Under the pieces are notes generated by a model, which had not been told where the DNA came from, ran no database searches, and worked only from the letters and a program-made list of their open reading frames with translations. Positions 1-64,000 of a stretch of 64,000 nt of DNA are shown here, piece by piece. This DNA is from Octopus vulgaris. Lineage: Eukaryota. The stretch is from the NCBI GenBank assembly GCA_951406725.2, contig OX597814.1:159464001-159528000 (forward strand). Direction: 5' to 3'. The position numbers were made by a program, and so were the translations under genes. Within the stretch, counting starts at the first letter, position 1, and every line of letters starts with the position of its first letter.

Positions 1-1603
1 AAAATCATCAGTTCATGGTTTTAAGTAAGCTACATTCGAGCTGTGTGAGTTTCATGTGAACAACCTATATATCAACCAATCAGCTTGAAGCCAATATCTC
101 AAATGTTATTGAGATTTGTGCCTTTTTCCCTATTTACACAGTCAAGCACCTAAATCACGGCAGAGTGCTGTTGGCATTCAAGCAGGACAGATCTCAGCTC
201 TCATCCAGCAAATCAAGAAGCTGTGACGGTCACTCATAGCCTTGGTTTTTCACTTTCCAGATCACAAATGGCTGAGCAAATGCATTTAAGTCAATTCCTA
301 CATATTATTCTGGTAACTAGTGAAAATTTGATAATTTATGTATGATAATCTTCTCTTAATAAAATCTGTTGTTAAACATCCGCAAGTTTGCTTTTGTTGT
401 AATATATGCAGCCAGCTTGATCTTACAATAAAGATACAACATCAATCTTTCTTATGACAGCTTGACCCCACAGAAAGGGTGATTCAGTGAAGAAATGCCT
501 ACAACAACAACTAACCTCAAGACAGTACCATTCATAATTGTTTACATTGACCTCACTTCTTGATTGGTAATCATTTTATTGATCCAGGAAGAAAGAAAAA
601 TAAAATCAACTCCATAAGGGTTTGAACTCAGAATGTAACTAAATACCACAAGTTATTATATGTAGTGCTCCACTGAAATCTACCACCAATTTCAAATTAA
701 ACAATGAAAAGGAAACCTGTTTATTGATATCATTTAACTATTTTGTTGTTACTCTGAAACTGTGTCAACTTCACCAATAACTTTAGTAACATCTGTTGTA
801 TATTTTTTGTTGATCTATATTAAAATCCCAGTTGTAAAGTAGCTTAGATGTACTCCCTTATCTATGTTTTTGTTTGTTGCGGATTAAATAAAGTTTCATA
901 TTTACCAACCAGACTTTAATAATTAACTTTTAATCTGGAAAAATTGTAACTTAATTACAAATAACAGCTGCTTTACAATTAGCACTAGTCACAATTTAAC
1001 TAGTACCAATCTTTTAAAATATGAAAGTAATGATTTCTTGCATAGATACAAGACTTTGAATTTGGGGACTACTTCAAAGCCGTGTATGTTGTTGGTTTTT
1101 AATTTATTGATCAGAGAGGGTTGAAAGGTAAAGTGGATTTTGGTAGGCCTTGGACATAGAATGTAAAGAGTTGTATCTAAATATATCATTCTGTCCAGTA
1201 CTCTGCTAATTGTGCCATCTGCTACCTTTATACATTGAAGATATAATAATGAGTATTTTTTATATTGGTCTGCTCGCTTAGCCAGCGGGGTGGCGTCATT
1301 TGAAGGCTAAAAAACAATATGAAGCGCATTGTGACCAGCGATGTGTAGCAACATCTGATAGCCTGGTCAGTCATGGTGATTGCGGTGATTTTTTATTAAA
1401 ATCACTCTAAGAATTTACACACATGATCTAGTTAAGATTTCGGGGGCTTGTACACACTTCCTAATATAACCTTAACCCTATCAAGGAAAGGGACTCACCA
1501 GCAGTTGATGCTTCTGTATCTATGTATAAAAACATTTTCTCTGAGAACATGGACTAATCCAAGGGTAAGGAACACTTGGATCTTTTTATTTGAAGTTTAC
1601 ATA

Positions 1604-1771
1604 AAAAGCACCCACTACACTCACGGAGTGGTTGGCGTTGGGAAGGGCATCCAGCTGTAGAAACTCTGCCAGATCTAACTGGCCTGATGCAGCCTTCGGG
1701 CTTCCCAGACCCCAGTTGAACCGTCCAACCCATGCTAGCATGGAAAGCGGACGTTAAACAATGATGATGAT
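1604..1771 (+). mobile_element. RTE-tail repeat fragment ending in (GAT)n
   Basis: Shares CACCCACTACACTCACGGAGTGGTTGGCG...CCAACCCATGCTAGCATGGAAAGCGGACGTTAAA and the GAT tail with many other copies in the window. Confidence 0.8.
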
Positions 1772-2280
1772 ATGCATGATCCTTGAAATAGCATCAATGG
1801 CTCAGATGGCTAGGCTACTTATTCGAAATGAACCAGGACAGGATACTAAGCATAACATTAAAATGGACACACCTGAAAAGCTAAAGCCTAGATGGCCAGA
1901 AGTAATGTTTTTTTTTTTCTTTTTACTTGATGGGCCTGGAAAATGTATTGGTGCCTATGGTCTTTTGCAGGCCTTCTGAAACTAGTGAAATTGGTGCTAT
2001 TGATATTCTTTTTGAACCTTTGTAAGCTAATAACCTGCAGGAAAGATGTGAGCTGAGAGCAAATTCCCAAGAGCCAACGTTCTGGAAATGAAGAACTAGA
2101 GCAAAGTACTGTTGCCAAAGACTGATTTGGATGGTGTTGGATGCTCAAACTTATTTTGCAATTGGAAAGAAATGGGTTAAAAAATAACACATTTCACTGT
2201 AACAATAAAGGTGCATTAAAGGAAATTTTATAAAATATACTGAAATCTATAATTGCATTTATTATAATTGTATCAATATC

Positions 2281-2460
2281 ATTTCATCATTTAACTTTCA
2301 TCTTCCATGTTGACATAGCTGGGATGGTTTAACAGAATCCAACAAACCAGAAGTCTACATCAAATTCCAATCCCATAGAAATTTTGGCATGATTTCTATG
2401 GCTGGATACTCTTCCTAATGCCAACCACTTTACACTGTGTTGGGTGCTTTTTTTTTTTCA
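2281..2460 (-). mobile_element. Diverged RTE-tail repeat
   Basis: Reverse complement of the same (GAT)n-tailed family (CTTCCTAATGCCAACCACTTTAC). Confidence 0.6.
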
Positions 2461-4329
2461 TGACAAAAAGTCACCAAGTGTATTTTCAAAACAAAGAAGA
2501 AAAAATAAACCCTCAACTGTATGTAGCAGAGAGGGAGGTTGCTTTATGCCAGGTTTTGAGAGGCTAAAGTATGATATAGAAACAGGCACAAGTGTCTTGC
2601 TATAGGGGAGATATATGGTTACCCTGTATTATATCAGAGTGGGTAGGAGTAGCTGAATAAAAGACAATGATGGTGGTGACTCAAGATAAAAGAAGGTGAG
2701 TATAAGAGAGAATACAGAAGATCAGGAAGGGTGGGTGGATAGGTTTATAAGAGTGTGAAAGTAGAGTGACAAATGGTTAGAGATGGATGTAGAAATGAAT
2801 GTTGCTGATGGAACAATGATGGTAGTGTAGTTTATGGAAAGTATCAGTATGGTGAAGAGGTGAAAGAAATATCTCAGAAAGGGGGAAGTGGTAAGTGCCA
2901 GATAGGAAAGGTAGAGAGCAACAATATAATAAACTTGATAATGGATCAGAAAATATGATGTACGCAGACAGAGATAGAAGTCAGAGGTATGTAGGGATGA
3001 CTATAGTGGAAGCCAAAGGTGGAGAGAGGCTGTTGACAGTATTATAAATATCCTTTTAATGACTTATTTAAAAACATGAATTTTGTAATAAGCAAACAGT
3101 CAACATGAACACCTTTCTTTTTCAGTGTATATAAATTTATATATATGCACTTTGTAATAAACAAAAGTATATCTTCATACAATAACTACACAACTTACAA
3201 AAGGCCACATGTAAAGGCTACAAAGAATGCAGGTTCTACACCCCAAGTTTAGCCACACAAGTGTTGCATGTGGAAAAAGAAGACAGTTGATAAAACATGC
3301 ATAAACTAAATTGGCTCATTTAAAAATCAATTTTTTCCCCAAAATTACAGTGCAACCTGCATTTTTTTTTTTCTGTTTTATTCTATACACATATATAGTA
3401 CTTTTGTTTTGGATTATTTAAACATAATTGTTTACAAGCCAACACCAAACCCATTATGGGAAATGAATTATCAAAAAGTTCCTATGTAGCACTTTTTCTA
3501 ACCCTATTTATTTTTAAGCATTCAGTAAATGAAAAGGTTGAACAGATGTTACACATTTAATGAAAGCAATTTCCTAAATATCTGTGGCACAATGCATTGG
3601 AAAAATTTTTTTTTTTACTGTTCTGGTTTCAAAAATTGGATTTTGGCCATCCTGGGTTGCTTTTAGTTGACTATATCAACCCAAGTACTTAGCCTGATAC
3701 TTATTTTATTGATTGTATTTATCAGATTGCTAAGTTTACCTTTAGTATAAAGCGACCTGAATATCTATATACAAGGTATTTTTGTTCAACTCTCCATTTC
3801 ATGGGCTTCTACACATTCTCAGTCCACCAAATTTCATGTTTTTTATTAGGATGATTTCAGAAATGTTTGACTGCTATTTCTAGTTGGTCAGTGTATTATG
3901 TAAGCCTTCACATAAATGGCTTGATGTGTACTGTGTACAGACTTCAGTGTGAAGAGATTTGTTTGTTAAATTGATGACAGGGTGGGAGTGTGTAGAGTTA
4001 TGTTCTGAGTAATAATGCTTGGATGACAAGGATGATGATAAATTACATGTAGTCAAGCCAAATTGGTATAAATATAGTCTAAATACCTTCACACTTTCAG
4101 TTCAAAACCTGATGTGATTGACATTTGACTTTATTTTATTGTATTAGTTGTGCACATGAAATAATCTTATTAATACTCATTCCCACACTTGTGCTTATGT
4201 AAAAAATTGGTGTTTAGTTTAATGAGAAGATTGAGAATATTATTGACCTAAGAATATTTTTTGTTTTATCAGAAAGCAGCTTTTAATCTCTTGATTAAAC
4301 AAAAGGAACATTTATTTAAAACGATAATG

Positions 4330-4600
4330 AAAGGTACTTTCAGCATAATTATTGTTGGTGACTTTAAGTGTCATGTGTGGAGATACCTGAATGGATCTTT
4401 TGGGGGTTATTTGAATGGTATAACCAGAGAAAGAATCAAGACATTCAAAGATTTTGATAATTTGCTGAGTATGCTTAACTGCATGTTTTACATCAGATCA
4501 ATCAGTTTGTTATTTCTGTCAGAATGGAGCTACAAAGCATATCCTAATTGGATATAGATTTTAACCAAACTCATTATGGCAGCATTTGAACTTACTTAAA
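4330..4600 (+). pseudogene. Decayed non-LTR retrotransposon endonuclease fragment
   Basis: IIIVGDFKCHV resembles the GDFNxHV motif of LINE APE endonucleases; the rest is heavily degraded. Confidence 0.4.
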
Positions 4601-5266
4601 GCTTGATGAAGTGATGAGATTTCTTGTGAGAGATTTCATATTACTGCTGTTTCATATATTCCCAAAACTAGAATTTGTTAAAGAAGTAAGCTGCTTCAAA
4701 CACATGTTGAATACAGCGAGAAAGAATATGAAGATAAGAGAGAAAGAAGCAACAGGAATCGGGTCTGCCCCAACCTATGCTATTGTGGGTAGAGATGAAG
4801 AACCATTGAAGAATCTGCTAGATAAATCTAACCTCTCATTAAGAATCACTTGACCTGAATACACAGAAACAATTCTTGTTCTGTAACGCCTACACTAACA
4901 AACAAGGCTTGTAACATAAGTTACTGCTTCATAATAGCCGGTAGCAAGAGTGTTAACTATAATAGCAGCAGTTGTTTAACCAACAACCATTCACTCCTTC
5001 AACTACAAGCCGATGAATGAGCATCCTAGTGGTTACTAAACATACTAGAAATAACAAGCAAATCTTTCTCAAATTACTCCTAAAGGGAGGGAACATTAGA
5101 CAATGTAGTTTTAAATATACAAAAAGAAGGAATAATCATGGGCTGGATTGCCTTCCATCTTAGGTTCACTCAGCCCTAGCTAACCTGGGGCTGGACTCTT
5201 GTAACTGTCAATGTGGCAGTATGTAACATCCTATTTGATGTAAAGATCTAACTAGTTAATATTCCT

Positions 5267-5782
5267 TAATCCTTTCATTACCATATTTCTCTCAAAATAC
5301 GGTGCTTTTGTTTCAGTTAATTCTGAAAATAATTTTGCTATTAGAAATATTATTATTTCTAAGTCTCTCTAAAGGAGACTACAGCAGCAGTACTGGATAT
5401 TAATAGTTATCGCCAAGTTAATATGGCAGTCCATAAATCTAGGACAAAAGCTGCCGTTAATTAGATCCAAGAGGCCATCGCCTCTAGCTAGCTATATGAC
5501 ACACGAACCTGTGTCCATTATAACTTTCAAACAGGGGAGGTGGCTGACCTCCTCTGTTCGAAGTTTATAATGGACACAGGTTTGTGTGTCATATAGCTAG
5601 CCTGAGGTGATGGCCTCTTGGAGCTAATCAACGGCAGCTTTCATCCTATATTTACGGACTGCCTTATTAGCTTGGTGATAACTATTAATAATTTTGCTAT
5701 TATTAACTGGTTTTTAGATCACTTGAAGTTTATATCATAGAACCAAGAGTAGCCTCAGGCAAGTTGGTATCAAAAAAGTTAA
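5267..5782. mobile_element. TTAA-flanked (piggyBac-like) MITE interrupted by a foldback insertion
   Basis: Ends TTAATCCTTT...CAAAAAAGTTAA; similar to the element at 22419-22867. Confidence 0.6.
5398..5690. repeat. Long near-perfect inverted repeat (arms of about 144 bp, 5-nt loop)
   Basis: TATTAATAGTTATCGCCAAG...ACAGGGGAGGT-GGCTG-ACCTCCTCTGT...CTTGGTGATAACTATTAATA. Confidence 0.95.
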
Positions 5783-6598
5783 TTTCTTCTACAACAACCT
5801 TTCTTACTTAGGCTATTTGATTTCTGCATAACTGCATCCACTTTAAATATGCATATCCTCATTTTGTAATCTATCATACTGGTTGTTTGGATGGTGTGCT
5901 GTCTGCTAATCTGAAAAGTTTTTTCTCTAACCACAAATCTTGTCTGTTGGTTTGGGGAATGCCTACCTGATTCTTTTTGAGGTTCTCTTTAGCTTGTTCA
6001 ACTCAGGTAAAAATCCATGCTTGTTAAATCAATTTAGCCATTTTGTTCTTCCCACAGTATACCTTTTCTAACTGATATACTTTTAGATTTTTATGATCCT
6101 GTCATAGCATAGGCTTGCGCATACTTCTCCTACTGAGCGTTTTCTTGTTACTATTGTTGTTCTTAGTTTAAGCTCAAATCTAAAGTGTACATTACTCCAC
6201 ACAGATTAGCTTGATGTTCTTGACCATGCACCTGAATCTTAGAATATCAACTAAAGAAATTATTAGTGACTGGCTTCCTAAAGTTCATATTCATAATGTA
6301 GACTTTTCAACTGAAAGCATACTTAAAGGTTTAGTTCAATGTTAACTCTGATTGATTAGCTATGAGCAGCATCTTGTCTTTTTAGGAGCATCATAGGACT
6401 ATATTATCTAATGTGTTCATTCTTTATTTAAGATGGTGGGGTACGCTTTGAAGAAAATGTGGGGGTTATATATTGCAGTTTGAATAATTACTGATTGGTT
6501 CAAAGTCTTACTTAGTTTTTTATTAGAATGTTGAAGAAGAGTTTGAGCAGTTACCACCTGTTCCTAGGAAATGTAGGATATGTTTTCCTTTCATAACC

Positions 6599-6823
6599 TT
6601 AACTCTTTAGCATTCACATTCTGTCAAATATAATGCTTATTTATTCACATTGTTTTGAATTAATCATGTATTGTCTTGTAGCTGTGAGGTTTTGATGAAG
6701 TAACTGTAAATTTCTTGAATGATATTGTAGGGTTGGTGTGAGAGGCCAGATATGGCCAGTTTGAACATAAAATATGTATAGTATTTTGGCTGGATGTAGC
6801 CAATTTAAATGCTAATGGCTTAA
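6599..6823. mobile_element. TTAA-flanked MITE, second family
   Basis: TTAA-CTCTTTAGCATT...AATGCTAATGGC-TTAA; related copies at about 17412-17625, 47043-47236 and 51024-51234. Confidence 0.75.
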
Positions 6824-7694
6824 AAATAGCTTTGTCTTCTGATCCTTGAAATTATCGGATGGAACTTGAGGGGTGCCTGATCACTAGTATCTTTGAGTAT
6901 TTTATGTTGTAGTAGAACTGCAGCATAGATGGGTGATAAGATAGGAAGGAATTTTACAAGACATACCAAGCTGAATATTCTTAAACAGAACTCTTTCTCA
7001 TCCAACTATACAGGTGTTCATTTAATTCCACACATTAACATACCAGTACTCAATGTAGATATCACCTTGGGAAATATAGAACACTATGTTGATTATTCTT
7101 TATTATTCAATGATAGGGGAGAAATGTGCCTCTTGCTTTTGAATGAGCTGAGTATAGATTCCATTGTTTTGGCAGGCTTTATCATCAGCAGATGATCTGC
7201 AAAATTCCACTTCCCAAAGATAGGATTTTAATTTCCTGTCATTGTAAGAGAGTTCATATAATCACAATAAAATTAGACTATCCTTTTCTTTTTTAAGTAG
7301 CATGTTTAAAGTATAAAGACCAGTACCTATGATCTCTTTTAGGACCTCTAACATTGGTAGATGGAAGGGAGGAAGTTGTCCTCAAACTACAGTTAACCCA
7401 AATTTTTGTTAAAAAAATCTGAATACCAGGCTGCAGAGTTAAACTGACTGATGGATTAAGTCTGTCTACCTTCTAAAAATATGGACACCCTCTCCAATGA
7501 GGTTTCTCACAAGTTCTACTAAATTTGATTCACAAAGTATTGTTTACTCAAGGCTTTGGTAGAAAATGCTTGACCATGGTGCTCTGTGATGGAATTGAAC
7601 CTACAACTATGTAGTTGCTAAGCAAACATTTTCATTGCAGACAGTGTTGATTGTAATTTCTTTTAAACTCCTGTAACTTACATTAATTTATCGC

Positions 7695-8110
7695 TTTTTA
7701 CTCTTTTACTTGTTTCAGTCATTTGACTGCAGCCATGCTGAAGCACCACCTTTAGTCGAAAGCAAATCGCCCCCAGGACTTATTCTTTGGAAGCCTAGTA
7801 CTTATTCTATCAGTCTCTTTTGCCGAACTGCTAGGTTATGGGGACGTAAACACACCACCATTGGTTGTCAAATAATGTTGAGGGACAAACACAGACACAC
7901 AGACATATACACACACATACATATATATATATATATGTACATATATACGACAGGCTTCTTTCAGTTTCCGTCTACCAAATCCACTCAGAAGGCTTTGGTC
8001 GGCCCGAGGCTATAGTAGAAGACACTTGCCCAAGGTACCACACAGTGGAAATGAACCCAGAATCATGTGGTTGATAAGCAAGCTACTTACCACACAGCCA
8101 CTCCTGTGCC
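7695..8110 (-). mobile_element. tRNA-derived SINE (family A)
   Basis: Reverse complement of the copy at 23236; A-box TGGCTGTGTGG, B-box-like GGTTCA, central TA/TG microsatellite. Confidence 0.9.
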
Positions 8111-9024
8111 TATTTATATATATTTTTAAAATTTTGTTTAAACATTAATTTACAGTTTACCTGAGACATAGCAGTGTAGTAAAAGCTATTTTTGTGATGG
8201 CTTAATGTGTTCTTTAAAATGTCTGAGTAGGTTATCATATCTTTGATAGTTTCCTAAGTATTGTTAGACCTTGATGGTATTTATGTAATTCTGTGAATCA
8301 GTGTTAAAAACAAATATTTGGGTCATTGGTATGACTACTTGAATTATTTACTGTTTGGGTATTTTGCTGCAAGAATCTCTGTCCTCTTGTTGTTTATATC
8401 CACTTTATACATAAATTTCTCCTTTTCAATTTCTGCTGTTATCAAATCTTGTGTATCAAAAATAGAATCAGTTATTTAGCACAGCAAACAATGTAACTAA
8501 CATGTAAGCCATAGACTATAAATAATATTTCACTCTTTACTGACACAAATATCTGTATTGTTTAGCACCTGGCTAACTCAAGCTTAGCAGATATATAATC
8601 AAAAATGCATACCAACCATAACCAATGTTTTTTATTTTTTTAAATTTTTATGTGACACAATGCAATTCGAGCAACCATGTAGTAGCTCTCCCATTGCTTT
8701 GTACATTTCTTATGTACATTAAAGAGATGAATACTAGAGGAATCCCAGTAACTCCAAAATACTATCCACACATTCGAGTTTCGTTTTTCTCATTGTTACT
8801 CTCGCCTTTCCTTCCATCTTTGAGTTAATACCTAATTGAAATGTTGAGTCAAATTTAAAAATGACACAAAACTAGGACAATAGTTTTAATTATCATATTT
8901 TTGTTATAAACTTTTTCCAAAAATTATGTACAATGTAGTTCTGAACTGAAGAGTTTCTCATGTGAAAACCAATTCCACTGACTTAGGTAGATTGGTGAAT
9001 TTCATTATTTATTGACATTGAGTT

Positions 9025-9479
9025 CATGGCTCGCAGGACGGCCTGCTGTGCTAACCTTGGATCGTTGGGTGACCTGCCGTGCTTGAGGAGACCTATTAAG
9101 TCAAGTACATCAACACGAAAATCAAATGGAAATTGTAGTTGTGATACCCATGCTGGTGGCACATAAAAAGTACCATCTGAATGTGGCTGATGCCAGTGCC
9201 GCCTTGACTGGCATCCATGCCGGTGACACGTAAAATGCACCAACCGATTGTGGCCATTGCCAGCCTCCTCTGGCCCCTGTGCCAGTGGCATGTAAAAAGT
9301 ACCCACTATACTCATGGAGTAGTTGGCATTAGGAAGGACATCCAGCTGTAGAAACACTGCCAGATCAGACTGGAGCCTGGTGCAGCCTCCTGGCTTCCTA
9401 GACCCTGGTTGAACCGTCCAACCCATACTAGCATGGAAAACAGACATTAAACGATGATGACGACGATGATGATGATGAT
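9025..9479 (+). mobile_element. RTE LINE 3' end or derived non-autonomous element with internal tandem units and (GAT)n tail
   Basis: Repeated GGCAC(A/G)TAAAA units, shared tail, GATGAT end. Confidence 0.8.
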
Positions 9480-9899
9480 TAACTACAGAACAATTTTATG
9501 TCCTTCAATTAAGGTTGTATTCTGTTATAAGAAAGTGACAAAGGTGCATATTTTGCTTTTCTTTTGATATTCAAACTTTTGTATAACTATTTCCATATAA
9601 CTATAAAAGTATGATTTTTCAAATGCAAGCAGAAGGTCATCAATTTTGGTGGGTTTGGATATATATAAATTGGTCAAAATGAATTCTATGATTGACTGGT
9701 ACTTAATTTTGTTTACCCTGGAAGGATGAAGGGCATATTTAGTCTTTATTAGATTTGAACTCAGAATATAAAGGGATATATATTTAAATACCACAAGTAA
9801 TATTACTCAGTGTGGCATTAATTATTCCATCTATCTGCTCTGTTATTAATAATGATTGTCAACTTTAGCAAAAAAAGTACAAATTTGGTATTACAAACC

Positions 9900-10318
9900 C
9901 AATCTCTAAATGTAGAGGGAACTTGTGGAAGGGGTAGACTTAAGGAGACATGGTGAGAAAGGATCTTCAGACATTAGGCCTCAGTAAGGAGATGACAAGA
10001 AACTGGATCTTCTGACAATTTGCTGTACTTGAGAAGACACTGGAATCTAAGTAAAATCATGGCCATCCATACAGGCATTTCCTTTATGGCTATGCCTCCC
10101 ATTCTCTCTCTCTCTTAGCTGAGAGATCCTTAGCTTGTGAGCTTGCAGGTGCTAGTGACACATGAAAGTACTCAGTGCATTCAGTGAAATGGTTGGCATT
10201 TGGAAGGGCAGCTGTTGAAATCATGCTTAAACTGACAAGTGGAGCCTGATGCAGCTGGTCAGCTCCTGTCAAACCATCGAACCCATACTAACTTGGAAAC
10301 GGACGTTAAATGATGATG
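9900..10318 (+). mobile_element. 5'-truncated RTE-clade LINE 3' end
   Basis: Translates to SLNVEGTCGRGRLKETW...RKDLQTLGLSKEMTRN (RTE RT C-terminal GRGRPxKTW pattern), followed by the common (GAT)n tail. Confidence 0.7.
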
Positions 10319-10969
10319 TAAAACATTAGACTACATGGAAACTAGTGATGGGTGGCAACAGCAAATATTAAGCACAATGAATTCAACCTTGCATATTTTT
10401 TATATTAGTTTTATTTCTATACAAGTTTTTTTTTCTTTTATAGTTGCAATATAGTGTACTTCTAATTCATGATTATCCCTTTCAGTATATATGAAAAATA
10501 TTAGTAAAATTGAATGTTTTCAAATTTTATCACCTCTGGTTTAGAATTGTTTGGATGTTTTAGACTTAATGTTTCTTGACAAGCAATTCCAGTAGTTATG
10601 AATTACCTGTAAGTATTTGATCTGACATGATATTTATTGCATTTTAAACCAAATCCCATTTGCCCAAACAAATAATTCACCTTAAACAAGCCAGTGAGGC
10701 AGAGGTTACTCAGTATAGTTGTCTGATCTGTAGGAAATAGCATCCAAATCCCGAACTATTGTTAACAAAAAAAAAAGACCTAATTTGAAATAGACTATCC
10801 CTAAAACGATAGAGTGGTTACACCTAGAATATCTTTGATAATAGGTAATTTTATCAGTTTTGGTACTATAAACAACAATCTTCAGGTTTAACATGTAACT
10901 TTCTCTTTGTCAAGCACTCTAATATCTGTTTTGTGACTGCAGAATACATACATGTGTATTTGTGTGGAG

Positions 10970-11336
10970 CAATAAATAACAATGAGAAGTTGATCATTGA
11001 TATTAAAAGGTCATAGTTTAATTTTAGTTCAGAACCATTTACAGCTGTTTCTGTTTATCAAATCGGAATAAATTTGCATTTATCTCGTTCCATTTAACAA
11101 GCATCGTCAAGCCTAAAGACTTAACAAACATTTTCCGTTTTCTTTTGCCTTTTCCTTTTCCTTTCATTTTTCTCCTATTTATATTCCTCTAAATCATTCT
11201 GACGATGTTTGTTAAATGGAACGAGATAAATGCAAATTTACTTTGATTTGATAAATAGAAACAGCTGTAAATGGTTCTGGACTACAATTAAACTATATTT
11301 TAATACCAATGATCAACTTCTCATTGCTCTTTATTG
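10970..11336. repeat. Inverted repeat (arms of about 140 bp, spacer of about 90 bp) containing hammerhead motifs
   Basis: 10970-11109 is the reverse complement of about 11200-11336 with few mismatches. Confidence 0.95.
11192..11276 (+). ncRNA. Type I hammerhead ribozyme (predicted intact)
   Basis: Stem I AATCATT/AATGGTT; core CTGACGA (11199-11205); 12-bp stem II TGTTTGTTAAAT/ATTTGATAAATA; GAAAC; palindromic AC-AGCT-GT stem III; GTA cleavage triplet at 11267-11269. Confidence 0.8.
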
Positions 11337-12340
11337 GTCCATTTCTTTTCTTTTCTATATATATTAAAACCACAGTTTTATATTTAAATTACCAACTACT
11401 GTATACCTTTTAGCTAGGACTATACATATTGAGGTAATACACCAGTAGTGCCTACGGATACATTTATCCCTTAGATGGTTGCATAACCTCTAACTCATAA
11501 TTTTCTTTATATATATATATATATATATATTGGAGTAAAATATTCTTTGTTATGCCATATAAATGGTCAGAAAGTTACCATTGGTTTCATGTCTACTATT
11601 GCTCTAGGCAATATAGAAGACATGTTAGCCAGAAGAACATTTTTTCTTTAATGCTGGAGGTAAATTTACAGTCTTAATTAGTTTGGTGTTGAAAAACAAA
11701 ACAAAAAAAGTCTTAATTTTTTTCAAGAGGAAAAGATTTGCTTCCCCTTGTATGATTCAGCCATGACTAAAAGTGGCCAGTTGTACCTACATACATTATT
11801 TCCTGTTCTCTCTAGTCTACAAAGAAGACCACATGTCCAAAACAAATTTTCTGTTGTAGGGCTAAAGGTCTAAAACTATCACTTTATAAGTTCAAGAAAG
11901 CACCAGGATCATGCAAACTTGTAGGATTATTGTCCTCTCAGCTAAGCAAAGTTTACACTATCTGCTTCCATTGAGGTATAACCCAGGTTGTTCCAGAAGC
12001 TTTCAAATAATTTTGTATGACATCCCTTCCTCTTTTAAACCAATGTTAACTTTCTGATTGTTTCTATGCCATAACCAAGAATATACTACTTGACTGTATA
12101 AAAAGTATAACTGCTCAATATTTTTTTTAGTGTGCTTTTCTGACCTATGGACAACTAACTGATATATACATGTCAGATGTGCACGCGCGCACGCACACAC
12201 ATTATCTCCAGTTGCTTAATAACTTATACAAAAAATGTAGGAAATATAAATGCCTAGGTAATTTGCATAATTTAAACAAAAATGAGCTCAGAAAAATAAT
12301 TCAGTGGCCAGTAGTCTGTATTATATATATATATATATAT

Positions 12341-12537
12341 GGTGCAGGTGGCACGTAAAAAGCACCCACTACACTCACGGAGTGGTTGGCGTTAGGAAGG
12401 GCATCCAGCTGTAGAAACATTGCCAGATTAGACTGGAGCCTGGTGCAGCCTTCTGGCTTCCCAGAACCCCGGTCGAACCGTCCAACCCATGCTAGCATGG
12501 AGAACGGACGTTAAACGATGATGATGATGATGATGAT
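12341..12537 (+). mobile_element. Young RTE-tail repeat inserted next to (TA)n, with (GAT)n tail
   Basis: CpG-rich copy closely matching those at 1604, 36405 and 50595. Confidence 0.85.
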
Positions 12538-12799
12538 ATGCGTGTGTGTGTAAATTAGAGAAAAACCACTATTATACAATTCAAACAATGATAGACGTAA
12601 ATCAGACCATATAGAAAAAATAAATGATACAATAAAACATTTAACTAGATCACAATAAAGTACATAATAATAAAATAGTATATAATTACTAATTATATAC
12701 TATTTCTCTAATTTATATATTTATATTGTGAAATTTGATTTATTACTAAATTGAATTTTTCCCTGTAAGTTTGGATTTATACTCCCTAAGATTATTATC

Positions 12800-12814
<15 letters not shown>

Positions 12815-12855
<41 letters not shown>
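12815..12855. repeat. (TA)n microsatellite
   Basis: Read directly; others at about 11507-11530, 13187-13221 and 32509-32540. Confidence 0.95.
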
Positions 12856-12859
<4 letters not shown>

Positions 12860-12989
12860 AAAGTTAAGGAATGGAATAAATAAGATCTGGGCTACATATG
12901 TTTCATAGTGAGTGGAACGGCAGAGGGTCTGCTCACTATGAAACATATGTAGCTTGGATCTTATCTACTCCATTCCTTAACTCTTGTAT
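12853..12989. repeat. Foldback with arms of about 60 bp carrying hammerhead 3' halves on both strands
   Basis: AGTTAAGGAATGG...GCTACATATGTTTCATAGTGAGTGGA-loop-TCTGCTCACTATGAAACATATGTAGC...CCATTCCTTAACT. Confidence 0.9.
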
Positions 12990-13183
12990 TCTTATTCGCA
13001 TACCTGGCAACCCTGGTCGCCTACTGTGAAATATAAAAAGAACTTTTTTCAGTTTGTCACACTTAGATATAAAAATAATCCACAGTCTTCTGTCTCAATA
13101 AACCACTATTGTCCTTGTAAGTTTTTTATGTTTACTATGGATTGTTTGAAGCTAACTTTCTTCCTACACTTCAATCCCTGGAT

Positions 13184-13225
<42 letters not shown>

Positions 13226-13611
13226 AAATAACGAGGGTGATAAATTGAATGTTAATTTAATTAACATCAATTTAAAACCAGTAGCCTAGCATATAGAAAA
13301 ATCTGAAAATTCAGAACAATTGTAATACATGCATATAATAGGGATGACCACTTAGTGGACATCCAATATGCTAGAAGAAGATCACCTACAATCTAACTAC
13401 AAAGAAAAGAGTGTTCTCTAGAGAAATTCAGCAAAAGTGCACTTGCTTTCAGAAGGCATCAACTTTTCCAAATACAATTTCTCCAATGTAATTGCTATGG
13501 GTGGGACTGCAGTATTTATGGGCCAAGGATCTAAAACAACAATTGGATAGGTGCCTTGTCAGTCTACATTGCCTCAACGGGTTACGAAAGTGCAAGAGTT
13601 ACTTGTATTTC

Positions 13612-13914
13612 TTTTTTTTACAGAGTCCCCTGTTTTCGAGTACGGAGATTCTGATTCTGCAAAGTGAAAAAAAAAGGCATTTGAAAATTTTAATCCCCCC
13701 CCACATTCTTCATATTTGCAAAATATGTAGAAAAATATGGAGATAATCTCTGTACTTTTCTACGTATTTTGCCAAAAAAAATTCTGAAAAAAGTGAAAAT
13801 TGAAGAATTTGGTGGGTGGGGGTAGAATTAAAATTTTGAAATGCTGGTTTTTTGGGGGTTTTTTGCAGAGTCAGAATCTCTATTCGAAAATGAGGGATTC
13901 TGTAAAATAAAAAA
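13612..13914. mobile_element. Foldback MITE-like element
   Basis: Outer arms TTTTACAGAGTCCCCTGTTTTCGA...TCGAAAATGAGGGATTCTGTAAAA; inner hairpin GCAAAATATGTAGAAAA/TTTTCTACGTATTTTGC. Confidence 0.75.
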
Positions 13915-13949
13915 AATTATTTTTTAAATGAATGTGGGTGCAGTCCACA

Positions 13950-14761
13950 TTCTTTACGTCTGCCTGCTCATCATCACAAAAGGCAAAAAAGAGAAGATAG
14001 AATGAATTTTGGGCATTTATGTCCTTGAAATGGAAAAGGCTTGGTGCACACAAGCTGTTATAAGAAAATGGATTGATTTAACTATGCCACTTGTTTTACG
14101 TGGGTCTCAAAGAGGTCTTTTAGTCTGGGATTCAGCCAGTACTCATTGCGCAAAAGATATGAAAACCTTCCTTTCTGAAAGAAGAATTGACTACATAATG
14201 ATTCCCTCGGGAATGACTTCATATTTACAAACATTAGATCTTGTAATAAACAAGCCCTTCAAGGATTATTTGCGGATGGAAGTGAATGGATATATCAAGC
14301 ATAGAAACTTTGTCAAACCTAACCTCTAAGAAGTCATGAACTGAGTGAAGAATTCATGGAATAAAATTACTGACAGTTGCATTGCCAATGCATTATGAGC
14401 AGAGTACTTGGATAAAAAATATTCATTTAAAGTAAGTTATATTGCCAAACATGAGAGATTGGAGTTCATGATTCTACAGGAAATGGATTTGCAAGAAATT
14501 CAGTATTAAGACTGGGGTTTGATGATTTATGATGATGTTCCAGAAGAGGACAAAATGTTTTTACTTGACTAAAAACAATAAGCAAATAAATAAACTTTTG
14601 ATAATGTAAAACATGGATTTTCTTTTACACGAGAATACGAGACATTTTTGTTTTCTTGGATTTTTTCCACAAAAATATGACATCCCCCCAAAATAAGCTA
14701 TAGTGCGTTTTTTGGAGGCAAAATTAATATAAGACCAGGTCTTATTTTCGGGGAAACAGTA
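13950..14761 (+). mobile_element. Decayed pogo/Tigger-type DNA transposon, 3' half (DDE_1 transposase fragment)
   Basis: ORF 14009-14329 has LLVWDSASTH and IPSGMTSYLQTLDLVINKPFK; flanking stops; ends GGTCTTATTTTCGGGGAAACAG-TA like a TIR plus TA target. Confidence 0.85.
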
Positions 14762-16840
14762 TTTTATCAGGAGTATTTATGATAAATAAGCTAGTTGACT
14801 CCTGTAACACATGGTTCAATTATAAATAAATAGACCACATCAGGATCTAAAGCATGTATTGTACAGTGGCTCATGAATAATTTATTAATTAGAGCCAAAC
14901 ATTAATTAGTTTTGTATTTATGAGTGTTTCACCTATGTTGGTCTGTTTAAAGAGAAGAGCTGTTTTGCCGACATGGTAATATAAAGTCTGTAGAAGAGAA
15001 TTATTTTTCATTTTCTGAACACCAGATTTTAATTGTTTAATTCCTGTGTTAGTTAAAGGAGGTACTGAAAAGTGCATGTCTCTCTCTTTAAATAATATCA
15101 TATCTAATTTAATTTATTCAGCCTTTATATTACAAAGTGATTCTATATCATAAATTATAATAATTATAACTGCCCTGAAGTTATTATTAATGTGAAATCT
15201 AGGTTTAATTTTTATAAAATTTTCATTTGGCCACCTTGCGATAATGACATACTGTTTTCATTTTCAATTTCCTTTCAGTTTTGCAAATAAATTATATCAT
15301 TAACATTAATGTTTGAATAATTACAATATTTAAATTGAAGTTAACTTTTTAAACAGAAATAATAATTTTATAGCAAACGAAGGAATTATTATTGAATTAT
15401 AGCAAGAATATTTTTTTGTCGATGCTCAATCAAGAACACAAAGCTCGTATGTTTAATTTACAATGAATGAAAATAGCATCATAGAATGGAATAGCAAATC
15501 CATGAAATAAATTAACAATTACAGAATACAATTAGTGGTTCCTGATATTGAAGGACTGAGGAAACGCCATCAAAAGTGAAAACTAATAAACTACTGACAG
15601 AAAGGTTTCTGCTAAAAGTAAAAACAGTGTTATACTTCATGATCACATTTTGTTTCATAAATACCAAAAGTATTTTGTTGAGCAAGATTATTCTAGTAAC
15701 CAAAGTAGTGTATGGTACATATCCTATTACCTTCAGAGAACTGTGCTTCATGTGAAAAAATTAATTGAAGAAAATGATATATCATTTAAACAACTATCAA
15801 CAGAGGAAATAAAAGATGGTTGTATATTAAAATTTTCAGCAATTTATCTTGATACACATTTAATGTTTTGTCTATGTATACTTTGTTTCTTTTCTTTTAT
15901 TCTTTTAATATTCTATCTTGTTTATGTCTATATCTGTCTACTGTGTCTCTGCTGTTTGTCTCTCAGAAAACACAAGAAAAACACCTGATCTTTAAATCAA
16001 TTCATTTTATATGTATGTTACAGCAATACATTTCAATAACTACTGCACAATTTGTGCCTCAACTGCATCACCTCATCAGAGAAATTAAAAGATTGCTACT
16101 TCTAAATTTTTTCGATGAGGAATGGATTTACAGACATGTTATGTTACTGTACTGTAAGTTGAAGTGGCAGTTAACATTTCAACCATCTGTTTTCACCTCT
16201 GATAAATATTAAATCTCAAAATATTGGTAAAGTTTTTTATTGGTTTAGTCTTTGCCTTTGTAGGCTCTCAATAAGCACCTTTTATTTCTTATCTGAAAAC
16301 AGTTGAACCATAGCTTATGGTTGAATAGCTAATACCACAATGAAGCTCCAACTATTAAAATCCCTTGTCCCATTTATGGCAGTGAAGCAGTCTCTATGTA
16401 ATTACTTGACTTGTTTGACAGAGCAGTCAAATATTTCTCAACACATATTCTACTACTGCTTTATGAAGAAAAGAAAAAAGGGACATATTGAATAATATAG
16501 CCCTAACTACCCCTGAAAATATAGACTGATCCTAAATGGAATGCCATGGATCATACATCTGCTCAGTTAGGGTTCACATGGGGTAACACAACAATACTAC
16601 CAAGTTGTCCTATCAAAAAATCCAAATATATATAAAACTGCCTATAACACTGAGGAGTAAATGTAAAATAGTCGTAATGAATTTCATTATATTTTTCAAA
16701 CAATTCTTCATTTATTTATTTTTGCTTTTATTTCCAGCATGAGTACTCAAGTGAAAAATCTATAAATGAAATTTGGAAACCTTTTATGAGCTTGGTTTGA
16801 GTGAATATTGTTGCTGACAGCCATATACCATCATACCATC

Positions 16841-16922
16841 ATGACAGAAGAGAATACTAGAAAGAGGAAGTTTTTTGTACTCAATCTTATCATTAGATTA
16901 TGGTGTATCATAACAGTCATAG
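16841..16922 (+). CDS. TMEM72: TMEM72-like protein, coding exon 1 (MTEENTRKRKFFVLNLIIRLWCIITVI)
   Basis: Acceptor tttccag at 16737, ATG at 16841, donor AG|gtaaat; 82 nt, phase 1. Confidence 0.75.
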
Positions 16923-18292
16923 GTAAATGCTTTTCTTTTTCTGTTTTTAACGTAATTAATCATTGATATCTTTGTTAATTCTGTTATAGAGTTTAATGTA
17001 ATATTAATTGGCTGGGTACTTCTCTCATCCCTATCTCAATTTCCATAAACTTTGGTCATCCAAGATCCGAACTACTGTAACCTACTAACATCACAAATGA
17101 GCTGACAAAGGAGTCGCTTAGCAGTTTCTCGTCCTACTAAAAATAGTTGTTAAATCTACCTTAAATAACACTACTGCCTTAAAATAGGCAGGACACATTG
17201 AATATTGTAGTTCAAAATGGCTGAAAACAACACAGGATGGTCATAGTTGGAATACTTTTGATCATAAGTTTGCTAGAGTTAAACACTGCAAACACATCAT
17301 ATTCTGCCTCAAACCAACATACCAAAGATCATCGAATTCTCTCTCACTACCAAACTCAGCCTTTACCCAAACATCAATGCCTCTGCATCTTTTAGATTGT
17401 TTGGACATGGCTTAACTCTTTAGCATTCAGATTTTTCTGTCAAATGTAATACATATTCATTGACATTGATTTGAATTAATCATGCATTGTCTTGTAGCTT
17501 TGAAGTTTCAATTATGTGATTGCTTAAGTTTTGAATGACATTGTTAGGTATATGTAATAGGCCAGATTTGGCTAGTTTGAACATAAAACAGGTAGAAAAT
17601 TGTGGGACGGATATGGCTGGTTTAATCAAGGCAATACATCACTTCTACCTAATGCACCCATACCAAAATACTCTAGTAATCTTGTAATCATCTATCTGAA
17701 CTCAGAAGAGGAGACAGCTTCTATATCTACTGACATGCAAACTTATCCTAATGACCAGTACATAGCTGAGGGTACCTTAAATCTACTGAGGTACCATCTG
17801 CATTTGTAGGCTTCTATTTACCTTTTTTCACCAAAACCTTAAGTATGATGTTAAATCTGCTGGCCAATTCTTCCACCTTTATGAAAACACCTAAAGAGTT
17901 TTGATCAACTTGGACCCCAGCTGTCTTCTTAGATAAAAACCACACCAAATTCTTCTCCATACCACTCCAGGCTATACATTACCTGAAGTGTGATGTCTGG
18001 ATGTTGCTCAGCTGCACTACAACTCATCAGAAAAAGTAACCAAAACTGCATGAACAGTATATTGAATATGCACAGGAAGTGAACAGCGAATGTATTGAAA
18101 ACAAAAACAACAGCAGAAAAAAAAAAAACGGGGTTTGTTGGGCATCAAGTATGCTACTGGCTAATTTCAGGAAGCATGGTAGTTTTGAAAGATGTTGTAT
18201 CTCAAAACTTCAAGTAACATGGTTGTAAGACTTAGATCTATATCACTTGAAGTAATTATTAGTGTTAATAATAATGCATGTAAGTAAATATA

Positions 18293-18657
18293 TGCAGGCA
18301 TGGCTGTGTGGTAAGAAGCTTGCTTCCCGGTTCAGTCCCACTGTGTGGCACCTTGAGCAAGTATCTTCTGCTATAGCCTTAAGCCAACCAAAGCCTTGTG
18401 AGTGGATTTGGTAGATGGAAACTGAAAGAAGCCTGTCGTATATATGTATATGTTTGTGTGTCTGTGCTTGTCCCCCCACCATTGCTTGACAACTGATATT
18501 GGTGTGTTTATGTTCCCTGTAACTTAGGAGTTCAACAAAAAGTAACCAATAGAATAAGTACTAGGCTTACAAAGAATAAGTCCTGGGGTCGATTTCTTTG
18601 ACTAAAGGCAGTGCTTTAGCATGGCTGCAGTTAAATGACTGAAACCAGTAAAAGAAA
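18293..18657 (+). mobile_element. tRNA-derived SINE (family A)
   Basis: Colinear with 23236-23630. Confidence 0.9.
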
Positions 18658-18999
18658 CAATAATAAAACAAAGAAAATTCTTTAACCTATGAATGATTAA
18701 AGATGTGTTAAAGAATTTTTTTCATCTTATTATTTGGATTATTTATTCTTCACCTATCCACTTCATGGTGTGATTGTTGTGAAACTTGGATTTTCTGCAC
18801 CTGAAGAATGCCAGCATTGGCCAGGAACTGATGGTGCTGATAACCTAATATTTGGGTCAAGTGCTTCTCTGGAAATATCTTAACTTTACACCCTACTAGG
18901 ACCTTAGATATTTATATGTGAATATATTTATGTATGTATTTAGTATATTCTATTTGTCTTATGGTAAATTATACACACCCACTCATTTTCTTTATATAG

Positions 19000-19072
19000 T
19001 CCTTTGGGTCGTCAGCATCAGATTGCTAAAACGTGATAGGACGAGGCCATTCGCTATCTCATGGTATCTAAT
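19000..19072 (+). CDS. TMEM72: TMEM72-like exon 2 (VLWVVSIRLLKRDRTRPFAISWYL)
   Basis: tttatatag| ... AT|gtaagt; 73 nt, phases 1-2 fit neighbours. Confidence 0.8.
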
Positions 19073-19221
19073 GTAAGTATAAATTTCATACATTTTTTAA
19101 CCATATTTTGTATATCAGAAAAATCAACTTCCTCCATAATCTTAAAATTAACTGATGGAATTTATTTCCTTCCGTAATTTCTGACTAAGAAAATAAAGCA
19201 TTTGAAATATGATTTCAAAGT

Positions 19222-19500
19222 ACTATTCTATATTTCTGAGGTGAGGAATTATTTACAATGGACAGGTAAGTGTCCTCACCTTGTTTGTTATCACGTTTCG
19301 GCTGACATACTCTCCAGCATTCATCAGGTAGGTGTTCTGGTGGAATTTCGAACCCAACCCTTCATTTGACTAATGGGGTACACTGTTCTCATTCTTAAGG
19401 TATGTTGCTGATGTTATTATTTTTCAAGTCCTTGCCTGAAATTGAACTTAGAATCTGAGGGTTTGTAGCCCATGCTCTTATCCACTATATGCCTGTGGGC
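19222..19500 (-). mobile_element. tRNA-headed SINE with hammerhead motif (older copy)
   Basis: tRNA-like head 19500-19430, CTGATGA...CAGCCGAAACG at 19327-19294, tail matching 63215-63296. Confidence 0.75.
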
Positions 19501-19729
19501 AATTATAGTGAATTTTAGGGCTTATAAACCTAGTATTTTATCTTTTCTTAATACTGGTTTCCATATTACATTCATATCTTAGGTTATTGTGTCCTAGCAT
19601 TTGTGCAGCCTCTTTTAATTTTCATATTTTCCAGTGGTGTTCTCTCTCAATTATTTTAACTTCACCCATAGCAGGATATGCTCTAACCTTTCATCCTCTG
19701 ACACAAGTTCCCTCCTCAAATGCTCCTGC

Positions 19730-20055
19730 CCCTCTCAAAATTCCTTATCTTGCAAGTTACTTGGTGACTCTGCCAGTGCAGGTGCCATGTAAAAAGCATC
19801 CAGTCCACACTGTAAAGTGGTTGGCATTTGGAAGGGCATCCAGCTGTAAAAATCATGCCAAAACTAACCTTGCCTGTGCTAGAGCCATATAAAATGCACT
19901 GAGTCCACTCTGCAGAGTGGTTGGTGTTAGGAAGGGCATCCAGCCATAAAAACTCTGCCAAAACAGACACAGTAGCCTGGAGTAGTCTTCTACCTGGCCA
20001 GCTCCTGTCAACTGTCCTACCCATGCATGCATGGAAGATGACATTAAACAATGAT
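19730..20055 (+). mobile_element. RTE-tail repeat with internal duplication
   Basis: Two GTGGTTGG...GAAGGGCATCCAGC units and the common tail. Confidence 0.75.
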
Positions 20056-20359
20056 GCTCTGTGTTAATAGCCCTTGCCTGTTTTTCAGGCGTTTTTTTTT
20101 GTATTTCACAGGTCTTCAAAAGCACAGGGCAGTTGGTCATAATGCAAACAAGAAAATGTCAACATCAATACTGCTTCACTCAAACAAGCCTCAAATTGGT
20201 CAACAAATGGTGATAGTATAGATAACAGACAACTTACCCAAGCTCCTATGTAATAGGAATGGATCTGAAACCACATAGTTGCAAACAAAACTTTGTAAAT
20301 ACAGCCATGAGTGGTCAGTCCATATAACTTCATAAGGAGAATAGGGCCCATTTCTCTGG

Positions 20360-20543
20360 TGTATATATTCCTCCCAGGACAGGACGCCGGTTCATCAAAG
20401 GATTAATAATTTTTTACTGGCTGAGTGGACAGGAGCAGCATGAAATGAAGTGTTTTGCTCAAGAATACAATGCATTACCCTGTTTGGAATCAACACCACA
20501 ATCTTATGATCATGAATCCAACATCCTAACCACTAAGCCATGC
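20360..20543 (-). mobile_element. tRNA-derived SINE (family B), diverged
   Basis: Reverse complement GGCATGGCTTAGTGGTTAGG...TTCTTGAGCAAAACACTTCATTTCATG, as at 32176. Confidence 0.7.
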
Positions 20544-20633
20544 CTATATAAAAATATCTTTTGTGTATGGGTTTGCAAACTTGTTTTTGAATTTATATAT
20601 CCTGTCCTTTCATTTGTAAATGTTTTATTATAG

Positions 20634-20699
20634 GTCTGCAACTGTAATTGCAACCATCTTAGAATGCATTTGGATTATGAACAAAATGCCTTGGTGTCA
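20634..20699 (+). CDS. TMEM72: TMEM72-like exon 3 (MSATVIATILECIWIMNKMPWC)
   Basis: ttattatag| ... CA|gtaagt; 66 nt, phases 2-2. Confidence 0.8.
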
Positions 20700-21309
20700 G
20701 TAAGTATTTTATTTCTGTGAATTCTTTTAAAACAAAATTTAGTTCCTGAAAATAAATTACTTTAGTTTGAACATTTTCTTCTATCACTTGGTCCATGGAA
20801 AATGAAGTGCCCAACCTAGTTTTTATGAATCTTCATAAGGTTTTGCAGAGGTTTGCAATTCTGGGAGAAGGATAAAGTGAAACATTTTGTACAGGAATTT
20901 GCAGGAGGTAATATACCTTCAGCAGGTGAACTTGGGTGGGGTTCAAATTCATCTGAGGTCTGATTTAGAGGAGCATAATAGTAGAGAAGACAGGACACAG
21001 CATGTTGATGGACTAGATATTAGTGAAGTGGACAAGAGCTTACAATATACTGGTGGGCTGGTGGTTAGGTTACTTGTTTCTGTTAATTTTCAATATGAAC
21101 TAAATTAAAGGCTTTTATTAAAATATAATGTAACTTAATATATTGGTATATATTATGTTGTTAATCATATCAAATCTTAATATTATTCACATTATAAAAT
21201 TCTGAAAATTTTAAATTAAAATTTGAACATTTCAGTATGACCAAATTGGAATTGGTGTTAAAAGGTTAGTTGTGTTTTAATTGAATAAATTTTTGTTTCC
21301 TGTCTTCAG

Positions 21310-21446
21310 AGAGAATGGTTGCTGCTACTGTGTCTGCTGGAAAGTAGTAACATTTGTGAGTAAATGGAAAAAAGGACTTCTTTACATAGTGATGTCTTTA
21401 CCGACTTTCTGGATCTCTAAAGACACTACTGATGGTCAAATTGGAG
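21310..21446 (+). CDS. TMEM72: TMEM72-like exon 4 (QENGCCYCVCWKVVTFVSKWKKGLLYIVMSLPTFWISKDTTDGQIG)
   Basis: tgtcttcag| ... GAG|gtaagt; 137 nt, phases 2-1. Confidence 0.85.
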
Positions 21447-21821
21447 GTAAGTATTAATGAATTACTTAAATGTAAGAGTAAACTGTTCCAAATATATGAT
21501 AAATCAGCTTAGGAAGCATTGAGTAATTGTTAATTTTTTTCATAACAGAGCACTATATTTCATACACTCTTTAACATGGATCTAAAGAATTTTTCTAGAT
21601 ACCAAACCTATTCACAAACGAGATATAATCTTGGTTCTTTCCTAGCATCAATTCATATTGAACAGAGTTTATCTTATACTTCCAAGTATATCACAGCATC
21701 CTACATTTTCTGTTGTGTACCTATTTGACTGAATCTCCTAACACTCATCTACACATTTCTATTAATCTGACTGTATAAAACTTGAACACTCTATACTGAT
21801 TATCTCTTATTTTATTCTACA

Positions 21822-22158
21822 CTAGCACTATAACCCAGCAACGCCAGGTCATAGTGCTAGTGCATGCATGCACACATACACGCCAGTACTGTCCAAATCT
21901 CCAACCAATCACATACAGCTAGCTGGCATATCAAGTTTCAAGCATTTTGATTGGGTTTTGGATAGAAAATTCACAAAAAAGTAACTTCTATTGATTTTTT
22001 AATGCCTTTGCGGAATGACTGGGGAAATGTAAAGATGTGCATGACCACCCTTGGACGGTTTTGAATGACCATAGAAAGTGTGAGCCCTCTAACTGAAAAA
22101 TTGTGGATTTGTATAAAGGACACACACGCAGACATTTTGCCGTTTATATATAGAGAGA
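21822..22158 (-). mobile_element. Non-autonomous Helitron-like element
   Basis: On the - strand: A|TCTCTCTATATATAAA start, subterminal GC-rich hairpin, CTAG|T end; no TSD. Confidence 0.65.
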
Positions 22159-22418
22159 TAAAGAAGCTGAAACCATACTTTAAAGCTAAGTACATGGTAA
22201 ACGTCAAGAAAATCTATGTAAATGACAACTTCCACATTAATTTTTCCTTACATTCCATTTTTTTTAATATATTGAAGTTTAATGGTACTGTCACTGGACA
22301 ACAAAGACAGCCTATAAGATATACATGTGTAAGAAGTTTTAGTTTTTAAAGCCCCAGGATAACCCTGATCCTGCAGACATAAATATATTCTGACAATGGC
22401 CAGCATATCTTTCCCTTC

Positions 22419-22867
22419 TTAACTCTTTTGTTCCCATAATTCTGTTAAAAAACACATTGCTGTTGTTTCAATTAATTTTTAAAATAATGAAAAACTTAGT
22501 AAAATAACTTTGTTATTATTAATCAGGAGTTTGGAAAATAAATTAACGTGAAATGTTGATATTCTGTTTAAATTTAAATCACTTTAACCCTTTCGTTATT
22601 GTATTTATTTTGAGATGCTCTCTGTTTCTTTCAATTACTTTAAATATAACAAAGAATTTAGTAAAATAACTTAGTTATCATTCAGCTAGTGTTAGGAACA
22701 TAAATTGTGACTAAGGCTTGGTGGAAGATTTTAATTCAAAACTTATGAAAACAAAACATTTGTACTCAGAGCCAGTTTCAGCCGGATTGTAACGAAAGGG
22801 TTAAAACAAGAAGTTTGTATCTAAGAATCAAAGGCAGTATTAGGTGGGTTAGTATCAAAAGGGTTGA
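22419..22867. mobile_element. Older TTAA MITE hosting a younger one
   Basis: TTAACTCTTTTG...CAAAAGGGTTGA; related copy at about 29178-29400. Confidence 0.7.
22584..22804. mobile_element. Young piggyBac-like MITE
   Basis: TTAA TSD, 11-bp TIR CCCTTTCGTTA/TAACGAAAGGG; close copy at 60647-60864. Confidence 0.9.
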
Positions 22868-23235
22868 GAGAAAAGTGTGATTTGAAGATTTATTGGGTTA
22901 AATATGGTAAACACTAGATTCTTGATGCTAATAACTACAATCTTGGTCTACTTCCAATTAGATATAAGAGCCTTATGATCCCTTAGTATAAAAATCAAAT
23001 GAAAGACAGTAAAAAGTTAAACTAGACCTAACCTATACCAGACAGTAGAAGAACCCTACATAACTAGGGCTGCAAATGGGGATAACACTGATATGCTGAA
23101 GAAAGTAAAACTACAGAAAAAACAAAAAACAAAGAGTATATAAACTATACAAATATTACAATAACTGAAATTTATCTGTTATCAGTTGCTCTACTGGAAA
23201 TGATCATAGTCTTGACATTTGTTTGTACATATATA

Positions 23236-23630
23236 GGCTCAGGAGTGGCTGTGTGGTAAGTAGCTTGCTAACCAACCACATGGTTCCGGGTTCAGCCCCA
23301 CTGTGTGGCATCTTGGGCAAGTGTCTTCTGCTATAGCCTCGGGCCGACCAAAGCCTTGTGAGTGGATTTGGTAGACGGAAACTGAAAGAAGCCTGTCGTA
23401 TAAATGTATATGTGTGTGTGTGTGTATGTTTGTGTTTGTCCCTCTAGCATTGCTTGACAACTGGTGCTGGTGTGTTTACGTCCCCGTCACTTAGCGGTTC
23501 GGCAAAAGAGAACGATAGAATAAGTACTGGGCATACAAAGAATAAGTCCCGGGGTCGATTTGCTCGACTAAAGGCGGTGCTCCAGCATGGCCGCAGTCAA
23601 ATGACTGAAACAAGTAAAAAAAAGAAAGAA
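23236..23630 (+). mobile_element. tRNA-derived SINE (family A), young full-length copy
   Basis: A box TGGCTGTGTGG, B-box-like GGGTTCAGCCC, TG microsatellite, A-rich tail. Confidence 0.9.
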
Positions 23631-24018
23631 AGAATATATATATATATGTTAAAAAAAAATTAGTTTCAAAATCCAATCTTCTTCCAGAAAGATACCAAAG
23701 GTTGCATATTCCCCACCCCTAATGTAGACAGTCCCTTATTAATTTAAGCACTGGAGAAGCAAGTGCCTATTGGCTTAGTAATGCATATGGACTAAAACAA
23801 GTGGTCATTGTTGTGAGATATAAATTCAAGTTCACAAAATCAGACATTAAATTTCTAAAGTTGTAATTTATCATTTACAAATTCAAAGTTTATATGTAAT
23901 AATTATTATGACCCTAACTGTGATGGTCAAAACAAATTAAAGCAGATGTCAATGATGACATTGAAATTTCTATTATTGTGTCAGTGGTTAATTCAGTAAA
24001 CTTTGTTCTGATTTTCAG

Positions 24019-24221
24019 GTTCAATGCTCCTAATTGCAGGAATACTACTAATTTTTAGAAGCATATTTTCATTATTCTTTCGCGAAGACTCAGAAGAGCG
24101 TAAATACTTTTTAAAAACCAATCCTGTCCATGTTAAAATGGTATCACATGAAATCTCTACACAAACTGAAGACTCAGAATATTCAGCTTATCATCATGAT
24201 GTTGAAAGCCAAAAGAAATGA
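24019..24221 (+). CDS. TMEM72: TMEM72-like last exon (GSMLLIAGILLIFRSIFSLFF...HDVESQKK*)
   Basis: attttcag| phase 1; TGA ends at 24221; GSMLLIAG matches recalled vertebrate TMEM72 GSMLIITG; total CDS 561 nt = 186 aa. Confidence 0.85.
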
Positions 24222-24272
24222 GAGTAAATATGTGTAAATTGTTTCGTGAAGTTTGTTTTCAAAAGTTGTACA

Positions 24273-24278
24273 AATAAA
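24273..24278 (+). terminator. Candidate polyadenylation signal of the TMEM72-like gene
   Basis: First AATAAA after the stop codon; lies in A-rich sequence. Confidence 0.35.
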
Positions 24279-24599
24279 AAAAAAATTTTTTAATTTAAAC
24301 TTGTTCTTCAAATCTATATTTAAATTATTAACTTTTATAGCTGTTAAGATATTAATTACAAAAGCATTCTTATTCATTTGTAAATATAACATATTTGAAA
24401 CTGATCACTCAAGTTCATAATGTAACAGAGAACAACAAAAATAGAGAAAGGCCAATGCAAAATCTTTGTATTCAGGTAAATAGGGTGGAATTTAAGATCA
24501 ATTGACAACCATTGAGGGTCAAAGAAAAGATATTGGAAACCCTTAGGCCAATCATGCTACCATTTTTGTGCTAGAAAGAGACAGTCCCTTTATGAATAT

Positions 24600-25200
24600 A
24601 TAATTTTTCATATTCTTTATAACCTGAAGTAGTTGATGTTCTTGAATAGCTGCAGGAAAAACTGGCAGATGGAAGTTCCTGAAGACTGATGCTCCGAGAA
24701 GGAAGGACTGGTGTGAAGAAGCTGTTGTGTAGTAGGTCAACCCTGATTGAGCAGGTACTTGGCTTGATAAGATGCAATCCCTTCATCCATCTTTTCAACG
24801 ATGCTGTCTCCACCCAGCTGAGGACCCCTACTGTATACACTGACATGGAATGATAGACTTCAGAAGTGCAAGGTTACAGTTTACAGTCTCTCCACTATTC
24901 AGGGGATTTCTGTACACTGGTAGATTCTAGTGGTATCACAATGTAGACAGGCAAAATGGATTTGGTCAGAGCATAACAATCACTGGGGGTGTACATCTTA
25001 GTATTGATTGGAGCCAGTAAGAATACTTCTGTGAGTATATGTACTTCCTTCTGCTTCTCTGGATTGAGAGAGAGAGAGTTTTTTTCAGGATATTGTAATA
25101 GTGTCCTGGAATGTTATGTTTGGACAGTTTTCCATGTAATTTAGGAGTTGAAGCATATTGCAGTAAAAACTGTTCCTGTCAACATTTAAGTGAGCTTTAA
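24600..25200 (-). pseudogene. Decayed LINE RT 3' fragment
   Basis: HNSFF... and RNFHLPVFPAAI resemble CR1/L2/Jockey RT C-termini; frameshifted. Confidence 0.4.
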
Positions 25201-26230
25201 TTTTATTTCATCGTTGTGTAGCTAGTCTGTGTACATGTTATGAGAGATAATTTATTGCTTTTGTGTTTATTGTAAAGAGATTGGAAACCCAGGCAGGACT
25301 GGTATAATCCATGACAGATCTAATATATTGTTTGTACACTTTTGTTGTTTCTGTTGACTAAATGTGGTGCCTGTGATTACTCTATAGTTGTGCATTGTTT
25401 TGATTTCTTTACTGTTTTCTGTGTGTTTAATAGTGAATGTTGTACATGAATTGTAATATTTTTGTCTTGTGCTTGTGGTACATTTATGTTACTGTGATTG
25501 TTGGTTGTATTTAACGTTCTCTGATTGATACTGATAAAGAAAATAGTGGGACTGGCAGCAAGCATTCTAGGTGATTTAAATGGTTAAATGTATAGGATAA
25601 ACACTATGTAATATTCCAGAAAAGATAGGATGGTCATGGCTCAAATGCTGGTCAAATGTAGGCAAGCAGACAATATGATTGACAAGTGGGGGCTGGATGC
25701 AAGTTACACATAACCAAGTGGCTCAGAGGAAGCAGAAACCATTGTAACAATGTTAGAAAAGGCAGAGTGAGGAGACCACAGGGAGTGGTATGTGGTCCAT
25801 AAGGTTCATATGTTGCAGGAGCACCATACAAGATAATACTCCAGTAATAACATCCATATTCATTTTCATTAAAAAAAAAAGTTCCATTTTAAGTACTCTC
25901 AGACTCTAATAAAAGTTTACGTTTTGTTATCTCTAAAGATGCAAGGACAGTGGTTTGACTGAAACCATCCTGTCAGTTTACAATCTTTTTTGGTTCTACT
26001 GATATTTCCACTTCATTGCAACAAGGAGGGGAAAATATTAACATCAATAATAGGTTTTCAAAAGTATATACAAAGATATACCTTAATTATTTGGAGCTAA
26101 TATTTTCAAATAGGAAAAGAAAAACCACAAATTCCTTTATGTTGGTGTGTGTATGTATACAAATACATACATAGATACATACACACACACATACACATAT
26201 ATATATATTCACATGGATAATAATTTTTTG

Positions 26231-26236
26231 TTTATT
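26231..26236 (-). terminator. Candidate polyadenylation signal of the Polycomb-like gene
   Basis: AATAAA on the - strand about 750 nt after the stop, followed by a TG/TA-rich downstream element. Confidence 0.5.
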
Positions 26237-26980
26237 TCTTGAAACATTATTAATAAAATATACTGAATTTGATGGTCAACCATTTTAAATGACAGTAGAA
26301 TTGTATATTTATATTTTTAAAACTCTGATTCATAAATGCATATAAAAAAATAAACCACCAGTCATTTAAAAAGAACAAGAATATTAAAAATAACAATTAG
26401 ATTTTAACATTAGATGTTGGAAAAAGAAAAACGTAGTCCCATGACATAATTAGCAGTGATGATAGCAAATAATCAGTTCAATATAAGAACATTTTTAAAC
26501 GTCAGTAAACATTTATATAGCTCCATTTTTTTCCACATGGATAGATGTTGTTGAGCCCCACATCAGCTTTCTTTAAGCAAACCTACAGTCAATGGCATTC
26601 CAACTGTGACCACCCATTTTGTTTTCTGGATATAGCAAAAATAAGACTATATTATCCAATGTGTCCTCATTTTTTTCTTTGCAAGATAGTAGGCTGTAAT
26701 TTAAGGGAGATTTGGCTATTTCTTACAGGTTGAGCGACCATATAGAGGCTTTCTTATTGTTGTAACTAAAACAGATTACTCTTTGGGAGAGTTCATATTG
26801 GCAATGTAAAAAAAAAAAAAACTAATTTTTATGAGTTGAGCAAATCAAACCATAAAGTGTCACAATGTTTACATGTTGGGTGATGAGTAAAATAGCATTA
26901 CATAACAAGAGCCAATATAGTTGAATTTTCCTTAAATGCATTTACAGAGTTCTCATAGACAAATTAGAAAAGCAAACTTT

Positions 26981-27508
26981 TCAGGAAAGCACACCATCCC
27001 ACTGAATTAGATACTGGACTTGGCCCTGCTGAATAAAACGGCGTGCCAACACATGAAATGTTTCTTTTTTGGCAAATTTATTCACTACACTGATATAATC
27101 ACTGACTGAAGAGGACATCTGCTTGAGGTTGTTCTTTGAAAGGCTATCATCGTTGGCTGTGTAGACTGAATTACCTCGGTTTCGTGAGGAGGCTGGTGGA
27201 GATGGTTTACATTTTAAGTTGTTCACTTTTCTTCTTCCTTTTTGTTTCAATGGTTGTTTCTGTTGACTAAACGCTTCTAGGTCTTTGGTTAATTCCTCAA
27301 TCTTTTCTTGGTCAAAATCACTTTGGTAAAAGTTCAAAATTTTTTCTTTCAATTTTAGTTTTTCTTTTTCCATCTTTTGCTCTAAATCAGTTCTAAAAGG
27401 GTGATTAATTCCTTCAAAATTGGAAAGCGGTGGTATAATAGTATCCAATGTACAACGTTTTATATTATTTCTTCTGCGATAGCTTTCTTTATTTCCATTC
27501 ACAACAGT
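26981..27508 (-). CDS. Pcl: Polycomb-like coding exon 15 (last; C-terminal reversed chromodomain FHVLARRFIQQGQVQYLIQWDG)
   Basis: ttcttcttcag| phase 0, TGA at 26983-26981; matches the MTF2/PHF19 YRVLARR..DGKVQYLVEW motif. Confidence 0.92.
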   Translation of the reverse strand, partial: TVVNGNKESYRRRNNIKRCTLDTIIPPLSNFEGINHPFRTDLEQKMEKEKLKLKEKILNFYQSDFDQEKIEELTKDLEAFSQQKQPLKQKGRRKVNNLKCKPSPPASSRNRGNSVYTANDDSLSKNNLKQMSSSVSDYISVVNKFAKKETFHVLARRFIQQGQVQYLIQWDGVLS

Positions 27509-28458
27509 CTGAAGAAGAAAATTAAACTATTAAATGTTATGAGCTGAACAACAGAATTTTAACATGGATTAAAATGAATCATTATGACAAATTCCAATTA
27601 ATGTCTGCAGTAGAAAGGGGGTAGTTATAAGTAATGAGAAACTAGTAAGCAAAAATTTGCTTAAAACAATTTCAGTCATAGATCTTGGTTATTTTCCTTC
27701 ACTATCTCCATCTTGGCTACTTATGTGCATTGCCTACATTAAACAACTGAGGAAGATACTTATGACTTCCTGAAATTGCTGGCCTTGTGCCAAAATTTGA
27801 AACCAATATAAAATAATGTTAATAACTGTTTTGAATCGTAAATGCTAGATTATATTTTGCATGTATTAAAATAATGAAAAATTAGTTTTATATATATATA
27901 TATATGTTTTTTTTGGGGGGTAACTCTCAATCCTGAACTCAAACTAGTGCATGTAATAGTTGCCAACTGCAAAGTGTGTATAGATAAGTGGCTAATATAC
28001 TAACTTATAATATTTGTTCTTTATGAATAGTATTATGCTCTTAAAGGCTAGAAAACATGACCAGTTAACTTAGTAGTTCTTCATAGCAATATTTATTTTT
28101 GACTGTATAGGTGCTCATTATCTTGTGAATAACGTTTTAAAAACAATTTCTTTAATGAGTAATAATCAGGTCATTAAAAATAGTCGATAATGCTGTTAAT
28201 GGTATACATTCAGCATTAAGAATACTTGTCTATCAATGAAGAGTTCATATATTGCACTATGAAAAAACAACATAAAAATTTGCCAATAAATTTCTGTTTT
28301 TAATAAAGCCCACCCACACAAGCATTATTAAAATACTCTAAAACTGAAGCTTTCAATAATTAGCAATAATTTGATTCAATGATTATAAGGACTGTGGGTA
28401 ACATTACTGACATCATAATATTGGGCCAGTCAGATGATTATATATATTTTGGTATTGA

Positions 28459-28735
28459 GGGCCCATGGTCTAATAGTTAGGGTGTTGCACACATGATCAT
28501 AGTTTCAATTCTTAGACTGGGTGGTGTGTTATGTTCTTGAGCAAAACACTTCATCTCATGTTGCTCTTCAATTGTTTCAACACCTAATGGTGTGGTACAC
28601 CATGCACCTGTTCAGGCAATGTTGATTTGATGGAGAGAGTGAGCTGTACAGCACATATATTTGATCACTATAGTAATTTACGCAGGTTGTTCAGCGAGAA
28701 ATTGCTGAACCATCTTTCTTGGACAAGAGACTATC
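28459..28735 (+). mobile_element. tRNA-derived SINE (family B-related)
   Basis: TGGTCTAATAGTTAGG head and GTTCTTGAGCAAAACACTTCAT core; reverse copy at about 61140-61370. Confidence 0.65.
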
Positions 28736-28867
28736 ATCATATATTTTAAAATACTGTCAAAGAACGGGATAGCCCTCATTTAAATTTTATATAAACCTTC
28801 AATTTTTAACTAAATAGCCTCCAACACTATATTCTAAATAATAAAAGAACTATTTCCTGGTACATAC

Positions 28868-28937
28868 CTTTTTTCTTTTGAGAAGTAACTCATCTAAGTC
28901 TGAACTAGTCTTTCTCTTTAACTGGAGAGGTGAGTGA
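28868..28937 (-). CDS. Pcl: Polycomb-like exon 14 (HSPLQLKRKTSSDLDELLLKRKK; NLS-like)
   Basis: tgtatag| ... AAG|gtatgt; 70 nt, phases 2-0. Confidence 0.8.
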
Positions 28938-30640
28938 CTATACACAAATAGAAAAAAGTTTTGAACATACAAAGTGAACATTTTGCTTAAAACAATATTA
29001 GAAAATAGTACAGATAAATGCAATTATGTATCAAAGAACCAGAAGCAGTCTCAGGTAGTTAAAACAAAGTTAATATATATAATATAAAAGAAAATAATGA
29101 ATAAAACAAAATATTGGCTGTTAGCATAATTTTATCTAGTTTATTTACTATTAGACATCGTTCTCTTTACTTTTCCCTTAACCCTTTTACTACCATATTT
29201 CTGTTGAAATAAGCAGCCTTTGCTTCAATTTTGAAAATAGTGAATTTAATAATATAATTTATTCATTATTAGGCTTATATTTGAGAACAAATTGTCATGC
29301 AATATTGATGAAAAGTTTTAATTTAGGTAATTTTAAAACAGGAAATTTCTGTTATAGAAATAAGAGCAGCATCAGATGTGTAGATATCAAAATGATTAAT
29401 AATGTTTCCTTCAGTAAATATTTCTATTTATATGATAAAAACAAAGATCAAATAGATTAAGTCAGTTTGTTTTTCAGTTCTATTAAACTGAATGCCTTCC
29501 CTGTTAATACAATATACAAATTGGAATCAGGGAATACTTTAGGACACTGTAGCAATATTAGAAATACTAAGTTACACAGCAAATGAAACTGAAGGTAAAA
29601 TATCAAGAAATTGGTGAGTAAATGTTTGAATAAATAAATAAAACAATTTCCATTAAAATTTCTTGAGTCAGACATTAACCACTTAAACCCTGAAACTTAA
29701 TACAATGTCATGTATTTCCAGTAGTAAGTATCAAATAAGTGTATGTGCAACTTGAACAGAATAAAGACCACAATGTATTTCTGTCCAATAAACCGGTACT
29801 GTCAATCTGCTTGATCTATTCTTCACGGACATACATGTATGATGAGCTTTTACACTGTTTCTGATTCACAAGCTATTGGTCAAGTTGATTCTAATGTGAC
29901 ACTTGCCTTATATGCCATGTAATAAAATCAAACTCAGAGCCAGGGAGGGGGCAAACTAAACCACACTGTCATGCTTACATTAACAAAAATTGCCCATTGC
30001 CTCTCAATAAGATAACATGTGCAAGAAAAATGCTTGCTGAATGCCATACCCTTTCCTTATAAAATATTTTATTATCTTTCCTTCTTAGGTAGACAGAAAC
30101 TGAAAAAAGACTCAGCATGGCTATAGTTCAATGGAAGATATGTGCTAGGTGTGTCTCCTTGATTTGACATAGTATAATAGTTGTCCATTCATTTCCAATA
30201 TTCTGCACAAACATGTCTGGCAAGAAGGCAATATTTCCTTGCTAGAGAACAGATGAGGGTTGATAATACGAAGGACATCTTGCCATAAAAAACCTGTCTC
30301 AATAAACTCCATCCAACCAAAGCATTGAGGTTTACATGCTCAGTTGCCTTGAAAACATCTACATTGACCAATAAAAGTACTTTTTGCAGTTATTAGTGAC
30401 TTTTGGTATGTTATATTAGTCATTAAACAAATTTGGATGGTCATATTTTTAAAAAGTGGCACACTATATAACTGACACCAATTAACTCCAAAGACAAGTA
30501 AGAAGGTACTCTGTACAAAGCAATTGAAAATACTGAAAGAAAATGTCAATGAATTTATACAACATAGAAATGAATATTTTAGATGTCAGTATTAGAAATT
30601 CAATAAAACATTAGCAAAGTTTATCAGTGAATGAATTTAC

Positions 30641-30805
30641 CAGATGTCAGCTGGAAGTTCACTACTCTTCATCACAGCCCTTGAAGCTCTCTCAAAATTG
30701 TTCAGGCCAGTGGACCTAAGAGAGCTGTTATAAACAGGTGATTTATCTATCCTTACAGAGTCTGTAGAAGAACTGACGATGGAATTTTGAGACTTGGATG
30801 CATTG
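30641..30805 (-). CDS. Pcl: Polycomb-like exon 13 (Ser-rich linker NASKSQ...ELPADI)
   Basis: atcttcag| ... TG|gtaaat; 165 nt, phases 2-2, open frame. Confidence 0.7.
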
Positions 30806-31345
30806 CTGAAGATAAATAAGAAGAAAAAAAAAAAATTCATGAGCTTTCTTAAGTCACATATAAAAAAGAGGCTGCCATTACATATTAATGAGGAAAACAG
30901 ATAAAATTTCAATAGTGCTTAGTCAATACAATTGGTGTTCTTAAAGATAGTGTTATTAACATCACCATCAATTTACATGTTTCCTGTACTAGCCTGAATG
31001 AAATGGGCTTCATAATACATTTTTTTAATGCACTGTTCTACAAAGAGAAACTACAATTCACACACATTCTATATAACATGTTTTCCTATATATAAATCAC
31101 ATAATGAGCACTGATTTATATGCATTTCAATGAATGTATTTACATATCTTGCTCTTTTGTTGGACCACATAAACAACTGTTTAGTATCACTATCTATAAT
31201 AATCATCCTACCACATGGATTGGGCAGGTATATTGGCAACACATGGAAAAAATGTAGAGATATAATTACAATGTATTTGTTGTCTTCTGTGTAAACACAT
31301 TTTATTTTGTATGAAATGATTGGAAGAAATCATTTTGTATGAAAT

Positions 31346-31490
31346 GATTGTACTACTATCACCATGGAAATCAAGATTTAACAGGAAATGGACTCATCCA
31401 GATAGTAGACTATCCTGTGTGCAGAATATAAAGGAAAGAGTCAAGTTGCTCTTTCATTTCTACATAGATTAATCCATTTTCTGCTACTTT
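31346..31490 (-). ncRNA. Candidate H/ACA-like RNA, copy 1
   Basis: Hairpin GCAGAA/TTCTGC, ACAGGA H box, hairpin CTACTATC/GATAGTAG, terminal ACA; sense to the host intron. Confidence 0.35.
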
Positions 31491-31905
31491 AAGTGACTTA
31501 TTTTAGAAGCAACAAAATTGCCTGCAAGCTAGTCTGGGAAGAAGCTAAGACTGTCAAAACAGGGTTAATTATAATGGGAGTTGGGAACCATTTGTAGCAA
31601 GCTTGGTGATCCTATAGATGCTAACATGAAAAGGTAAAGTGATATTTGTGATGTGTGAATGATAAGAACTCACACTCACATATTTGATTTTGCAGTTTAT
31701 TTAAATGATTATTGACATGATTATTCACTTGTTAACCAGAGAATCAGTAGTGTCAGCATTACTCCAGCTATTATGCTCATGTAGTGACAGGAAAAATCAC
31801 TACCTACGTTGTTATCAAAAACACAGGTATGTTGTCACAAAAACTGCTTTCTTTTCAATAAAAATTGTTTGGTGGTAGTGTTTTCTGGAACATGGATTTG
31901 AACAT

Positions 31906-32050
31906 TTCTGTACCACTATCACCATGGAAATCAAGATTTAAAGGAAATGGACTCATCCAGACATTAGACTATTCTATGTGCAGAATATAAAGGAAAGAGT
32001 CAAGTTGCTCTTTCATTTCTACATAGATTAATCCATTATCTGCTGCTTTT
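31906..32050 (-). ncRNA. Candidate H/ACA-like RNA, copy 2 (direct repeat of 31349-31490)
   Basis: Duplicate of about 140 nt; H box ATAGAA, ACA retained, stem kept by G-U pairs on the - strand. Confidence 0.35.
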
Positions 32051-32175
32051 ATGAGGTCACTACAACTATCAGAAATAGCAGCCAAAACAGCCTCATTTTT
32101 AACACTTTGTTATCTTAAAAATGAACAGATTTCTTGGAAAATGTAACCTGCTATATATATATACATATTTGTGAA

Positions 32176-32505
32176 GGCGCATGGCGCAGTGGTTAGAGTG
32201 TCAAGCTTACGATCGTGAGGTTGTGAGTTCGATTCCCGGACTGGCCTGTGTGTTGTGTTCTTGAGCAAGACACTTTATTTCACATTGCTCCAGTTAACTC
32301 AGCTGTTGTAATGAGTTGTGACGTCACTGGTGCCAAGCTGTATCGCCCTTTGCCTTTCCCTTGGATAAGATCAGTGGTGTGGAGAAGGGAGGCTGGTATG
32401 CATGGGTGACTGCTGACCTTCCATAAACAACCTAGCCCAGACCTGTGCCTCAGAGGGTAACTTTCTAGGTGCAATCCCATGGTCATTCATGACCAAAAGG
32501 GGTCT

Positions 32506-32508
<3 letters not shown>
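32176..32508 (+). mobile_element. tRNA-derived SINE (family B), young copy ending at (TA)n
   Basis: A box TGGCGCAGTGG, B box GTTCGATTCC. Confidence 0.9.
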
Positions 32509-32546
<38 letters not shown>

Positions 32547-32973
32547 CAGTATAATTACAACTAGAATGCCTTTGATCATACATTTGCTCAGTTAGGATTG
32601 ACTCGGAATAAAACTACTGTTTATATTCAAAGTTACTGTTCTCTCAAAGACAGTTGCCTTTGCTGCAGCCTGAGGAGCCTACATATCTCTCTATTTCTTC
32701 CTTTTTCTTATGACCTTGTTTTTGATGCCCCTACCTTCAGTAACCACAATATGTCGACTGGATACATTTTATTGCACCACCAGGATGAGAAGTAGATGCA
32801 GTGTAATTAAATAAACAGACCGAGAATGAAACATTTTATGAACTGCTACCAGTAAGCAGGAACAAAGAACCTTACTTAAAGAAAAAAGTTATTTTAATAT
32901 CAAATATAGAATGTGACTCAATTTAAACAAATAACATACATTAAATACGTGGAAAAATGTTTTAAAAACTCAC

Positions 32974-33129
32974 ATTTTTGTTTTTCGCCTTTTCATTTGT
33001 AGATTGTTCATCACATCATCAGTAATTTGGCCATTAATTGGAAAATCAATAGCTGGTGGAGTTGGAGGTAGACGTAGACGTAATGCCCACAAGCTTCGGC
33101 TTTTCTTTATTTCACGGCCACATTGAAAT
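32974..33129 (-). CDS. Pcl: Polycomb-like exon 12 (end of EH: FQCGREIKKSRSLWALRLRLPP)
   Basis: ataaag| ... AT|gtgagt; 156 nt; matches PHF1 GREIKKRK. Confidence 0.92.
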
Positions 33130-33782
33130 CTTTATAAAATAACCAAATTTTATGCATGAGGAAATGTCCTAATGTTAACCTATTTGCTGAGAACTATATA
33201 ACACATAATCCTCAGAAACTTCTTCTAAAATAATATTTAAAATATAAAAAATTTTCAGTAACTAAATTCATGTTTAAAAAGATATAAGTCAAACGCCTGT
33301 TTTGGTAAAAAATTCTTAAAAATTAATAAACAAAAAGGATTAACTTTTTATGATATAAAGAGTCATTAGAATGATTATTTTTCTCAGTTTTACACTAAAT
33401 TTTTCCTGTTTGCATGGGTGACAGTACTTTGTTGGAGTAAATGCTTTTAATACTGGATATCCTTTCAGCTACTAATCAATCAACAACCAAGTGCTTGCAG
33501 AGATATGTAACCTTGCCCAAAGCAATAACACAATGGCTGTCATATGTGGCCACTAGTCCAGAACAATAATCTTAATGATTGCAACTCATCAAATTAAATA
33601 CTTTATAAATTAAAAAAAAAAAGAACAGAAAAGAATGGGTAGAATGCAATGTTACAAAATTGATAATTTCTCAAATCAGTGACTGGCCAAAGTTAAGATT
33701 ATTGAAACTGGAAATTATGAAAAACTATTTAAAAAATTTCATACCATGTTTATCATAAAGATGAAACAAAAATTTGATTAAC

Positions 33783-33850
33783 CTTTTCTTATGACTCCTT
33801 AAAGTTTCCAGCATTTTTTCTTTCTCTGCACTTCGTAGATGTGTTCCCAG
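33783..33850 (-). CDS. Pcl: Polycomb-like exon 11 (LGTHLRSAEKEKMLETLRSHKK)
   Basis: tgtgttag| ... AG|gttaat; 68 nt, phases 0-2. Confidence 0.88.
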
Positions 33851-35933
33851 CTAACACAGAAAGAAAATATCTTTAGTTTACACATATAGAGAATAACACA
33901 TGTATATACATCATCATCATTTAGCGTCTGCTTTCCATAAGCTGGAGAGCTGTACCAGGTTGCAATCTGATTTGGCATGGTTTCTACAGCTGGATACTCT
34001 TCCTAGTGCCATTATAACAATTTCCTTTCAATTAAATGTTTCCCCAAATTTGCAATAAACATTTGATGTACTATAGGGTAGAAAAACTGATCAAGACATA
34101 TACAAACTGGGAACCAATTCTGAAGAATTAACTATATTTTCATCAGTAATGTTGTGACTCAGTTCAAAGCAAACAGTACAATAACACCAAATAAAAAAAA
34201 AAGAAGCCATCAACTTATTATCACTATCATCAGTATACATCTGATTTTCCATGTCAGTATGGTCTGAACACATTTTCTGACTAGATGTTTATCCTTATAG
34301 TCACCTCTATGACATGCAGGGACACTGTAGTCTTCTCTCAAGTACTGAAACATAAACCTGTGACTATTGTAATTGTGAAGTGTAGAGGAAAAGATTACAT
34401 ATTTGAGAAGTACAATTCCCAACAGCCTGAACACAGTGGTGGATTGCTTCATGCAACCAGCTGTGGTTGCTTTTGGAAAGCGCAATGATTGACTGTAGAA
34501 ACTGTGGCATAAAATTGTCAACAAAATGCAGCTCACTGATCAGTAGTACTATACTGTGTAGTATTCTACAGAGATCTACACACTGCATTGTCAGCATATA
34601 AAAAAGTTGATGAGCTGTCAGTTGCACAACTATTATCTATAATGAACATCTGTTGAGATCAAATCTCCAACCAGGAGATTTTGCAGTGAGAAAATATGCC
34701 TTGCATAGAGCCTATCCTGTTGGAATCGCAGTTGCACTTGGTGGGAAATATATATTTGTGAGGAGGACCCCAGGATTGTGCTCTGTTGAAAGTTGAAATG
34801 TAGAAGCCATTGGCAAAGACACTTGAAACGAAATTCTGTTATAAGATTCTCTGTCAAGTGACCTCTAAATGAAATGGGTTGCCTGATTGTAACTCCATGA
34901 GGGAAGATAGCAAATGACAGCAAACAATGGCTGAAGACAATAAAAGAGTAAATGTTAGTCACATTGGATGAAACAAAGCAAAGGGAGAAAAAGCTACAGC
35001 AAGATTCACACAACACCAGGCCTACCAACAGTACTTTCCAGTAATAGCTGCAGGTGGGGGTCGCGCAAGCACTTTTTGTCTACAATCCCATGAAAGAGTA
35101 AAGCATAGGTGAGAAAGTTTCTTCAAGTTTTGAGAGAGAGAAAAGTAAAACAGAAATTCCCTCCTGCTACCATGTCATACACATGAATGACAATCAAGAA
35201 CACACACACATGTACATACTGGCATGGCTATGTGACTCAGAAGTTCATTTTGCATCTATCTGTATGGTTTTTAATTTGATCCCACTGTGTGGTACTTTGG
35301 GCCGTCTTTTACTATAGTATTAGGCTGACTAATATTAATGAATGAAATTCAATAGATGGAAACTATACGAGTGCCTGTTGCATAGATATACATATATGCC
35401 TGTCTTGATGTGTCTATGTATCTTCACTTTGACATAGTTTTGGTAGTAGTGGTGTTTGCTTATATTTCACAGCGGAATTGTTCAACATACTAAAACTACT
35501 GGTACAATGTAAGATACCTGGAAACAAGGACTCTCACACACATGTGTAAACATGATAAAACCATAACTGTTTCCATGTTTATTAATGTTAGTGGAACCAT
35601 TCTAATTAAGAAGTGAAATTTATTTACAATCTCAATTTACAAAAAAAGTGACAAAACACGCATGCACAAGCCAAACTAGCCTTCCATAGTCACTCAAACT
35701 GCAAGAAATAGCAACCAAATATCCTTCAAATCACACTCTAATATCATAAAAAGAAAGGACACATTAGATAATGTAATTTTAGAATTACCATGTTTCACAT
35801 AAAAAAAAAAAATGAAAATGACTAGATGGCCACAGCTGGAACATTTTCCATAAGTCTGTTTAATAAGAGTTTACCATAGGATATCACTATCCACTATATA
35901 AAACTGAATAATTTAAGAAAAAGTCTTTCATAC

Positions 35934-36057
35934 CGAGTCCAGTTGCAGGTTCTGCCAATTCATATAGACCCAAGGCATTATTACTTTATCTAAATCATAG
36001 TATTTTTTCTGGTGAACGATATACAAATTGAACAAGGCCAATTGAGCAACATCAATC
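35934..36057 (-). CDS. Pcl: Polycomb-like exon 10 (EH: IDVAQLALFNLYIVHQKKYYDLD...NWQNLQLDS)
   Basis: attgtag| ... TCG|gtatga; 124 nt. Confidence 0.93.
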
Positions 36058-36232
36058 CTACAATTGAAAAGGACAAGAAATAATAGAAGAATTTGCACAA
36101 ACAAAATAATAACATATTGCTTAAAATTTCTACAAGTTCATCTTAAGATGTTTAAAAAAAAAATCGTATCCTTTCTAATCACTAATATCATCATTTAATG
36201 TCCATTTTCCATGCTGGTATGGGTTGGTCTTG

Positions 36233-36353
36233 GCTTACAGCACCTAGTTTTCTCAAGTGTTCACTCATCTAAATACTAACTAGACTTGACATTGCTCAAC
36301 TGCAGTGATCAGACAAGAGCCAGTGCTTTCAGTATGATATTGCGTGTTGTAAA
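36233..36353 (-). pseudogene. Degenerate 5S rRNA copy
   Basis: ...ATATCATACTGAAAGCACTGGCTCTTGTCTGATCACTGCAGTTGAGCAATGTC...GTTAGTATTTAGATGAGTGA...GGTGCTGTAAGC aligns along the full length of animal 5S rRNA, with mostly transition or CpG-decay changes. Confidence 0.85.
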
Positions 36354-36404
36354 AAAAGAGGGACATTAAAAATAAATGATTTAATGTACTTTCATTATTT
36401 GTTA

Positions 36405-36718
36405 TCACCATCGTTTAATGTCCGCTTTCCATGCTAGCATGGGTTGGACGATTTGACTGAGGACTGGCAAACTAGATGGCTGTACCAGGCTCCAATCTGA
36501 TCTGGCAGAGTTTCTACTGCTGGATGCCCTTCCTAATGCCAACCACTCCGAGAGTGTAGTGGGTGCTTTTACGTGCCACTGGCACGAGGGCCAGTCAGGC
36601 TGTACTGGCAACAGCCACGCTCAAATGGTGTTTTTTTATGTGCCACCTGTACAGGTGGCCAGTCCATCAGCACTGGCAACGATCATGCTCGAATGATGCT
36701 TTTTACGTGCTACCGGCA
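36405..36718 (-). mobile_element. RTE-tail repeat with internal tandem units
   Basis: Reverse complement of the family at 12341. Confidence 0.85.
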
Positions 36719-37384
36719 TATTTTCTTTTAAAATTATTTTACATCACAGTTCAATGATAAACTTCAGGATGGTCAGAAAATTCAAACATTTGGATGACAT
36801 TATGAGTAGCTAATACTTCTTCAGCTATCATTCACTGAAGTGTGTTCCAACCAGGAACTTAAAATCAAGTCATTATTTAGGAATAGAAGAAATATCATCA
36901 CAACTTGGTAGTTATGTAAATATACAAGTCTTACACTGTAAGCCTTGTCAAACATAGTTTATTATTATTATTGAAATAGAAAAAAAAATGATACAACTAA
37001 TATTTTCTTAGGTATTATTAATTAATCAGATTTCCTCCTTAATACATTAAGCACGATGACACTAACTTGACTTATTTATGCATGAACTGACCAAGATCAA
37101 TTAAGCAACATCAACTGTTGTTCATTTTGTTAGATAAAGGAAAGTATAATATACTTTAATAAAAATTACAGCGTGATATGGGAGCATCACTTGATCTATC
37201 TTGAATGCAGTGATCTACATGATCCCATTCTGAAGAATAATAAAGTAGCTTACTAGCTAATAATATAGTCTTTAAACATTCAGTTAATGTTTACATTAAA
37301 AAAAAAACCCAAAAAACCTCAGTATTAAATTTGCAATGATTCTAAGTATTTCAAATGTAATGCTTGTAAATAGATAGTTTAAAT

Positions 37385-37633
37385 CAGTGCTTCTCAAACT
37401 ATCTGATGTGGCGTACCCACAGTTTTTTTTTTTCCCATGTGCCAGGGACTGGTAATATTTCTTGTAATATTAATTTACACTGGAAACAATATATATAATG
37501 AGTATAATAAAAGTTGACAATTTTTTTTTATCTTATATTTATTTTGTAAACAAATAACACAATATTACATATGCATTTTATAATGTTTCCTTCTTTTTAG
37601 GAAACTCGCGGATCACTACTTTGAGTAACAGTG
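37385..37633. mobile_element. hAT-type MITE
   Basis: 8-bp TSD GTTTAAAT on both sides; TIR CAGTGCTTCTCAAA / TTTGAGTAACAGTG (imperfect). Confidence 0.8.
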
Positions 37634-37755
37634 GTTTAAATGAATCACAGGGAAACAAAGTGAAGAAAAACTATATTGTTTAATTTTAATACAAACCTTA
37701 AATTAAGAAATGTTAAAATTAAACATAATTTATCCTCACCGAGCCATTTACTAAC

Positions 37756-37867
37756 CATTTTAATGGAATACGTTTCAGATATTCTGGTCCAGAATTGCAG
37801 AAGGAGCACACAAACATATAGAATCTATCACCATACAACAAAGGCTGATCGAGACACTGGATACAAG
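37756..37867 (-). CDS. Pcl: Polycomb-like exon 9 (PHD2: [36 protein letters not shown])
   Basis: gtttctag| ... TG|gttagt; 112 nt. Confidence 0.95.
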
Positions 37868-38320
37868 CTAGAAACAAATCATAAGAAATTAATAATGCTT
37901 TAACAGTTCCTTTTAAGTTTTAAATACTGCATAAAACATATTAGACACAATAAACAATAGAAAGTGGGAAATAATTCTCAACTTAATTCTAAGATTCAGT
38001 TACTAGTTTTATTTATTTAATAGGAATTACTGGAGGTACTAATTTTGAAATTTGGTTTAGAATTTTATAACAGAATACAGTTATATACCTATGTATAGAA
38101 ATACAACAAAACTGGGACAAAGTATAAAATGCTAAGGCTTAAAAAATATTTTGAATGGTTGTACTTTGATGAATTAATAAGTGGAATTCTAAATTTTAAT
38201 TTACTCAATCCACTACAAACTAAAATAAAATTATTTAAAAACATTCAAAACCTATTTGCCTAAAATTCTTTAGCAATAAATGGACTATAATTGAAATACA
38301 TTCTATATCTTAAGACTTAC

Positions 38321-38373
38321 CTTCATGAAACCACATTCGGCAGCGACAACACTGAAGCATCTTAATATACCAA
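38321..38373 (-). CDS. Pcl: Polycomb-like exon 8 (PHD2: WYIKMLQCCRCRMWFHE)
   Basis: aattgtag| ... G|gtaagt; 53 nt. Confidence 0.95.
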
Positions 38374-39864
38374 CTACAATTACAGAAGTGAAAAAAATTC
38401 AGAAACAACAATATAATACTAAACATGTTTTGGCACTAATGTTTTACAAAACACTTTAGGAATTAAATAGCTAATCTTCTTCTGATTCATTTCAAACCAA
38501 AAACAGTGTTTCTATTAGTGTATGGCAAGTGAATGGGTGATGAAAGTTGACTAGAGAAAGAAGCTGTTGAAATTTCCATCACTTTTAGGTCAGTCCTCAT
38601 TGAGACTAGACATCAATTTAGTCTCTGAAGCAACAGGACAGCTCATCTTGTTATATTAACTGTACTCTAGATAGAGGATGCACAAGAAGGAGTGAGAGCC
38701 AAGTACCCAGGATAGGTAGAGGACTAGGTGCTGGCCAGTGCAGGTGGGTAGTTAATTATATGCAGATTGCTTTTTGAGTTAAGGCCTATGAAACTCTGGG
38801 CACTACAGGAATGAGTAGAAGGTGAATAACCAAGAATAACACAGAGGTTGCTGAGAAAGCAACCTCTACACACCCACACTCTTCTGTCCCAGTCACTTCT
38901 ACTCACTTCGTACTCTGAGGGCTCACCCCAAAATTTCATCACCACTACTTTTATCTTTTATAAGCTCCACATGATCACTCTCTCTTCTAAAATGTGAGCA
39001 GCTATGTAGCTCCTCTATAACAAGAAACCTGTTCTACTCTGGCTCCTTTTCTCATACTTTAACCCCTCCTAGCATTAAGTCAATACTTTAGGGTTCATAG
39101 TCTTGCAAGCTGCATGGTGACTTCACTTAACATAGTGGCATGAAAAAAAGCATTGCTGGCATCAGGAAGAGCATGGTGCAGACCTTGGATCCATTGAATC
39201 TTGTCAAACTGTCCAACTCATACCAGCATAGAATATGGGTGTTAAATGATGATGGTAATTATGCTCTGTAAAGTGTAAGGTTGAGAGGTGCCCTTAATAT
39301 TGTTGAGGACATTGCACTTTCCTAGTGCTGATGCTACTGTAAAGTGGTTGACATTAGGAACCACTTTACAGTGGTTGAAGTAGGAAGGACATCCAACCAT
39401 AGAAACAAAACCAAAATGAATCTCACAAGCAAAATATAGCCCTCCAAATTGTCTAGGTGAGCATCATCCCCTGAATGAGTTGACTCCAACTATGATAACC
39501 TGTTCCATCCATGCCAGCATGGAAAGTGGACATAAAAATGATGATGATGATGACATATATTCGTTTTTATGTATAGTTACAATCAAACATTAGTTGGATC
39601 ACTCAATATATTTAACTAAAGTATCACATTTATTTCATTTCAATGACTGAAGTTTTCACTAAGTTGCCTCTATCAGATTGTAAATTTTTTTAGTTTTCCA
39701 AGCCTTTTATAAATTTTTCAAACACGATGAACCAAAAAATACACTTAAAAAATAGCTAATAATTCAGAATTATCAAAGCAGTAACATATTGTTAACCACT
39801 CCCACTAAAAGAGAAATAAAATATTTATAAACTTCACTACCAAAATGAAATGAAAATTACTCAC

Positions 39865-39941
39865 ATGCCTGGGCCACCACAGTAGCAATAACTCTGTTCA
39901 AGATTGGTTTTATGCTGAGCATCCCATGTTAACTCATTCAG
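39865..39941 (-). CDS. Pcl: Polycomb-like exon 7 ([25 protein letters not shown])
   Basis: ttcttcag| ... AT|gtgagt; 77 nt. Confidence 0.95.
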
Positions 39942-41169
39942 CTGAAGAAAATTGCCATCAAGAGAAGAAGGGCAAGATAACAGAAAAAAAATGTAATTAG
40001 TATGACAGTTAAGTTAAAAACAATCTATTGGCAGGTAATAAGCCCAAAAGAAACAATAATCAGAAAATATTGTGAACTGCATGAAAACACAAACATATTA
40101 AAAATATAGTCATATAGATTTGGTTAAATGGTACAAGTCACAACACATTTTCAACTTCTGGGCTGTAATTTTTGATGCATTTCAATTTTTAGCACAGATT
40201 GAATCCTGCCCAATAACTTTGGAAAGACTCTAAAAACTTCATTTACTATTTTATTGTGAGGAACTGCAACACCAATTAGCAAAGTTTACAATAGAAACAA
40301 TTGAAAGATATGGCAGCAGTTTGTTGATTTCTCAAACAAAATGCTGCAAACTTAGGTTGTAGACTTAATCTATCTGCTAACATAACATCACCACCAAATC
40401 CTCGCATGCCTTTATCAGAGTTCACTATGTTGCATCTCAGACCAAGTTTACAATCTGAAGACAGTTTCTATATGGTTGTGCTACTCTCAAGTAGCAAACC
40501 CATTAGTCATGGGTTTTTTCTCCTTGTCCTTCATCTATCTTGGAGGTCATACATGGGTGCCTACTCTTCCTTTCAGAGTAAACAAGATAAAAAAAAAAAA
40601 AACTGCCACATCACTCCATTAATGCAATATCACAAACCGGTCACTATTTGTTGCTGCAGATTGACACAAAAATTAAGCAATGTCTTTTAGATTGTTCCTT
40701 TCCATAACTTGTCATGGGGCAGAATCCATGAATCCATTCTATATTGATAATAGCTGGACACTCAACAAGGTTCTAAGCAGAAATGAAAAACTTAACTTGC
40801 TTGAAGAACTGACTACTGATAAAAATAATAGTATTAGCTGGTTTACAGATAAATATTTCAGTTTCCTGGATATTGATTCTCAATATGCTAATCTTTCTTT
40901 TAGTAAATTGATTATCTGTCATAAAGTTGTACTTGCTTTGTTTTAGCAGTTGATTGCTGTCTTGCTAATCTGAGCATGAGATAGAGGGTCTAACTATCTT
41001 GTACATTTTTTTATATAATAATCTGTGATGTTTTCCTTGCCCTAAATGTCATTGAAAAGCTTTAATTACAAGAGGATTACTAGATAAAATAAATAAGACC
41101 TTTCAATTCAATTATGCATATTTTCTATATTTTAAATATAATTAAAGAAATGAAAAGATAACAACTTAC

Positions 41170-41210
41170 ATTATACGGTAGAGATTGTTTCATCATTTGC
41201 AGAGCCTGTG
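41170..41210 (-). CDS. Pcl: Polycomb-like exon 6 (AQALQMMKQSLPYN)
   Basis: actttcag| ... |gtaagt; 41 nt. Confidence 0.92.
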
Positions 41211-41744
41211 CTGAAAGTGAAAAAAAGAAAACAAAATGCAATGGAATAATAGAGCCAACTTAAAAATTATATCAGCATTTAATTTTTAATGGAAACAAAG
41301 TTATCTATAAAAATATCATGAATGTTTTATTAATTAAAATCAAAGATTTATGTACAAAAAAAATGTTTAAATGCATATTTTCATACAGTTTAAAATAAAT
41401 TCTCATATGGTCAGTTATATAGCAAAGAATAGTAGAAATGTTTATGTAAAAATATTTACTAGAAAGAAAGAGGTTCCTGTAGGAAAATGGAGAAATGGAA
41501 CTGACAAGAACAATGACCCTAGTTAAAAAACAAAAAAATGGTAGTATTTTAACTAATATCAAACTTTTCAAATAAAATTTATCAATCCTTCACCTTATGT
41601 ATTAGCAGCAAACTAATACAAGCAAGAAACAATTTAAATGTTTCAAATAACAAGAAACATCTTAGAAAATATTAAAAAAAAACAAAACAAGAAACAATAA
41701 CAGATATTTGGAAGGTTTCAGAAGTTTACAAAGCACTCACTCAC

Positions 41745-41775
41745 CGTTAGGTCCACTCTTTAAAGCACCTCCACG
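41745..41775 (-). CDS. Pcl: Polycomb-like exon 5 (RGGALKSGPN)
   Basis: cttttcag| ... G|gtgagt; 31 nt; matches family RGGALKKGP. Confidence 0.92.
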
Positions 41776-42985
41776 CTGAAAAGATTTGGGGGCGAAATTT
41801 AAAGTAAGAAAATGTTCTGTGTGGAAGGTACAGAAGAGAGAATTAACTTCTACGTTAACTATTTACAAATTACACCATTCACAAATATCTGAAATCAATA
41901 CAGCTAACCACCCATTGATAAGTATCTAAAAATTAGGTGAAGCAAATGACAATTCATCACACTAATACTGAGACGAAGGAATAACTGGTTAATTAACAAC
42001 TGTCACCAGTATGTAACAGATCTTTATCAAATAGCAGTTATGCAAGAAAAGACATTACTATTTGAAGATCACTTAATTTAAAATCATGAAAACCCTTTTT
42101 AATGAAGTGGGGAGAAAGAGATAGAAAGAGAAAGGGTGAGAAAGTGAATTACCATTCGAATCTCTAAAAAGATATTTATCTAATCTGTTAAATTAGGGAA
42201 AGGATATTATTAAAAAATAATCTCACCTAGCCTACTTCATTGACTCTTAGAAATGATATCCTTATGAAAATTTATATAAGCTACTAGCTAGCAAATCTGG
42301 ATCAATAAATTTGAAGAATCTCAAATTTAATTTCAAGTGTTTTCTCTACAAGTTAAAAAACACAAACACTAAGAAAAATTGTGATGACAAAATATTTTCT
42401 GAACATAATTTAGCAGCAGTGTTTAGAAAATGCAGATATTGTCACAAAGTATATTCTGCAATTTTTTGGAATCATCTGTTTAGAAAATGGCCAGCCAAAT
42501 ACATGCCCTTATGCTGTATTTAATGAGCTGCATGACTTTTTCAGTAACTCTTCTTAAGCTTTAAGTGAGAGTACGAGGTGTTGTGATGCAAATATTTTTG
42601 CTAAGTACCGCGATAGAAATATTCCTTCTCTAAAACTACTGATAGAAATAAATAAAATCATAGCATGTATCAAAAAGCCTACACATTAGCCACTCTGATG
42701 TCTTTATAAATTTCAGATATAATCAGTTACACAATCGCATACACACATACACACAAATATTTTCAAGACTTAAATATACGTAATTAGTACACAGTGAACC
42801 TAAGTAATTATAAAACAGTATTTATAAAAAGTTATAAATATATATGCATACACATTCAAACACACATACATACACAGACAAAATATATGTTTATATACGA
42901 CAGTGTCAAAAACAAATTATATACCAGTGTGTACAGTAATGATATATTAGTTCAGTGCAATTAACTTATTAAATAAGGCACTCAC

Positions 42986-43086
42986 TTTTACTGTTGTAGC
43001 AAAGACACACAAACGGCAAAGCCATTCCACTTCAGGATTTAAGACCTGAGTATCAATGGCAGGGTTGTGGCAAAGTTGATGGTACC
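42986..43086 (-). CDS. Pcl: Polycomb-like exon 4 (PHD1: YHQLCHNP...[13 protein letters not shown])
   Basis: ctctccag| ... AAA|gtgagt; 101 nt. Confidence 0.95.
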
Positions 43087-43499
43087 CTGGAGAGATCGAA
43101 AAAGAAACACAGCAATGTTATCCCAACACAAATTGAATATCTGAAGATATTTATTTTGGTTAAAGGGAATTTGCCGGCACTGTTGTTGTGAATGAGCAAG
43201 AATAATTAGGAGCAGGTAAGCTTGGAGTTTATTTAAATTGCATTTTATTATTAAAATCTTTTCAATTTTGCAGTAGTTTAAATGTATAACAATCCAAGAT
43301 AATTTCAAAATTAATTAGTTTCATTTTAATTTAAGTAAATAACTTGAATCTTTGTCAAAAGAACTGATAACAATCCAAACAGATCAATTGTGTTAGTTTC
43401 AATTAATATAATCAAGAAATGATTTGAAAAGAAATTGCTAATTTTCTTTTTTTTTTTTAAATAATGTTAACAGGCCCTCAGAGACTGGTAAGATTAATA

Positions 43500-45540
43500 T
43501 AGAGTTGGTATTAAGCTTGAACAGCACCAAGTACACAACTGCAGGTAAAATGTGAACAGGAAGAAAATTCCAAAGAATCACTTTCTAAAGAAGGATTTGG
43601 CATAGTGGTTAATGCAAGGTCTGAGAAAACACAAATTAGGTGATGAGAAGAGAAGTTTGTGTGTCAAGTAGAGGTGATAAGCAGCAGTTATCTAGCTGAG
43701 AAGCGGAGGCCTGTAAAAAAAATGTAGCTCACTATACTTCTGGTAGAAGTACAATTGGCTAGATATTGGAAACCTAAATAGGTAACAACTGTGTTGCCTC
43801 AGATGTGCAAGCAGGCTTACTAGTTGTTCATGACTGAAATAGTTACAAGGGTGCAATTTTTGTTATGTTACGAATGGGTGCGAGAGCCAAAAGCATGGGG
43901 GACCAGTAATTATGGGGCCTGGTATATGTAGTGACTTTGAAGGTTTCAGTTGCATGCTGTCCAAGAATGAAGATGAAGAGGAGTTTTCTTTGGTATATGT
44001 AGTGAGACTGTGTCTTTGTACTGTTGAGGTCCTTTGTTTATAAAGAATAGATTTGATGTATGAAGTCTATTGCCTGTAGATAATGTGTCCAAAAGGTTAT
44101 GGAGGAATGAAGAATGATATAATCTAGATAGGCATAGTGTTGTTAGAAGTAACAGTAACTTGTTAATACATAAGAGGAAGAGTATAGGCAACATAATCAG
44201 CAATCTGACAGGAAGCTTCTGACCCAAGAGTCGTATGAAACTCATAGGTGATCAGTTTAGTAAAAAGAGTTTCATGACAGGCATGCTCAAATGTTTTACT
44301 TATTTCAAGTGCAAAGATATTGCTGTTTTCACCAAATGTCTCAGAGATGAAGTATCATTATGTACTAATATAAAGGAGTAAATTTCCAACAACATGGCTG
44401 TATGGAAATCATACTGGTGGTCGCTGATAAGGGAGAGATACTCAAAGTCATATAGAAGGTGATTGTTAAACATTTCCATTACTTGGAAAGGAGTGTGATA
44501 TAAAGGTAGTTGGAAAGGTAAGAAAAATTGCTTTTCTTCAGGAAGTGACACAATAAACATATTTCCAAATATTGGAATAGTTCCTTGTAGAGAAAGACTG
44601 GAAAGGACATTGAGGTGCAATGTGAATGCTACATACAAATTGGGCAGCGAATATACAAGCTTTTGCCACAGCAGCATTGCAACAAGTCATCAAAGCTGGC
44701 AAATGGGTAGGATTTAACAAAGTTGGTAGTTTGGGATTTTTCTCTTTCTAGGTATTGTAGACAGTATCTTTAAACTATATTGCTTCAACATATGAACCAT
44801 ATGAGGGTCATGATCTTTAATGAAGGTGTGAAGGGACATGATAAAGGGAATAGTTCAAACCACCTGCTTAGCTGTCTCAGATACGTGAGGTACAAAAATA
44901 TTTTTTAGCTTAAAAGTGGCAGAGCTTGTTACCTGACTTGACATACTATATGGGCATAAAGTGGAAACATTACATAGTATGTGGATGTGTGGTGGGTAGC
45001 CATGATCAGGTAGTGATAGGATTGTCTGATAGGTGTGAAGAAGAAGGTTGTAAAGATGAGAAAGAGAGGAAAGATGTATGGAGTGTCTGTTAGTAATATC
45101 TGAGGGTTCAGCATGGCCAAAGATCTTTGCACCACTAGCATCAGTGTAAGAGATGTATTAGAGCAAAAGAGAATTGGGAATATTGAACACAAAAAGGATG
45201 ATGACTTCAGTGAGCAGAGAAGTGAAATAGATATATTAGATGTTACATGAGAAATAATTGAACACTTAAAGGTAGCTGGAGGAGTTGGCAGATGAATTGA
45301 GAGGAGGAAATAAGGGAGACTTTGAAGTGAAGAAACTCAAAGTCATCCTATTGCTATCCAGAAGAGAATATGTTATGTGCAGGCACCATCTTTCAGGTGA
45401 AATCTGAATATAATGTAGCCTTTGACAGCAAAGTTGGATTTTAGATAAAGGTGGAGAGTTTTGTCTTGGAAATGAGAAGGATCTGTGGTTTGTGTTAGAA
45501 GAGGTGATGGGCTGTATTCTGGTTTGACTGGAAAATGGAA
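43500..45540 (-). pseudogene. Decayed CR1/L2/Jockey-like LINE ORF2 (reverse transcriptase) remnant
   Basis: VMEMFNNHLL...LISDHQYDFH (cf. QYGFR) and AISL...ISKTFE (cf. LDISKAFD) in broken frames; boundaries approximate. Confidence 0.65.
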
Positions 45541-47549
45541 AATAGCATTAACCCTGCCTCCTATTAAATAAAATTAATCAATGAATGATTCTTAAACTTT
45601 TACATTTTAATTACCAAATTGTTCTATTGGGATCTTGTACTGACTTATACAGATATCTTGGACAAGTTTACTGCAATTATTTTAAAGTTCTTTTTGCAAC
45701 TTTAAAATTTTTCTTGTCTATTATGGAGTAAAAAAATTGAAGAATAATTCATCATGCACTGCCTTCAGTGGGGACTGTTTATGGTTTCAAAACCAAAGCT
45801 CTCCCTCTACATGGACCTCTTTAAATAGCCTTCATAATCTATTCATCTAAACATAACTACTCAAGAGACAAAAGCAAAGTGAAATTATATTTGCTATATT
45901 CTCAAATTAATGTTGTATCTTACTTCTAGTCAAATACTTCCATGCCCTGACAAACTATGTAACCCTAACTGAATAAACTTTGCTATGACTGCTATGATTA
46001 GTTTCATACACATTCTTGAAGCACATAGCATTCATGTACCAATTTTCGACATCATCATCATCTTAAATACACAGTTTACACACCTATTTCACTAACAGGA
46101 CAATCACTTCCCATGAATAAATTCTCTCGTTTTAGTCAAACTATTTCTGATTTAAGATTTATTCAAAATAAGAATAAAATTCAAATATCTCCATTAATAA
46201 ATAATATAACAGAGGGTTTAAAACTTAGTATGAAATCTGGAAAGCTTAGCAGAAAGCCAAGAAAACTGACAACACTACAAATGTTTAATGAATTATTTTA
46301 TAGTTATAAGTATAATTCTGGAATTATCATATACATATACTCTATTTACTAATTGGCAATATCATTTCTCTACAACACTATGATTAGTAGTATTATAGAT
46401 ACTACTGCACAAAGATGCATGGTTTAATGGTTATGGTGTTGGGTTCACAACCATAAGTTATGAATTTGATTCCTAGAACAGGCAGTGCATTATGCCCTTG
46501 AGCAAGGCACACCATTTCATATTACTTCTATCAACTCAGCTGAAAATGAGTATAAGCCAACTGTTAATACAGCCCTGTCTCCCTCCAGCTGTCACAAGAT
46601 ACAAGCTGCCAAATCATACTCACTTGCTTGCACAATAGCTAAACATTAGCACTATAATTAACATTCAATGATTATCTCTGATAGTGGTTCAGCACTTCCA
46701 TGCTCATAACCCATCATAAGGTGTAAATACACTCTGAAGTAGACCACTTCTCCCGTAACATCAGCCACATATTCCAGTTTCAATAATACAACATCTGAAT
46801 AAAAACAAATCTTCACCTGCCAAAATCATTTCCCTCTCTTCTAGTAGACTGCTGACTTTATATGACCTTCAATAAAGTCTATTTCACAAACCTACCTTTC
46901 AGCCTGTCATGTAATAGTTACACATGTAAGACACACTGAATAATTTATCTGACTCTTCTGTAATTCCTTTCATTTTTTTCCTATCAAACTCATCATTGCA
47001 TAAGGTTACCAAATTATTTCTACCCTGCAGTCTATTTTGGTCTAACCCTTTTTAGCATTCAAATTGGCCATATCCAGCCTAAATATTCTACTTTTATGTT
47101 CAAATCAGCCAGATGCAGCCTATCATACCTACCATACGATTGTCCTTCTAAAAATAAGCAATCACATCATGAAAATCTTAAAGCTACAAGATAATGCATG
47201 CATTATATTTGACAGAATCTGAATGCTAATGAGCTAAAAATGCATATGGACACTTCATCAGGAAAATTTAAGTCTAACCACAAGAACTCCTCCACCAGCA
47301 ACTACTTTTATGAACAGATTCCTAATACCCAGACTGATACCAAAGAAAATGAAATGAATGGAATTATATGTAGAAAATAAGAGGGAGCATGGTTGTGAGT
47401 GGACAACGGTTGGTGGACAAAATGCGCTTTATTGGTTTCACTAGATTTAAAGTTTTAATTATATGAAGTGCAATAAGTCAATTAGTTTTGCCTTCCGTTA
47501 AAAAAAGATTAGAATGAATCTATAAAACTTAATTCTCAAAAATTCTTAC

Positions 47550-47642
47550 CTAATCCACAATTATCACAGAGAACTATTTCATCTGGAGCATCTGAAGATT
47601 CACCAAGACATGAACAACACATTATTTCTCCTTCTTTAGCTC
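47550..47642 (-). CDS. Pcl: Polycomb-like exon 3 (PHD1: CCSCLGESSDAPDEIVLCDNCGL)
   Basis: aattttag| ... G|gtaaga; 93 nt. Confidence 0.95.
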
Positions 47643-48004
47643 CTAAAATTAATGAACAGAAATAATAATGTTAACAAGACATTCAGTTTCTTAGATTGGC
47701 AAATATTTTAGTAAAAGTTGGATGGTATTAAAAATACAGATATGTCTTAATTATTTAGAATAGGCTCCTCCATCACTTGTTCATTTGTATGTGTATACAC
47801 ACACATACACTTGAACATGAAATGTTCTTTTGAATAAGTAGATAAAGGGAAAAAAATAAAGCATTTTAGTAAAGCTTATATGACCATGATTTAGTTAAGA
47901 TTTTTCATTGGCCTTTATGGTGCAATTAGATTTTTTTATACATATGCTCATTTTTTTTTCTTCACAGATTTTATTTATTTTTTAAAACAAAATCCATTAA
48001 TAAT

Positions 48005-48174
48005 AACCCTTTCTATTAAAGGCACAGGGCCTGAAATTTTGGTGGAGAGGATTAATTGATTACATTGACCCCAGTGTTTCACTGGTACTCAATTTATTGA
48101 CCTCCGAAAGGATGAAAAGCAAAGTCGACCTTCGTGGAATTTGAACTCAGAACGTAGCGATGGGTGAAATACCA
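48005..48174 (-). mobile_element. SINE fragment (family C)
   Basis: GACCCCAGTGTTTCACTGGTAC...GAAAGGATGAAA...GGAATTTGAACTCAGAAC (B box on - strand); diverged copies near 560-680, 9670-9830 and 53340-53540. Confidence 0.7.
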
Positions 48175-48569
48175 GTCCTGACTTCATTAATACCACTACT
48201 ATGAACAATATTTCAAGATATATCCTCTCATTTGATTGCATTTTCTTTCTGACTCTTTTCAAAATTAATCATTTTTCACTATTATGTTGAATAACTGAAT
48301 ATTCCTATGCCATTAGTATAATCATTTAAATAACTACTATCTTAAACTTTCATCAAACATCAATAAAACTGCCGACTGAAAACAACTTCACTTTATTACT
48401 TTCTTTGTTATTAAAGTGAAGAATAGACATGCCATAATCAAAGATATACCAAAGTAGCACCTTTGATCAGCTGAATCTGCAATCCAACTTTGGAGAAGCT
48501 ATTTATTTCTCCAATAAGACATTTTTGAAAACCATGTAAGTCACATTTCCTCTCTCATCACTTTGACAC

Positions 48570-48855
48570 CTTGGTCTATGAGGTCAGGAGTTCAATTCCT
48601 GAGAGCATGTTGCGTCCTTCAGCAAGACACTCTATTTCATGTTGCTCCAATTCATGCAGCTGGCAAAAATGAGTTGTACTGTAATTCAAATGTCCAGTCT
48701 TGTCACATTCTGTGTCACACCGAATCTTCCTGAGAACCAGGTTAAGTGTATGCATGTCTTTGGAGTGCTCAGCCATTTGCACATTAATTTCATGAGTAGG
48801 TTGTTCCACTGACTGGATCAATGGAACACACATTGTAACTGATAGCGTGCCACTA
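48570..48855 (+). mobile_element. tRNA-derived SINE (family B-related)
   Basis: GAGTTCAATTCC B box and AGCAAGACACTCTATTTCATGTTGCTCCA core. Confidence 0.65.
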
Positions 48856-49357
48856 CAGAGGGAACCATAACTGAAAATTAGCTATTAACTCATTAAACTT
48901 TGACTATGAGATATTTTAAGATAATTAAAGTCACTACACACTTGTGCTGAGATATTTCACATAAGTATTATACTTAATGACAGCTCAATGAAATAACTCA
49001 ATCCACTCTTCCTTTAAAACTTTAGCTATCATGATAATTTATTATATTAATTGATCAAAATTTTTTTTTTACAATAGTTATTAATAATGTGACATCTGAC
49101 AAACCAAATGCTACAAAGCTTCAGAAGATAAATTTGCATTTAGGCTATAAAAAAAAAAAGAAAGTACTGCAATTTTTTTAAATGCTTTCAGATGTAGGTA
49201 GTTATAAAAAGAAAAAAAAACATACAAAACACAACCATAAAATTAATTATATATTTTCACTTTATGAGTTAGAATAACTAAAATCTTATTTACATATTTA
49301 TAAGCATTACAATGTTAAAAAAAGTTTATATAATAAATATATACAAAAAGCACTAAC

Positions 49358-49439
49358 CTCTTTGAATATCTTTAAACATAACCAAAAATTCAGAATCATC
49401 TTCAAAACGGATAAAACATTTACAAGCTTTGTCATCTAC
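49358..49439 (-). CDS. Pcl: Polycomb-like exon 2 (Tudor: VDDKACKCFIRFEDDSEFLVMFKDIQR)
   Basis: ttttgcag| ... G|gttagt; 82 nt. Confidence 0.95.
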
Positions 49440-50137
49440 CTGCAAAATAATTAAATTTTAAAGCCTTTCACAGTAAAATAATTGTATTGATTTCATTTGG
49501 ATAATTTCTGAAGTTAGAAGAAAGAATGATGCTAATCTCAGAGTTTGAGAACTGGCCTAAATTACTTACATTAGACTAGAAAGTATCAAAGGTATCTAAG
49601 GACCAGGTGATGGATTAAGTCTACCACCAAAGAACAGGAAGTTTCTGTGACCAACTTCCACATAGTTTTTGCTTACCAAATTACACTCACAGGACTTGTG
49701 CCAACCTGAGATCATGGTAAAAGACACTTGCCAAGGTGACATGCAATGGTATCAAGTCTGAAACCACAAGGCCAGTGCACTGAAATGATACCATCATATC
49801 CCAGTTATGTATAGATTATGCAAAGATGAAAGCAAAGTTAACTTGGGAGATGTGAAATAAAAAAAAAAAAATAATAATAAATAATACTAGTCAGACATGG
49901 TATCATTTCCTCATGTAGCAATATTATGTATTTCTTACTCAGGCTTTGTGCCTGTGTAAGTTAGTAAACTAGAGTGACCCTCATTTGGTACTTATATATT
50001 TCATCAACATTGGAAGAATGAAAGACAAACTCAATATATATATATTTTTGTCGAGAGATTGAACAGGAACAGAGTCAGTGTTCTACAGCTGTCTTTTCAC
50101 TTCATAAATCTTATTCCATTTATGTTTACAATAGGTT

Positions 50138-50525
50138 CAGGCATGGCTGTGTGGATAGAAGGTAACTTCCTAACCATACAGTTCCAGATTCAGTTACACT
50201 GCACAGCACCTTGGGCAAGTATCTTCTACTATAGCACTGGGATGACCAAAGGCTTGTGAGTGAGCTTGGTAGATAGAAACTGAAAACCCTTTGTATATAT
50301 GTTAGTATTCCTGTGTCTTGTCTTGACAATGTGATGGAAAATGAATCTGTGTCATTCATTTAAAATGTTCTATGAGAACATGTCTAGTCATGGGGAAATA
50401 TTACCTTGCTTAGAAACATGTGAGAGTTGGCAACAGGATGGGTATCCAGCCATAGATAAAAAATCTACCCTAATAAACCCTGTCCAATTCATGCAAGCAT
50501 GGAAAAGTGGACATTAAAATAATGA
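50138..50525 (+). mobile_element. SINE with family A tRNA head and RTE-type tail
   Basis: GGCATGGCTGTGTGG head; GCATGGAAAAGTGGACATTAAA tail; similar at 51560-51830 and 61380-61710. Confidence 0.7.
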
Positions 50526-50594
50526 GGATTTAGTAAGATTTGCAAGATGAAATGTCTTAAGTACACTAATATGTTTGGAATATCCTTGTCCAAA

Positions 50595-50977
50595 TCATCA
50601 TCATCATCATCGTTTAACGTCCGCTTTCCATGCTAGCATGGGTTGGACGGTTCAACTGGGGTCTGGCAAGCCCGAAGGCTGCACCAGGCCAGTCAGATCT
50701 GGCAGTGTTTCTACAGCTGGATGCCCTTCCTAACGCCAACCACTCCAAGAGTGTAGTGGGTGATTTTATGTGCCAGACGAGGCTGGCAGACGGTCACGCT
50801 CGAATGGTGTTTTTTATGTGCCACCGCCACAGGTGCCAGACGAGGCTGGCAGACGGCCACGCTCGGATGGTGTTATCAGACGGTCACGCTCGAATGGTGT
50901 TTTTTATGTGCCACCGACACAGGTGCCAGACGAGGCTGGCGAACGGCTACGATCGGATGGTGTTTATTACGTGCCCA
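50595..50977 (-). mobile_element. Young RTE-tail repeat with expanded internal minisatellite
   Basis: (CAT)n start on +; three to four copies of GTGCCAGACGAGGCTGGC...CACGCTCGAATGGTGTT. Confidence 0.85.
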
Positions 50978-52685
50978 GACTAATACAAGAATATTGTTCA
51001 TAGTTAGTTTATGCCTTATGCTATTGACCCTTCAGTATTTAAACAAGCCATTAGCCCGAATATTCTGTTTTATGTTCAAGCTGGCCAGATCTGAACTCTC
51101 ACACCGACCCTACAATAAATAAATAATTACATCATTGAAATTTTGAAACTGCAAGATAATGCATGATCAATTCAAAACAATATGAATAAATAAGCATTAT
51201 ATTTAAAAGAGTAATCTGAATGCTAAAGGGTTAAGGAATTCAAACCACTTATGTAGTGATCCCTGACACTAATGATAACTATAATTAGTGGCCAAATCAA
51301 ATTCATTCAATTCTTGGCTCCACAATTAATAAACTAAATTTAAATGATACTTTTAAATTTTTAAACAGTTTTATAAGCACCCTTGCCAGTCCATATAAAA
51401 AGCACCCAGCACACTGTAAAGTGGTTGGCATTAGCTGTAGAAAACAAGTCAAATCAGGCCGGAACCTGGTACAGTACTCCAGCTCTGGTCACCCATGCCA
51501 GCATGGAAAATGGACATATGATGACTGCAATAAAACATTTTTTTATTGAAATAAAGAAATCTAGGTGCAAAGAAGCTCACTTCCCAGACATTTGGTACTG
51601 GGTTTAACTCCACTACTCAGGCATCTTCTTCTATAACCCTGAGCTAACCAAAGCCAATGAGTGGATTTGGTAGACAGAAACTGAAAGACACCCATTGTGA
51701 TAGTCATAAAAGATCTTTTGGAAACAAAGCGAGGATTGGCAACAGGAAGGGCAACTATCCATAGAAAATCTGATTCATCACATCTGATTCATGCAAGCAC
51801 AGAAAAGTAGACATCATGGAGATGATGATTTATCATCAACTGATGTTTAGCTAATTCTCTTTGAAAATAATTAAAACAGCCTCTGATCTGTATAAACATA
51901 GTGGTTACACTTTAGAACTATAAGTTCAAATGTAAATCAATACCTTCAATGAAAGTGTAAATTAACCAGCTTGAAAACTCTTTATATTACTTATGATTTT
52001 GCACTGTTTATATATATTCTGAATACATATGAATTTTTACCTACTTGCTTTCAGAATTTAGCTTGAACATGGCTCAAAAGGCAGCAGCAGTAATTATTCT
52101 GGATGCCCTGCATAATGCTTTACATTCTACTTGCCAACATGTTCCAATGTGTATAGTTTAGAGACAAAAATACAGGATGTATTCAGGATAACATTTTACT
52201 TGGTATCAATAAAATACTGAAAGCTCCATTTAGTTTTTTCCAAGCAAAACATACTAAAATTTTAAATAAAATTTTCTTTTTAAAACAGTTTATACTAAAA
52301 TTGGGAATGTCATTTGCTAAAGTTACTTTTGAGTGAATGACTGAATGAGTAAAAGAAATATAAAACATATCAATTAGCTTTCATTTCCATAATCATAATA
52401 AAACAACAGCAATGTGCTGAGGTCAAGTGCTTAAATATTCTATAAAAAAATCAAATAAATATACCTTTCAAATTGAAATGTAGAGATAAATTATAATCAT
52501 TACATCTTACCATTTAATTAGCATGGAAATCAGACGTTAAATGATGATGATGGTAATGAAAATTGAAACCAATTACAGAAGTGTCAGAAATATATCTCTT
52601 ATAGAAATAGATCAAAATTCTTTAAAATAAATTTACAATTTATTTTCAACTAATTACAATTAAATTCATAATTAAAATGTTATAC

Positions 52686-53177
52686 CTTTAAGATATTGCC
52701 TAAATAGAAAAGACCATCATTCCATCTGGCAAGAACATCTTGACCAACAGAAAACATCAGTTTCCTTTTATTGTTAGAATTCTTGTTGCTGTTATCACTT
52801 GACTTGAAGTTGACAGGACTGCTGTTGCCACTACTCATACTGCTATTTGTAATGGTATCTGTATCAGATGTGCTTGGAGTAATTACTGCACTAGAGACTG
52901 GGGTATTGTTACCAATGCTGTTGGTATAGTTGTTGTTAATAGCCTTAAAATGATATTCCATATCCATATCACCATCAGTATCGTGAATCTTTTTATCTAA
53001 ACTTGTTTCTCCATTACACAGTTGCTTAGTAACACTAACTGTTGTTCCATCCGAAGACATGTTAGTTGAAGAAGCAACAGGGGACAGAGAAACATTTAAT
53101 CCATCACTATTAGAGTTAAATTCTTCATTAGCTGCATCACTGCAACCATCCAAATAGCAACAACCATTGCTGGCCAT
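52686..53177 (-). CDS. Pcl: Polycomb-like coding exon 1 (MASNGCC...; S/N/T-rich N terminus; Tudor start [23 protein letters not shown])
   Basis: Acceptor ttatttcag at 53207, Kozak-like CACCATGG, donor AAG|gtataa; 492 nt; total CDS 2193 nt = 730 aa. Confidence 0.92.
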
Positions 53178-56100
53178 GGTGGACAGCAAAAAAAAATCAG
53201 AAAGTACTGAAATAAATAAAAACAATATACAGATATCTTATACACAGATTACGCAAAGATACATTAAAAATAAAGAAGCAGAAATCAAACACAGGTCAAA
53301 GATTAGTGACCAGTATGCTTATGAATGAAATATATTGATTTCTAACTGAGATGAGAACATAAGTTTCTTGAGGTGTATACTCAATTGAATCAACTCCAGT
53401 GTATTGCTGGTATGTTTATTATGAATTCTGAGGAATGAAAAGCTTAACAGTCCACAGCAAATTTTAAATTAGAATCCAAGACATACCAAAACACAGCTAT
53501 TATTTTGCTTGGCATTTCACAAGTTCTGCCATTCCATATATGGCAGAATGTGCATCTCGAGCAGGATGGGCTACTCAGCCTGAAAAAAATTCTAACTGGG
53601 CCCCACCTGCAAAATCATGTGGCGTTTGCTTTGATATGAAATCACCAGGTTGTGATGCATGTGCCTGGTGTACTCTTATCAGACAGGTAGTCATGATAGT
53701 TATGTTGAGCTTTGCATATTTGTTCTCCAGTGTTACTTTGATGGCATGTGCTGCTCTCTCAATAATAAAGCACTATAGATATAAACATTGTTTCCCATGT
53801 CTCAGTATATTCATAAAACTAGCAAAAAAACTTTCTCATTCTTCTTATGTTATGATACAATATCCATACTCCTGCATAAGTAAACTCAAAAATATTAATA
53901 AATACCAAAGAACTGCAACACAATGTTTTTTATTAGCTTAATATCTGTGCCACCAAGTAGATTTACCTATAAAAATTGCAGGTGTAAATATTAGTTCCTC
54001 TTTAAACACAGTATTTAAAGAGTAGCTAAATGATTTTGCTTTCTTCAAAAGTAATGAGAATTATAAATTCAATTCATAGTAAATAAAACTGCAGACTAAT
54101 ATTTGACTGGTTTAATTTATATTCTCTGTTGGTTAATAAATCTATGTTACTGACAAGCTAGGGCAACCATAAAAAATAGTATATGTGATATGTGCCATCA
54201 ACAGACATTAAAAAAGTAATAGACAGAAAAGATGAGAGCCACTGAAAAAAAAACAGCTGAAAAGAATTATACATTCTTATGAAATTAGGAAAAAAATGCA
54301 TGATAATGTTTAACAATGGTTTTATTTACATTCTCAGCTGGTCAAGCAGAGACAAACTAGACTGACCATTATAAATAGTACATATAAGAGGCTTTGATTT
54401 TGACATGAAAAATACACAAAGAAATGGTAAATAGTATACAAATAATCTGAAGATGAACATCGCATTATGTGGGAAGACTGGATTGTAGAACAAACAGATC
54501 TCATCAGATATCTAGTGTTTATATATTAACACACATGTTTATGCATATATGTGTAGAGTGATTCTGTTTAGTATGGAGAAGTATACATAATGGTTAAAAA
54601 AGTTCAATGCCATTGGTAGAAACGATTATGAAAAGGCTAGGGAATCTGAGGTTGGCAAAAGATGGTTTCGTGAGTTCAGGGAAATTACTGTGAGAACTTA
54701 ACAGCAACTGCCAGTTAAAGATATTATTAAGAAGGTGACTGTTCTGCATGGTGGTATTTGGTTTGATGATAAAAGCTGTATGCGAATTGAGAATTTCACA
54801 GCTAGTCTGCAATATGTTGCTGCTAACTTAGTTGTGATACCCACTACCAGAAATAACTGTGATTACTGTTATCATTACAGGAGTACAGCACCTCTAGATT
54901 GTGGGTATTCGTCCACTATTCTTAGTTGGGTTAACCTCAGGTAACAATAACCTCGACCAGCATCACTTGTTAATGTAACATCAGTCTAAGTTACTGAGTG
55001 GCCTCAAACGTGTTGGTGTTTGCATAACTGCTGATAAAGTAGGTGTGCGAAATGATTGGTTCTTAGGGTGACGATGAAAGTACATTGCTTGACACCTGTG
55101 CTTCTGAGTGGATGAACAGACTGGTGCAGCAGTGAAAAAAAAATAGTGGAACGATAGCAGTGATATCAACTGGTCTGAAGTTATATTATTCAGCCTTCTA
55201 TCTTTCATTCATTCAAACATACACATACATAGAGAGAGATGTATTTCAAAACTATTAGTAAATAAATGCATAATTCAAGGCCCGGAATTCAGTATTTTTA
55301 AGTTAAATTGTGTCCCTTGTTCATATTGTCATAATTCATTTTACAGAATGATTTGCAAATATACGTATTAATTCATGTTCAGTTTCACTTCAAGCAACTG
55401 TTTTGGAAGCTGTGTATATACTGTGTACAGTATATACACAGTTTTTTTTTTTTTGGGGGGGGGGGGGGCGCCCATGTATCATGCACGTTTTTATAGTAGT
55501 TCCACTTAAATGTAAAAAACAAAAAACTATCAATTTACTTTAAAGCGTTATCAAAGGATTACAACTAGAAAAATCCAAGTTCTTTTCAAAAGTTATTTCT
55601 CACTGCGTATTCATATGTAAATAATAAATTATCAAGAGGCACTATAAAAAACGAAGTCAATTTATCTAAAGCTCATCACTGCATGATTTAGCTATGGAGG
55701 AATTGAAATCAGCATTGCAAATAGCCATAACTACATCATAAATACTAGTATTACTGCTTAGAACTTTTTTCAGTTGTCATTCTACAAAGGCATATTGGAG
55801 TACTTATTGCATTAATAAAGTGGAGTTGCTTCTACACACAAACTTCTTAGATAGGAATCCAAAAATGTCATCTAACTGTCTGGCAGATATTTGCCAACAA
55901 CCATTAAAAATGTGCAGTTCTTTTGCAACTAAAATAACCTTTGCCCATCTGATGTAGCTAGTTTTCTGCACAGTCTTGATGTACCTATCTCTGCTCCTTT
56001 CACCATATTATTTCTCATTTTCCATGTCTTGCACTAAACATGTCACCCAATCCTTTTGTTAGAACTGCTCCTCTCAATCAAACTGCAGACACTGAGTTAG

Positions 56101-56493
56101 TACAAAGCTTCAAACTAAGCATCAACATTCATCAATCTCAATAATCTCTGAGGACCCTTTAATGTCATAAGCGTGACTCCTCACTTGATTACCTAACACT
56201 GTAACAAATAATCATTTCTAAAATACTTCTCAGCAAAAAAAATCTACTCTTCACAAATTTCTAACCAGAGCACTGATATAGCATGAGGTGTAATAATGGT
56301 TTAATCTAACAAGTTAAATAACACAATAAGGTAATAAGACTGTATACATAAATTGTATTTGTTGAATATTACCTGACAAGTAATCTTTAAAAAAAAAATT
56401 TACACTTAATCTTTGTTAAACACTCATAACTGGAATGACAAGCTATTGTCCATAAATATGCATGTCTGTGTGAATGTAGGCAGTGACAAATTA

Positions 56494-57571
56494 TGAGGGT
56501 CACCTGAAAAATTCATAGGCTGACCAAGATACTCTCATGAAATGACTAAATAAAGTTTACTTTTCAACGTAATCCTCCTCATGGTCCATACACTTCTATC
56601 AGTATTGCAGTGCTTGGATCCCATTGGTGAAGAAACTTTCATCATGTTGTTTAAAGAAGTCATTAACAGCAGGTATGACATCATCATCACTATGATACTA
56701 CTTCCCATGTTAGGGAACAGGTGATAGTGAGATGGAGCCAAATCAGAATAAGAAGAGTGATCAACAGTGATGCATAGCTGCTATTGAAAGCAATGATTTG
56801 TGTACTAGAGCATTATCCTGATGAAACAAAAGCCCTTTCATCACTTTTCCTGGGTGTTTGGTTTTGATGGTGTGGTCAATAAACATAAAGCCTTTTGTAT
56901 CCCAAAAAAACTGAGGCCATCACCTTTCCTGCAGATGAAACGACCTTGGCCTTCTTGGAGCAGGTGAGAATGAGTGTTTCCACTGCATGAATTCTCTTTG
57001 TCTCTGGCTCAAATGTTGAACTCAACACTCATCATGAATCGGGAAACCAACAGGATCTGTCTCCAACAATGTCTGATTTTTCCAAGATGTGATCAGCTTG
57101 ATGCACTTTTGATCAGGTGTCAGAAAATGTGACATCCACTGAGCAGAAACTTTTGTCATGCCAAGTACATTGTGCAGAATATTCTCATCTCTATTGGGAT
57201 ATGCTAACAACATTGGCTATTTGATTTATAGTCAACTGTTTGTCATCCATCACCATGTGATGGACACAATAAATATTTTCCTAAGAGGTGACAGTTGTAG
57301 GACATTCAGACATCATCTTCAAAACTATCCTTTCCCTTCCTAAATCCAGCTGCCCACCTTTGCAATGTTGATAAAGCTGGAGCATCTTCCCCTAATGTAG
57401 CAAGCATGTCCAACACCACAATGCCAACTTTTGTCAATTTCAAGAGAAGTTACTACTAGTTATTTTTGAAGTCTTCTTCAAACAGTCAGATGTCAGTTAA
57501 TGAATGCAAGATTTCAAAGCTCTAGCATCACTCCTTCATAGTCAGCCTGTGAACTCAACAGTACACCCTTG
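56494..57571 (-). mobile_element. Decayed mariner transposon
   Basis: LGMTKVSAQWMSHFLT (WVPxxL motif) and APSHYHLFP (YSPDLAPSDYHLF motif); degenerate TIRs TGAGGGT...ATAGGCTGAC / GTCAGCCTGT...ACCCTTG. Confidence 0.85.
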
Positions 57572-58809
57572 CATGGGAAGGAGTATTTTCATTGTAATAA
57601 TTTAGCCATTTCTTCATATTCTGCAGGCATAGCCCACTAAGTTTTACTAAGCCTGACTATAACATTAGCATTAAATTAAATTCTTAAACAGTCTATTCAT
57701 GAGGAAATATAAATGTTGATTGTGTAACAAAATATTCATTTACACTGAGCTAAATGAATGAACACTCAACTAAGATACAACTGGACACTGCTGCAACATG
57801 TTAATTCCACTTTCATTGTTAAAGTTACCAAATTTTTTGATAAGCATTTAAGTTCTTATGACAGTTCAGAATAAGAGATAGCTGGCACTACAACAAATAC
57901 TAATATGTGTATACCTGTATGAAGGTGTTAAGAATGTATTACCAATTGTTTGGCTCAAAAATGGTAGATTAAGAATGTGTGCTGATTACAAGGTACATTT
58001 AAGTAACAGGACTCAAACTTTCTTGTTCAAGTCATCATGAAACAGTGTTTACAGATATGCGAAGAGAAAAATTAATCTTCATCAATAGATATAAAAATGC
58101 ATGGTAGCAGACTGATGTGGATGAGGGCCCTTAAGAGATGGTATGCAATAAATACAAGCAAGTGGTCTTAGTCAATTTGGGTTTCAAAATAGCTGTTCCA
58201 TTGGAGTCTATACTGAAGAGAATAAATGGCATAGTTACCTATCAAAATGGTATGTTTCTTTTAGCTGCAACCTAGCATTAAGAATAGAGGAAATGCAATT
58301 ATTGCTAGATGGAAAGGAGCCAATGTATCAATTAATCTAATGAAATACATTAAAATTATGCATTTTTCAGGGATTTCCAAGGAATGAATTTTCTAAGGTT
58401 GAGATAAAATTATTATATAGTCATGAGAAGATCCTAAAAGATGAAAATGAGAAATTTAGGGTTGATAATCTATCTTCATTTTATACTAATATTGGCAGAC
58501 AGCTGAAGCTCTTATTACAGCAAAAAAATATATTTACTTATGAGAAAACAAAAATATTTAGCCTCGAAGCTTTTCATACCAGAGATCAATCATCAACTAT
58601 TGTAATTAATTTTTTCAAAAGAGAGTGATTCTTCTAGAAAGTTTCTCAGGATCCACAGATGGGACTTTATATTATTACATGAATTCAAACCATTCACATA
58701 TCTGGTGAAAATCAATCACCATATTTACATTGATCTTCTTACATGACTAAATATGACTCACATCAGTTCTTCACAAAAACATATTTTCACACTGGTGATG
58801 ATGGATTAA

Positions 58810-59880
58810 TTTTCCTGATGCTAATACAGCTGAATATATTAAAAATAACTTTAACATATACAACCTTTATATTCACATAAAGAACTTCATTGCTAGAAAA
58901 AGTAGCTCCCGACTAACTCTTTTAGAACAATAACTGAAAGACTTCACAGCAGAGAATTATCCTACTTTTAATAAAAATAGGCTACTTATTGTGCAAAAGT
59001 TCTTTCTACAATTCATAACATACACACAAATACTTAAGAAAGCAACAGCTTGTGTTTGGTGAATCTATTTTAGTTGAATTTTATCATAATTTGTGACTAA
59101 CATGCTAAAATCAGATTTAAAGGCACTCCTTGGTCTGGCAAATGGTCTGAGTCACAGACTTGGAAAAATTACATATAGCCTGGAGATGTAAAAGAATGAT
59201 GATAATATATTGGTCATAACTGACTCACCTATTGTTCCAGTAGAGGATAGGAAAACTGAGGTGCTGATTTTTTGTTTACCCCTTCGATTTGGAGTTCCAA
59301 TGACAATGCTAGCATAAAATGGGTTGGAATTTATTCAAAGGAGTGATTTTCTGATGCTCATACAGTTGAATATATTAAAAATAATTTTAACATATAAAAC
59401 CTTTATATCAACATAAAGAACAGGATTGCTAGAAGAAACAGCTCCAGACTAACTCTTTCAAAACAATAACTTACAAGACTTCACTGCAGAGAATTATCCT
59501 ACCTTTAATAAAAACAATTAATCCTGAAACTTATTGTGCAAAAGTTTTTTCTACAATTCATAACACATGCACAATGACTTAAGAAAGCAACAGCTTGTGT
59601 TTAGTTGAGTTTTATACATAACTTGTGAATAGTATGCTAAAATCAGATTTGAAGGCACTCCTTGTACTGATAAATGGCCTGAGTGACACAGACTTGGAAA
59701 AATACATATAGCCTGGAAATGTTAAAAACATGAGAATATATTGATCATAGCTGACTCAGCAACTGTTCCAGTAGAAGCTAGGAAAACTAAGGTGCTTATT
59801 TTTCATTTCTCCCTAGATTTCAGGTTCCAATGACAATGCTAGTATACAATGAGTTGGAATTAATTCAATTAAAGGAGTGA
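58810..59880. repeat. Diverged tandem duplication with units of about 535 bp (58810-59346 and 59347-59880)
   Basis: Both units start TTTTC(C)TGATGCT.ATACAG and end AAAGGAGTGA and are colinear. Confidence 0.92.
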
Positions 59881-60646
59881 ATAGACTGACATAATTGCAA
59901 GAAAATGGAAATTATAGTTAAAAATTTAATGGTGCAGTAGAAAGAACAATGAAAGCAATAAAAATAAACATTGAAAGTTTTCAATTTGCAGACATACTAT
60001 GTGCAAGTATCGTTAAGTGAGAAATTAGTTGATAGTTAACAAGGTTGGCCAAATGGTTCATTACAGGAACAATATAATGGAGTTTCCATTAGATACATGT
60101 TATTTAATCCATGCTGGTAGAAGCATAGTCTGAATTAGATGTCAACATTGTTTTCCCATCCACTTTCTCATGCTCATGAAGATTGGATGAACTTGGTTGA
60201 GATTGACTTTCAACAACAGGATGCACCTACTGCTGACAACCCACTCCTGTTTCTGAGTCAGGTAATATTTTCTCTTGGCTGGAGATGTTTTCAAAATGAT
60301 TGGAAATGAAGGACACCCCTTGCATGATGGTTTATAACTATCATGCATTAACACACACAAAGGAATCTCAAAGGAATTCAGAAGCCACAAAGATATAATG
60401 ACTATTACAATTTAACTGTTAAGGTTAGATTAATATATTTAGTGTTCTAACAACTTACTTATTTCATTCGCTAACACACACACACACACACACAGCATTT
60501 AACACTCCACTTTATGTGGTTAGTTATTCAAATTCCTAATACTAGCCTCAATGACCTAAAACTATTTAGTTTTAATACAAATCAACCTTTGTCAAAAATG
60601 AACTCTATTAATTGTAAATTTAAACTGACTGAAGTTAAAAACAAAG

Positions 60647-60864
60647 TTAACCCTTTCGTTATTGTATATATTTTGAGATGCTCCGTGTTTCTTTCAATTA
60701 CTTTAAATATAACAAAGAATTTAGTAAAATAATTTGGTTATCATTAAGCTAGTGTTAGGAATATAAATTGTAACTAAGGTTCGGTGGAAGATTTTAATTC
60801 AAAACTTATGAAAACAAGTCAATCATACTCAGAGCCAGAGCCGGGTTGGTAATGAAAGGGTTAA
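60647..60864. mobile_element. piggyBac-like MITE
   Basis: TTAA-CCCTTTCGTTA...TAATGAAAGGG-TTAA; close match to 22584-22804. Confidence 0.9.
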
Positions 60865-61907
60865 GCTGATGATTCCAGATCAAGATTGAAACAAGTCTAA
60901 ACATTGTCATACACCTCCCAAAGATTAGAATGCCCTTTTATCACTCATGAATTTATTCATAATTTCTTGAAATTATCTCTTCTTATTATTGAGTCAATAA
61001 CTATTGCCACTAGGTTTTTGTTTTTCTTCTGTAAGGAAAATTTTAATAAGGATTTACATACACAACATTCAGTACACATCATCCTTCACTTTATATATAT
61101 AATGGGCTCTCCCATTAAACAAGACATATGAGCATCTAACTTTTGCTAAATGACCTGCACAAACGATTTGTTTATAGTGACCAAATGTATGTGCTGTACA
61201 TTAGCTCACTCCCTCCATCAAATCAACGTTTCCTGAACAGGTGCACAACGTACCATGTGTCAGGTGTCAAAGTGATCACAGAGCAACATGAGATGAAGTG
61301 TTTTGCTCAAGAATGGAATGCACCACTCAATCTAGGAATTGAAACTATGATTTCATGATCATGAGTGCAATACTCTATAGACGTGACTGTATGCTAAGAG
61401 GTTTGCCTCCCAACCATATAGATGAGTCAAGCTCCACTTCATGGTAACCTTGGGCAACTGGATTTGATAGATGGAAACTGAAAGAAGCCTGTCATTCATT
61501 CATGTATGTTTGTACATAACTATCAACTTGACTAGACTTCATGTAAATGAATGTTATCGTCATGCAAATGTTGTCTTTCATTTCTAATCTTCCTTGAAAA
61601 CATGACTAGTCATAGGGAATCAACAAGAAAGGCATTCAAATGTACAAAATCCACAAATTTCATCTGATCTATGCAAGCACAGAAAAGTGGATCTTAAAAA
61701 ATGATGATATGTACATACAAACACTTTAAAGTAACAAATTTTTATATCGTATTTAACTTTTTTGACAACTATTTGTGTTAACATTTTCACTTGTAGCCAA
61801 TAAATTTCTTGAAATAGACCAACCTATCTTTATAAGTTATTACAAACCAAATGGGTACTCTCACATCACTGATTCTATTTTATGTTCCTATCCTAATGAT
61901 GATAATC

Positions 61908-62220
61908 ATCATTGCTTAATGTCTTTTATCATGCTAGTACAAGTTGGATAGTTCAATAGGAATGGAGGCACCAGAGGACTGTACTGAGCTGCAATATCTG
62001 TTTTGGTCGGATGCCCTTCCTAATGCCAACCACTTTACAGGGTATACTGGATATCTTTCCTGTGCACGAGCACTAGTGAGGCCACAGAGTAACTTGTAAA
62101 ATAAGACCCTTTCAACAGTGTAGCATTGAAGGGTGGCTTTATGCTAGGTGTTTAAGATATTAAAGTATGATAGAGGGTCAGGAACTGGTGTCTTGCTGAA
62201 GAGGAGATACATGGTTTCCC
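61908..62220 (-). mobile_element. Diverged RTE-tail repeat
   Basis: GGATGCCCTTCCTAATGCCAACCACTTTAC; colinear with 2281-2630. Confidence 0.65.
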
Positions 62221-62746
62221 CAGTAGGAAAGAGATAATAGACACTGACAATCAGAAATCGTGGATGGGTAACTTTGTGAGTATGAGTGTGATAGATAGTT
62301 AAAGATGGGAATAAAGTAGTGAATAGTCAATATACATATTATCTTTTTAGGGTCCAGGATAAAGAAACTGACTTATACATCACAAAATTAGCTTAAATAG
62401 TTTATTCAGCTTTTATCACAGCACAATAATTATAACTGCTTATGCATATGTAGCGAGAGAGACTCCTTTACCACTCATCTAGATAATGAAGTTCAGTTCA
62501 CTAGAACCCCCAAATTACCTCCCTTCAACTATAATTGACATTTTGTTTGTTGAGAGCCTCAGATCCTCACTAAGTGTTTTTCTTCTTACTAAAAAGCACT
62601 TAACCATTAATTCATGTATAAGCTCACTTTCATGTCTATCTCCTACAGTTCCAACTATAAGCCACTTAAACATTACGTAATGGCATATACATACACAAAA
62701 CAAGAATCCTCAATTTGGTTGATATTGTTACAATGTTTCATTTGTT

Positions 62747-63296
62747 GTGCCCTCCAGTCTTATTTGGGTACCAGTTATAATTCATAATGAATTTGGAACC
62801 ATTATTTACATTTGAACTCATCTTGTTTGTTAACACAATGTTTCGGCTGAGATAGCCTCCAGCCTTCATCAGATGTCTTGGGAAAATTTCGAACCTAGAT
62901 TCTCATTCTTCTTATTATTATTCAGGTTACTGCTTGGAATTGAACTTGGAATCTTGGGGTAAGTAGCCTGCACTCTTAACCACTATGCCATATGCCTACG
63001 GGCATAATAAGAAGAAGAATGAGAACCTAGGTTCGAAATTTTCCCAAGACATCTGATGAAGGCTGGAGGGTATCTCAGCTGAAACATTGTGTTAACAACA
63101 AACAAGATGAGGTCAAATGTAAATAATGGTTCCAAATTCATTATAACTGGTACCTGAATAAGGCTGGAGAGCACTGATGAAGGCTGGAGGGTATATCAGC
63201 CAAAACATCGTGTTAACAACAAACAAGATGAGGACAAATATCCATCAAATGTAAATAATGTTACATAATTCCTCATCTCTTAAATACAGAACTGTA
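62747..63296. mobile_element. Hammerhead-bearing tRNA-SINE locus with inverted and tandem duplications
   Basis: Arms 62747-62918 and 63004-63174 flank a tRNA-like head (-); hammerhead motifs at 62832-62877 (-), 63048-63093 (+) and 63171-63214 (+). Confidence 0.8.
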
Positions 63297-64000
63297 ATTT
63301 GGAACCAATCCTTTTATTAAACCCATGAGGGCAGATTGTACTTTTTCCATTATCAATAGAGATGTTCTTTTTATTAGTAATTCTGCAAGTTATGATGCCA
63401 CTAATTTATTACTTTCAAGTAGAACCAAGATATCTAACAGTTGATCAACACTTACACTCACTATACTGTTGTCCACTAGAACAGTTAAGACCACTAAAGC
63501 CCAATCTTTTTAAAAGATTTTCTTTTTTATTTCTTTCTAAGTTTAAAGCTAATCTAATATCTATAAACTTTCCTCTATGACAATGGAATAGTGACTATAA
63601 GTGTTGTTTTGGGAGTTGTGATTAGTGGAGGGCCGGAGTGGGAGTTGGATACAACTGTACTGTAAATACTATGATGTATATATTAGACACATACACAAAA
63701 TATATCACAGCACAAGATGGGTGTGAATAAAACGGCTTGCTGTTTCCATCTTGAGTTTGTCCTTTTTAGGTGTGCAGCTTGGATAACAGAAATGAACCCT
63801 GATGCACAGACATAACACATATGAAGATTTATACTTACAGCAGAAAAATAATATAATGGTAAATAAGATATTGTCTGTGATTAGTTGGAATATCTGATAA
63901 AAGCTTTGAAACTGCATTATAAAGTTTCAGAGATAAAAACCCAGCCAAAGGATACGATAATCCAAGAAAACTCCCGTCGAAATTTGGTATAAAATACAAA

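Follow-up and report, generated by a model that had tools for sequence, protein, structure and literature searches.

The window analysed here, a 64,000-nucleotide stretch of contig OX597814.1 of Octopus vulgaris, raises the question of what kind of element leaves hammerhead-bearing repeats lying back to back, and how this arrangement is produced. An earlier note on this DNA had proposed a dense set of ribozyme-processed retroelements, each family fixed as an inverted duplication and integrated by hairpin priming. Our results indicate that the loci represent old insertions, truncated at their 5' ends, of three families of Penelope-like elements (PLEs; families A, B, and C) and of one non-coding repeat with the same layout (family D), and that their arms likely originated from priming of reverse transcriptase (RT) by each of the two cut DNA strands, starting at two fixed positions of the RNA.

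In total, four long, closely spaced, non-simple foldbacks were found in the window, all of them derived from hammerhead families, in agreement with the proposed density of ribozyme-bearing retroelements in this genome. The family D foldback (positions 5342–5690), overlooked previously, consists of a long-tailed minus arm (5342–5541) and a short-tailed plus arm (5533–5690) and features a target-site duplication (TSD) of about 13 bp; the U3-A8 hammerhead of this family lies upstream of the retained part of the unit of about 346–361 nt. The family A insertion comprises a short-tailed minus arm (10965–11109), truncated at its 5' end at the hammerhead core and carrying a broken motif (at 11117, with C3 changed and stem I cut), and a long-tailed plus arm (11109–11507) whose 3' end is (TA)n. 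Family B (12856–13185) is embedded in (TA)n and is represented by a short minus arm (12856–12918) and a long plus arm (12924–13185), both cut off downstream of CUGANGA, so that only half a hammerhead is retained. (TA)n was confirmed to abut the 11192 and 12905 insertions. Family C occurs as a single, short-tailed minus arm (19248–19684) within an intron of a plus-strand gene; it contains the decayed end of an endonuclease open reading frame (ORF; 19547–19675), a tRNA-like head (about 19415–19494), and a decayed minimal hammerhead. The second family C insertion, at 62.8 kb, is composed of three parts: a short-tailed minus arm (62802–63006) extending to the start of the tRNA-like head, with a CpG-decayed hammerhead stem III; a plus-strand fold-back copy of this left arm (63004–63174), which skips the head and continues into the inverted left host flank; and a third, long-tailed plus arm (63174–63295) beginning at the hammerhead core. 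About 50 nt of host flank (62747–62800) are duplicated in inverted orientation at about 63128–63174, and a single 12-bp TSD (62790–62801/63296–63307) surrounds the whole insertion. The inverted arms reported at the 11192, 12905, and 62832 loci were confirmed at 93% (11013–11109/11200–11296), 89% (12857–12912/12932–12987), and 92% identity (62818–62921/63004–63107), respectively.

The only intact hammerhead in the window is located at 11192–11276 on the plus strand and is of type I, featuring CUGANGA and GAAA cores, three stems, and an NUH site. It consists of a 7-bp stem I, CUGACGA at 11199, a 52-nt stem II, GAAA at 11258, and a palindromic stem III, with cleavage predicted after 11269. This was the single strict match in the window, compared to a mean of 0.005 over 200 dinucleotide-shuffled versions of the local sequence. 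An 8-nt palindrome preceded by GAAA and followed by H was found four times (shuffle mean 0.55, maximum 3), these matches being two mirror pairs and hence two independent loci. The Rfam scan of the window returned no hammerhead family at E ≤ 5. The motif said to be shared by three families is indeed present, but only one of seven window copies is intact: the 12905 locus lacks CUGANGA in either arm, and stem III or the core is broken in all four window copies of the 62832/19294 family. Among the sister loci, core and palindrome are intact in 16 of 29, 9 of 29, and 14 of 28 cases, the latter being copies with the ACGT palindrome that had only been inferred for family C. In 18 family A copies, 95% of the stem cells are paired and no pair is changed on both sides, covariation being unexpected for dead copies of one master.

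As for the function of the palindromes, like-with-like duplexes were computed to be stronger than mixed ones, and the suggested restriction of dimer cleavage to copies of one family is plausible, but stem I, which is family-specific as well, would already enforce it. In the source elements, tandem transcripts are probably cleaved by hammerheads acting as dimers of like copies. Within a foldback, the arms cannot dimerise, since they are located on opposite strands, and computed folding buries the ribozyme in the long arm duplex. In the truncated stubs of the window, the ribozyme is a passenger.

Families A, B, and C are the 3' ends of protein-coding PLEs, with the hammerhead placed in the end repeat downstream of an ORF encoding RT and a GIY-YIG endonuclease. 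The family C tail continues into a PLE ORF, the RT piece of which matches Pfam RVT_1 (E = 4e-8), and the window sequence at 19.6 kb matches the endonuclease end (E = 2e-13). Upstream of the family A and B repeats, and in the same orientation, lie pieces of RT, the CxC linker, and GIY-YIG, an order shared by full-length relatives; RT-motif pieces were found upstream of the A and B end repeats in loci L196 and L199–L201. A Pfam search with the A and B RT pieces gave no match; the A piece nonetheless has 1500 relatives. Motifs of a C-terminal GIY-YIG domain with CCHH are present in all three families, and the A and B endonuclease pieces align to the C-terminus of protein P0005 (E = 3e-13 and 6e-7). 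Pfam GIY-YIG was matched by only 2 of 12 relatives, weakly and below the cut-off, and the homologue search from the family A endonuclease piece found no match. A, B, and C all show end repeats in direct or inverted orientation, truncation at the 5' end, and an optional tail, as known for PLEs. Furthermore, A and B feature a CxC..C..C linker between RT and endonuclease, a zinc-finger-like linker described for the Neptune clade (PMC8557442) and also common to Nematis, and a bias towards TA microsatellites: (TA)5+ was found at 21 of 34 and 25 of 42 arm ends in A and B and at 4 of 70 in C, against a background of 1.6%. Domain order and linker suggest that A and B are of the Neptune type and C of the Penelope/Poseidon type.

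The end repeat of family C additionally carries a tRNA-like head, a putative promoter, which follows the end of the ORF and precedes the hammerhead (L098; window 19.4–19.7 kb) and contains motifs resembling the A and B boxes at tRNA spacing. Judged by eye, native upstream sequence is absent from 26 of 27 heads. ARAGORN detected no tRNA in 29 loci or the window, and Rfam scans yielded neither a tRNA nor a hammerhead match. A separate, non-autonomous tRNA-derived SINE with a fixed palindromic centre was considered and dropped, palindrome and head both belonging to the coding element. Nothing on PLE-mobilised SINEs was found in the excerpts of PMC10886601 and PMC6962438. Family D appears to be a non-coding repeat with an insertion layout like that of the PLE families: a dispersed repeat of about 360 nt with one type I hammerhead of the U3-A8 variant per short unit, arranged in tandem with periods of 346 and 361 nt (loci L206 and L219).

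Sister loci, representing the best 20–30 matches per query and thus a non-random sample, did not bear out the claim that each family is fixed as an inverted duplication; inversion is common, with a neighbouring arm in head-to-head orientation in 9 of 28, 11 of 29, 23 of 28 (family C), and 5 of 19 loci; most copies of A, B, and D are single arms, as is the window copy at 19294. Arms point 3'-outward, with 73 head-to-head pairs and one doubtful convergent pair, and their 3' ends form two clusters per family, one arm usually ending at the short site and the other at the long site. Many family C pairs possess TSDs of 9–18 bp. The fixed tail by which the arms differ, together with the single TSD enclosing both, speaks against a ready-made palindromic unit per family (MITE-like or a fold-back element) or a later DNA rearrangement. 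The inverted state of 23 of the 28 family C sister loci and the many family C centres coinciding at one shared point would suit such a unit, but single arms predominate in A, B, and D, and the junction position varies among loci, which largely refutes this highly improbable explanation.

Hairpin self-priming, also put forward in the excerpted text of PMC3846280, assumes that a strand folds and copies itself, the second arm being nested in the first and exceptions representing later deletions. It accounts for the inverted arm copy and host flank at 62.8 kb, is compatible with 27 of 50 long-plus-short pairs (23 of the 73 pairs were unclassed), and would suit the native mini-palindromes at some junctions as well as the private variants common to paired family A arms (43% vs 6.5% for unpaired arms; B is uninformative with 8.8% vs 7.2%, and C is weak with 10.7% vs 3.7%). 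As a general rule it fails: in 23 of these 50 pairs, the arm with the short tail extends further 5' than its partner (about equally far in 13, less far in 14), which is impossible for a fold-back copy. For C and D combined the ratio is 21 vs 1 (p = 1e-5), A and B alone being non-discriminating (4 vs 5 and 4 vs 8). Moreover, arms barely overlap in 9 of the 50 pairs, and capture of the flank is clear in 1 of 73 pairs, at 62.8 kb, and ambiguous in one more. The earlier proposal of hairpin priming therefore holds as a true fold-back at one locus and is otherwise unlikely.

Priming on both strands fits the arm geometry better than hairpin priming. Each cut DNA strand would prime one cDNA, one from each RNA site; both cDNAs would stop early, and their 3' ends would be joined, often via short matches. 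An occasional cDNA would fold back, copying itself and the flank, as at 62.8 kb, a locus that two-strand priming alone does not explain. Later deletion at the palindrome centre could shorten either arm, and the shared variants of family A fit fold-back or gene conversion equally well as one shared RNA. At family C junctions, a 6–9-nt snap-back is indistinguishable from a simple short-match join. On balance, we lean towards a joint reading in which two-strand priming from a pair of fixed RNA sites underlies the integration of all four families, the non-coding family D among them, accounting for the inverted copy and one-sided tail of PLEs. A cDNA may turn back and copy host flank before it is joined to the other cDNA, so that PLE insertion would create intronic hairpins and small inverted host duplications, and one family is apparently driven by an internal tRNA-type promoter.

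With regard to the suggestion that the insertions supply double-stranded RNA for editing, foldbacks D, A, and B probably lie within one intron of about 24.5 kb of a spliced plus-strand host gene (window 1–16737, starting at L202:2232), as indicated by the loose end of one contig whose reads are presumed to be RNA. For read-through RNA of the plus strand, strong folding is predicted (−214, −110, and −289 kcal/mol). That the host keeps or uses the foldbacks for A-to-I editing or silencing is nevertheless improbable, considering that the arms are 7–12% diverged, as in neutral repeats, that no sign of selection was seen, and that no editing signal was distinguishable from cross-mapping copies. Two single mismatches, A>G (11067) and T>C (11256), were not taken as editing, the contigs over repeats being mostly other copies. 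A connection with RNA editing in cephalopods would be of greater import if true; beyond the probable intronic position, nothing was found in its favour.

Compared to known systems, the hammerheads and layout described here are ordinary within the PLE class, for which terminal hammerheads, copies lying back to back, a tail on one side, and targeting of TA have been published before. Families A, B, and C may already figure in the supplementary family lists of PMC8557442, PMC4209133, and PMC13282606; the last catalogues PLE families of an octopus, with ribozymes unmentioned in its excerpt. The pLTRs of endonuclease-bearing PLEs, as excerpts of PMC3846280 and PMC8557442 describe them, share the head-to-head inverted 5'-truncated copy, the one-arm extension, the TSD, the microsatellite bias, and the C-terminal GIY-YIG domain. 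Their tails of 30–40 bp agree with family C (about 35–40 nt) and differ from A (about 150 nt), B (200 nt), and D (55–65 nt). According to excerpts of PMC4209133, the type I hammerheads of animal PLEs, minimal or with a short stem III, likewise possess a palindromic stem III with proposed dimer action, several families per genome, opposite-strand pairs 100–700 bp apart, an extra nucleotide before stem II (as in C and D), and the U3-A8 variant (as in D). In contrast, A and B feature stem II regions of 52–58 nt and 8-nt palindromes, and position 10.1–11.1 is U-A or G-U here instead of G-C. Non-LTR retrozymes (PMC7229834 and bioRxiv 10.64898/2026.07.22.740005, in excerpt) resemble family D in the tandem unit of about 350 nt, the single type I hammerhead, the dispersal, and the large TSD, whereas A–C are ends of coding elements.

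The formation of the inverted copy is called unresolved in the excerpted PMC8557442, self-priming or endonuclease resolution having been proposed there and in the excerpt of PMC3846280, while the arm geometry observed here favours two primings. Our literature search found no paper reading PLE arm geometry as two-strand priming. In vitro, both strands are cut and extended by the enzyme of Poseidon from the green anole, and synthesis begins at two internal sites of the RNA (PMC11167929), which define the tail as in the families studied here; the Poseidon hammerhead likewise overlaps the ORF start region and is dispensable for insertion. The anole element differs from family C, whose end repeat includes the tRNA-like head, a putative promoter, and inverted insertions were not linked to the two start sites in that paper. 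Arm geometry provides a cheap genomic test separating self-priming from two-strand priming, and in the octopus families it points to the latter.

The earlier note's view that ribozyme-bearing retroelements reside in this region is confirmed. Sister copies carry the complete hammerhead motif, and families A (11192), B (12905) and C (62832/19294) are joined to ORFs of Penelope-like elements (PLEs). Genome searches returned 401 (A), 1628 (B), 4080 (C) and 2306 (D, a repeat at 5342–5690) first-look candidates, which are not copy numbers, and 40 per family were scored. The motif was complete in 16/29 (A), 9/29 (B) and 14/28 (C) sister loci, while family D features a U3-A8 core within a unit of ~350–360 nt. 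Within the window, the motifs proposed previously were only partly recovered: a strict type I scan gave one match, at 11199, vs. 0.005 per shuffle, but at the loci that the note names a single motif copy out of seven, the plus copy 11192–11276, is intact. CUGANGA is absent from both arms at 12905, and stem III or the core has decayed in the family C copies at 62.8 and 19.3 kb.

Upstream of families A and B, on the same strand as the hammerhead, lie an RT piece, a cysteine linker and a GIY-YIG domain bearing a CCHH motif, and relatives at full length (700–800 aa) have the identical domain order. From domain order and linker, both are classed as Neptune-type by the definition in PMC8557442. (TA)n terminates A and B, and not C, with TA counts perhaps somewhat high owing to TA-ended scaffolds and a short inner TA run in A. 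For one element, the nearest named relatives of the RT were octopus proteins. Two octopus proteins, P0001 and P0002, which are labelled 'GATA zinc finger domain-containing protein 14-like' and 'uncharacterized', represent fragments from this PLE RT family.

In family C, a PLE ORF takes up beyond the tail, its RT pieces matching Pfam RVT_1, and the endonuclease end (window example 19547–19675) lies directly upstream of a tRNA-like head. The head is part of a coding element. It contains A-box- and B-box-like motifs at tRNA spacing; Rfam and ARAGORN scans of the head did not recognize it. Arms start at the head in 27 of the 70 paired family C arms (the search scaffold ended at the same point), and by eye the element's upstream sequence is absent at 26 of these 27 heads, a pattern suggesting that a Pol III promoter inside the element drives its transcription.

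All three foldbacks named in the earlier note were re-found as inverted arms, and the longest in the window, family D at 5342–5690, had been missed. The window agrees with the predicted enrichment in inverted repeats: families A–D account for every one of its four long, close, non-simple foldbacks. Fixation of each family as an inverted duplication does not hold: an adjacent inverted arm occurs in only 9/28 (A), 11/29 (B), 23/28 (C) and 5/19 (D) sister loci, and junctions differ between loci.

Hairpin priming, in which one strand folds back and copies itself, had been proposed as the origin of the inverted arms. A copy made by folding back has to lie within its template, which requires the long-tailed arm to be also the one extending furthest 5'. 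Top-match sampling of 165 loci of families A, B and C gave 73 distinct head-to-head pairs plus one doubtful convergent pair, and the 3' ends of the arms form two groups in each family. Among the 50 long+short pairs (the remaining 23 were unclassable as such), the short arm reached further 5' in 23, was about level with the long arm in 13 and fell short of it in 14; the arms scarcely overlapped in nine. The short arm was also further in 6/6 pairs of family D. Families C and D combined gave 21 vs. 1 (short-further vs. less far; p = 1e-5), whereas A (4 vs. 5) and B (4 vs. 8) were not significant. The 23 pairs running against nesting indicate that folding back is mostly not the mechanism and that priming from both strands fits better. 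Two points count against this reading: family A arms have many private variants in common, and the sampled loci are top matches. Symmetric later deletion shortening the arms would not yield the bias of C and D.

One fold-back did occur, at 62.8 kb, where a 12-bp duplication flanks a set of three arms. The middle arm is the left arm copied in reverse, continuing through ~50 nt of left host flank (original flank and inverted copy both within window 62747–63174), and then meets a separate long-tailed arm; this is a fold-back added to a second priming. The locus entered the pair count as one chained pair, scored short-further. Middle and left arms diverge by ~8–11%, similar to copies within the family, so the middle arm probably dates from the insertion itself. 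Flank capture was clear in 1/73 pairs. The family A pair L025/L128 (G000:C14:23.50 Mb) has a common start point, a private deletion and 10/12 variants shared, with ~260 nt of other DNA between its arms. In three of the five paired family D sister loci (L207, L216 and L222), the short-arm stop is fixed just beyond the previous unit's long site, as if both cDNAs derived from a single tandem or circular RNA.

Computed stem III duplexes between like copies (−13.1, −9.0 and −3.7 kcal/mol) were stronger than mixed ones (−0.3 to −3.6), as were those of stem I (−3.5 to −6.1 vs. −1.1 or weaker), and cleavage across families therefore appears unlikely. The idea that family palindromes restrict dimers agrees with these values but is unneeded, because stem I alone would suffice. 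In the computed fold of read-through RNA from locus A, the GAAA core is paired to the opposite arm, an arrangement expected to keep the ribozyme silent.

The window (G000:C1:159464001–159528000; genome 2.8 Gb) contains a Polycomb-like (MTF2) gene on the minus strand, running from ~53 to 27 kb (exons 26981–53237; Mtf2_C and Tudor domain matches). A plus-strand spliced gene, possibly encoding a small membrane protein, has exons in window 16738–24291 according to contigs from two studies. As the loose end of one contig matches an exon (positions 1981–2231 of the upstream stretch L202) with a GT donor at its end, ~7.8 kb ahead of the window, positions 1–16737 probably form a single intron of this gene. 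Exon 16738–16918 has stop codons in all three frames, which could mean that it is non-coding, broken or misassembled. Three of the foldbacks (D, A and B) are probably intronic, and as RNA would be predicted to form long duplexes; the contigs over them come from runs whose RNA origin is a guess, and other repeat copies predominate. The suggested link to RNA editing finds no support in these contigs. Further features were a decayed 5S rRNA copy (36232–36354, minus; 49 bits, exceeding the Rfam gathering score), a DDE transposase fragment (14006–14329, plus; Pfam DDE_1, E = 9e-12) adjoined by short inverted repeats (13608–13915), and other abundant short repeats in many copies (1588–1797, 9151–9490, 12342–12537, 50594–50964 and elsewhere), some with internal 90–100-nt tandem duplications.

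Much of this architecture was known before: hammerheads in PLE end repeats with palindromic stem III and proposed dimer action (PMC4209133), as well as truncated copies in inverted orientation, the tail and a bias toward TA (PMC8557442 and PMC3846280). A literature search found no paper proposing two-strand priming as the source of inverted PLE copies. The anole PLE enzyme cuts and extends both strands, starting from two RNA sites (PMC11167929), and a connection to inverted copies was not made there. By analogy, both cut strands would prime cDNA in octopus, with two sites in the RNA as start points, and the arm geometry observed here fits such priming.
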